A stretch of DNA of 64,000 nt from Eledone cirrhosa (GCA_964016885.1 OZ024743.1:99138001-99202000); one strand, 5' to 3'. Shown: positions 1 to 64,000, counted from the stretch's first letter. A program made the numbers and translations. The notes: generated from the sequence alone by a model not told the origin.

Positions 1-2901
1 TTTAACAGTAGTACTAATGGTATTTAACATAGTTCTAATGGTGTTTAACAGTATTACTAATGGTATTTAACAGTAGTACTAATGGTATTTAACAGTAGTA
101 CTAATGGTATTTAACAGTAGTACTAATGGTATTTAACAGTAGTACTAATGGTATTTAACAGTAGTACTAATGGTGTTTAACAGTAGTACTAATGGTATTT
201 AACATAGTACTAATGGTGTTTAACAGTAGTACTAATGGTGTTTAACAGTAGTACTAATGGTGTTTAACAGTAGTACTAATGGTATTTAACAGCAGTACTA
301 ATGGTGTTTAACAGTAGTACTAATGGTATTTAACAGTAGTACTAATGGTATTTAACAGTAGTACTAATGGTATTTAACAGTAGTACTAATGGTATTTAAC
401 AGTAGTATTAATGGTATTTAACAGTAGTACTAATGGTGTTTAACTGTAGTACTAATGGTATTTAACAGTAGTACTAATGGTATTTAACAGTAGTACTAAT
501 GGTATTTAACAGTAGTATTAATGGTATTTAACAGTAGTACTAATGGTGTTTAACTGTAGTACTAATGGTATTTAACAGTAGTATTAATGGTATTTAACAG
601 TAGTACTAATGGTGTTTAACTGTAGTACTAATGGTATTTAACAGTAGTACTAATAGTATTTAACAGTAGTACTAATAGTATTTAAGAGTAGTACTAATGG
701 TGTTTAACAGTAGTACTAATGGTATTTAACAGTAGTACTAATGGTATTTAACAGTAGTACTAATGGTATTTAACAGTAGTATTAATGGTATTTAACAGTA
801 GTACTAATGGTATTTAACAGTAGTACTAATGGTATTTAACAGTAGGATTAATGGTATTTAACAGTAGTACTAATGGTGTTTAACTGTAGTACTAATGGTA
901 TTTAACAGCAGTACTAATGGTGTTTAACAGTAGTACTAATGGTATTTAACAGCAGTACTAATGGTGTTTAACAGTAGTACTAATGGTGTTTAACAGTAGT
1001 ACTAATGGTATTTAACAGTAGTATTAATGGTATTTAACAGTAGTACTAATGGTATTTAACAGTAGTACTAATGGTATTTAACAGTAGTATTAATGGTATT
1101 TAACAGTAGTACTAATGGTATTTAACAGTAGTACTAATGGTGTTTAACAGTAGTACTAATGGTGTTTAACAGTAGTACTAATGGTGTTTAACAGTAGTAC
1201 TAATGGTGTTTAACAGTAGTACTAATGGCGTTTAACAGTAGTACTAATGGTGTTTAACAGTAGTACTAATGGCGCTTAACAGTAGTACTAATGGTGTTGA
1301 ACAGTAGTACTAATGGTGTTTAACAGTAGTACTAATGGTGTTTAACAGTAGTACTAATGGTGTTTAACAGTAGTACTAATGGTGTTTAACAGTAGTACTA
1401 ATGGTGTTTAACAGTATTACTAATGGTATTTAACAGTAGTACTAATGGTATTTAACAGCAGTGCTAATGGTGTTTAACAGTAGTACTAATGCTGTTTAAC
1501 AGCAGTACTAATGGTATTTAACAGCAGTACTAATGGTGTTTAACAGTAGTAGTAATGGTATTTAACAGTAGTACTAATAGTATTTAACAGTAGTACTAAT
1601 GGTATTTAACAGTAGTACTAATGGTGTTTAACAGTAGTACTAATGGTGTTTAACAGTAGTACTAATGGTATTTAACAGTAGTACTAACGGTGTTTAACAG
1701 TAGTACTAATGGTATTTAACAGTAGTACTAATGGTATTTAACAGTAGTACTAATGGTGTTTAACAGTAGTACTAATGGTATTTAACATAGTACTAATGGT
1801 GTTTAACAGTAGTACTAATGGTATTTAACAGTAGTACTAATGGTGTTTAACAGTAGTACTAATGGTATTTAACAGTAGTACTAATGGTGTTTAACAGTAG
1901 TACTAATGGTATTTAACAGTAGTACTAATGGTGTTTAACAGTAGTACTAATGGTGTTTAACAGTAGTACTAATGGTATTTAACAGTAGTACTAATGGTGT
2001 TTAACAGTAGTACTAATGGTGTTTAACAGTAGTACTAATGGTATTTAACAGTAGTACTAACGGTGTTTAACAGTAGTACTAATGGTATTTAACAGTAGTA
2101 CTAATGGTATTTAACAGTAGTACTAATGGTATTTAACAGTAGTACTAATGGTATTTAACAGTAGTACTAATGGTATTTAACAGTAGTACTAATGGTGTTT
2201 AACAGTAGTACTAATGGTGTTTAACAGTAGTACTAATGGTATTTAACATAGTACTAATGGTGTTTAACAGTAGTACTAATGGTATTTAACAGTAGTACTA
2301 ATGGTGTTTAACAGTAGTACTAATGGTATTTAACAGTAGTACTAATGGTGTTTAACAGTAGTACTAATGGTATTTAACAGTAGTACTAATGGTGTTTAAC
2401 AGTAGTACTAATGGTGTTTAACAGTAGTATAATGGTGTTTAACAGTAGTACTAATGGTATTTAACAGTAGTACTAATGGTATTTAACAGTAGTACTAATG
2501 GTATTTAACAGTAGTACTAATGGTATTTAATAGTAGTATTAATGGTGTTTAACAGTAGTACTAATGGTATTTCACATAGTACTAATGGTGTTTAACAGTA
2601 GTATTAATGGTGTTTAACAGTAGTACTAATGGTATTTAACAGTAGTACTAATGATGTTTAACAGTAGTACTAATGGTATTTAACAGTAGTACTAATGGTG
2701 CTTAACAGTAGTACTAATTGTGTTTAACAGTAGTACTAATGGTATTTAACAGTAGTACTAATGGTATTTAACAGTAGTACTAATGGTATTTAACAGTAGA
2801 ACTAATGGTATTTAACAGTAGTACTAATGGTACTTAACAGTAGTACTAATGGTATTTAACAGTAGTACTAATGGTGTTTAACAGTAGTACTAATGGTGTT
2901 T
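1..2901. repeat. 22-bp tandem satellite, consensus TTTAACAGTAGTACTAATGGT(A/G), ~130 copies, open at window start
   Basis: Read directly: period 22 (TTTAAC at 66 and 88), occasional 20-bp deletion monomers, abrupt end at ~2901. Confidence 0.98.
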
Positions 2902-3149
2902 CATATAAAATAACACAAGACAGGAAGAAAATTAAATGACAATGCTTAACCATGTATATATCGCAGCATCAAAGATTTATTTTCAAACTTCTTTATGTTT
3001 TATAAATCTACTAAAATATTACAACTAGAATTATGACGTGGTATGTCAAAGAAAGGTATCAGAGAAAATAGTTGATGGAATGGTAGACTTGGTCGAGTAG
3101 TCAATTAAATATCTGTAGTTATGTACTATTCAGTCATTCATGTGCATTT

Positions 3150-3290
3150 GTGGTCTGAGGTAAAATCCACTGAAGTAGATTTTGCCATTCATCCATCTAG
3201 GGTTAATAAAATACCAGTAATGTTCTGTGGATTAATTAATCAACTAAAATGTTTTCCCTTCAAAATTTGTGAACTTGTTTCAATGTTAGA
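3150..3290 (+). mobile_element. Degenerate SINE fragment (family B)
   Basis: GGTCTGAGGTAAAATCC...TTTGCCATTCATCC...ATAAAATACCAGTAATG resembles the better copy at 60943-61124. Confidence 0.5.
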
Positions 3291-3545
3291 TTCAACATAC
3301 AGAATAAGGTAATTTCTAATTTGATAACCTTTCATTGCCATATTTCTAATGAAAAGAACTATTTATGATTTTCAAATAATTTTTTAAATAATCAAGAATT
3401 TGAAGAGTTTAATAATGTAACAAACTTTCTCATTACCAAGCTGGCATTTGGAGCATAACTTAAAGACTCTGACATAAAATAATGATAAAAGGTTTTTAAA
3501 TAAATACAAATGATTACAATTAAACAGTTTTGTGTTGTAGAGCGA

Positions 3546-3783
3546 GGAGAAGCTTCAGGCAGTTTATCATCAAAAGGCTCAAGTGTATAATTGTGTTACA
3601 TATAATAGAGACAGGAGAAGCTTCGGGCAGTTTATCATCAAAAGGGTCAAGTGTATAATTGTGTCACATATAATAGAGACAGGAGAAGCTTCGGGCAGTT
3701 TATCATCAAAAGGGTCAAGTGTATAATTGTGTCACATATAATAGAGACAGGAGAAGCTTCGGGCAGTTTATCATCAAAAGGGT
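3546..3783. repeat. 68-bp tandem repeat, ~3.5 copies
   Basis: GGAGAAGCTTC(A/G)GGCAGTTTATCATCAAAAGG starts at 3546, 3614, 3682 and 3750. Confidence 0.95.
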
Positions 3784-4559
3784 AAATAGGTTTTGAAACA
3801 TTTGGCCAGATTAATTATACTCCTGAAGTGTATAATTGTGTCATATATGGTAACTTATTACTGTGTCAGGAGGAAAAATAATACATATTGTTATACTGAA
3901 TTGAAAATAAAAAACGTTAAGGGTTACCACGCAAACATTTTGTTTGGTATTTATAGAAACATTAGTTGTAGTAGGGGTATTAGAAAATATGTTATATTTG
4001 GAAAATCGTTTAACACTTACTATTCTATAATGATATAGCAGAAAATATCTAAAAACAGGTTTGCCAATTTAATCGGCCATATCTGGCCAGAATTCTCTCC
4101 CCTCTTTCTGTTCAAACCAGCCATAACAGGCTGCTCATACTGTTATTAAGGTATTGTTCTCAAAATAAATAATATCAAAATCTCATAGATTCGATATTAT
4201 GAGAGATAATTATGTAAAATAAAGTGTTTACCATGAAAATACAATAGTATATATAGAGTAATGTAAATGGTAAAGGGTTAAATGTTTATAGCAACTTTAC
4301 TAGTCAACTGATCATTGTGAACATTTGAAATAAAAACCAAAGAGAAACTTAACTGTTGTGTTTTTTTAATTTTTTTTATTGGTAGCAGTAGTTGTTCCTG
4401 AATGGTTTAATACACATAAATAACTATAGCTTGGTACCAGTGGGATTGTTGTCTCTAATTCACTGATGTACACAATAGTTCAGTGATTTATACTGCTGAC
4501 AAATAGACAGTAATCAGGTATATAAACCTTACAGCGACTGCATTTCTTACTTAACACTT

Positions 4560-4920
4560 ATCATCATTTAGCATCCATTTTCCCTGTTAGTAAAGGTTGA
4601 ACAAGTTTTCACGGACTAGTCCTATACGAGCGAGACATGGTCACCCAACCAATCTTGCCTCAAGTGGGACACCTCCCGTCTAACTCATGCTAGGGTTAAA
4701 TGATGATGATGATGATGATGAGTCAGTACTCCAGCAGGGCTACTGACCTCCCAGATAGGCCAGGAGTCTGCATCTCACTTACATATGGTTCTGCACTCTG
4801 AGTGCATTTTGTTTTGACACCAGCACTAGAGACGTTGGTGTGTCTTTGACACAACTGAAGGGTCCTCCCAACCCTTTGTTTTGCAAGCTTTCTATGGCTA
4901 GATACCCTTCCTATCACCAA
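4560..4920. mobile_element. Nested RTE/SINE 3'-tail fragments in both orientations
   Basis: A + strand tail ...CATGCTAGGGTTAAA(TGA)n ends at ~4721. Minus-strand tail motifs CATCATTTAGCATCCATTTTCC and TTCTATGGCTAGATACCCTTCCTATCACCAAC match tails elsewhere in the window. Confidence 0.55.
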
Positions 4921-5626
4921 CAACTATTTCAATATTTAAATGAAGCAATAACATTAAAGTTTATAAAGCCTGGTTGCTACATACATACATTTGTGAATTC
5001 CCTAGGTATGTCATTAATGTATCATTCTATACCACTCTTTAAGAAGACAGCTGGTTGTTTTATGAATAGTCTAAATGATGGGATTCAGCATGGCACATTT
5101 CAGTTTAGAATACAATAAAGAAAAAAAAAATGAAAAGTCTGCAATAAAAATAACTCATTAACCTGTTTCTTCTGAAAAACATTGGCTGTGTTCAGACCTG
5201 GAGAAAGCATAGGCTCCACCAGATTTTAAATGTTACTATGGCACCCCAATGACTCTATCAAGCGTTACGGGTCCATGCATACACATATATTCTTAGATGG
5301 GTGATTGCTAGAGTAGAATGCACTGATTAGATAATCTATCACACTGCTTATACTGTGATAATATATATTATATTACACTGCCAGGTGATATATAATATCT
5401 AGACATAATTCTACATAATACTACATTTTTGAAGCCTGTAAAAGAATGCAAACTTATTTCAGTGTACACAAAATATGTTTATATCAAATACAAAAACCAA
5501 CTCCAGAATGGAGAAAAAAATTGTTTTGAAATTCAAGAAAAAACCAAATAAATACACCTGGTGAAAGAAAAAAACAAAACAATTAAAACTAAAATTAAAT
5601 GAATTTCAATAAAAACATAGGTTTAC

Positions 5627-6798
5627 CTTTTGCCGAAGTTGTGCTTTTTGAAATGATTCTAGATCTTTGAAACTGTGAATGACTTTCGTATTTTCATCAG
5701 CGCTGCAGGACAGATCCTCTTCAGAGCTGTCTAATAGTCTCAAGTAACGATGCTGTTTTTTGCCTAAAACTGGGCTATAATGTTTACTTTTACCACGTAA
5801 CACTTCCTCTCTTAGTCTTCGTGTAGGTGTGTCCATCTTTGGACTTCGACGAACTGGAGATGAAGGCAGAGAAGCGCTCTGTTTGATTTCTTGGCTCGAT
5901 ATTCCTCGATTTAGAGTTGATTCTTTTACTGAATCTGATAAAATATTGATTCCTGTGTCAACTGAACCATGCTTTTTTAGTGTTCGTTTGATTGGGGATT
6001 GATGGGGGCTGCATGTACTCTCTGATGCACTATCATCTTCAGTGGTAGTGGAGTCTATACTTGTTCGGTAATAATGAGCAAACGGGGATGGTTTTTCTAA
6101 AGTGTCACTGTCTGGGAGGGAGTCCTGATGTGTAAAATACAAACGAGGTTGGTTTTCTCTGGCAGTAACAGGAATTAATTGGCTACAGTCCTGGATAGTG
6201 TTTGCTTCTAATGGCAGCTCAGAGTTATCCCCACCCTCATCATCAATGTACCTAAGACTCTGACGTGCTGGATCAGCCCAGCGTGGCATATCATCAGACA
6301 TATCAGTTCGTAAAATTTCTTCTAATTCAGTTTTTGGTTGTTTAGAACCTTCACTAATTACAAGGCTCTGTTGCCCTGTATCCAGTGTAATTTTAGGTGG
6401 GTTTGCATTAGTAGGAACTTTGGGTCTAGCTCCTAAGCATTGATAACCATCTTTTGAAATGACACCATCACTGCTGTTAGAGTTCACTATACAGTTATTT
6501 GCTGTCTCAAAGTGTATATCCCGTGGATTCATGCTAACCTGAGAGATTTTAGCAGGTTGGAGTTGGTTGGTTTTATTGGCAGGAAAACCTGTAAAATTTG
6601 ATCCTTCTAAAGATTTTGCTGCTAAGTTTTCTCTGTCAATAATGATTGGAGATTCGATATGATTACCTATAGAATTTGTTCCAAATGGTTCCATTGGATA
6701 ATGTGCAGCTATCCTAGAATTAGGATCAATAGAAGATTCTGGAATGATGGTAACATCTGGTACTGTGGCTCCACCAACAACACTGACAATTTCAAGCC
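5627..6798 (-). CDS. TULP4: Large internal coding exon (1172 nt), Ser/Pro/acidic linker ending ...SFKDLESFQKAQLRQK; probably the TULP4/Tusp region before the tubby domain
   Basis: Non-repetitive frame open across the whole exon. Acceptor ttatttctttAG at 6800-6799 and donor AAG|GTAAAC at 5626. It starts with 2 nt, matching the phase-1 end of exon 45678-45915 (T+GG = Trp). Gene assignment rests on strand, phase and recalled similarity of the final motif to invertebrate Tusp; no search was run. Confidence 0.75.
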
Positions 6799-6882
6799 CT
6801 AAAGAAATAAAAACAAGTTTTAAAATTATTCATGAAATAAAGTAATATTTAAGTTGAGAAAGTAGAACTTTTATAGATTTGG

Positions 6883-7065
6883 TTTCAACACAATATAAAC
6901 ATGTTAATAGACACATACTACAGACATTTCAACACAGTATAAACACGTTAACAGACACACACTAGACATTTCAACACAGTATAAACACGTTAATAGACAC
7001 ACACTAGACATTTCAACACAGTATAGACATGTTAACAAATAGACACATACTAAAGATATTCCAAC
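6883..7065. repeat. 42-44-bp tandem repeat, ~4 copies
   Basis: TTTCAACACA(G/A)TATAAACA(C/T)GTTAA(C/T)AGACAC... starts at 6883, 6927, 6969 and 7011. Confidence 0.9.
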
Positions 7066-8200
7066 GCTGCTGAGACTCACGGGCGATCTCTACTAGCTTC
7101 AACGATGAATGGTTCAATTGTTTGATCAACATGGACAGGTCTGTTCATTGAATTAGCATATAAGTGGTTGAGTATTTTACAGATATATGTCACACATTCT
7201 CTGGGATGTTTGACATATATATAACATGGTTGACTCTTTCAATTACAGGTGAATCCATCTGATGGCTTTCTGAACAGTCTTCATCAACCTAATGTTACTC
7301 ACAGGGCCTGGTTTAGCCCAAAGTTATGGTAAAAAACATATTATAGACATATTTAATAACATGTAGACATACTATATACATGTTTACAGAGCTATGACAC
7401 ACTACATACATGTTTACAGGGCTAAGATATACTACATACATGTTTACAGGGCTAAGATAAACTACATACATGTTTACAGGGATAAGATATACTACAGACA
7501 TATTTACAGGGCTAAGATATACTACACACCATGTTTACAGGGCTAAGATATACTACACACCATGTTTACAGGGCTAAGATATACTACACACCATGTTTAC
7601 AGGGCTAAGATATACTACAGACATATTTACAGGGCTAAGATATACTACAGACATGTTTACAGGGCTAAGATATACTACAGACATATTTACAGGGCTAAGA
7701 TATACTACACACCATGTTTACAGGGCTAAGATATACTACAGACATATTTACAGGGCTAAGATATACTACATACATGTTTACAGGGCTAAGATATACTACA
7801 CACCATGTTTACAGGGCTAAGATATACTACATACATGTTTACAGGGCTAAGATATACTACATACATGTTTACAGGGCTAAGATATACTATATACATGTTT
7901 ACAGGGCTAAGATATACTACACACCATGTTTACAGGGCTAAGATATACTACATACATGTTTACAGGGCTAAGATATACTACACACCATGTTTACAGGGCT
8001 AAGATATACTACACACCATGTTTACAGGGCTAAGATATACTACGGACATATTTACAGGGATAAGATATACTATACACCATGTTTACAGGGCTAAGATATA
8101 CTACACACCATGTTTACAGGGCTAAGATATACTACACACCATGTTTACAGGGCTAAGATATACTACATACATGTTTACAGGGCGGGCTAAGATATACTAA

Positions 8201-9633
8201 CACAAAAGACTTATGGCGAAACTCTCTGCAATGGGTGTGAGGGATGATCGTTTTAACTGGTTGAAGTCCTTCATTCTCAGTCGGAGAGAGGTAGTCACGG
8301 TTCTAGGACAGCATTCTTCACCATATGAGATGTCATCTGGTGTACCACAGGGATATGTTCGTGGCATACATTAATGACACAGATGGCAACTTAAAGAATG
8401 CCACAGTACTGAAATATGCAGATGACATCAAGCTGTACCTTGAAATCAAAAGGACTGATCCTGAAATCTACAACTCTTTCCTACAATCAGACCTGGACAC
8501 AATGCAGCAATAGATCACAGACTGGCAACTGAAACTGGCTGTGGACAAGTGTACCACCATGCATTTTTTTGGGAAAAACCCAGCGTCCACAAACTCCCTC
8601 CACAACACTGATATCAAGAAGTCCTCTTGTGAACGTGACCTGGGCATTACTGTCAGCAGCGATTTGCATTGGACAAAGCAGGTCTCTAAGATTGTCAAGA
8701 AGGCCGAGGGTGTCTTAGCATCACTCAGCAAGACCTTTGTTAGCCGCTCTCCAGCCATCTATTTAAAGCTGTATATAGCTATGGTACGACCACACTTGGA
8801 ATTCGCATCATCAGTCTGAAACCCCTATCTTGCTCAGAACACTGACCTCCTGGAAACTGTTCAGAGACGTGCAACCAAGCACATACCCTCCATCAGACAC
8901 CTACCATACCCTGAACGCCTTGCTTCCCTAGGCATGGATTCATTGAAACTCGGACGTCTGGCAATGGACTTGGTAAACACCCTCAAAGTTATTAACCATC
9001 TCGCCAACAACAACACTGAGCACCTTTTTGATCTCCATGTGTCTAATACACGTGGACATGCCTACAAAATCAGAAAACAGCATATCTCCCATGACTTTCG
9101 GAAACATTTTTTCACGCTTAGAGTTGCTGAAGCATGGAACAAACTACCTGCATCAGTTGTTAGCTGCCGAGACACCGCATCCTTTAAAACCCTCATAGAA
9201 CAAACTACCTGCATCAGTTGTTAGCTGCCGAGACACTGCATCCTTTAAAACCCTCATGGAACAAACTACCTGCATCAGTTGTTAGCTGCCGAGACACCGC
9301 ATCCTTTAAAACCCTCATGGAACAAACTACCTGCATCAGTTGTTAGCTGCCGAGACACTGCATCCTTTAAAACCCTCATGGAACAAACTACCTGCGTCAG
9401 TTGTTAGCTGCTGAGACACTGCATCCTTTAAAACCCTCCTGCTTCCTGAAATTCGACAAAACTACACCTGATGTACCCCTTCCATATACATGCACACATG
9501 TGTATATCATGACTCATGCACTGTTCATTTTCCTGACATTTGTACATTACGCTATGTACTATACATACACTTTTGATGGGATGTCGTACACCTGAGCACT
9601 GTACACAATATTTTCATTATTATTATTATTATT
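8201..9633 (+). mobile_element. 5'-truncated dead CR1-clade LINE, copy 1 (RT C-terminal half, 3'UTR, (ATT)n tail)
   Basis: Translates HKRLMAKL...SGVPQG, then a frameshifting deletion, then FVAYIND...YADD...ERDLG...VRPHLEFASSV*NPY...LETVQRRATK...TRGH...FFTLRVAEAWNKLP. These are typical CR1 ORF2 motifs, with two in-frame stops. Confidence 0.93.
9133..9437 (+). repeat. 61-bp x5 tandem repeat inside the CR1 3' end, present in all five CR1 copies
   Basis: CATGGAACAAACTACCTGCATCAGTTGTTAGCTGCCGAGACAC(C/T)GCATCCTTTAAAACCCT repeats with period 61. Confidence 0.97.
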
Positions 9634-12600
9634 ACACACCATATTTACAGGGCTAAGATATACTACATACATATTTACAGGGCTAAGATATAATACAGAC
9701 ATATTTACAAGGCTAAGATATACTACATATATATTTACAGGGCTAAGATATACTACATACATATTTACAGGGCTAAGATATACTACAGACATATTTACAG
9801 GGCTAAGATATACTAGAGACATGTTTACAGGGCTAAGATATACTACAGACATGTTTACAGGGCTAAGATATACTACAGACATACTTACAGGGCTAAGATA
9901 TACTACAGACATATTTACAGGGCTAAGATATACTACAGGCATGTTTACAGGGCTAAGATATACTACAGACATGTTTACAGGGCTAAGATATACTACAGAC
10001 ATGTTTACAAGGCTATGATATACTACATACTTGTTTACAGGGCTAAGATATACTACAGACATACTTACAGGGCTAAGATATACTACATACCTATTTACAG
10101 GGCTAAGATATACTACATACATGTTTAGAGGGCTAAGATATACTACATACATATTTACAGGGCTATGATATACTACAGACATATTTACAGGGCTAAGATA
10201 TACTACAGTAATATTTACAGGGCTAAGATATACTACAGACATATGTACAGGGCTCAGATATACTACATACATCTTTACAAGGCTAAGTTATACTACAAAC
10301 ATATTTACAGGGCTAAGATATACTACAGACATATTTACAGGGCTAAGATATACTACATACATGTTTACAGGGCTATGATATACTACATACATATTTACAG
10401 GGCTGAGATATACTACATACATGGAGACAGGGTAAGATATACTACATACATGAATAGAGGGCTAAGATATACTACAGACATATTTACAGAGCTAAGATAT
10501 ACTACATATATGTTTACAAGGGTAAGATATACTACAGAGATATTTACAGGGCTAAGATATACTACATAGATATTTACAGAGCTAAGATATACTACATAGA
10601 TATTTACAGAGCTAAGATATACTACAGAGATATTTACAGAGCTAAGATATACTACATACATGTTTACAAGGCTAAGATATACTACAAACATATTTACAGG
10701 GCTAAGATATACTACAGAGATATTTACAGGGCTAAGATATACTACATACATATGTACAGGGCTATGATATACTACAGACATATTTACAGGGCTAAGATAT
10801 ACTACAGACATATTTACAGGGCTAAGATATACTACAGACATATATACAGGGCTAATATATACTACAGACATATTTACAGGACTAAGATATACTACAGACA
10901 TATTTACAGGGCTAGGATATACTACATACATGTTTACAGGGCTAAGATATACTACAGTAATATTTACAGGGCTAAGATATACTACAGACATATATACAGG
11001 GCTAATATATACTACAGACATATTTACAGGGCTAAGATATACTACATACATATTTACAGGGCTAAGATATACTACACACCATATTTACAGGGCTAAGAAA
11101 TACTACATACATGTTTAGAGGGCTAAGATATACTACAGACATATTTACAGGGCTAGGATATACTACATACATGTTTACAGGGCTAAGATATACTACAGAC
11201 ATATGTACAGGGCTCAGATATACTACATACATCTTTACAAGGCTAAGTTATACTACAAACATATTTAGAGGGCTAAGATATACTACAGACATATTTACAG
11301 GGCTAAGATATACTACAGACATATTTATAGGGCTAAGATATACTACATACATGTTTACAGGGCTATGATATACTACATACATATTTACAGGGCTGAGATA
11401 TACTACATACATGGATACAGGGCTAAGATATACTACATACATGAATGGCGGGCTAAGATATACTACAGACATATTTACAGAGCTAAGATATACTACATAC
11501 ATGTTTACAAGGCTAAGATATACTACAGAGATATTTACAGGGCTAAGATATACTACAGAGATATTTACAGAGCTAAGATATACTACATACATGTTTACAA
11601 GGCTAAGATATACTACAAACATACATATTTACAGGGCTAAGATATACTACAGAGATGTTTACAGGGCTAAGATATACTACATACATATTTATAGGGCTAT
11701 GATATACTACTGACATATTTACAGGGCTAAGATATAATACAGACATGTTTACAGGGCTAAGATATACTACATACATGTTTACAGGGCTAAGATATACTAC
11801 AGACATATTTACAGGGCTAAGATATAATACATACATATTTACAGGGCTAAGATATACTACATACATGTTTACAGGGCTAAGATATACTACAGAGATATTT
11901 ACAGGGCTAAGATATACTACAGACATATTTACAGGGCTAAGATATACTACAGACATGTTTAGAGGGCTAAGATATACTACATATATGTATAGAGGGCTAA
12001 GATATACTACAGACATATTTACAGACCTAAGATATACTACATACATGTTTACAAGGCTAAGTTATACTACAAACATATTTAGAGGGCTAAGATATACTAC
12101 AGACATGTTTAGAGGGATAAGATATACTACATACATGTATAGAGGGCTAAGATATACTACAGACATATTTACAGAGCTAAGATATACTAAATACATGTTT
12201 ACAAGGCTAAGATATACTAGAAACATATTTACAGCGCTAAGATATACTACAGAGATATTTACTGGGCTAAGATATACTACAGACATATTTACATGGCTAT
12301 GATATACTACAGACATATTTACAGGGCTAAGATATACTACATATATATTTACAGGGCTAAGATATAATACAGACATATCTACAGGGCTAAGATATACTAC
12401 ATACATGTATACAGGGCTACGATATACTACATACATGTTTACAGGGCTAAGATATACTACATACATGTTTATAGGGCTAAGATATACTACAGACATTTTT
12501 ACAGGGCTAAGATATACTACATACATGTATACAGGGCTATGATATACTACATACATGTTTAGAGGTCTAAGATATACTACATACATGTTTACAGGGCTAT

Positions 12601-15600
12601 GATATACTACATACATGTTTAGAGGGCTAAGATATACTACATACATGTTTACAGGGCTAAGATATACTACAAACATATTTACAGGGTAAGATATACTACA
12701 GACATATTTACAGGGCTAAGATATACTACATACATTTTTACAGGGCTAAGATATACTACAGACATATTTACAGGGCTAAGGTATACTACACACATGTTTA
12801 CAGGGCTAAGGTATACTACACACATATTTACAGGGCTAAGATATACTACAGACATATTTACAGGGCTAAGATATACTACGGACATGTTTACAGGGCTAAG
12901 ATATGCTACATACATATTTACAGGACTAAGATACACTACGGACATATTTACAGGGCTAAGATATACTACAGACATGTTTACAGTGCTAAGATATACTACA
13001 TACATATTTACAGGGCTATGATATACTACAGACATATTTACAGGGCTAAGATATACTACATACATATTTACAGGGCTAAGATATACTACATACATATTTA
13101 CAGGGCTAAGATATACTACATACATATTTACAGGACTAAGATATACTACACACCATATTTACAGGGCTAAGATATACTACATACATGTTTACAGGGCTAA
13201 GATATACTACAGACATATTTACAGGGCTAAGATATACTACATACATATTTACAGGGCTATGATATACTACAGCCATATTTACAGGGCTAAGATATACTAC
13301 ATACATATTTACAGGGCTAAGATATACTACATAAATGTTTACAGGGCTAAGATATACTACATACATATTTACAGAGCTATGATATACTACAGACATATTT
13401 ACAGGGCTGAGATATACTACAGACATATTTACAGGGCTAAGATATACTACATACATGTTTACAGGACTATGATATACTACATACATATTTACAGGGCTGA
13501 GATATACTACATACATGGAGACAGGGTAAGATATACTACATACATGAATAGAGGGCTAAGATATACTACAGACATATTTACAGAGCTAAGATATACTACA
13601 TATATGTTTACAAGGGTAAGATATACTACAGAGATATTTACAGGGCTAAGATATACTACATAGATATTTACAGAGCTAAGATATACTACAGAGATATTTA
13701 CAGAGCTAAGAAATACTACATACATGTTTAGAGGGCTAAGATATACTACAGACATATTTACAGGGCTAGGATATACTACATACATGTTTACAGGGATAAG
13801 ATATACTACAGACATATGTACAGGGCTCAGATATACTACATACATCTTTACAAGGCTAAGTTATACTACATACACATTTAGAGAGCTAAGATATACTACA
13901 GACATATTTACAGGGCTAAGATATACTACAGACATATTTATAGGGCTAAGATATACTACATACATGTTTACAGGGCTATGATATGCTACATACATATTTA
14001 CAGGGCTGAGATATACTACATACATGGATACAGGGCTAAGATATACTACATACATGAATAGAGGGCTAAGATATACTACAGACATATTTACAGAGCTAAG
14101 ATATACTACATACATGTTTACAAGGCTAAGATATACTACAGAGATATTTACAGGGCTAAGATATACTACAGAGATAGTTACAGAGCTAAGATATACTACA
14201 TACATGTTTACAAGGCTAAGATATACTACAAACATACATATTTACAGGGCTAAGATATACTACAGAGATGTTTACAGGGCTAAGATATACTACATACATA
14301 TTTATAGGGCTATGATATACTACAGCCATATTTACAGGGCTAAGATATACTACATACATATTTACAGGGCTAAGATATACTACATAAATGTTTACAGGGC
14401 TAAGATATACTACATACATATTTACAGAGCTATGATATACTACAGACATATTTACAGGGCTGAGATATACTACAGACATATTTACAGGGCTAAGATATAC
14501 TACATACATGTTTACAGGACTATGATATACTACATACATATTTACAGGGCTGAGATATACTACATACATGGAGACAGGGGAAGATATACTACATACATGA
14601 ATAGAGGGCTAAGATATACTACAGACATATTTACAGAGCTAAGATATACTACATATATGTTTACAAGGGTAAGATATACTACAGAGATATTTACAGGGCT
14701 AAGATATACTACATAGATATTTACAGAGCTAAGATATACTACAGAGATATTTACAGAGCTAAGAAATACTACATACATGTTTAGAGGGCTAAGATATACT
14801 ACAGACATATTTACAGGGCTAGGATATACTACATACATGTTTACAGGGATAAGATATACTACAGACATATGTACAGGGCTCAGATATACTACATACATCT
14901 TTACAAGGCTAAGTTATACTACATACACATTTAGAGAGCTAAGATATACTACAGACATATTTACAGGGCTAAGATATACTACAGACATATTTATAGGGCT
15001 AAGATATACTACATACATGTTTACAGGGCTATGATATGCTACATACATATTTACAGGGCTGAGATATACTACATACATGGATACAGGGCTAAGATATACT
15101 ACATACATGAATAGAGGGCTAAGATATACTACAGACATATTTACAGAGCTAAGATATACTACATACATGTTTACAAGGCTAAGATATACTACAGAGATAT
15201 TTACAGGGCTAAGATATACTACAGAGATAGTTACAGAGCTAAGATATACTACATACATGTTTACAAGGCTAAGATATACTACAAACATACATATTTACAG
15301 GGCTAAGATATACTACAGAGATGTTTACAGGGCTAAGATATACTACATACATATTTATAGGGCTATGATATACTACTGACATATTTACAGGGCTAAGATA
15401 TAATACAGACATGTTTACAGGGCTAAGATATACTACATACATGTTTACAGGGCTAAGATATACTACAGACATATTTACAGGGCTAAGATATAATACATAC
15501 ATATTTACAGGGCTAAGATATACTACATACATGTTTACAGGGCTAAGATATACTACAGACATATTTACAGGGCTAAGATATACTACAGACATATTTACAG

Positions 15601-16795
15601 GGCTAAGATATACTACAGACATGTTTAGAGGGCTAAGATATACTACATACATGTTTACAGGGCTAAGATATACTACAAACATATTTACAGGGTAAGATAT
15701 ACTACAGACATATTTACAGGGCTAAGATATACTACATACATTTTTACAGGGCTAAGATATACTACAGACATATTTACAGGGCTAAGGTATACTACACACA
15801 TGTTTACAGGGCTAAGGTATACTACACACATATTTACAGGGCTAAGATATACTACAGACATATTTACAGGGCTAAGATATACTACGGACATGTTTACAGG
15901 GCTAAGATATGCTACATACATATTTACAGGACTAAGATACACTACGGACATATTTACAGGGCTAAGATATACTACAGACATGTTTACAGTGCTAAGATAT
16001 ACTACAGACATATTTACAGGGCTAAGATATACTACAGATATATTTACATGGCTAAGATATACTACATACATGTTTAGAGGGCTAAGATATACTACAGACA
16101 TATTTACAGGGCTAAGATATACTACATACATATTTACAGGGCTATGATATACTACAGACATATTTACAGGTCTAAGATATACTACATACATATTTACAGG
16201 GCTAAGATATACTACACACCATATTTACAGAGCTAAGATATACTACAGACATATTTACAGGGCTAAGATATACTACAGACATATTTACAGGGCTAAGATA
16301 TACTACATACATGTTTACAGGGCTAAGGTATACTACACACATATTTGCAGGGCTAAGATATTCTACAGACATATTTACAGAGCTAAGATATACTACATAC
16401 ATATTTACAGGGCTAAGATATACTACGGACATATTTCAAGGGCTAAGATATACTACAGACATGTTTACAGTGCTAAGATATAATACAAACATATTTACAG
16501 GGCTAAGATATACTACAGACATATTTACAGGGCTAAGATGTACTACATACATATTTACAGGGCTAAGATATACTACACACCATGTTTACAGGGCTAAGAT
16601 ATACTACACACCATGTTTACAGGGCTAAGATATACTACGGACATATTTACAGGGATAAGATATACTACACACCATGTTTACAGGGCTAAGATATACTACA
16701 CACCATGTTTACAGGGCTAAGATATACTACACACCATGTTTACAGGGCTAAGATATACTACATACATGTTTACAGGGCGGGCTAAGATATACTAA

Positions 16796-18228
16796 CACAA
16801 AAGACTTATGGCGAAACTCTCTGCAATGGGTGTGAGGGATGATCGTTTTAACTGGTTGAAGTCCTTCATTCTCAGTCGGAGAGAGGTAGTCACGGTTCTA
16901 GGACAGCATTCTTCACCATATGAGATGTCATCTGGTGTACCACAGGGATATGTTCGTGGCATACATTAATGACACAGATGGCAACTTAAAGAATGCCACA
17001 GTACTGAAATATGCAGATGACATCAAGCTGTACCTTGAAATCAAAAGGACTGATCCTGAAATCTACAACTCTTTCCTACAATCAGACCTGGACACAATGC
17101 AGCAATAGATCACAGACTGGCAACTGAAACTGGCTGTGGACAAGTGTACCACCATGCATTTTTTTGGGAAAAACCAAGCGTCCACAAACTCCCTCCACAA
17201 CACTGATATCAAGAAGTCCTCTTGTGAACGTGACCTGGGCATTACTGTCAGCAGCGATTTGCATTGGACAAAGCAGGTCTCTAAGATTGTCAAGAAGGCC
17301 GAGGGTGTCTTAGCATCACTCAGCAAGACCTTTGTTAGCCGCTCTCCAGCCATCTATTTAAAGCTGTATATAGCTATGGTACGACCACACTTGGAATTCG
17401 CATCATCAGTCTGAAACCCCTATCTTGCTCAGAACACTGACCTCCTGGAAACTGTTCAGAGACGTGCAACCAAGCACATACCCTCCATCAGACACCTACC
17501 ATACCCTGAACGCCTTGCTTCCCTAGGCATGGATTCATTGAAACTCGGACGTCTGGCAATGGACTTGGTAAACACCCTCAAAGTTATTAACCATCTCGCC
17601 AACAACAACACTGAGCACCTTTTTGATCTCCATGTGTCTAATACACGTGGACATGCCTACAAAATCAGAAAACAGCATATCTCCCATGACTTTCGGAAAC
17701 ATTTTTTCACGCTTAGAGTTGCTGAAGCATGGAACAAACTACCTGCATCAGTTGTTAGCTGCCGAGACACCGCATCCTTTAAAACCCTCATAGAACAAAC
17801 TACCTGCATCAGTTGTTAGCTGCCGAGACACTGCATCCTTTAAAACCCTCATGGAACAAACTACCTGCATCAGTTGTTAGCTGCCGAGACACCGCATCCT
17901 TTAAAACCCTCATGGAACAAACTACCTGCATCAGTTGTTAGCTGCCGAGACACTGCATCCTTTAAAACCCTCATGGAACAAACTACCTGCGTCAGTTGTT
18001 AGCTGCTGAGACACTGCATCCTTTAAAACCCTCCTGCTTCCTGAAATTCGACAAAACTACACCTGATGTACCCCTTCCATACACATGCACACATGTGTAT
18101 ATCATGACTCATGCACTGTTCATTTTCCTGACATTTGTACATTACGCTATGTACTATACATACACTTTTGATGGGATGTCGTACACCTGAGCACTGTACA
18201 CAATATTTTCATTATTATTATTATTATT
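16796..18228 (+). mobile_element. CR1 fragment copy 2
   Basis: Same length, junctions and lesions as copy 1; offset +8595. Confidence 0.93.
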
Positions 18229-21200
18229 ACACACAATATTTACAGGGCTAAGATATACTACAGACATGTTTACAGGGCTATGATATACTACATACTTGTT
18301 TACAGGGCTAAGATATACTACAAACATACTTACAGGGCTAAGATATACTACATACCTATTTACAGGGCTAAGATATACTACATACATGTTTAGAGGGCTA
18401 AGATATACTACATACATATTTACAGGGCTATGATATACTACAGACATATTTACAGGGCTAAGATATACTACATACATATTTACAGGGCTAAGATATACTA
18501 CAGACATATTTACAGGGCTAAGATATACTACATACATATTTACAGGACTAAGATATACTACACACCATATTTACAGGGCTAAGATATACTACATACATGT
18601 TTACAGGGCTAAGATATACTACAGACATATTTACAGGGCTAGGATATACTACATACATGTTTACAGGGCTAAGATATACTACAGTAATATTTACAGGGCT
18701 AAGATATACTACAGACATATGTACAGGGCTCAGATATACTACATACATCTTTACAAGGCTAAGTTATACTACAAACATATTTACAGGGCTAAGATATACT
18801 ACAGACATATTTACAGGGCTAAGATATACTACATACATGTTTACAGGGCTATGATATACTACATACATATTTACAGGGCTGAGATATACTACATACATGG
18901 AGACAGGGTAAGATATACTACATACATGAATAGAGGGCTAAGATATACTACAGACATATTTACAGAGCTAAGATATACTACATATATGTTTACAAGGGTA
19001 AGATATACTACAGAGATATTTACAGGGCTAAGATATACTACATAGATATTTACAGAGCTAAGATATACTACATAGATATTTACAGAGCTAAGATATACTA
19101 CAGAGATATTTACAGAGCTAAGATATACTACATACATGTTTACAAGGCTAAGATATACTACAAACATATTTACAGGGCTAAGATATACTACAGAGATATT
19201 TACAGGGCTAAGATATACTACATACATATGTACAGGGCTATGATATACTACAGACATATTTACAGGGCTAAGATATACTACAGACATATTTACAGGGCTA
19301 AGATATACTACAGACATATATACAGGGCTAATATATACTACAGACATATTTACAGGGCTAAGATATACTACAGACATATTTACAGGGCTAGGATATACTA
19401 CATACATGTTTACAGGGCTAAGATATACTACAGTAATATTTACAGGGCTAAGATATACTACAGACATATATACAGGGCTAATATATACTACAGACATATT
19501 TACAGGGCTAAGATATACTACATACATATTTACAGGGCTAAGATATACTACACACCATATTTACAGGGCTAAGAAATACTACATACATGTTTAGAGGGCT
19601 AAGATATACTACAGACATATTTACAGGGCTAGGATATACTACATACATGTTTACAGGGCTAAGATATACTACAGACATATGTACAGGGCTCAGATATACT
19701 ACATACATCTTTACAAGGCTAAGTTATACTACAAACATATTTAGAGGGCTAAGATATACTACAGACATATTTACAGGGCTAAGATATACTACAGACATAT
19801 TTATAGGGCTAAGATATACTACATACATGTTTACAGGGCTATGATATACTACATACATATTTACAGGGCTGAGATATACTACATACATGGATACAGGGCT
19901 AAGATATACTACATACATGAATGGTGGGCTAAGATATACTACAGACATATTTACAGAGCTAAGATATACTACATACATGTTTACAAGGCTAAGATATACT
20001 ACAGAGATATTTACAGGGCTAAGATATACTACAGAGATATTTACAGAGCTAAGATATACTACATACATGTTTACAAGGATATACTACAAACATACATATT
20101 TACAGGGCTAAGATATACTACAGAGATGTTTACAGGGCTAAGATATACTACATACATATTTATAGGGCTATGATATACTACTGACATATTTACAGGGCTA
20201 AGATATAATACAGACATGTTTACAGGGCTAAGATATACTACATACATGTTTACAGGGCTAAGATATACTACAGACATATTTACAGGGCTAAGATATAATA
20301 CATACATATTTACAGGGCTAAGATATACTACATACATGTTTACAGGGCTAAGATATACTACAGAGATATTTACAGGGCTAAGATATACTACAGACATATT
20401 TACAGGGCTAAGATATACTACAGACATGTTTAGAGGGCTAAGATATACTACATATATGTATAGAGGGCTAAGATATACTACAGACATATTTACAGACCTA
20501 AGATATACTACATACATGTTTACAAGGCTAAGTTATACTACAAACATATTTAGAGGGCTAAGATATACTACAGACATGTTTAGAGGGATAAGATATACTA
20601 CATACATGTATAGAGGGCTAAGATATACTACAGACATATTTACAGAGCTAAGATATACTAAATACATGTTTACAAGGCTAAGATATACTAGAAACATATT
20701 TACAGCGCTAAGATATACTACAGAGATATTTACTGGGCTAAGATATACTACAGACATATTTACATGGCTATGATATACTACAGACATATTTACAGGGCTA
20801 AGATATACTACATATATATATTTACAGGGCTAAGATATAATACAGACATATTTACAGGGCTAAGATATACTACATACATGTATACAGGGCTACGATATAC
20901 TACATACATGTTTACAGGGCTAAGATATACTACATACATGTTTATAGGGCTAAGATATACTACAGACATTTTTACAGGGCTAAGATATACTACATACATG
21001 TATACAGGGCTATGATATACTACATACATGTTTAGAGGGCTAAGATATACTACATACATGTTTACAGGGCTATGATATACTACATACATGTTTAGAGGGC
21101 TAAGATATACTACATACATGTTTACAGGGCTAAGATATACTACAAACATATTTACAGGGTAAGATATACTACAGACATATTTACAGGGCTAAGATATACT

Positions 21201-22502
21201 ACATACATTTTTACAGGGCTAAGATATACTACAGACATATTTACAGGGCTAAGGTATACTACACACATGTTTACAGGGCTAAGGTATACTACACACATAT
21301 TTACAGGGCTAAGATATACTACAGACATATTTACAGGGCTAAGATATACTACGGACATGTTTACAGGGCTAAGATATGCTACATACATATTTACAGGACT
21401 AAGATACACTACGGACATATTTACAGGGCTAAGATATACTACAGACATGTTTACAGTGCTAAGATATACTACAGACATATTTACAGGGCTAAGATATACT
21501 ACAGATATATTTACATGGCTAAGATATACTACATACATGTTTAGAGGGCTAAGATATACTACAGACATATTTACAGGGCTAAGATATACTACATACATAT
21601 TTACAGGGCTATGATATACTACAGACATATTTACAGGGCTAAGATATACTACATACATATTTACAGGGCTAAGATATACTGCATAAATGTTTACAGGGCT
21701 AAGATATACTACATACATATTTACAGAGCTATGATATACTACAGACATATTTACAGGGCTGAGATATACTACATACATGGATACAGGGCTGAGATATACT
21801 ACATACATGTTTACAGGGCTAAGATATACTACATACATATTACAGAGCTAAGATATACTACACACCATATTTACAGAGCTAAGATATACTACAGACATAT
21901 TTACAGGGCTAAGATATACTACAGACATATTTACAGGGCTAAGATATACTACATACATGTTTACAGGGCTAAGGTATACTACACACATATTTGCAGGGCT
22001 AAGATATTCTACAGACATATTTACAGAGCTAAGATATACTACATACATATTTACAGGGCTAAGATATACTACGGACATATTTCAAGGGCTAAGATATACT
22101 ACAGACATGTTTACAGTGCTAAGATATACTACAAACATATTTACAGGGCTAAGATATACTACAGACATATTTACAGGGCTAAGATGTACTACATACATAT
22201 TTACAGGGCTAAGATATACTACACACCATGTTTACAGGGCTAAGATATACTACACACCATGTTTACAGGGCTAAGATATACTACGGACATATTTACAGGG
22301 ATAAGATATACTACACACCATGTTTACAGGGCTAAGATATACTACGGACATATTTACAGGGATAAGATATACTACACACCATGTTTACAGGGCTAAGATA
22401 TACTACACACCATGTTTACAGGGCTAAGATATACTACACACCATGTTTACAGGGCTAAGATATACTACATACATGTTTACAGGGCGGGCTAAGATATACT
22501 AA

Positions 22503-23935
22503 CACAAAAGACTTATGGCGAAACTCTCTGCAATGGGTGTGAGGGATGATCGTTTTAACTGGTTGAAGTCCTTCATTCTCAGTCGGAGAGAGGTAGTCAC
22601 GGTTCTAGGACAGCATTCTTCACCATATGAGATGTCATCTGGTGTACCACAGGGATATGTTCGTGGCATACATTAATGACACAGATGGTAACTTAAAGAA
22701 TGCCACAGTACTGAAATATGCAGATGACATCAAGCTGTACCTTGAAATCAAAAGGACTGATCCTGAAATCTACAACTCTTTCCTACAATCAGACCTGGAC
22801 ACAATGCAGCAATAGATCACAGACTGGCAACTGAAACTGGCTGTGGACAAGTGTACCACCATGCATTTTTTTGGGAAAAACCAAGCGTCCACAAACTCCC
22901 TCCACAACACTGATATCAAGAAGTCCTCTTGTGAACGTGACCTGGGCATTACTGTCAGCAGCGATTTGCATTGGACAAAGCAGGTCTCTAAGATTGTCAA
23001 GAAGGCCGAGGGTGTCTTAGCATCACTCAGCAAGACCTTTGTTAGCCGCTCTCCAGCCATCTATTTAAAGCTGTATATAGCTATGGTACGACCACACTTG
23101 GAATTCGCATCATCAGTCTGAAACCCCTATCTTGCTCAGAACACTGACCTCCTGGAAACTGTTCAGAGACGTGCAACCAAGCACATACCCTCCATCAGAC
23201 ACCTACCATACCCTGAACGCCTTGCTTCCCTAGGCATGGATTCATTGAAACTCGGACGTCTGGCAATGGACTTGGTAAACACCCTCAAAGTTATTAACCA
23301 TCTCGCCAACAACAACACTGAGCACCTTTTTGATCTCCATGTGTCTAATACACGTGGACATGCCTACAAAATCAGAAAACAGCATATCTCCCATGACTTT
23401 CGGAAACATTTTTTCACGCTTAGAGTTGCTGAAGCATGGAACAAACTACCTGCATCAGTTGTTAGCTGCCGAGACACCGCATCCTTTAAAACCCTCATAG
23501 AACAAACTACCTGCATCAGTTGTTAGCTGCCGAGACACTGCATCCTTTAAAACCCTCATGGAACAAACTACCTGCATCAGTTGTTAGCTGCCGAGACACC
23601 ACATCCTTTAAAACCCTCATGGAACAAACTACCTGCATCAGTTGTTAGCTGCCGAGACACTGCATCCTTTAAAACCCTCATGGAACAAACTACCTGCGTC
23701 AGTTGTTAGCTGCTGAGACACTGCATCCTTTAAAACCCTCCTGCTTCCTGAAATTCGACAAAACTACACCTGATGTACCCCTTCCATACACATGCACACA
23801 TGTGTATATCATGACTCATGCACTGTTCATTTTCCTGACATTTGTACATTACGCTATGTACTATACATACACTTTTGATGGGATGTCGTACACCTGAGCA
23901 CTGTACACAATATTTTCATTATTATTATTATTATT
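22503..23935 (+). mobile_element. CR1 fragment copy 3
   Basis: Offset +5707 from copy 2; identical ORF fragments. Confidence 0.93.
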
Positions 23936-26900
23936 ACACACAATATTTACAGGGCTAAGATATACTACAGACATGTTTACAGGGCTATGATATACTACAT
24001 ACTTGTTTACAGGGCTAAGATATACTACAAACATACTTACAGGGCTAAGATATACTACATACCTATTTACAGGGCTAAGATATACTACATACATGTTTAG
24101 AGGGCTAAGATATACTACATACATATTTACAGGGCTATGATATACTACAGACATATTTACAGGGCTAAGATATACTACATACATATTTACAGGGCTAAGA
24201 TATACTACAGACATATTTACAGGGCTAAGATATACTACATACATATTTACAGGACTAAGATATACTACACACCATATTTACAGGGCTAAGATATACTACA
24301 TACATGTTTACAGGGCTAAGATATACTACAGACATATTTACAGGGCTAGGATATACTACATACATGTTTACAGGGCTAAGATATACTACAGTAATATTTA
24401 CAGGGCTAAGATATACTACAGACATATGTACAGGGCTCAGATATACTACATACATCTTTACAAGGCTAAGTTATACTACAAACATATTTACAGGGCTAAG
24501 ATATACTACAGACATATTTACAGGGCTAAGATATACTACATACATGTTTACAGGGCTATGATATACTACATACATATTTACAGGGCTGAGATATACTACA
24601 TACATGGAGACAGGGTAAGATATACTACATACATGAATAGAGGGCTAAGATATACTACAGACATATTTACAGAGCTAAGATATACTACATATATGTTTAC
24701 AAGGGTAAGATATACTACAGAGATATTTACAGGGCTAAGATATACTACATAGATATTTACAGAGCTAAGATATACTACATAGATATTTACAGAGCTAAGA
24801 TATACTACAGAGATATTTACAGAGCTAAGATATACTACATACATGTTTACAAGGCTAAGATATACTACAAACATATTTACAGGGCTAAGATATACTACAG
24901 AGATATTTACAGGGCTAAGATATACTACATACATATGTACAGGGCTATGATATACTACAGACATATTTACAGGGCTAAGATATACTACAGACATATTTAC
25001 AGGGCTAAGATATACTACAGACATATATACAGGGCTAATATATACTACAGACATATTTACAGGGCTAAGATATACTACAGACATATTTACAGGGCTAGGA
25101 TATACTACATACATGTTTACAGGGCTAAGATATACTACAGTAATATTTACAGGGCTAAGATATACTACAGACATATATACAGGGCTAATATATACTACAG
25201 ACATATTTACAGGGCTAAGATATACTACATACATATTTACAGGGCTAAGATATACTACACACCATATTTACAGGGCTAAGAAATACTACATACATGTTTA
25301 GAGGGCTAAGATATACTACAGACATATTTACAGGGCTAGGATATACTACATACATGTTTACAGGGCTAAGATATACTACAGACATATGTACAGGGCTCAG
25401 ATATACTACATACATCTTTACAAGGCTAAGTTATACTACAAACATATTTAGAGGGCTAAGATATACTACAGACATATTTACAGGGCTAAGATATACTACA
25501 GACATATTTATAGGGCTAAGATATACTACATACATGTTTACAGGGCTATGATATACTACATACATATTTACAGGGCTGAGATATACTACATACATGGATA
25601 CAGGGCTAAGATATACTACATACATGAATGGTGGGCTAAGATATACTACAGACATATTTACAGAGCTAAGATATACTACATACATGTTTACAAGGCTAAG
25701 ATATACTACAGAGATATTTACAGGGCTAAGATATACTACAGAGATATTTACAGAGCTAAGATATACTACATACATGTTTACAAGGATATACTACAAACAT
25801 ACATATTTACAGGGCTAAGATATACTACAGAGATGTTTACAGGGCTAAGATATACTACATACATATTTATAGGGCTATGATATACTACTGACATATTTAC
25901 AGGGCTAAGATATAATACAGACATGTTTACAGGGCTAAGATATACTACATACATGTTTACAGGGCTAAGATATACTACAGACATATTTACAGGGCTAAGA
26001 TATAATACATACATATTTACAGGGCTAAGATATACTACATACATGTTTACAGGGCTAAGATATACTACAGAGATATTTACAGGGCTAAGATATACTACAG
26101 ACATATTTACAGGGCTAAGATATACTACAGACATGTTTAGAGGGCTAAGATATACTACATATATGTATAGAGGGCTAAGATATACTACAGACATATTTAC
26201 AGACCTAAGATATACTACATACATGTTTACAAGGCTAAGTTATACTACAAACATATTTAGAGGGCTAAGATATACTACAGACATGTTTAGAGGGATAAGA
26301 TATACTACATACATGTATAGAGGGCTAAGATATACTACAGACATATTTACAGAGCTAAGATATACTAAATACATGTTTACAAGGCTAAGATATACTAGAA
26401 ACATATTTACAGCGCTAAGATATACTACAGAGATATTTACTGGGCTAAGATATACTACAGACATATTTACATGGCTATGATATACTACAGACATATTTAC
26501 AGGGCTAAGATATACTACATATATATATTTACAGGGCTAAGATATAATACAGACATATTTACAGGGCTAAGATATACTACATACATGTATACAGGGCTAC
26601 GATATACTACATACATGTTTACAGGGCTAAGATATACTACATACATGTTTATAGGGCTAAGATATACTACAGACATTTTTACAGGGCTAAGATATACTAC
26701 ATACATGTATACAGGGCTATGATATACTACATACATGTTTAGAGGGCTAAGATATACTACATACATGTTTACAGGGCTATGATATACTACATACATGTTT
26801 AGAGGGCTAAGATATACTACATACATGTTTACAGGGCTAAGATATACTACAAACATATTTACAGTGTAAGATATACTACAGACATATTTACAGGGCTAAG

Positions 26901-28025
26901 ATATACTACATACATTTTTACAGGGCTAAGATATACTACAGACATATTTACAGGGCTAAGGTATACTACACACATGTTTACAGGGCTAAGGTATACTACA
27001 CACATATTTACAGGGCTAAGATATACTACAGACATATTTACAGGGCTAAGATATACTACGGACATGTTTACAGGGCTAAGATATGCTACATACATATTTA
27101 CAGGACTAAGATACACTACGGACATATTTACAGGGCTAAGATATACTACAGACATGTTTACAGTGCTAAGATATACTACAGACATATTTACAGGGCTAAG
27201 ATATACTACAGATATATTTACATGGCTAAGATATACTACATACATGTTTAGAGGGCTAAGATATACTACAGACATATTTACAGGGCTAAGATATACTACA
27301 TACATATTTACAGGGCTATGATATACTACAGACATATTTACAGGGCTAAGATATACTACATACATATTTACAGGGCTAAGATATACTGCATAAATGTTTA
27401 CAGGGCTAAGATATACTACATACATATTTACAGAGCTATGATATACTACAGACATATTTACAGGGCTGAGATATACTACATACATGGATACAGGGCTGAG
27501 ATATACTACATACATGTTTACAGGGCTAAGATATACTACATACATATTACAGAGCTAAGATATACTACACACCATATTTACAGAGCTAAGATATACTACA
27601 GACATATTTACAGGGCTAAGATATACTACAGACATATTTACAGGGCTAAGATATACTACATACATGTTTACAGGGCTAAGGTATACTACACACATATTTG
27701 CAGGGCTAAGATATTCTACAGACATATTTACAGAGCTAAGATATACTACATACATATTTACAGGGCTAAGATATACTACGGACATATTTCAAGGGCTAAG
27801 ATATACTACAGACATGTTTACAGTGCTAAGATATACTACAAACATATTTACAGGGCTAAGATATACTACAGACATATTTACAGGGCTAAGATGTACTACA
27901 TACATATTTACAGGGCTAAGATATACTACACACCATGTTTACAGGGCTAAGATATACTACACACCATGTTTACAGGGCTAAGATATACTACATACATGTT
28001 TACAGGGCGGGCTAAGATATACTAA

Positions 28026-29458
28026 CACAAAAGACTTATGGCGAAACTCTCTGCAATGGGTGTGAGGGATGATCGTTTTAACTGGTTGAAGTCCTTCATT
28101 CTCAGTCGGAGAGAGGTAGTCACGGTTCTAGGACAGCATTCTTCACCATATGAGATGTCATCTGGTGTACCACAGGGATATGTTCGTGGCATACATTAAT
28201 GACACAGATGGTAACTTAAAGAATGCCACAGTACTGAAATATGCAGATGACATCAAGCTGTACCTTGAAATCAAAAGGACTGATCCTGAAATCTACAACT
28301 CTTTCCTACAATCAGACCTGGACACAATGCAGCAATAGATCACAGACTGGCAACTGAAACTGGCTGTGGACAAGTGTACCACCATGCATTTTTTTGGGAA
28401 AAACCAAGCGTCCACAAACTCCCTCCACAACACTGATATCAAGAAGTCCTCTTGTGAACGTGACCTGGGCATTACTGTCAGCAGCGATTTGCATTGGACA
28501 AAGCAGGTCTCTAAGATTGTCAAGAAGGCCGAGGGTGTCTTAGCATCACTCAGCAAGACCTTTGTTAGCCGCTCTCCAGCCATCTATTTAAAGCTGTATA
28601 TAGCTATGGTACGACCACACTTGGAATTCGCATCATCAGTCTGAAACCCCTATCTTGCTCAGAACACTGACCTCCTGGAAACTGTTCAGAGACGTGCAAC
28701 CAAGCACATACCCTCCATCAGACACCTACCATACCCTGAACGCCTTGCTTCCCTAGGCATGGATTCATTGAAACTCGGACGTCTGGCAATGGACTTGGTA
28801 AACACCCTCAAAGTTATTAACCATCTCGCCAACAACAACACTGAGCACCTTTTTGATCTCCATGTGTCTAATACACGTGGACATGCCTACAAAATCAGAA
28901 AACAGCATATCTCCCATGACTTTCGGAAACATTTTTTCACGCTTAGAGTTGCTGAAGCATGGAACAAACTACCTGCATCAGTTGTTAGCTGCCGAGACAC
29001 CGCATCCTTTAAAACCCTCATAGAACAAACTACCTGCATCAGTTGTTAGCTGCCGAGACACTGCATCCTTTAAAACCCTCATGGAACAAACTACCTGCAT
29101 CAGTTGTTAGCTGCCGAGACACCACATCCTTTAAAACCCTCATGGAACAAACTACCTGCATCAGTTGTTAGCTGCCGAGACACTGCATCCTTTAAAACCC
29201 TCATGGAACAAACTACCTGCGTCAGTTGTTAGCTGCTGAGACACTGCATCCTTTAAAACCCTCCTGCTTCCTGAAATTCGACAAAACTACACCTGATGTA
29301 CCCCTTCCATACACATGCACACATGTGTATATCATGACTCATGCACTGTTCATTTTCCTGACATTTGTACATTACGCTATGTACTATACATACACTTTTG
29401 ATGGGATGTCGTACACCTGAGCACTGTACACAATATTTTCATTATTATTATTATTATT
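28026..29458 (+). mobile_element. CR1 fragment copy 4
   Basis: Offset +5523 from copy 3; identical ORF fragments. Confidence 0.93.
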
Positions 29459-32400
29459 ACACACAATATTTACAGGGCTAAGATATACTACAGACATGTT
29501 TACAGGGCTATGATATACTACATACTTGTTTACAGGGCTAAGATATACTACAAACATACTTACAGGGCTAAGATATACTACATACCTATTTACAGGGCTA
29601 AGATATACTACATACATGTTTAGAGGGCTAAGATATACTACATACATATTTACAGGGCTATGATATACTACAGACATATTTACAGGGCTAAGATATACTA
29701 CATACATATTTACAGGGCTAAGATATACTACAGACATATTTACAGGGCTAAGATATACTACATACATATTTACAGGACTAAGATATACTACACACCATAT
29801 TTACAGGGCTAAGATATACTACATACATGTTTACAGGGCTAAGATATACTACAGACATATTTACAGGGCTAGGATATACTACATACATGTTTACAGGGCT
29901 AAGATATACTACAGTAATATTTACAGGGCTAAGATATACTACAGACATATGTACAGGGCTCAGATATACTACATACATCTTTACAAGGCTAAGTTATACT
30001 ACAAACATATTTACAGGGCTAAGATATACTACAGACATATTTACAGGGCTAAGATATACTACATACATGTTTACAGGGCTATGATATACTACATACATAT
30101 TTACAGGGCTGAGATATACTACATACATGGAGACAGGGTAAGATATACTACATACATGAATAGAGGGCTAAGATATACTACAGACATATTTACAGAGCTA
30201 AGATATACTACATATATGTTTACAAGGGTAAGATATACTACAGAGATATTTACAGGGCTAAGATATACTACATAGATATTTACAGAGCTAAGATATACTA
30301 CATAGATATTTACAGAGCTAAGATATACTACAGAGATATTTACAGAGCTAAGATATACTACATACATGTTTACAAGGCTAAGATATACTACAAACATATT
30401 TACAGGGCTAAGATATACTACAGAGATATTTACAGGGCTAAGATATACTACATACATATGTACAGGGCTATGATATACTACAGACATATTTACAGGGCTA
30501 AGATATACTACAGACATATTTACAGGGCTAAGATATACTACAGACATATATACAGGGCTAATATATACTACAGACATATTTACAGGGCTAAGATATACTA
30601 CATACATATTTACAGGGCTAAGATATACTACACACCATATTTACAGGGCTAAGAAATACTACATACATGTTTAGAGGGCTAAGATATACTACAGACATAT
30701 TTACAGGGCTAGGATATACTACATACATGTTTACAGGGCTAAGATATACTACAGACATATGTACAGGGCTCAGATATACTACATACATCTTTACAAGGCT
30801 AAGTTATACTACAAACATATTTAGAGGGCTAAGATATACTACAGACATATTTACAGGGCTAAGATATACTACAGACATATTTATAGGGCTAAGATATACT
30901 ACATACATGTTTACAGGGCTATGATATACTACATACATATTTACAGGGCTGAGATATACTACATACATGGATACAGGGCTAAGATATACTACATACATGA
31001 ATGGTGGGCTAAGATATACTACAGACATATTTACAGAGCTAAGATATACTACATACATGTTTACAAGGCTAAGATATACTACAGAGATATTTACAGGGCT
31101 AAGATATACTACAGAGATATTTACAGAGCTAAGATATACTACATTACATGTTTACAAGGATATACTACAAACATACATATTTACAGGGCTAAGATATACT
31201 ACAGAGATGTTTACAGGGCTAAGATATACTACATACATATTTATAGGGCTATGATATACTACTGACATATTTACAGGGCTAAGATATAATACAGACATGT
31301 TTACAGGGCTAAGATATACTACATACATGTTTACAGGGCTAAGATATACTACAGACATATTTACAGGGCTAAGATATAATACATACATATTTACAGGGCT
31401 AAGATATACTACATACATGTTTACAGGGCTAAGATATACTACAGAGATATTTACAGGGCTAAGATATACTACAGACATATTTACAGGGCTAAGATATACT
31501 ACAGACATGTTTAGAGGGCTAAGATATACTACATATATGTATAGAGGGCTAAGATATACTACAGACATATTTACAGACCTAAGATATACTACATACATGT
31601 TTACAAGGCTAAGTTATACTACAAACATATTTAGAGGGCTAAGATATACTACAGACATGTTTAGAGGGATAAGATATACTACATACATGTATAGAGGGCT
31701 AAGATATACTACAGACATATTTACAGAGCTAAGATATACTAAATACATGTTTACAAGGCTAAGATATACTAGAAACATATTTACAGCGCTAAGATATACT
31801 ACAGAGATATTTACTGGGCTAAGATATACTACAGACATATTTACATGGCTATGATATACTACAGACATATTTACAGGGCTAAGATATACTACATATATAT
31901 ATTTACAGGGCTAAGATATAATACAGACATATTTACAGGGCTAAGATATACTACATACATGTATACAGGGCTACGATATACTACATACATGTTTACAGGG
32001 CTAAGATATACTACATACATGTTTATAGGGCTAAGATATACTACAGACATTTTTACAGGGCTAAGATATACTACATACATGTATACAGGGCTATGATATA
32101 CTACATACATGTTTAGAGGGCTAAGATATACTACATACATGTTTACAGGGCTATGATATACTACATACATGTTTAGAGGGCTAAGATATACTACATACAT
32201 GTTTACAGGGCTAAGATATACTACAAACATATTTACAGGGTAAGATATACTACAGACATATTTACAGGGCTAAGATATACTACATACATTTTTACAGGGC
32301 TAAGATATACTACAGACATATTTACAGGGCTAAGGTATACTACACACATGTTTACAGGGCTAAGGTATACTACACACATATTTACAGGGCTAAGATATAC

Positions 32401-33522
32401 TACAGACATATTTACAGGGCTAAGATATACTACGGACATGTTTACAGGGCTAAGATATGCTACATACATATTTACAGGACTAAGATACACTACGGACATA
32501 TTTACAGGGCTAAGATATACTACAGACATGTTTACAGTGCTAAGATATACTACAGACATATTTACAGGGCTAAGATATACTACAGATATATTTACATGGC
32601 TAAGATATACTACATACATGTTTAGAGGGCTAAGATATACTACAGACATATTTACAGGGCTAAGATATACTACATACATATTTACAGGGCTATGATATAC
32701 TACAGACATATTTACAGGGCTAAGATATACTACATACATATTTACAGGGCTAAGATATACTGCATAAATGTTTACAGGGCTAAGATATACTACATACATA
32801 TTTACAGAGCTATGATATACTACAGACATATTTACAGGGCTGAGATATACTACATACATGGATACAGGGCTGAGATATACTACATACATGTTTACAGGGC
32901 TAAGATATACTACATACATATTACAGAGCTAAGATATACTACACACCATATTTACAGAGCTAAGATATACTACAGACATATTTACAGGGCTAAGATATAC
33001 TACAGACATATTTACAGGGCTAAGATATACTACATACATGTTTACAGGGCTAAGGTATACTACACACATATTTGCAGGGCTAAGATATTCTACAGACATA
33101 TTTACAGAGCTAAGATATACTACATACATATTTACAGGGCTAAGATATACTACGGACATATTTCAAGGGCTAAGATATACTACAGACATGTTTACAGTGC
33201 TAAGATATACTACAAACATATTTACAGGGCTAAGATATACTACAGACATATTTACAGGGCTAAGATGTACTACATACATATTTACAGGGCTAAGATATAC
33301 TACACACCATGTTTACAGGGCTAAGATATACTACACACCATGTTTACAGGGCTAAGATATACTACGGACATATTTACAGGGATAAGATATACTACACACC
33401 ATGTTTACAGGGCTAAGATATACTACACACCATGTTTACAGGGCTAAGATATACTACACACCATGTTTACAGGGCTAAGATATACTACATACATGTTTAC
33501 AGGGCGGGCTAAGATATACTAA

Positions 33523-34955
33523 CACAAAAGACTTATGGCGAAACTCTCTGCAATGGGTGTGAGGGATGATCGTTTTAACTGGTTGAAGTCCTTCATTCTC
33601 AGTCGGAGAGAGGTAGTCACGGTTCTAGGACAGCATTCTTCACCATATGAGATGTCATCTGGTGTACCACAGGGATATGTTCGTGGCATACATTAATGAC
33701 ACAGATGGCAACTTAAAGAATGCCACAGTACTGAAATATGCAGATGACATCAAGCTGTACCTTGAAATCAAAAGGACTGATCCTGAAATCTACAACTCTT
33801 TCCTACAATCAGACCTGGACACAATGCAGCAATAGATCACAGACTGGCAACTGAAACTGGCTGTGGACAAGTGTACCACCATGCATTTTTTTGGGAAAAA
33901 CCAAGCGTCCACAAACTCCCTCCACAACACTGATATCAAGAAGTCCTCTTGTGAACGTGACCTGGGCATTACTGTCAGCAGCGATTTGCATTGGACAAAG
34001 CAGGTCTCTAAGATTGTCAAGAAGGCCGAGGGTGTCTTAGCATCACTCAGCAAGACCTTTGTTAGCCGCTCTCCAGCCATCTATTTAAAGCTGTATATAG
34101 CTATGGTACGACCACACTTGGAATTCGCATCATCAGTCTGAAACCCCTATCTTGCTCAGAACACTGACCTCCTGGAAACTGTTCAGAGACGTGCAACCAA
34201 GCACATACCCTCCATCAGACACCTACCATACCCTGAACGCCTTGCTTCCCTAGGCATGGATTCATTGAAACTCGGACGTCTGGCAATGGACTTGGTAAAC
34301 ACCCTCAAAGTTATTAACCATCTCGCCAACAACAACACTGAGCACCTTTTTGATCTCCATGTGTCTAATACACGTGGACATGCCTACAAAATCAGAAAAC
34401 AGCATATCTCCCATGACTTTCGGAAACATTTTTTCACGCTTAGAGTTGCTGAAGCATGAAACAAACTACCTGCATCAGTTGTTAGCTGCCGAGACACCGC
34501 ATCCTTTAAAACCCTCATAGAACAAACTACCTGCATCAGTTGTTAGCTGCCGAGACACTGCATCCTTTAAAACCCTCATGGAACAAACTACCTGCATCAG
34601 TTGTTAGCTGCCGAGACACCGCATCCTTTAAAACCTTCATGGAACAAACTACCTGCATCAGTTGTTAGCTGCCGAGACACTGCATCCTTTAAAACCCTCA
34701 TGGAACAAACTACCTGCGTCAGTTGTTAGCTGCTGAGACACTGCATCCTTTAAAACCCTCCTGCTTCCTGAAATTCGACAAAACTACACCTGATGTACCC
34801 CTTCCATACACATGCACACATGTGTATATCATGACTCATGCACTGTTCATTTTCCTGACTTTTGTACATTACGCTATGTACTATACATACACTTTTGATG
34901 GGATGTCGTACACCTGAGCATTGTACACAATATTTTCATTATTATTATTATTATT
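33523..34955 (+). mobile_element. CR1 fragment copy 5
   Basis: Offset +5497 from copy 4; extra TGG>TGA stop at 34457-34459. Confidence 0.93.
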
Positions 34956-37900
34956 ACACACCATATTTACAGGGCTAAGATATACTACATACATATTTAC
35001 AGGGCTAAGATATAATACAGACATATTTACAAGGCTAAGATATACTACATGTATATTTACAGGGCTAAGATATACTACATACATATTTACAGGGCTAAGA
35101 TATACTACAGACATATTTACAGGGCTAAGATATACTAGAGACATGTTTACAGGGCTAAGATATACTACAGACATGTTTACAGGGCTAAGATATACTACAG
35201 ACATATTTACAGGGCTAAGATATACTACAGACATATTTACAGGGCTAAGAAATACTACAGACATGTTTACAGGGCTAAGATATACTACAGACATGTTTAC
35301 AGGGCTAAGATATACTACAGACATGTTTACAGGGCTATGATATACTACATACTTGTTTACAGGGCTAAGATATACTACAGACATACTTACAGGGCTAAGA
35401 TATACTACATACCTATTTACAGGGCTAAGATATACTACATACATGTTTAGAGGGCTAAGATATACTACATACATATTTACAGGGCTATGATATACTACAG
35501 ACATATTTACAGGGCTAAGATATACTACATACATATTTACAGGGCTAAGATATACTACAGACATATTTACAGGGCTAAGATATACTACATACATATTTAC
35601 AGGACTAAGATATACTACACACCATATTTACAGGGCTAAGATATACTACATACATGTTTACAGGGCTAAGATATACTACAGACATATTTACAGGGCTAGG
35701 ATATACTACATACATCTTTACAAGGCTAAGTTATACTACAAACATATTTACAGGGCTAAGATATACTACATACATGTTTACAGGACTATGATATACTACA
35801 TACATATTTACAGGGCTGAGATATACTACATACATGGAGACAGGGTAAGATATACTACATACATGAATAGAGGGCTAAGATATACTACAGACATATTTAC
35901 AGAGCTAAGATATACTACATATATGTTTACAAGGGTAAGATATACTACAGAGATATTTACAGGGCTAAGATATACTACATAGATATTTACAGAGCTAAGA
36001 TATACTACAGAGATATTTACAGAGCTAAGAAATACTACATACATGTTTAGAGGGCTAAGATATACTACAGACATATTTACAGGGCTAGGATATACTACAT
36101 ACATGTTTACAGGGCTAAGATATACTACAGACATATGTACAGGGCTCAGATATACTACATACATCTTTACAAGGCTAAGTTATACTACAAACACATTTAG
36201 AGAGCTAAGATATACTACAGACATATTTACAGGGCTAAGATATACTACAGACATATTTATAGGGCTAAGATATACTACATACATGTTTACAGGGCTATGA
36301 TATGCTACATACATATTTACAGGGCTGAGATATACTACATACATGGATACAGGGCTAAGATATACTACATACATGAATAGAGGGCTAAGATATACTACAG
36401 AGATATTTACAGGGCTAAGATATACTACATAGATATTTACAGAGCTAAGATATACTACATAGATATTTACAGAGCTAAGATATACTACAGAGATATTTAC
36501 AGAGCTAAGATATACTACATACATCTTTACAAGGCTAAGTTATACTACAAACACATTTAGAGAGCTAAGATATACTACAGACATATTTACAGGGCTAAGA
36601 TATACTACAGACATATTTATAGGGCTAAGATATACTACATACATGTTTACAGGGCTATGATATGCTACATACATATTTACAGGGCTGGGATATACTACAT
36701 ACATGGATACAGGGCTAAGATATACTACATACATGAATAGAGGGCTAAGATATACTACAGACATATTTACAGAGCTAAGATATACTACATACATGTTTAC
36801 AGGGCTAAGATATACTACAGAGATGTTTACAGGGCTAAGATATACTACATACATATTTATAGGGCTATGATATACTACTGACATATTTACAGGGCTAAGA
36901 TATAATACAGACATGTTTACAGGGCTAAGATATACTACATACATGTTTACAGGGCTAAGATATACTACAGACATATTTACAGGGCTAAGATATAATACAT
37001 ACATATTTACAGGGCTAAGATATACTACATACATGTTTACAGGGCTAAGATATACTACAGACATATTTACAGGGCTAAGATATACTACAGACATATTTAC
37101 AGGGCTAAGATATACTACAGATATGTTTAGAGGGTTAAGATATACTACATATATGTATAGAGGGCTAAGATATACTACAGATATATTTACAGACCTAAGA
37201 TATACTACATACATGTTTACAAGGCAAAGTTATACTACAAACATATTTAGAGGGCTAAGATATACTACAGACATGTTTAGAGGGATAAGATATACTACAT
37301 ACATGTATAGAGGGCTAAGATATACTACAGACATATTTACAGAGCTAAGATATACTAAATACATGTTTACAAGGCTAAGATATACTAGAAACATATTTAC
37401 AGGGCTAAGATATACTACAGAGATATTTACTGGGCTAAGATATACTACAGACATATTTACATGGCTATGATATACTACAGACATATTTACAGGGCTAAGA
37501 TATACTACATATATATTTACAGGGCTAAGATATAATACAGACATATTTACAGGGTTAAGATATACTACATACATGTATACAGGGCTACGATATACTACAT
37601 ACATGTTTACAGGGCTAAGATATACTACATACATGTTTATAGGGCTAAGATATACTACAGACATTTTTACAGGGCTAAGATATACTACATACATGTATAC
37701 AGGGCTATGATATACTACATACATGTTTAGAGGGCTAAGATATACTACATACATGTTTACAGGGCTATGATATACTACATACATGTTTAGAGGGCTAAGA
37801 TATACTACATACATGTTTACAGGGCTAAGATATACTACAAACATATTTACAGGGTAAGATATACTACAGACATATTTACAGGGCTAAGATATACTACATA

Positions 37901-40900
37901 CATTTTTACAGGGCTAAGATATACTACAGACATATTTACAGGGCTAAGGTATACTACACACATGTTTACAGGGCTAAGGTATACTACACACATATTTACA
38001 GGGCTAAGATATACTACAGACATATTTACAGGGCTAAGATATACTACGGACATGTTTACAGGGCTAAGATATGCTACATACATATTTACAGGACTAAGAT
38101 ACACTACGGACATATTTACAGGGCTAAGATATACTACAGACATGTTTACAGTGCTAAGATATACTACAGACATATTTACAGGGCTAAGATATACTACAGA
38201 TATATTTACATGGCTAAGATATACTACATACATGTTTAGAGGGCTAAGATATACTACATACATATTTACAGGGCTATGATATACTACATACATATTTACA
38301 GGGCTAAGATATACTACATAAATGTTTACAGGGCTAAGATATACTACATACATATTTACAGAGTTATGATATACTACAGACATATTTACAGGGCTGAGAT
38401 ATACTACATACATGGATACAGGGCTGAGATATACTACATACATGTTTACAGGGTTAAGATATACTACATACATATTACAGAGCTAAGATATACTACACAC
38501 CATATTTACAGAGCTAAGATATACTACAGACATATTTACAGGGCTAAGATATACTACAGACATATTTACAGGGCTAAGATATACTATATACATATTTACA
38601 GGGCTAAGGTATACTACACACATATTTGCAGGGCTAAGATATTCTACAGACATATTTACAGAGCTAAGATATACTACATACATATTTACAGGGCTAAGAT
38701 ATACTACGGACATATTTCAAGGGCTAAGATATACTACAGACATGTTTACAGTGCTAAGATATACTACAAACATATTTACAGGGCTAAGATATACTACAGA
38801 CATATTTACAGGGCTAAGATGTACTACATACATATTTACAGGGCTAAGATATACTACACACCATATTTACAGGGGTAAGGTTTACTACAGACATGTTTAG
38901 AGGGCTAAGATATACTACATACATGTTTACAAGACTAAGATATACTACAAACATATTTACAGGGCTAAGATATACTACAGACATATTTACAGGGATAAGA
39001 TATACTACAGATATATTTACATGGCTAAGATATACTACATACATGTTTAGAGGGCTAAGATATACTACAGACATATTTACAGGGCTAAGATATACTACAT
39101 ACATATTTACAGGGCTATGATATACTGCAGACATATTTACAGGGCTAAGATATACTACATACATTTTTACAGGGCTAAGATATACTACATAAATGTTTAC
39201 AGGGCTAAGATATACTACATACATATTTACAGAGCTATGATATACTACAGACATATTTACAGGGCTGAGATATACTACATACATGGATACAGGGCTGAGA
39301 TATACTACATACATGTTTACAGGGCTAAGATATACTACATACATATTACAGAGCTAAGATATACTACACACCATATTTACAGAGCTAAGATATACTACAG
39401 ACATATTTACAGGGCTAAGATATACTACAGACATATTTACAGGGCTAAGATATACTACATACATGTTTACAGGGCTAAGGTATACTACACACATATTTGC
39501 AGGGCTAAGATATTCTACAGACATATTTACAGAGCTAAGATATACTACATACATATTTACAGGGCTAAGATATACTACAGACATGTTTACAGTGCTAAGA
39601 TATACTACAAACATATTTACAGGGCTAAGATATACTACAGACATATTTACAGGGCTAAGATGTACTACATACATATTTACAGGGCTAAGATATACTACAC
39701 ACCATATTTACAGGGGTAAGGTTTACTACAGACATGTTTAGAGGGCTAAGATATACTACATACATGTTTACAAGACTAAGATATACTACAAACATATTTA
39801 CAGGGCTAAGATATACTACAGACATATTTACAGGGCTAAGATATACTACACACCATATTTACAGGGCTAAGATATACTACAGACATATTTACAGGGCTAT
39901 GATATACTACAGACATATTTACAGGGCTGAGATATACTACATACATGGATATAGGGCTAAGATATACTACAGACATGTTTACAGGGCTAAGATATGCTAC
40001 AGACATGTTTATAGGGCTAAGATATACTACATACATGTTTACAGGGCTAAGATATACTACATACATATTTACAGGGCTAAGATATACTACAGACATGTTT
40101 ATAGGGCTAAGATATGCTACGTACATATTTACAGGGCTAAGATATACTACGGACATATGTACAGGGCTAAGATATACTACCCACATATTTACAGGGCTAA
40201 GATATACCACATACATGTTAACAGGGCTAAGATATACTACATACATGTATACAGGGCTATGATATACTACAGACATATTTACAGGGCTGAGATATACTAC
40301 ATACATGGATACAGGGCTAAGATATACCACATACATGTTAACAGGGCTAAGATATACTACAGACATATTTACAGGGCTAAGATATACTACAGACATGTTT
40401 ACAGGGCTAAGATATACTACATACATATTTACAGGGCTCAGATATACTCCATACCATATTTACAGGGCTATGACATACTACATACATATTAACAGGTCTA
40501 AGATATACTACAGACATGTTTCCACGGCTAAGATATACTACAGACATATTTACAAGGCTAAGATATACTACATACATGTTTACAGGGCTGAGATATACTA
40601 CAGACATATTTACAGGGCTAAGATATAGTACATACATATTTACAGGGCCAAGATGTACTACACACCATGTTTACAGGGCTAAGATATACTACTTACATGT
40701 CTACAGGGCGAAGATATACTACAGGCATGTTTACATGTTTAAGATATACTACAGACATATTTACAGGGCTGAGATATACTACAGACATATTTACAGGGCT
40801 AAGATATACTACATACATGTTTACAGGGCTAATATATACTACAAACATATTTACAAGGCTAAGATATACTACAGACATGTTTACAGGGTAAGATATACTA

Positions 40901-43900
40901 CATACATATTTACAGGGCTAAGATATACTACATACATATTTACAGGGGTAAGATTTACTACAGACATGTTTGGAGGGCTAAGATATACTACATACATGTT
41001 TACAAGACTAAGATATACTACAAACATATTTACAGGGCTAAGATATACTACAGACATATTTACAGGGCTAAGATATACTACAGACATATTTACAGGGCTA
41101 AGATATACTACATACATATTTACAGGGCCATGATATACTACAGACATATTTACAGGGCTGAGATATACTACATACATGGATACAGGGCTAAGATATACTA
41201 CATACATATTTACAGGGCTAAGATATACTACAGACATATTTACAGGGCTAATATATACTACATACATGTTTACAGGGCTAAGATGTACTACAAACATATT
41301 TACAGGGCTAAGATATACTACATACATGTTTACAGGGCTAAGATGTACTACAAACATATTTACAGGGCTAAGATATACTACATACATGTTTACAGGGCTA
41401 AGATATACTACATACATATTTACAGGGCTAAGATATACTACAGACATGTTTACAGGGCTAAGATATGCTACATACATATTTACAGGGCTAAGATATACTA
41501 CGGACATATGTACAGGGCTAAGATATACTACCCACATATTTACAGGGCTATGATATACTACAGACATATTTACAGGGCTGAGATATACTACATACATATT
41601 TACAGGGCTAAGATATACTACAGACATGTTTACAGGGCTAAGATATACTACATACATGTTTACAGGGCTAAGATATACTACAGACATATTTACAGGGCTC
41701 AGATATACTCCATACCATATTTACAAGGCTATGACATACTACATACATATTAACAGGCCTAAGATATACTACAGACATGTTTACACGGCTAAGATATACT
41801 ACAGGCATGTTTACAGGGCTAGGATATACTACATACATATTTACAGGGCCACGATGTACTACACACCATGTTTACAGGGCTAAGATATACTACTTACATG
41901 TCTACAGGGCTAAGATATACTACAGGCATGTTTACATGTCTAAGATATACTACAGACATATTTACAGGGCTAAGATATACTACAGACATATTTACAAGGT
42001 TAAGATATACTACAGACATATTTACAAGGCTAAGATATACTACATACATGTTTACAGTGTTAATATATACTACAGACATATTTACAGGACATGTTTAAAC
42101 CACTAAGATACAATCCAAATATGTTTCCACCAATAAAAACTTACTACAGACAGGCTTACTAAGACATCGTACTTACACATTTACATCACTAAGACACAAT
42201 ACAGACACGTCTATACTGCTAAAGCATACTACAAATATTTTCATACTGTAAAAACGTGCTATAGACATGGTTACACTGCTGAGATATGTTACAAATATAC
42301 TAGAGACAGGCTCAGCATGTGTTGCAAATCTATGATTTTTACTTTATTTTCTCATGAACCAACAGCCTGTTGCTGCAGATAAGAGCTATGTTTCCAGTTT
42401 AAGGAATATTAATGATGAATTTAAAGGAGTTCAATAAAAATGAATTGTTGACTTTACTACAATATAGGAAATTTATTTATCAAATCAGTTGATTAATATT
42501 ATTTTCCTGTCCTTTTCTCAGATTATATTCATTATAAATTATAAATGATTTTTGTGTGTAAATTTAAAAACAAAATGAATATCTAAAAGCCACATAGCTT
42601 CCTTTAAACATCATATTTCTTATGAAAAATTTCAATGTTAAAATGTAAAATAAAACTACCCACAGTCTTTTATAACTGCCTTTTTAGTAAATATAGTTAT
42701 TTAATAAATTTCCAACTTTTATCTGGTGGGCGATTACATTTTTTTGTTCTTTCTAGAAGCCATTTAAAACATGTTTGGCTATGCATGTAAGTAAAGATTT
42801 GAAGGCATTAGCAGCGAAAGAGGTGAAAGTTATATGTATCATTCAAATAACATAGTTCTTGCATGTTTCACTTGTACATTCAATAAGCTTTTTAAATGTT
42901 TTATTCATTATATTTTATGTTACTTTAGAAGTAACATTTTGTAAAGTACAAAGAACTGAAGAAAATAACTTCTAAACTAAAACCAGCTTCTCGTTTTGGT
43001 AAACAGCACGGAAACCTTACCATTTCAAAGATAGTATTTTCCTCATAACAATACTGACATTTTCAAACCATATAAGACAGCAGATTATATAAGAGAATTA
43101 CTGTTTGTTTCACTGCTGATGATGATCAAAGAAGAATTCAAAAGATTCTATCAGATAAATGACTAAGCTTTTATAACAAATATTTTTTTTACTCAAAGTT
43201 TACAGATTCAAAGCAATACAAGCTTTTGAGTCTAATCTTAAAGAACAAAACAATGAAATCAATAATCAATTTTGAGAAAGGATAAAGATTTTATGACTGA
43301 ATAAATTTGAAACAATTTCGTGATATCAAAGTTGAATATTCTTTAAAGGATTAAGAACTTTGTTAGATGAATAATATTATCATTGTTTTGGAAGCTATTA
43401 TATTTGATAATTTTTACTTGATTATTTGTAACATTATCTTGTCTGTTCCACTCACTTTATTTCTCCATACAAAAATTAATACATTTAGTTTACATACAGT
43501 TGTACTAAATAAATTCAAATTTAATTTAATTCAAAAATTGTTATTCATTTATAGAATCTGGATTCCTTTCTGGTTAACTGTATTTTATGAAATAATCTAA
43601 TAACGTTTGGAAGATATATTCTAGAGCAATAAAATTCTTCTATTCTGTTAAGGTGGAGAAGATGTAAATTTAAAATATGATATTGGAAGAGAAGTAATCC
43701 AGGATTACATTACTGCAAGCAATTTTATGTTATCAGTTGCAATATTATAAAACTAGTTATGCCTCAATACATGGATATATGCCAGAAAAAATGGAAGGTA
43801 GCTGGAGATTATGTGAGAGACACAGATAGAGCTAATGAGGGGAAGAAAAAAACTTACTATTAGTAAAAGGAATGATAGGTGAGAAACACATCACATAAGA

Positions 43901-44464
43901 GAGTGAGAGAGATAGCTAATGAGAATGAGAAATAAAATTACAATAGCTGATATAGAATAATAAGTTAGTGAAGAAGAAGAAAGCATAAAAAAGTTAGAAC
44001 AGTAGCTAATGAGAAAAAGAAAGCATGAAAGAAAATTTGTCACTGAGATAGATTTATTAATATATTCCTCTACAAATTCTTTTAGTTGTTATGGATAATT
44101 TTTTTTTCAAACTGATTAGCTGTCTGTTCAAATTGAATCAGCAACTGTAAACCAGATATAACTATAATATTAGTTTTATTTGGCTTGTTCTCTAGTTTTC
44201 TTTATGGGATGCCATAGTTGTAATTGTATTATGTACATAGTATATACACTACTGTCAAATGTAACCTAACATTTATAATTCTAAATAAAAGTAGCCAGAG
44301 TCAGTCAGCATTAAGCTTAATGTGCCCATTGAAAAATACCACAGCAGCAATAGCTACATTTAAGCCATGTATTTTCAACAAAACAAAGAATATTTATCCA
44401 CAACAATAATCAGATATTCTCTCGCTCTTATATATATATATCATTCTCTCTCTCTCTCTTTATA

Positions 44465-44501
<37 letters not shown>

Positions 44502-44811
44502 GTGTGTGTGTGTATGTATGTGTGGATTTATCATAATGCTCAACAGTTGGAAACAATATGGCTGGTACTGAAACTCATACAACAGACATGATGTCATCGT
44601 GACAATTGGTTGAATAGCATAAAAGATGACACAAGAAAAGTCACTAAAAAAAAAAGAGGCTGGATTGGGTGGAAGTATATGTATACCTATGAAGACAATG
44701 GTATACCATAACATGTGAGATTGCTCAATGACATTGAAACAGGTGGACACACAGAAACAAACATATATTGATTTTTGTAATCAATCAGCAAAGATATTTT
44801 TCAACAAATAA

Positions 44812-45218
44812 TAATTGTTTCTACTCTTGGCACAAGGCCAGTAATTACCCCAGTGTATTACTGGTGTTTTATTTTATTGACCCCTCCCTAAGAATGAAAG
44901 GCAAAGTTAACCTAGGTGGGATTCAAACTCAGAATGCAAAGGGCCATAACTCTATGCTGCAAAGCATCTACCAATACTGCCAATTCATCACCCTATAATG
45001 ATAATGGTTTCTGATTTAGACACAAAGCCAACAATCTTTGGGGAAGAGGAAGGTTGATTAAATCCACCCAGTACATTACTGCTATATTATTTTATCAACC
45101 CTGGAAGGATGAAAGGCAAAGTTGATCTAGATAGGATTTGAACCCAGAAAGTAAAGCCCCAGAACAAATGCTGCGATACATTTGTCCTGTGCTCTAATGA
45201 CTCAGCAAATCCCACCCT
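44812..45218 (-). mobile_element. Two adjacent family-B tRNA-derived SINE copies (~44812-44996 and ~45003-45218)
   Basis: Both contain CCCAGT..ATTACTG...ATGAAAGGCAAAGTT...GGATT(C/T)(A/G)AAC, the reverse complement of 60943-61124. Confidence 0.75.
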
Positions 45219-45509
45219 AAATAATGGTAATAATAATAATGGTTCCTTTATTAGTCACACAGGGTTTACATTAAGAGGACAATAAAGACAGTGCAGGATG
45301 GTACAGTGTGGGTCTTTTGTGTGAAAGAAAGGTTTATAATAAAGACTAAAAAAATAAACATTTAAAAAATCAACACATAACAAATTCGCCCAAAGTGGTG
45401 AAACCTCCAAGGGTCACTGATGGAGAAAGTCCACAAAAAGCCTTGATAATCTTAACTGCTAGGGCAAGTGCCCTCTTGTAATGTAAATACTAAAGGGTTA
45501 AAGCAAACA

Positions 45510-45559
45510 GTATCACAGATCCAAGGCAATTTCAAACAGTTTGGTCACAAAAGGATTAA
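45510..45559 (-). mobile_element. MITE-like terminus (TTAA-CCCT type, piggyBac-like), inverted partner of 46293-46342
   Basis: Reverse complement matches 46293-46342 at 44/50 nt by manual alignment. Confidence 0.55.
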
Positions 45560-45677
45560 AGGGTTTAGAGTTGGGGGCAGGGAGTAATGAAATGAGAAAT
45601 GATATATTTATGGTGCTGTACAGAAAGTAAAAAAACAAAACTAAAAAACGTATGAATAAAATAAAACTAAAACTCAC

Positions 45678-45915
45678 AGGGTCCATCATCATCTTCCTCA
45701 CCACACCCAGCTGGAGTGAAGTTGGGGTCTCGTGATAAAGCTTGTGTGTCTCCAAGAAGCTCTGTCACTGTGACAGTCATTTGTCTTGGTTGAAGATGCA
45801 GTAAGCTGGTTTTATATAGCACTTGACCCAAGTCTTCAGGTAACGAGTGGGCCACACCCAAAATTCCAAATTTTGTACCCCAGATATTTGATGAAACCTG
45901 TACAAGGCGGTTATT
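45678..45915 (-). CDS. TULP4: Coding exon of tubby-related protein 4 (TULP4/Tusp): [79 protein letters not shown]
   Basis: Polypyrimidine acceptor ttttcctttttcAG at 45917-45916, donor T|GTGAGT at 45677, 238 nt. SNIWGTKF and [14 protein letters not shown] recognised as conserved TULP4 motifs. Confidence 0.88.
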
Positions 45916-46292
45916 CTGAAAAAGGAAAAATAAAAAAAAAGTAATGAATCAAATATAAAAGAGATAAGCATGTATAATGAAAAACATAGACAGACATTTT
46001 AAAACTGTTGGAGAGAGTGAGCAAAGTTAAACATTTCATTCAATTCAAAATTCAGAAAAATTCAAAAATACTTTTGTTTTTCAATTCAATCATTGAAACA
46101 TAATATCTAACCATTTTTGTTTGGCCTATAGTTTTAAATTCTTTTGAAAATAGTGAAGACTTTGGAAGGATTTAGTAATTTAAGAAAAGTTCTCATTAAA
46201 CTGATGTTTGGAATATAACTTAACAAAGGTTCATATATAAAGTTATCTTCACCCAGATCTTATATAGAATTATCTTCACCCAGATCTAAGCA

Positions 46293-46342
46293 TTAACCCT
46301 TTTGATACCAAACTGCTTGAAATTGCCCTGGTTCTGTGATAC
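46293..46342 (+). mobile_element. MITE-like terminus TTAACCCTTTTGATACCAAAC...; related AT-rich internal fragments at ~3325-3500, ~46105-46235 and ~48205-48380
   Basis: TTAA+CCC start. The internal fragments share TTCTCATTA...TTTGGA.(C/T)ATAACTTAA. Confidence 0.5.
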
Positions 46343-46617
46343 TAAACTGTTTGTTTTAAAGTATTTCTATTTATCTAACAAAACCTTTCATCATAATGTT
46401 TAAGTAAGAACTTCTAAGTTATACTTCAGGCAACAGCTAATTTTTAGACATATATATAAGGAAAATGTGAAGTTGTAAAAGATATTAAAGAATCCTTTAT
46501 TGATAAGGCTGTGATACATATTTCAATGACGACAGTGGCCATGTGATTTCAGGTAATCAGTGTCACACATACATATACACACACACACACACATATATAT
46601 ACACACACATATATATG

Positions 46618-46673
<56 letters not shown>

Positions 46674-47677
46674 CACTGAAATAAAGAGCTAAGTATTATA
46701 GAATCACTAGCAGTTTTAGGTAGTTTGGTATATATTTAAGAAACTACATAATACAATGTAGCCAAATGATGCCAGTCGCCTACATAGCAGTAAATGGAGC
46801 ACGTTAGCTGCTATTTAACTGAGAGGGCTGGGGTATGGTTTTGAAGAACATGTTTGAGTTTAGGGTTGATAGTAGGATTGGGATTAGCATTTTCTTGAGT
46901 TCATGGATAGCATGGGTTTGGTTTAGATTTGTTTACATTCTATTCAAGGCATATATGGTTCTATTATATAGATAAATATTTGTATATATATATATATATA
47001 CACTTAAAATAGAACACAATATATATTTCTTTTAACATAAGATCTCAAATCGTTTGTTCTAGTATAGGTTGAACTGTAAACATGTTTATATGTGTGAGAG
47101 AATGATAGTGAAAGGAAGATAGAGAGAAAGTTGGTGTGTATATATATTGGTGTTTTCTCTTCCAAAATCTTTGACATTCATAAATATAGATCATATTTCA
47201 GCTTTAAGATCAATTTCTTGCTTTAAGCAGAGGCCTGCTGCTGAATTTAGTTAATATATGTGTTAATATGATAATTGAGTGTTCGTAGGAGTCTTTGGAA
47301 TCATCAAACGCAGGAGGGGGATTAGAAATATTTTTATCAAAAACTACATGCTAGGTAACTGCCATGCTGTGAGAAGTTTGGAATATCAAACAGAATATTA
47401 ATGAGTTGTTTTGCCATTTTGCCGAAAGAAAGTGAAATCGTATTCACTTATTTACATTTTTCTTCAGCAGTGACGGTGTAATGGAAGCAAAGATTTTATA
47501 TAAGTGACAATTATCTCATAATTTATTCAAATATTTACAAATCTAACCATTTTATTCAGGTACAACCAAGAAGATATTTGGCTTGCTTTTATTTGAAAAA
47601 ATAAAGAAAAACTTGACGAGGTATTTTGTAATTTTCATTTAATAAAAGATTAAGAAAATCTACTATGGAAGCTGATT

Positions 47678-47782
47678 AATCCCGCCGAGGTTAACTTTGC
47701 CTTTCATCCTTACGGGGTCGATAAAATAAAGTACCAGTAATGTACTGGGTAATTGCTGCCTTGTGCCAAAAATAGAAACAAT
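47678..47782 (+). mobile_element. Family-B SINE, 3' part
   Basis: AATCCCGCCGAGGTTAACTTTGCCTTTCATCCTTACGGGGTCGATAAAATAAAGTACCAG...GTGCCAAAAATAGAAACAAT. Confidence 0.8.
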
Positions 47783-48770
47783 TAATTTGTACACAAGATT
47801 GGTGTTATAAAAACAAAACAAAACAAAAGAAAGCTATCTAAAGTTTCTTTTAGATCATTCACTTAGATATTTTGATAAAACTGTGTCTATCTGGTTTAGA
47901 ATAGTTACATCATGCCTCTACATGTTGTAAGAGGCAACTAAAAGGGTTGGAATCAGGAAGGGTATCCAGCTATAAATAATTGCCTCAGAAAAGATCTCAT
48001 GATAGTTATGAAGCCTGTCATGGGGCCCTACAAGGCAAATGCTTGTTGTTTTTGTATTTTTATATTTTGATTATACAACAAGAGTTTACTGGCTTCAGAA
48101 ATTCAAAAAGCAAAAAGTGTTACAATACACATATCAAGACCTCAAAATACTGATCTAGAGCTTATCCCTAGCAGTATCAATATTTTGGGCATGTTTTTAA
48201 TACTTCAACCTTTACATTAACATATTTCTATTAGAAGATACTTTCAAAATAATTTTGAGATTAATCAAGTATTTTGAAGGATTTAGTAATATAACTTTCT
48301 CATTATTATGTTGATATTTGGAACATAACTTAACAAAGGTTCTTAGTTTAGTATCATAGAATCAGGGGTAGTTTCCATGGAAATCAAAGAAGGAAAGCTT
48401 TATTTGATGTCTAAAGAGGCTCACAAATAACAACTCTACAGGAAGAAGAAAATAATTCTTTTCTTTTTTATACTAAGGAAAAACATGGTGAATTGAGCAC
48501 TATAGTAGTAGCTGCTGGCCATTTTTGGGAATAAGGGTATTTACAAGATTTTCTAAGCAATTTACTGTCACTGCAGTTATTTTATGTTTGTGATATCTAC
48601 ATTTTCTTAGATTTCAATCTATGATAGTTTATTTTTTAAATATTATATATGGACATTAAATGGTGATGAAGATGATGATGATATATCATCATCATCATCA
48701 TCATCTTCGTTTAACGCCCATTTTCCACACTAGCATGATATATATATATGATGGATGTCCACAGAGTTCA

Positions 48771-48906
48771 TGTCTACCAAATTTCACTCACAAAGTATTA
48801 GTCAACCCGAGGCTATAGTAGGAGACATTCACCTCAAGTGCTACACTGTGGGAATGAACCTGAAACTATATGGTTACAAAAGGAACTCCCTAACCATACA
48901 GCCATG
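48771..48906 (-). mobile_element. Degenerate tRNA-derived SINE (third family)
   Basis: Reverse complement TGGCTGTATGGTTAG (A-box-like)...GGTTCATTCCC (B-box-like)...TACTATAGCCTCGGG...TTGGTAGAC; recalled as resembling an abundant octopus SINE. Confidence 0.6.
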
Positions 48907-50599
48907 TCACTGTCTATCATCAACTTTTTTATATTTTTCTATGCTTGTATGGCTTAGATGGGTCTCCACTACTTTTTTTCCATGTCTTTCAAGGTTTTTG
49001 TATTTTGCAGCTTCCTTCCACTTAGATTATTGGGTCCTGCTGTATTCAACTGATATCCTCTATATGCATCACATATCTGTACCAGTGTACACTACATCTT
49101 ATATTCATCTTTTATCGCAATTCATTTCTGCTCTGATGTTCACTAACATTACACATCCAGTGAAGCATACTCGCCTCATTTCTTTCCAGCCTTTGCACAT
49201 CTTCTACATTCAATGCTCATATTTCATTACAGCACAGCTTCACACTTTATACACAGCCACTATACAATATACCCTTCGGAGAGAGAGAGAGAATAGAGGT
49301 AAGAATTCTTTTCCACTTCGTCCTTATTCTTTCTACTATGATTTCTGAACTCGCATCTCCACTAATAAATAACAAGTCTACACTGGAAAGAAAAAACAAA
49401 AATCTTTCTTTATTTAATTTTTCCCAAGACAAAATGAAAAACAAAAACATGAGTTCAAAAAAAGGAAACTTGAAGATAATGTTCCAATATTCTTTCTTTT
49501 AGGTTTGTTTCCTTGGGGAATTAACTCCAAAATATCATCTACACACTTATTTCCTATATAGATTAAAATTCACTGCTCTTTTGACATTCAAATAACAAAA
49601 CCTGAAAATAAACCCTAATATTGAGTAATGCCAGCAAACTATGCAAGTCACTAATTCTTTTCTAATCCATTCTGAAATATTAAGTAAGCATCCATGCAAC
49701 ATTATCAAAGTGTGTTAAATTTTTCTTTAATCCTTTGTATGACAAATTATTCTTGGCAACATATACAGCTACTTTCAAACTAATTTAAGCTGCTGTAACA
49801 TAAAAAATACATATGTCTACATTGCATTTCACATTCATATAACATATTTGTTATCTATTTAGCATTCTATATTCATTACCATTCAACTTACCTGCTATTC
49901 AGCAAAATGTCTTATAATGGTTTTTTTCACGTCATAATTTAAGAAATTTTAAGCATTTTCTTTCATTTACACCTGTCAATTTTCATTTACCATAACATTT
50001 AGTAAAAAGACATACATGTTTCTTTTGATTTTCAGAAATGTATTCATCTCAAAATAAATTAAAATTATATTATCCACAAGAAATTGCTTTTTTATCAGTT
50101 CGTGCATTTAAATATGAATAAAATTTAGTTGTAAACAACTGTATTGGAATTTTTTAAAGAATATTTAAATTTCTAAGTTGTATTTGTCTGGCAAGTTTGG
50201 TGTTGAAACTAAAACAACTGAATTGAAGTAGAGTGATATTGTTATGTAGAATGCTTATATCTTTGACACTTTCTCATATAAACATATGTGGCCATGTGTG
50301 TAAAACTGCCAAAATGCACAAGTGCATCAGTGAATGCTTAAGCAACATCAGTGCTTCAGAGCATCAATTCATAATGATGATGGTACCCTATGGCTGAACA
50401 TGTTGCTGCTCTTTAACTGCCTCATGAGTAATCTGATGGGTAGATGACTGAGCTACTAAGATGAAATCAAGTCATTATGATGGTAAAATATTTATTGTAC
50501 ACTGTTGCTCATCCAATTTATGAATGTCTCAGAATATTGTCAAATTTTTCAAGCTTTTTGTTTAGCTGAACATCTCCACTGATAACACAATCTAATATA

Positions 50600-50873
50600 C
50601 ACCCCCACAACCCCTTCCTCCCACTTCCACCCATACTACCCTTACTCTGTAAAGTTATGTTGGTATCACAAAACATCCAGCCCACACTGTAAAGTGATCG
50701 TGCAGGAGACATGGTAAAAAAGCACCCAGCACACACTGCAAATGTGGTTAGCATTAGGAAAAGCATCCAGCCAGAAACCTGGTCATACAGCCCTTGCGTC
50801 TAATGGAACAAATCCATCTAACCCATGCTAGTGTTGAAAGTAGACGTTAAACAATGATGATGATAATGATGAT
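50600..50873 (+). mobile_element. RTE 3'UTR/tail fragment
   Basis: AAAGTTATGTTGGTATCAC...TTAGGAAAAGCATCCAGCC...ACCCATGCTAG...GACGTTAAACAA(TGA)n matches 53140-53362. Confidence 0.8.
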
Positions 50874-51450
50874 ATATATAGTATGTAAAAGGATGAAGAT
50901 GATGATATAACAGGCTTCTGACATTGGTCAACCTGATGAGACTATAGACACACAAAGTAGACCTCCTTTGAGGAATTGGAAGCTGTTATAGCTATGAATA
51001 AAACTGTTTGTGTTTGACTCTACAGTCAAGCATGGGTGTGTGCTATTTGATGAAAATAAAAAGTTATTATAAACTTAAATTGCTTCTAGCAGAGTGTGGA
51101 GAAGGAATTTAACTATGGTCAGATATCAGTTAATCACTCAGGGGTTTATGAAAGAGATATAAAGAACCATTTCATGAAATTCTTTACAACTGAGATAAAA
51201 AGAAAGCCTATCTATATATTAGATCATTCCAATAGATTTTAATAAAATGAATCTTCTGATGCTGGTCACTTTTCATCTCATTATATAATCTTTTTACATA
51301 CATGAGATAGAACTATCCCCACCCACTAACTTCCAAAGCAGAGCTCTTACAGTACTATTTACAAATTTATATTTATTTTTGCCTTACTTAATACATTACT
51401 CAATATGTATGTGTATATATTTATCCCACCCTTGCATATATATATATATA

Positions 51451-51748
51451 TCATCCTCATCATTTTATGTCCGCTTTTCCCTGCTAGCAAGGGTGGGACG
51501 GGAACTGATTCTGGCTTGATTTCTACAGCTGGATGCCCTTCCTAACACCAACCTCATTTACAGTGAGTGCTGGGTGCTTTTTGCCGTGGCACGTGCATGA
51601 CCACTTTGCAGGGACCCAAGTCCTATCATCTCATTTCTACAGCTGAGTAAACTGGAGCAATGTGAAATAAAGTGTCCTGCTCAAGGAAACAACACATCAC
51701 CCGGTCTGAGAATTGAACTCACAACCTTTCGATTGCAAGCCCAATGCA
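51451..51748 (-). mobile_element. Family-A SINE (tRNA head, CORE-like centre, RTE-derived tail), 5' end clipped
   Basis: Reverse complement is collinear with 60444-60789. Confidence 0.85.
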
Positions 51749-51757
51749 TATATATAT

Positions 51758-53359
51758 ATAGTACGACAACTACAGGAGAAGTACCTAGCTAAAAGTAAAC
51801 ACCTATACCTAGCTTTTGTCGACTTGGAGAAAGTCTTTGACAGAGTCCCCCGTTCCATTAGCTGGTGGGCTCTTAGAAAACTAGGTGTTGATGAATGGCT
51901 TGTGAGAGCTATACAAGCCATGTATAAAGAAACAGTCAGCAAGGTTAGAATTAACAACGAATATAGTGAAGAGTTTAGCGTAAAAGTTGGTGTTCATCAG
52001 GGCTCCATTCTTAGCCCCCTACTATTTATTATTGCCCTTCAGGTTATAACAGTGGAGTTCAAGACCGGCTGCCCATGGGAACTCCTATATGCAGATGATC
52101 TAACGCTCATAGCTGAATCAATCGCTGAACTAAAGAAGATATTCCAAACATGGAAGCACGGCCTAGAATCAAAAGGCCTTAAAATTAACCTGTCTAAGAC
52201 TAAAGTTCTAGTTTGTAGGAAGGAAAATAGAGCACCGGTCCCATCCAGGAAATGGCCATGCTCAGTGTGTAGGAAAGGTGTAGGTAGAAACTCCATTTTA
52301 TGTCCCAAATGCAAAGTATGGGTGCATAAAAGATGTAGTGGGATCACAGGTAAGCTAACTAAGAACATAGATTTTACATGTGGCCGGTGCTCTGGTGCAA
52401 TAAGTAGCAGCAAGTGCCCAGAGAATACTAGCTCATTGTATTGCACAGATGGTTCTATAGAAATAGTGGACAGTTTCCGTTACCTGGGTGACAAAATCAG
52501 CAGTGGGGGAGGGTGCTCTGAAAGTACAGTAGCTAGAGTCAGAACGGGATGGAAAAAGTTCAGAGAGCTTATACCACTATTAGTCGCTAAAGGGTTCTCT
52601 CTAAAAATGAAAGGCAGGCTGTATGATGCCTGCATATGAACAGCAATGTTACATGGCAGTGAGACCTGGGCATTGTGTGCAGAGGATATACGCAGACTAG
52701 AGAGGAACAAAGCTTGCATGCTCCGCTGGATGTGTAATAGTAATATACGTGAACGGCAAAGCATAAACGATCTAACGGAGAAATTAGGAATAAGAGGGAT
52801 CAGATGTTGTTTACTCGAGAGAAAACTACGTTGGTATGGTCACGTGATGCGCATGAAAGACGACAGCTGTATAAAAAAGTGCAGGGCAATCAAAATAGAC
52901 AGTAGCCACGGAGCAGGCAGACCCAGAAAAACCTGGGACGACTTGATAAATTCCAACTTCACACACTTACACCTCTCCAAGACAATGTCACTGGACCGAG
53001 ATCTTTGGTGCTACACAGTAATACAGAAGACCTGACTTACCTAAGTACAAAGTGAAACCTACTACAGTCAGTAGGCACCTCTAACAAAAATACACCCCGT
53101 CCCACTACCCCACCCCATCCACACCACCCCTTTCAATGTAAAGTTATGTTGGTACCACAACACCCAGTCCGAAACAAATGAGGTCGTGTAGGTGTCACGA
53201 CAAAAAAAAACACAGTCCACGCTGTAATGTGGCCGTGTAGGTAACACGGTAAAAACCTCCCAGTCCACACCTTAAACGTGGTTGGTGTTAGGAAGGGCAT
53301 CCAGCCGTAGAAAACCCATGCTAGCGTGGAATATGGACGTTAAACAATGATGATGATGA

Positions 53360-53362
<3 letters not shown>
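51758..53362 (+). mobile_element. 5'-truncated RTE-clade LINE (RT with internal PHD-type finger, 3'UTR, (GAT)n tail); one in-frame stop at 52637-52639
   Basis: Motifs FVDLEKVFDRVP, GVHQGSILSPLLF, YADD, SFRYLG, HGSETW, LRWYGHVMR and GRPRKTW. Confidence 0.95.

Positions 53363-53406
<44 letters not shown>
53363..53406. repeat. (TA)n microsatellite between the inverted RTE pair; similar (TA)n/(CA)n tracts at ~44461, 46570, 55708, 56487, 57061, 59141, 59537 and 62269
   Basis: Read directly. Confidence 0.95.
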
Positions 53407-53409
<3 letters not shown>

Positions 53410-55260
53410 TCATCATCATCAACGTTTAACGTCCGTGTTCCACGCTTGCATGGGTTTGGATGGGGGTTTTCCCACTTGAAACAAGAGTGGTTGTCTTGCT
53501 CGCATAGGACTGTCTGGCGGGTTTTCTACGGCTGGATGCCCTTCCTAACACCAACCACATTTACAGTGTGGGGCTGGGAGGTTTTTACCGTGTTGCCTAC
53601 ACGGCCACATTACAGCGTGGACTGTCTGGCGGATTTTCTACAGCTGGATGCCCTTCCTAACACCAACCACATTTACAGTGTGGGGCTGGGAGGTTTTTAC
53701 CGTGTTGCCTACACGGCCACATTTACAGCGTGGACTGTGTGTTTTTTTGTCGTGACACCTACACGATCTCATTTGTTTCGGCCTGGATGTTGTAGCACCA
53801 ACATAATTTTACATTGAAAGGGGCGGTGTGGATGGGGTGGGGGTGGTGGGACGGGGGTGTGTTTTGATAGAGATGCCTACTGGCTGTAGTAGGTTTTACT
53901 TTGTATTTAGGTAAGGCGGGTCTTCTCTATTACTGAGTACCGCCAAAGGTCTCGGTCCAGTGACATTGTCTTGGAGAGGTGTAAGCGTGTGAGGTCGGAA
54001 TTTATCATGTCATCCCAGGTTTTTCTGGGTCTGCCTACTCCGTGGCTACCGTCTATCTTTATTGCCCTGCACTTTGTTATACAGCTGTCGTCTTTCATGC
54101 GCATCACGTGACTATACCAACGTAGCCTTCTCTCGAGAAAACAACATATGATCCCTCTTATTTCTAATTTTTTCCTTAGTTCGTTTATGCTTTGCCGTTC
54201 ACGTATATTACTATTGCACATCCAGCGGAGCATGCAAGCTTCGTTCCTCTCTAGTCTGCGTATATCCTCTGCACACAATGTCCAGGTCTCACTGCCATGC
54301 AGCATTGCTGTTCGTATGCGGGCATCGTATAACCTGCCTTTCATTTTTAGGGAGAACCCTTTAGCGGCTAATAGTGGTATAAGCTCTCTGAACTTTTTCC
54401 ATCCAGTTCTGACTCTAGCTACTGTACTTTCAGAGCACCTTCCCCCACTGCTGATTTTGTCACCCAGGTAACGGAAGCTGTCCACTATTTCTATAGAACC
54501 CTCTGCGCAATTGAAAGAGCTAATATTTTGTGGGCACTTGCTGCTACTTATTGCACCAGAGCACCGGCCACATGTAAAATCTATGTTCTTAGTTGGCTTA
54601 CCTGTGATCCCACTACATCTTTTATGCACCCATACTTTGCATTTGGGACATAAAATGGAGTTTCTACCTACGCCTTTCCTACACAATCAGCATGGCCATT
54701 TCCCGGAAGGGACCGCCGCCTTATTTTCTTTCCTACAAACTAGAACTTTAGTCTTAGCCAGGTTAATTTTAAGGCCTTTTGATTCTAGGCCGTGCTTCCA
54801 TGTTTGGAATTTCTTCTCTAGCTCGGTCATTGATTCAGCTATGAGCGTTAGATCATCTGCGTATAGGAGTTCCCATGGGCAGCTGGTCTTGAACTCCTCT
54901 GTTATAGCCTGAAGGGCAATAATAAATAGTAGGGGGCTAAGAACAGAGCCCTGATGGACACCAACTTTTACGCTAAACTCTTCACTATATTCGTTGTTAA
55001 CTCTAACCTTGCTGACTGTTTCTTTATACATGGCTTGTATAGCTCTCACAAGCCATTCGTCAACACCTAGTTTTCTAAGAGCCCACCAGATAATGGAATG
55101 GGGGACTCTGTCGAAGGCTTTCTCCAAGTCAACAAAAGCTAAGTATAGGGGTTTACTTTTAGCTAGGTACTTCTCCTGTAGTTGTCGTACAATGAAAAGA
55201 GCGTCTGTGGTACCTTTGCCTGACACAAACTCGAACTGCATTTCATCTAGATCAATTCTC
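53407..55260 (-). mobile_element. 5'-truncated RTE-clade LINE of the same family; one in-frame stop at 54687-54689 and a 112-bp duplication in the 3'UTR
   Basis: ORFs 54687-55241 and 53907-54686 are in frame and carry the same RT, PHD and C-terminal motifs; (CAT)n at 53407. Confidence 0.95.
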
Positions 55261-55268
55261 TCATATAT

Positions 55269-55667
55269 ATATTGTTATACTTGGAGGAGGGTCATATTTG
55301 AGTAATAATATTGCCAGAATTCATAACAGAAAACTATCACTGTTTGGTTGGTTTCGCTTCTGTGTCTTTTATATTGGTTAATTTAATTTATTTGGTCCTC
55401 AATGTTACCATTGACTGACCAACGGTAAAAAATACAGATACAATATAGGCACAAACACATATATATAGTCTAACAAAGTTCTTTCGTTGCACATCTGCAA
55501 CATCGTCAGGTGGTGCTATTATGTTTCTTCCCGTTGCATTGTATGCCTATGCCATCTTTATTTAGTCTGAAAACCAACCAAACAGTGAGTGTGTTCTGTT
55601 ATTAATTCTGGCAATATTATTACACAAATATGACCCTCCCCAAGTATAACAATATTTGTTTCGACAC
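55269..55667. mobile_element. Penelope-like terminal-repeat fragment with ~85-bp inverted arms (55269-55354 / 55571-55655)
   Basis: The arms are reverse complements (ATTGTTATACTTGG.GGAGGGTCATATTTG...TTTGGTTGGTTT). The body is homologous to 57093-57600, which adjoins a GIY-YIG ORF. Confidence 0.7.
55482..55509 (-). ncRNA. Hammerhead-ribozyme-like core CUGACGA-U-GUUGCA(GAUG)UGCAAC-GAAA
   Basis: Both conserved core boxes flank a perfect 6-bp stem II; stems I and III could not be assigned by eye. Confidence 0.45.
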
Positions 55668-55706
55668 GATTTCATATAAAAAACCTTGCAAAACTAATTC
55701 ATCGCC

Positions 55707-55754
<48 letters not shown>

Positions 55755-56632
55755 ATTAGTATTTTGCATCTGTTTTCTGTACTGTCATGGGTTAGACAGG
55801 TTGTCTTGGTGTGAGACTGGATGGGTTTAAAAAACTCATTTAACTTGCAGATTCCATTTTTGGTATGGTTTCTAGAGTTGCATGCCCTTCCTAATGCTAA
55901 CCACTTTATTGAGTGTACATGGTATATTTTATCGTCGCACCACCACTGTTACAGAGTGTACTGTATGTGTGTTATCATGACACTAGCACTTTACCAAGTG
56001 GGCTGAGTGCATTTTGTCTTTTTCTGTTCCCCAATCTTCTAATCTCCTCTCTCTACTAATTTTCCTCTTTCCTGATGAAGGACTAAGTTCTGATACGTTG
56101 AGATATTCTTTTTTCTTTTCACACAAGCATGAAACTAATAACCCCTTGTGTAAATGTTCTGTGTGTTTGTCTTCTTTTTAAATCTTGAAATACACACTCA
56201 CAAATACACACATATGTAAGAATTGCTACTCTAGAAAGTAACAAGCTACAGAGTTGGCCTAAACTACAACACTCTGATAAGTTATTTTTATCTCCTTTTT
56301 GTCGACACACATTGCTAGCAAATAAAACGAATATTAAATGAGAATGATGGCAATCATCATCATCCTAATCATCATATACATAATTGTACATATATGTATG
56401 AATTTGTATAAGTATCTTTTATATTTTCCTATTTGTGATGTATAAATGAGTATATATGTGTAAATGTACATACATACACACAGTTGTATATATATATATA
56501 TATATATATATCAATAATATAGATAATAATATGAATATTATTGTTGAGTGCTTCTAATATCTGTTATAAATTAAATTTTTTGAATAATCAACAAATTAAA
56601 TAACTCATTGCTTATATATATATATATATATA

Positions 56633-57057
56633 TCATCATCATCATCATCATCATCAACGTTTAACGTCCGTGTTCCACGCTTGCATGGGTTTGGACGGGG
56701 GTAGTCCCACTTGAGACAAGAGTGATTGTCTTGCTCGCATAGGACTGTCTGGCAGGTTTTCTACAGTTGGATGCCCTTCCTAACACCAACCACATTTACA
56801 GTGTGGGTCTGGGAGGTTTTTACCGTGTTGCCTACACGGCCACATTACAGCGTGGACTGTGTGTTTTTTTGTCGTGACACCTACACGATCTCATTTGTTT
56901 CGGCCTGGATGGCGCGGCACCAACATAACTTTACATAGAACGGGGTGGTGTGGATGGGGTGGGGGTGGTGGCGGGACGGGGTGTAGTTTGTTAGAGATGC
57001 CTACTGGCAAGGCGGGTCTTCTCTGTTACTGAGTACCGCCAAAGGTCACGGTCCAGT

Positions 57058-57061
<4 letters not shown>
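56633..57061 (-). mobile_element. RTE 3' end fragment flanked by (TA)n on both sides
   Basis: Collinear with 53407-53965 apart from the 112-bp duplication and a short deletion. Confidence 0.9.
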
Positions 57062-57096
<35 letters not shown>

Positions 57097-57162
57097 CGAA
57101 ACAAATATTGTTATACTTGGGGAGGGTCATATTGTTGTAATAATATTGCCAGAAATAATAAT

Positions 57163-57352
57163 TGTTTCTACTTTTGGCACAAGGCCAGCAATTATCCAGT
57201 ACATTACTTGTACTTTATTTTATCGACCCTGTAAGGATGAAAGGCAAAGTTAACCTCGGCGGGATTTGAACTCAGACCGTAAAGGGACGTAACTATGCTG
57301 GAAAACATGGCGTCCGACTCTCTACCGATACTGCCAATCCACCATCCCTTTT
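57163..57352 (-). mobile_element. Family-B tRNA-derived SINE inserted into the PLE repeat with a 14-bp TSD
   Basis: CCAGAAATAATAAT at 57149-57162 and 57353-57366; B-box-like GAGTTCAAATCC on the minus strand. Confidence 0.9.
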
Positions 57353-57521
57353 CCAGAAATAATAATAGAACACACTCACTATTTGGTTGGTTTTCGCTTC
57401 TGTATCTTTTATATCTCCACAGTTAATTCATTCGGTCCTCAATGTTTACCATTGACTGACCAACGGTAAAAAATACAGATATAATATAGATATAAACACA
57501 TATATATAGTCTAACAAGTTC

Positions 57522-57549
57522 TTTCGTTGCACATCTGCAACATCATCAG
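57522..57549 (-). ncRNA. Hammerhead-ribozyme-like core CUGAUGA-U-GUUGCA(GAUG)UGCAAC-GAAA
   Basis: Same as 55482-55509 except at the variable N7 position; lies in the PLE terminal repeat in sense orientation. Confidence 0.45.
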
Positions 57550-58256
57550 TGAAGCTACTATGTTCCTCCTATTGTATTGTATATCTACGCCATCTTTATT
57601 TTATCTGTTTATTTATTTATTTATTTTTGTCTTCTCTGCGCATACGTTTGCATGTGTATATAGTGTTTGGTGTGTGTTCGCGTTTGGATGACTGTGTTTT
57701 GGTTATTGTATTCTATCTTAGTTTACTAGTGTGTGTTTATATGTGTTTGTTGTTATTGTGCTTGTGTATATATTTATTTATTTATATTTCTCTTAAGTCA
57801 GTATTGCTTGTTTAGGTGTTGTTGTTATTCCATTCATTTTTTCTGTTTAGCCTTGGCTTTCTAAGCTCTATTTTGCTTGCCTCTCTGATTTGCCTATCTG
57901 CTGGGTCATTTCTATGTTTAGATATTATTTTAATTTCTATGTTGTCTATGTTACCGTCATGTTATTGTCTGGCGTGTTCATATATTACTGAACCGTTTTT
58001 TCGTCCTTTTAATTCCCCCCAGTGTTGGTCTATCCCTTCTCCTATGCTTTGAGCTGTCTCGCCTATGTATGTTGTTGTCATGTTTCTGCAAGTACCCTCT
58101 GTACATCTTATGCTATAGACTACGTTTCTAGTTTTACAGTTTATCTGGGGGTTTACTTTACATATAACACATTTCCTATTAGTACAGTGGGTTTTCTTAA
58201 AAGGGTATGTTTTGCTGATCAGGGATTTTATGGTAGTTCCTGGCTTTTCTACCACC

Positions 58257-58884
58257 AAGTTATGTTGGTATCACAAAAATCATCCATCCCACACTATAAT
58301 GTGGTCGTGTAGGTGTCACAACAAAAATCACCTAGGCCACACTATAATGTGGTCATGTAGATGTCACAACAGAAATCACCCAGCCACACTATAATGTGAT
58401 CGTGTAGGTGTCACAACAAAAATCACCTAGCCCACACTATAATGTGGTCATGTAGGTGTCACAACAGAAATCACCCAGCCCACACTATAATGTGGTCGTG
58501 TAGGTGTCACAACAGAAATCACCCAGCCCACACTATAATGTGGTCGTGTAGGTGTCACAACAGAAATCACCTAGGCCACACTATAATGTGGTCGTGTAGG
58601 TGTCACAACAGAAATCACCCAGCCCACACTATAATGTGGTCGTGTAGGTGTCATGACAAAAATCACCCAGCCCACATAGTAAAGTGGTTGTGTAGGAGTT
58701 GTGACAAAAAACTCCCAGCACACACTATAATGTGGTTGGCATTAGGAAGGGCATCCAGCCATAGAAACTTAACCAGAAAAAAAATCTATATGAGCAAGAA
58801 ATGATCACCTGACCCAACTTGCCTCTAATGGACAACCTGTTTAACCCATGCTAGCATGGAAAATGGACGTTAAATGATGATGAT
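58257..58884 (+). mobile_element. RTE 3'UTR/tail containing a 48-bp tandem expansion (~10 units, ~58290-58735)
   Basis: Unit CACACTATAATGTGGTCGTGTAGGTGTCACAACAGAAATCACCCAGCC; ends ACCCATGCTAGCATGGAAAATGGACGTTAAA(TGA)n. Confidence 0.88.
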
Positions 58885-59147
58885 ATATATGTATATGTAT
58901 GAAGATATACATAAACACATATGGTATATTATTATAGTTGAGGTTTTATTTGAAGCAATCATAGTTAATATGAAAAAACATGAAGAATACATAAAGAAAA
59001 GAAATAGTCTCATAGAGAATCATACATTTTCCATGTAGAAAATAATTGTGCAGTATTGAAAACTGAAATAGAGTCATGTTTTAGATATAAGAGAGTTCAG
59101 TATTTCACAGCATGCCTTGCAGCCATGAAAAATACCACAAATATATA

Positions 59148-59254
<107 letters not shown>

Positions 59255-59532
59255 TATATATATAAGCAAAAGAGATATTCAATTTGTTGGTAATTCAACA
59301 AATATAAATGTTTATAACTGATTCAGAGCACTCGACAGATTTTCTGGAGTATAATATTCAACTATCCAAGAAAAACTTGAACCGTTAAGGTATCTTTTCT
59401 TGGTTATGTCAAAATTTATAAAACTCACTTCGTATTTTATCTGATGAAAGCGTACCAAAGTTTTGGTTCCCTTGAAATATATATAATAGAATAAATATGG
59501 TTTTATAAATATAGTTTCCATTTATTTAATAT

Positions 59533-59585
<53 letters not shown>

Positions 59586-59756
59586 GAGATATATTATATA
59601 TAAAATCATCATCTGCATCATCATCATCACCATCTGAAATTGGGTGGATGGGTTGTTTTCTCTAGTACATGCACGCCAACTCCATATATTTATTCATAAA
59701 TATTTATATATATTCATACACATATATCTATGTGTGTATATATAAATATATATATC

Positions 59757-60920
59757 CTCATCATCATCATTTAACGTCTATTTACTATGCTTGCATGGGT
59801 TAGATGGGCTGTCCCATTTGAGGCTGTCCCATTTGAGGCTGTCCCATTTGAGGCTGTCCCATTTGGGTGACTGTGTCTTGCTCACAGAGAACTGTTTCTG
59901 GCTTGGCTTCTATGGCTGGATGCCTTTCCAAACGCCAACCACATTTACAGTGTGGACTGAGTGCTTTTCGTTGTGACACCTACATGCCACATTACAGTGT
60001 GAACTAGGGTTGGGGCAGGGTGGGGTGGTGTAAATGTGTTGGTGCAGGGTGGAGTGTTAGGGTATGGGAGGTGTATGGAAGGAGGGAGGGAGGGAGGATA
60101 AGGGTTATGTGGTGCATACTAGAATGTATACTTCAACCCATGCACATAGGAAGGTGGGTCATTTGTATTACTGCTTAACATCAATGATCTTGATCTTGTG
60201 TCATTGTCTTTGAGAGTGCAATCGTGCAAGGTCAGCTTTTATTACCCCCTTCCAGGTCTTCCTAGGTCCTCCTACTCCATAGTCTCCATCAACTTTATTC
60301 AACGTGCATCATATTATACAGCTGTCATCTTTCATATGCATCAAATGTCTATACCAATGCAATTTTCTCTCCTGCACATTGCATCTGATCCTTCTTATGC
60401 CCAGTTTCTCTCTCAGTTCATTTATGCTTTGCCATTCATATATGGAGGCACATGGCTTAGTGGTTAGAGCATTGGCCTTGCAATCGAAAGGTTGTGAATT
60501 CAATTCTCAGACCGGGTGATGTGTTGTTTCCTTGATGAAGACACTTTATTTCACATTGCTCCAGTTTACTCAGCTGTAGAAATGAGATGATAGGGACTGG
60601 AGTCCCTATCATTCCACTGCAAAGTAGTCGTGGAGGTGCCATGGCAAAAAAGCATCCAGCACTCACTGTAAATGAGGTTGGTGTTAGGAAGGGCATCCAG
60701 CTGTAGAAATCAAGCCAGAATCTGTTCTCGTCCCACCCTTGCAAGCAGGGTAAAGCGGACGTAAAATGAAATGATGATGATGATGATGATATATTATTAT
60801 TACACATCCATCGGAGCATGCAGACTTCATTTCTTTCCAATCTTCGCAGGTCTTCTGCACAGAGCACCCAGGTCTCATTACTATGTAACATTGCTGTTTG
60901 TATACATGCATCACACAATC
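59757..60920 (-). mobile_element. Older degenerate RTE 3' fragment with a 15-bp x4 repeat at 59807-59866, interrupted by a SINE
   Basis: Minus-strand DACIQTAMLHSNETWVLCAEDLRRLERNEVCMLRWMCN continues after the SINE as QSINELREKLGIRRIRC...LHWYRHLMHMKDDSCI; (CAT)n tail at ~59760. Confidence 0.85.
60444..60789 (+). mobile_element. Full-length family-A SINE: tRNA head, CORE-like domain, RTE-derived tail, (GAT)n
   Basis: A box TGGCTTAGTGG and B-box-like GAATTCAATTC. The centre TCCTTGA..AAGACACTT...CCAGTTTACTCAGCTGTAGAAATG resembles the MIR/CORE domain. The tail TTAGGAAGGGCATCCAGC is shared with the RTE 3'UTR. Confidence 0.88.
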
Positions 60921-60942
60921 AGTCCTTCATTATATATATATG

Positions 60943-61124
60943 TGAAGGTCGGTGGATTGGCAGTATCGGTAGAGGGTCGGATGCCATGCTTTGCAGCAAA
61001 GAGTTACGGCCCTTTATGGTCTGAGTTTGAATCCTGCCGACGTTAACTTTGCCTTTCATCCTAAATAAGGTACCAGTAATACACTGGGATAATTGCTGGC
61101 CTTGTGCCAAAATTAGAAACAATT
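60943..61124 (+). mobile_element. Family-B tRNA-derived SINE between (TA)n tracts
   Basis: TGGCAGTATCGG (A-box-like), GAGTTTGAATCC (B-box-like), GTTAACTTTGCCTTTCATCCT...TAGAAACAAT. Confidence 0.85.
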
Positions 61125-61529
61125 ATATATATATATATGTGTGTGTATTGAACAACGAAAATAAACCAAATGTTGAAAATAGGTTCTTAAATAGTTTATT
61201 GATCTATGTTTTAGAGGGTTGATTGATCATGGTAAATTGATATATTGACTAATAGATAGTGGTTATGTCACCAATTATTTCTAGGTTTCAATATCCTAGA
61301 TCCATCTACACCATCTTCTGCAGAAGCAGATTGTTACAAGTAAGCATAGCCCCACATCTCTTTACCTCTCTTAACTTATGAAACCGGTAAATAAACCTTC
61401 TTAAATACTCCAAATGTATTTTCAACTTCTTTTTCATATATATATATATATATATTGAGGGGGTGGAAAGTTATGTGTATTTTGGCCAAGCTATAACCAT
61501 GGGATGTGACATGAATCATGGTAGTTTCT

Positions 61530-61750
61530 ATCATCATCACCGTTTTACGTTCATTCTTCCACGCTACCATGGGTTAGACGGGTTGTCCTGTTGTGGGCAG
61601 TGTCCGGTCGGCTGACCTTGTCTTGTTCATACGGGAACTAATTCTGGCTTGATTTCTACACCTGGATGCCCTTCCTAACACCAACCTCATTTACAGTGAG
61701 TGCTGGGTGCTTTTTTCCGTGGCACCTCCACAACCACTTTGCAGTGTGAG
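61530..61750 (-). mobile_element. RTE/family-A SINE tail fragment
   Basis: TTCTGGCTTGATTTCTACA.CTGGATGCCCTTCCTAACACCAACCTCATTTACAGTGAGTGCTGGG, as in 51509-51575. Confidence 0.8.
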
Positions 61751-62264
61751 GGGTGGGGGCATATTGTCTATATGCTTCAGCTTCGTCTTGTACCAGCTTC
61801 TATATTGAAACAAATAGTGCCAAAGAGTTTCTGGGATATCACCACAAAACAGAGAGGTGATTCTCTATGACCTGTTCATGATACAATGTAGTTCAATGGT
61901 ATATCTCCAGTCTGAAGCCAGCATAATATTTTTTATTAACATTGCTCAATGTCTGATATGTTTTAAATGTTGACAGATCTGGTTGAGAAAGTGGAGAATT
62001 GAAATGTGATATAGTTATCACTAATTGCCTTCAACAATAAAGATATATAATACCTGGTTCTGGAGAGGACTTGTCTAACTCATGCAAGCTTGAAATAACA
62101 TGCAAAAGTAATGATGATGATGATGACCTATAAACACTCATGTATTTAGAGAAATAAGTATAGTATGTACATTGTAGCATAGATATATAGAAGTTTATGA
62201 ATTACATGTATGGCTTATGGCAATATGTTGATGAAACTCATGATTTGGTTTGCAATCAATATTG

Positions 62265-62301
<37 letters not shown>

Positions 62302-62346
62302 TAAATCAACTAATTATTTTTCATTGAACAAATATATATATATATA

Positions 62347-62680
62347 TCATCATCATTTTTACGTCTGTTTTTCCATGCTTGCATGGGTGGGATGGATTTC
62401 TCAACACAGCATCTCTCCACTCATTGTGTTCCTTTAACATCTACTCTGTGGGTCTCAGTGATTTGAGGTCAACTCTCACCACCTCTGCCCATGTCTTTCT
62501 TGGTCTACCTCTACCACGGCTTCCTTCCACTGGGATTTCTTGGCACTTCTTCACCCTGTTATCATTGTCCATGTGCATCACATGTCTATACCAATGTAGT
62601 CTTCTCTCTTACACACCACCTCAAATTGATCTTAAACCAAGTTTCTCCCTTAACTCATCCAAGCTCGACCTTTCTCTCAC
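62347..62680 (-). mobile_element. Old degenerate RTE 3' fragment
   Basis: (CAT)n tail plus remnants of GRPRKTW and RLHWYRHVMHMD on the minus strand. Confidence 0.65.
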
Positions 62681-62684
62681 ACTT

Positions 62685-64000
62685 GGGAAAGGCACCACTG
62701 ATGCGCTCTTCCTTGTGAGGCAATTACAGGAAAAGTACCTAGCTAAAAGTAAGCCACTCTACTTGTCATTTGTCGACCTTGAGAAAGCCTTTGACAGAGT
62801 TCCACGTGCAGTAATCTGGTGGGCTCTTAGAAAACTAGGAGTAGATGAATGGCTTGTGAAAGCGGTACAAGCCATGTATAGGGGAGCAGTCAGCAAAGTT
62901 AGGATTGGCAATGAGTATAGCGAGGAATTTAGCGTACAGGTTGGGGTCCACCAGGGCTCTGTTCTTAGCCCTCTCCTGTTCATCATAGTCCTGCAGGCAA
63001 TAACGGAGGAGTTTAAGACCGGATGCCCATGGGAACTCCTGTATGCTGATGACCTCGCACTCATAGCTGAATCTATGGTAGAACTAGAGAATAAATTCCA
63101 AACCTGGAAGCAGGGACTAGAGAGAAAGGGCCTCAAAGTCAACATGACAAAGACTAAGGTCCTTATAAGTAGACGAGAAAACAGAACCCAGATCCCCTCA
63201 GGGAAATGGCCTTGCTCAGTATGTAGGAAAGGTGTAGGTAGGAACTCCATTCTTTGCCCCAAATGCAAACAATGGGTACACAAGAGATGTAGCGGGATCT
63301 CAGGAAGCTTAATTAAGAATGTAGGATTCACATGCAGCAGCTGTGCTGAAACAGCAAGCAAACAGCCACAGGAAACAAGTACCACCAATCTCTGGGAGGG
63401 CCCTGTAGAAACAGTAGACAGCTTCTGCTACCTAGGTGACCGAATTAGCAACGGAGGTGGGTGCTCAGAAAGTACAATAACTAGGGTAAGAACGGGATGG
63501 AAGAAGTTTAGGGAACTACTACCACTGCTAGCTGCAAAAGGCTTCTCCCTCAGAATGAAAGGCAGACTGTATGATGCGTGTATCCGAACAGCGATGTTGC
63601 ATGGTAGTGAGACCTGGGCGCTGAAGGTGGAAGACTTACGTAGATTAGAGAGAAACGAAGCCTGCATGCTCCGATGGATGTGTAACAGTAATATACGTGA
63701 ACGACAAAGCATAAATGAATTGAGAGAGAGACTGAGCATAAGAGGAATCAAATGCTGCGTGCAGGAGAGGCGGTTACGCTGGTATGGACATGTGATGCGT
63801 ATGAAGGATGACAGCTGCATAAAAAGGTGCAGAGCACTAGAAGTTGATGGAAACCGCGGAGTGGGGAGACCCAAGATGACTTGGGATGAGGTGATAAAAG
63901 CCGACCTTACCCAACTACACCTCTCAAAGTCAATGACACACGACCATGACTTCTGGCGTCACGCAGTAATACAGGGTACCCGACCTCCCATGGGTACATG
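62685..64000 (+). mobile_element. 5'-truncated RTE-clade LINE, second subfamily; stop-free for ~438 codons to the window edge
   Basis: Manual translation GKGTTDALFLVRQLQEKY...YADD...CSVC...CPKC...HKRC...CSSC...GRPKMTW...PPMGT shows no stop. It is absent from the ORF track, probably because it runs off the end. Confidence 0.93.

What the first reader, a model, noticed from the sequence alone, without database searches (positions are those of the whole stretch)
7365..42090. Three-tier macrosatellite: a dead CR1 LINE amplified five-fold as a passenger of a 30-bp minisatellite
Seen: five 1433-bp CR1 fragments share the same 5' truncation, junctions, inactivating lesions and 61-bp x5 repeat. They are spaced 8595, 5707, 5523 and 5497 bp apart, and the order of variant monomers between them also repeats. 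Inference: one retrotransposition, then tandem amplification of a LINE-plus-satellite unit by unequal exchange or similar, so the element multiplied without transposing. Known: TE-containing higher-order satellites occur at centromeres; a 35-kb one inside an apparent host-gene intron is unusual.
Basis: partly seen in the sequence, partly recalled or inferred. Interest (0 to 1): 0.75.

Follow-up and report, generated by a model that had tools for sequence, protein, structure and literature searches.

The report
Dead LINE copied inside intronic minisatellite
A 35-kb block of 30-letter repeats fills most of one intron of an octopus TULP4 gene and carries five near-identical copies of one broken jumping-gene fragment, likely copied as a passenger when the repeat block duplicated itself; it is a very clean case of a known process that also shows up in another intron of the same gene.

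Summary
Five 1433-bp CR1-like 3' fragments start at 8198, 16793, 22500, 28023 and 33520. They differ at 0-6 sites and share the 5' junction, a 17-bp deletion, two stops, the 61-bp x5 repeat and 38 substitutions against dispersed copies. The 911 monomers repeat in the same order between LINEs. All four unit seams switch template inside one 30-bp stretch shared by two monomers. The host is TULP4 (minus strand, GT-AG intron 6799-45677, 89% array), and the monomer's core occurs only here (448 of 448 matches). Best reading: one insertion, long decay, then stepwise tandem duplication of a ~5.55-kb LINE+minisatellite unit by exchange between monomers. Contig depth hints weakly at several copies; spanning reads were not testable. 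Another TULP4 intron has a 40-bp array with three identical LINE pieces, C18 has six tandem copies of this LINE family, and the scan found the same thing before on other DNA of this genome (e1-10310514). Papers describe it in centromeres and in human macrosatellites. Six arbitrary 100-kb blocks showed no such case.

The parts
5624..6798 (-). TULP4 coding exon (aa ~625-1016), downstream of the array
   Evidence: 97% identical to the O. sinensis tubby-related protein 4-like protein; AG acceptor ends at 6799
45678..45924 (-). TULP4 coding exon (aa ~543-624), upstream of the array
   Evidence: tblastn 96%; GT donor at 45677; the Trp codon is split T|GG across the intron
6799..45677 (-). 38.9-kb GT-AG intron; 89% of it is the array
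7365..8199 (.). S0: first 27 monomers; its last 8 monomers (from 7964) supply the left end of the repeated unit
8200..9634 (+). LINE copy 1: 5'-truncated CR1-like ORF2 3' part, 61-bp x5 repeat (9133-9438), 3' UTR, (ATT)6 tail; antisense to TULP4
9635..16794 (.). S1: 237 monomers, with an extra ~100-monomer stretch that includes a 35-monomer internal duplication; seam at 16559
16795..18229 (+). LINE copy 2
18230..22501 (.). S2: 141 monomers; seam at 22205
22502..23936 (+). LINE copy 3
23937..28024 (.). S3: 135 monomers; seam at 27912
28025..29459 (+). LINE copy 4 (identical to copy 3)
29460..33521 (.). S4: 134 monomers; seam at 33286
33522..34956 (+). LINE copy 5 (4 private substitutions, one extra stop at 34457)
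34957..42088 (.). S5: 237 monomers; the right breakpoint of the unit lies at ~38835-38864; the distal part is not in the repeated unit
42095..42310 (.). degenerate monomer-like flank, likely the older sequence from which the minisatellite grew
   Evidence: local alignment score 130 vs shuffle mean 18.5; 0 of 200 shuffles reach it; three control flanks are not above their shuffles

Best explanation
A locus-specific 30-bp minisatellite in a TULP4 intron holds five copies of one broken CR1-like LINE fragment, which likely inserted once and was likely multiplied later as a passenger by stepwise unequal exchange between repeat monomers. Steps: (1) Inferred: the minisatellite grew in place from older local sequence. 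(2) Shown by junctions: a 5'-truncated LINE sits inside one 31-bp monomer variant, with at most a 2-bp TA duplication. (3) Inferred order: it decayed as a single copy (38 shared substitutions, a 17-bp deletion, two stops, the 61-bp expansion). (4) Shown seam, inferred process: exchange inside a 30-bp identical stretch shared by a monomer left of the LINE (7959-7988) and one ~5.55 kb to its right duplicated the interval. (5) Inferred: further misaligned exchanges between the now kilobase-long repeats gave five copies, and monomer-scale gains and losses edited each unit. It is probably neutral and is spliced out with the intron.
For: The 5' junction and length are identical in 5 of 5 copies. In 38 of 1141 ungapped columns all five copies share a base that differs from at least 4 of 5 dispersed copies; the dispersed copies have 13-25 private changes each; the five differ from each other by only 0-6. 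All five share stops at copy-1 positions 8511 and 8817 and the frameshifting 17-bp deletion, and the fragment starts inside the RT domain, so it cannot encode its own mobility. All 4 seams match S5 perfectly for 75-245 bp on the left and S0 for 80-109 bp on the right, with 30 bp shared by both. The predicted unit, 33286-38839 = 5554 bp, fits the 5497-5707 spacings. Variants are nested: L2-L5 share a derived base, L2-L4 share an 11-monomer deletion, and L3/L4 share two substitutions. The monomer core occurs 448 times in the genome and 448 times in the window. A private LINE 31-mer occurs 5 times genome-wide, all here.
Against: No spanning long reads could be laid, and the 3' junction test gave no cover. 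Contig depth over the private LINE stretch is 29-37 in three runs of one sample. Against longer contigs at 11-17 that is only 2-3-fold, not 5-fold, so the other homolog may have fewer copies or the count may be off; the tool warns that this depth is no copy number. Sequence alone cannot separate unequal crossover from repair by template switching. The LINE variants root the copies at L1, while the satellite is most diverged in S5 (1.0% S1-S5, 0.45% S1-S2), so the history includes recombinant units and cannot be drawn as one tree.
Confidence: 0.72

Rival explanations
1. Same single insertion, but amplification by a replication-based route (break-induced replication, template switching, or excision and rolling-circle reinsertion of a 5.55-kb circle) rather than by crossover.
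For: One seam with only 30 bp of perfect identity is repeated in all four units; S2-S4 differ by only 1-2 substitutions.
Against: A single rolling-circle event would give uniform units. The nested shared variants (L2-L5, L2-L4, L3/L4) need at least three successive events.
Confidence: 0.17
2. Assembly artefact: the true allele has fewer units, for example two haplotypes joined or middle units over-expanded.
For: L3 = L4, and S2-S4 are almost identical. Depth is only 2-3 times the 11-17 level of longer contigs.
Against: The window has no N. Units differ by shared substitutions and whole-monomer indels in a nested pattern, not by private homopolymer errors. At least four distinct LINE sequences exist, more than two alleles can give. 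Depth over the private stretch is above every baseline estimate.
Confidence: 0.08
3. The array is a functional chromosomal element (centromere-like or regulatory) kept by selection.
For: TE-bearing satellite arrays occur at centromeres. A human intronic 30-bp VNTR is associated with expression changes (abstract).
Against: The array is only 35 kb, single-locus and lies between intact coding exons. Neighbouring introns hold unrelated 22-, 55- and 40-bp arrays, which suggests turnover.
Confidence: 0.02
4. Five independent insertions of an active LINE that targets this monomer.
For: The family is abundant: 4154 candidates, 40 scored.
Against: Identical truncation point, identical flanks and 38 shared private changes; the best dispersed copy is only 93% identical.
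Confidence: 0.01

Closest known systems
Transposons copied by host recombination inside satellite arrays (Anoplius: five Gypsy copies with identical TSDs; Porphyrio: 11 LINEs; bioRxiv 10.64898/2026.09.17.752431, section 9 read)
   Same: One integration followed by copying; same strand; identical flanks.
   Different: Those arrays are centromeric satellites. This is a 35-kb single-locus minisatellite inside a gene, and the passenger is a decayed fragment.
Human large tandem arrays (Warburton 2008, PMC2588610, passages read): locus-specific VNTRs of 10-53 kb with higher-order structure, TE-containing megasatellites, the ~6-kb Acro unit (LINE/LTR pieces plus satellite blocks), arrays within introns
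   Same: Size, higher-order VNTR structure, a TE-plus-satellite unit of 5-6 kb, unequal crossing over invoked.
   Different: The passages seen do not show a LINE multiplied inside an intronic VNTR with a resolvable seam.
Human composite repeats/macrosatellites (Hoyt et al., bioRxiv 10.1101/2021.07.12.451456, passages read)
   Same: Tandem units of TE plus satellite, attributed to unequal crossing over.
   Different: They are defined by three or more component repeats, and some are dispersed over chromosomes. This has two main components, five copies and one locus.
TRACT, the 30-bp intronic VNTR of CACNA1C (PMC13131567, abstract only)
   Same: 30-bp monomer, intronic, up to 30+ kb, variant monomers.
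   Different: The abstract mentions no TE passenger; no sequence relation was tested or is implied.
CR1-clade LINEs (CR1 is listed among recently active O. vulgaris LINEs, PMC13282606, Table 1 passage)
   Same: Endonuclease + RT in fuller family members, short tandem tail, 5' truncation.
   Different: These five copies are dead fragments multiplied by the host, not by retrotransposition.

Membership tests
CR1-clade LINE | ORF2 with APE-type endonuclease and RT | tested here: met
   In dispersed family members 93% identical to the fragment: Exo_endo_phos(_2) in L045 and RVT_1 in L009. The window copies keep only the 3' part of RT and the C-terminus.
CR1-clade LINE | 3' end in a short tandem repeat, 5' truncation, little or no target-site duplication (definition recalled) | tested here: met
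   (ATT)n tail, also in dispersed copies; at most a 2-bp TA duplication
CR1-clade LINE | RT groups with CR1 rather than L2, Crack, Daphne or Zenon in a phylogeny | tested here: inconclusive
   The named best hits are stork, crane and turtle RT proteins (33-39% over most of 456 aa); that these are CR1 is recalled. RTE-like and Tx1-like octopus RTs score 44-50 bits vs 231-310. No tree with labelled clade references was built.
Locus-specific minisatellite/VNTR | 10-100-bp monomer confined to one locus | tested here: met
   448 of 448 exact 19-mer matches and 89 of 89 32-mer matches lie in the window; diverged copies elsewhere were not searched
Locus-specific minisatellite/VNTR | length polymorphism among individuals | not testable with these tools
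   Only contigs of one sample and reduced-representation reads were available
TE-containing higher-order repeat/macrosatellite | multi-kb unit repeated head to tail, units more alike than their monomers, shared TE junctions | tested here: met
   Units differ by 0.02-1.0% per aligned base, while monomers differ by ~7% from the commonest monomer; junctions are shared
Human-type composite repeat (Hoyt) | unit of three or more repeated sequence classes | tested here: inconclusive
   LINE + 30-bp minisatellite; a third only if the LINE-internal 61-bp array is counted
Centromeric satellite | CENP-A chromatin | not testable with these tools
   no ChIP data
Centromeric satellite | large array outside genes, usually a family shared across chromosomes | tested here: not met
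   35 kb, one locus, inside an intron between intact exons

The most novel reading that the evidence does not exclude
In octopus genomes, private intronic minisatellites act as a common, transposition-free copier of dead LINE pieces and a main inflator of introns. Part of the apparent 'very recent' TE copies would then be passengers, and this TULP4 array would be a live copy-number polymorphism (for example five units on one homolog and one on the other) whose monomer strings record each exchange.
Probability: 0.3. Interest if true: 0.55.

Novelty: new member of a known kind. Interest (0 to 1): 0.3.

Why it matters
It is a rare fully readable record of how a minisatellite array grows: the original seam is mapped to 30 bp and later events are ordered by shared variants. 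It also warns that near-identical TE copies need not mean recent transposition. If the pattern is genome-wide, it bears on octopus intron size and on TE-age estimates. As a single locus it is ordinary neutral repeat turnover.

Tried and rejected
Laying contigs on the LINE 3' junction to see three haplotypes: the junction bins had no cover and family copies swamped the rest, so the test was void. Laying on the LINE body: the variant sites at 8387 and 8581 were not listed among other letters, and the RAD run X21 gave 80 mostly partial reads, so no verdict on other individuals. No RNA holder was listed for 4100-7330; this is no evidence on expression. Coding array: stop-free frames reach 279-296 codons on both strands, as expected of a 30-bp monomer with one open frame per strand, and 29/31-bp variants shift frame; rejected. 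Genome-wide frequency: six arbitrary 100-kb blocks (C1, C2, C3, C5, C7, C15) showed 0 of 6 with a repeated TE passenger inside a minisatellite. The C7 'inserts' were first counted and then dropped, because the 1380-bp piece aligns to the satellite itself (the other two pieces look alike by eye). Two holes in an AT-rich array of L093 were not examined. C5 has a ~10.5-kb tandem duplication with a LINE 3' end and C2 has two tandem Tx1-like copies; these are related but not the same thing. The masked-BLAST screen missed the known 40-bp case, so one search was added. The 61-bp x5 repeat as a unique mark: rejected, since the same unit is tandem at five other loci. Dating: not attempted in years, because copy differences may be allelic. 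Literature: eight searches. One search found 0 papers; none of the listings showed a paper on LINE passengers in cephalopod minisatellites. The library lacks most subscription papers, and supplements were not read.

Full report
Observation. The finding is real at the stated coordinates. BLAST of the first fragment finds five ungapped 1433-bp copies at 8198, 16793, 22500, 28023 and 33520 (spacings 8595, 5707, 5523, 5497), with 8 variable sites, pairwise distances of 0-6 and L3 = L4. TRF finds the 30-bp array on both sides and the 61-bp x5 repeat inside the fragment. Splitting the array gives 911 monomers of 168 kinds in six segments, S0-S5, of 27, 237, 141, 135, 134 and 237 monomers. S2, S3 and S4 differ by 1-2 substitutions and by blocks of 2-6 whole monomers. 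S1-S2, S2-S5 and S1-S5 differ by 0.45, 0.71 and 1.0% per aligned base, against ~7% between a monomer and the commonest monomer. Shuffling the monomer order removes the match. A middle tier exists: a 35-monomer duplication in S1 and a 28-monomer one in S5.

Setting. The exon at 5624-6798 (minus strand) is 97% identical to the Octopus sinensis tubby-related protein 4-like protein, which has the WDR35/TULP4 propeller and Tub domains. The previous exon lies at 45678-45924. The intron has canonical GT-AG ends and a Trp codon split across it. The array fills 89% of this 38.9-kb intron, and the LINEs are antisense to the gene. A 19-base core of the monomer occurs 448 times in the 3.0-Gb assembly and 448 times in the window, so this is a locus-specific minisatellite. 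The right flank (42095-42310) is degenerate monomer-like sequence (score 130, shuffle mean 18.5, 0 of 200 shuffles reach it; three controls are not above their shuffles). The left flank at 6880-7050 is weakly similar (29 vs 17.6) and 7050-7350 is not. I infer that the monomer arose in place.

The LINE. The family is dispersed: 40 scored matches of 4154 candidates, the best outside the window at 93%. Fuller members carry endonuclease and RT domains, and their named best hits are bird and turtle RT proteins. That these are CR1 is my recall, and no clade tree was built, so I say 'CR1-like'. Alignment to five dispersed copies places the 5' end at 8200, inside RT, and the 3' end in an (ATT)6 tail. 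Removing the insert restores a 31-bp monomer variant with at most a 2-bp TA duplication. All five copies share a 17-bp frameshifting deletion, two stops, and 38 substitutions in 1141 ungapped columns that differ from at least 4 of the 5 dispersed copies; those copies have 13-25 private changes each. So most of the decay came before the copying. A private 31-mer occurs five times in the genome, all here. The 61-bp unit is the end of ORF2; it is single in the five aligned dispersed copies but tandem (3-18 copies) at five other loci, so it is a recurrent weak spot of the family.

Mechanism. Each of the four internal segments ends with the same seam. To the left, sequence matches S5 up to ~38839 (75-245 bp perfect). 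To the right, it matches S0 from 7964 (80-109 bp perfect). The two templates share exactly 30 bp there. The implied unit, 5554 bp, fits the three short spacings, and S1 is longer because of ~100 extra monomers. Variants are nested: L2-L5 share a derived base, L2-L4 share an 11-monomer deletion behind the tail, and L3/L4 share two substitutions. Shown: single origin of the insert, single origin of the seam, several successive edits. Inferred: the first duplication used monomer homology, and later ones used misalignment of whole units. Unequal crossover and replication-based repair cannot be told apart from one allele. LINE and satellite variants point to different roots, as expected if units are recombinant.

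Artefact? The window has no N, and four distinct LINE sequences with nested shared variants are hard to get from two alleles or from read errors. A 59-base contig over the private LINE stretch has depth 35, 37 and 29 in three runs of one sample. Longer contigs of apparently single loci have 11-17, and some have 5-8. That is above one copy on any baseline, but 2-3-fold rather than 5-fold on the higher one, which would fit five copies on one homolog and few on the other. The tool warns that this depth is no copy number, and the sample may be the source of the assembly, so this is a weak hint only. The junction test gave no cover.

How unusual? The next intron downstream holds 22-bp and 55-bp arrays, and the one after it holds an 18.8-kb 40-bp array. 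That array carries three identical ~680-bp pieces of a Tx1/L1-like LINE, with 551-623 bp and over 1 kb of identical sequence to the left and right of a point at the insert's start. On C18, six same-strand copies of the CR1-like family share one 3' junction and two 5' junctions within 27 kb. An unreviewed note of this scan reports seven LINE copies in a 62-bp array in a kinase intron of this genome (e1-10310514; not checked here). Against generality, 0 of 6 arbitrary 100-kb blocks showed such a case.

Known parallels. A 2026 centromere atlas describes five Gypsy copies with identical TSDs and 11 LINEs in satellite arrays as single integrations copied by host recombination (section 9 read). Human locus-specific VNTRs of 10-53 kb with higher-order structure, TE-bearing megasatellites and intronic arrays are listed by Warburton 2008 (passages). 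Composites attributed to unequal crossing over are in Hoyt et al. (passages). TRACT is a 3-30+ kb intronic 30-bp VNTR (abstract). For cephalopods I saw passages of PMC13282606, PMC9068888 and PMC10294476; the first two have no occurrence of 'satellite' in their main text. Eight searches listed no paper on this in cephalopods; supplements were not read.

Verdict. A real, unusually legible new member of a known kind: a TE passenger in a tandemly amplified repeat unit, here in a gene intron. It is probably neutral. Interest 0.3. The bolder reading, a genome-wide passenger route to TE copies and intron growth with live polymorphism at TULP4, is open at about 0.3.

Noticed in passing
L039:3070-10000, L026:1-10000, L025:1-1891; inserts at L026:4290-4970, L026:5920-6605, L025:555-1240: An 18.8-kb 40-bp array in another TULP4 intron carries three identical ~680-bp internal pieces of a Tx1/L1-like LINE (99% identical to a long-ORF copy in L074), spaced 1633 and 4633 bp: the same passenger effect.
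   Followed up: partly
L052-L054 (G000:C18:33,383,000-33,409,500): Six same-strand copies of the same CR1-like family with one shared 3' junction and two 5' junction classes (4+2), interleaved with (ATAGT)n: a tandem amplification.
   Followed up: partly
L046:5298-6338, L047:3705-3891, L048:4463-4882, L049:4442-6273, L051:4906-6007: The 61-bp end of ORF2 is tandemly expanded 3-18 times at five other loci: a recurrent LINE-derived minisatellite.
   Followed up: partly
window 1-2897 (continuing in L012), L023/L011, L044-L042: Further multi-kb arrays in and beside TULP4: 22-bp (4.8 kb), 55-bp (6.7 kb), and 44-bp (over 23 kb, beyond the last coding exon); no inserts found in them.
   Followed up: partly
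L097-L106 (G000:C7:30.0-30.1 Mb): 93% of this arbitrary block is an AT-rich 276-277-bp satellite with long perfect internal duplications; a candidate centromeric satellite.
   Followed up: no
L073:7784-10000, L074:1-6865: Two tandem, ~99% identical Tx1/L1-like LINEs 5.6 kb apart with long open frames (1021 aa), likely a young family.
   Followed up: no
window 51700-55300 and 62300-64000: Three RTE-like LINE copies (label from recalled motifs); the first two lie in opposite orientation within ~3.6 kb of a TULP4 intron and could pair as RNA.
   Followed up: no
window 8182-8190 and the same place in all five units: A 4-base GGGC duplication in the monomer just before the LINE 5' junction, shared by all copies.
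   Followed up: no
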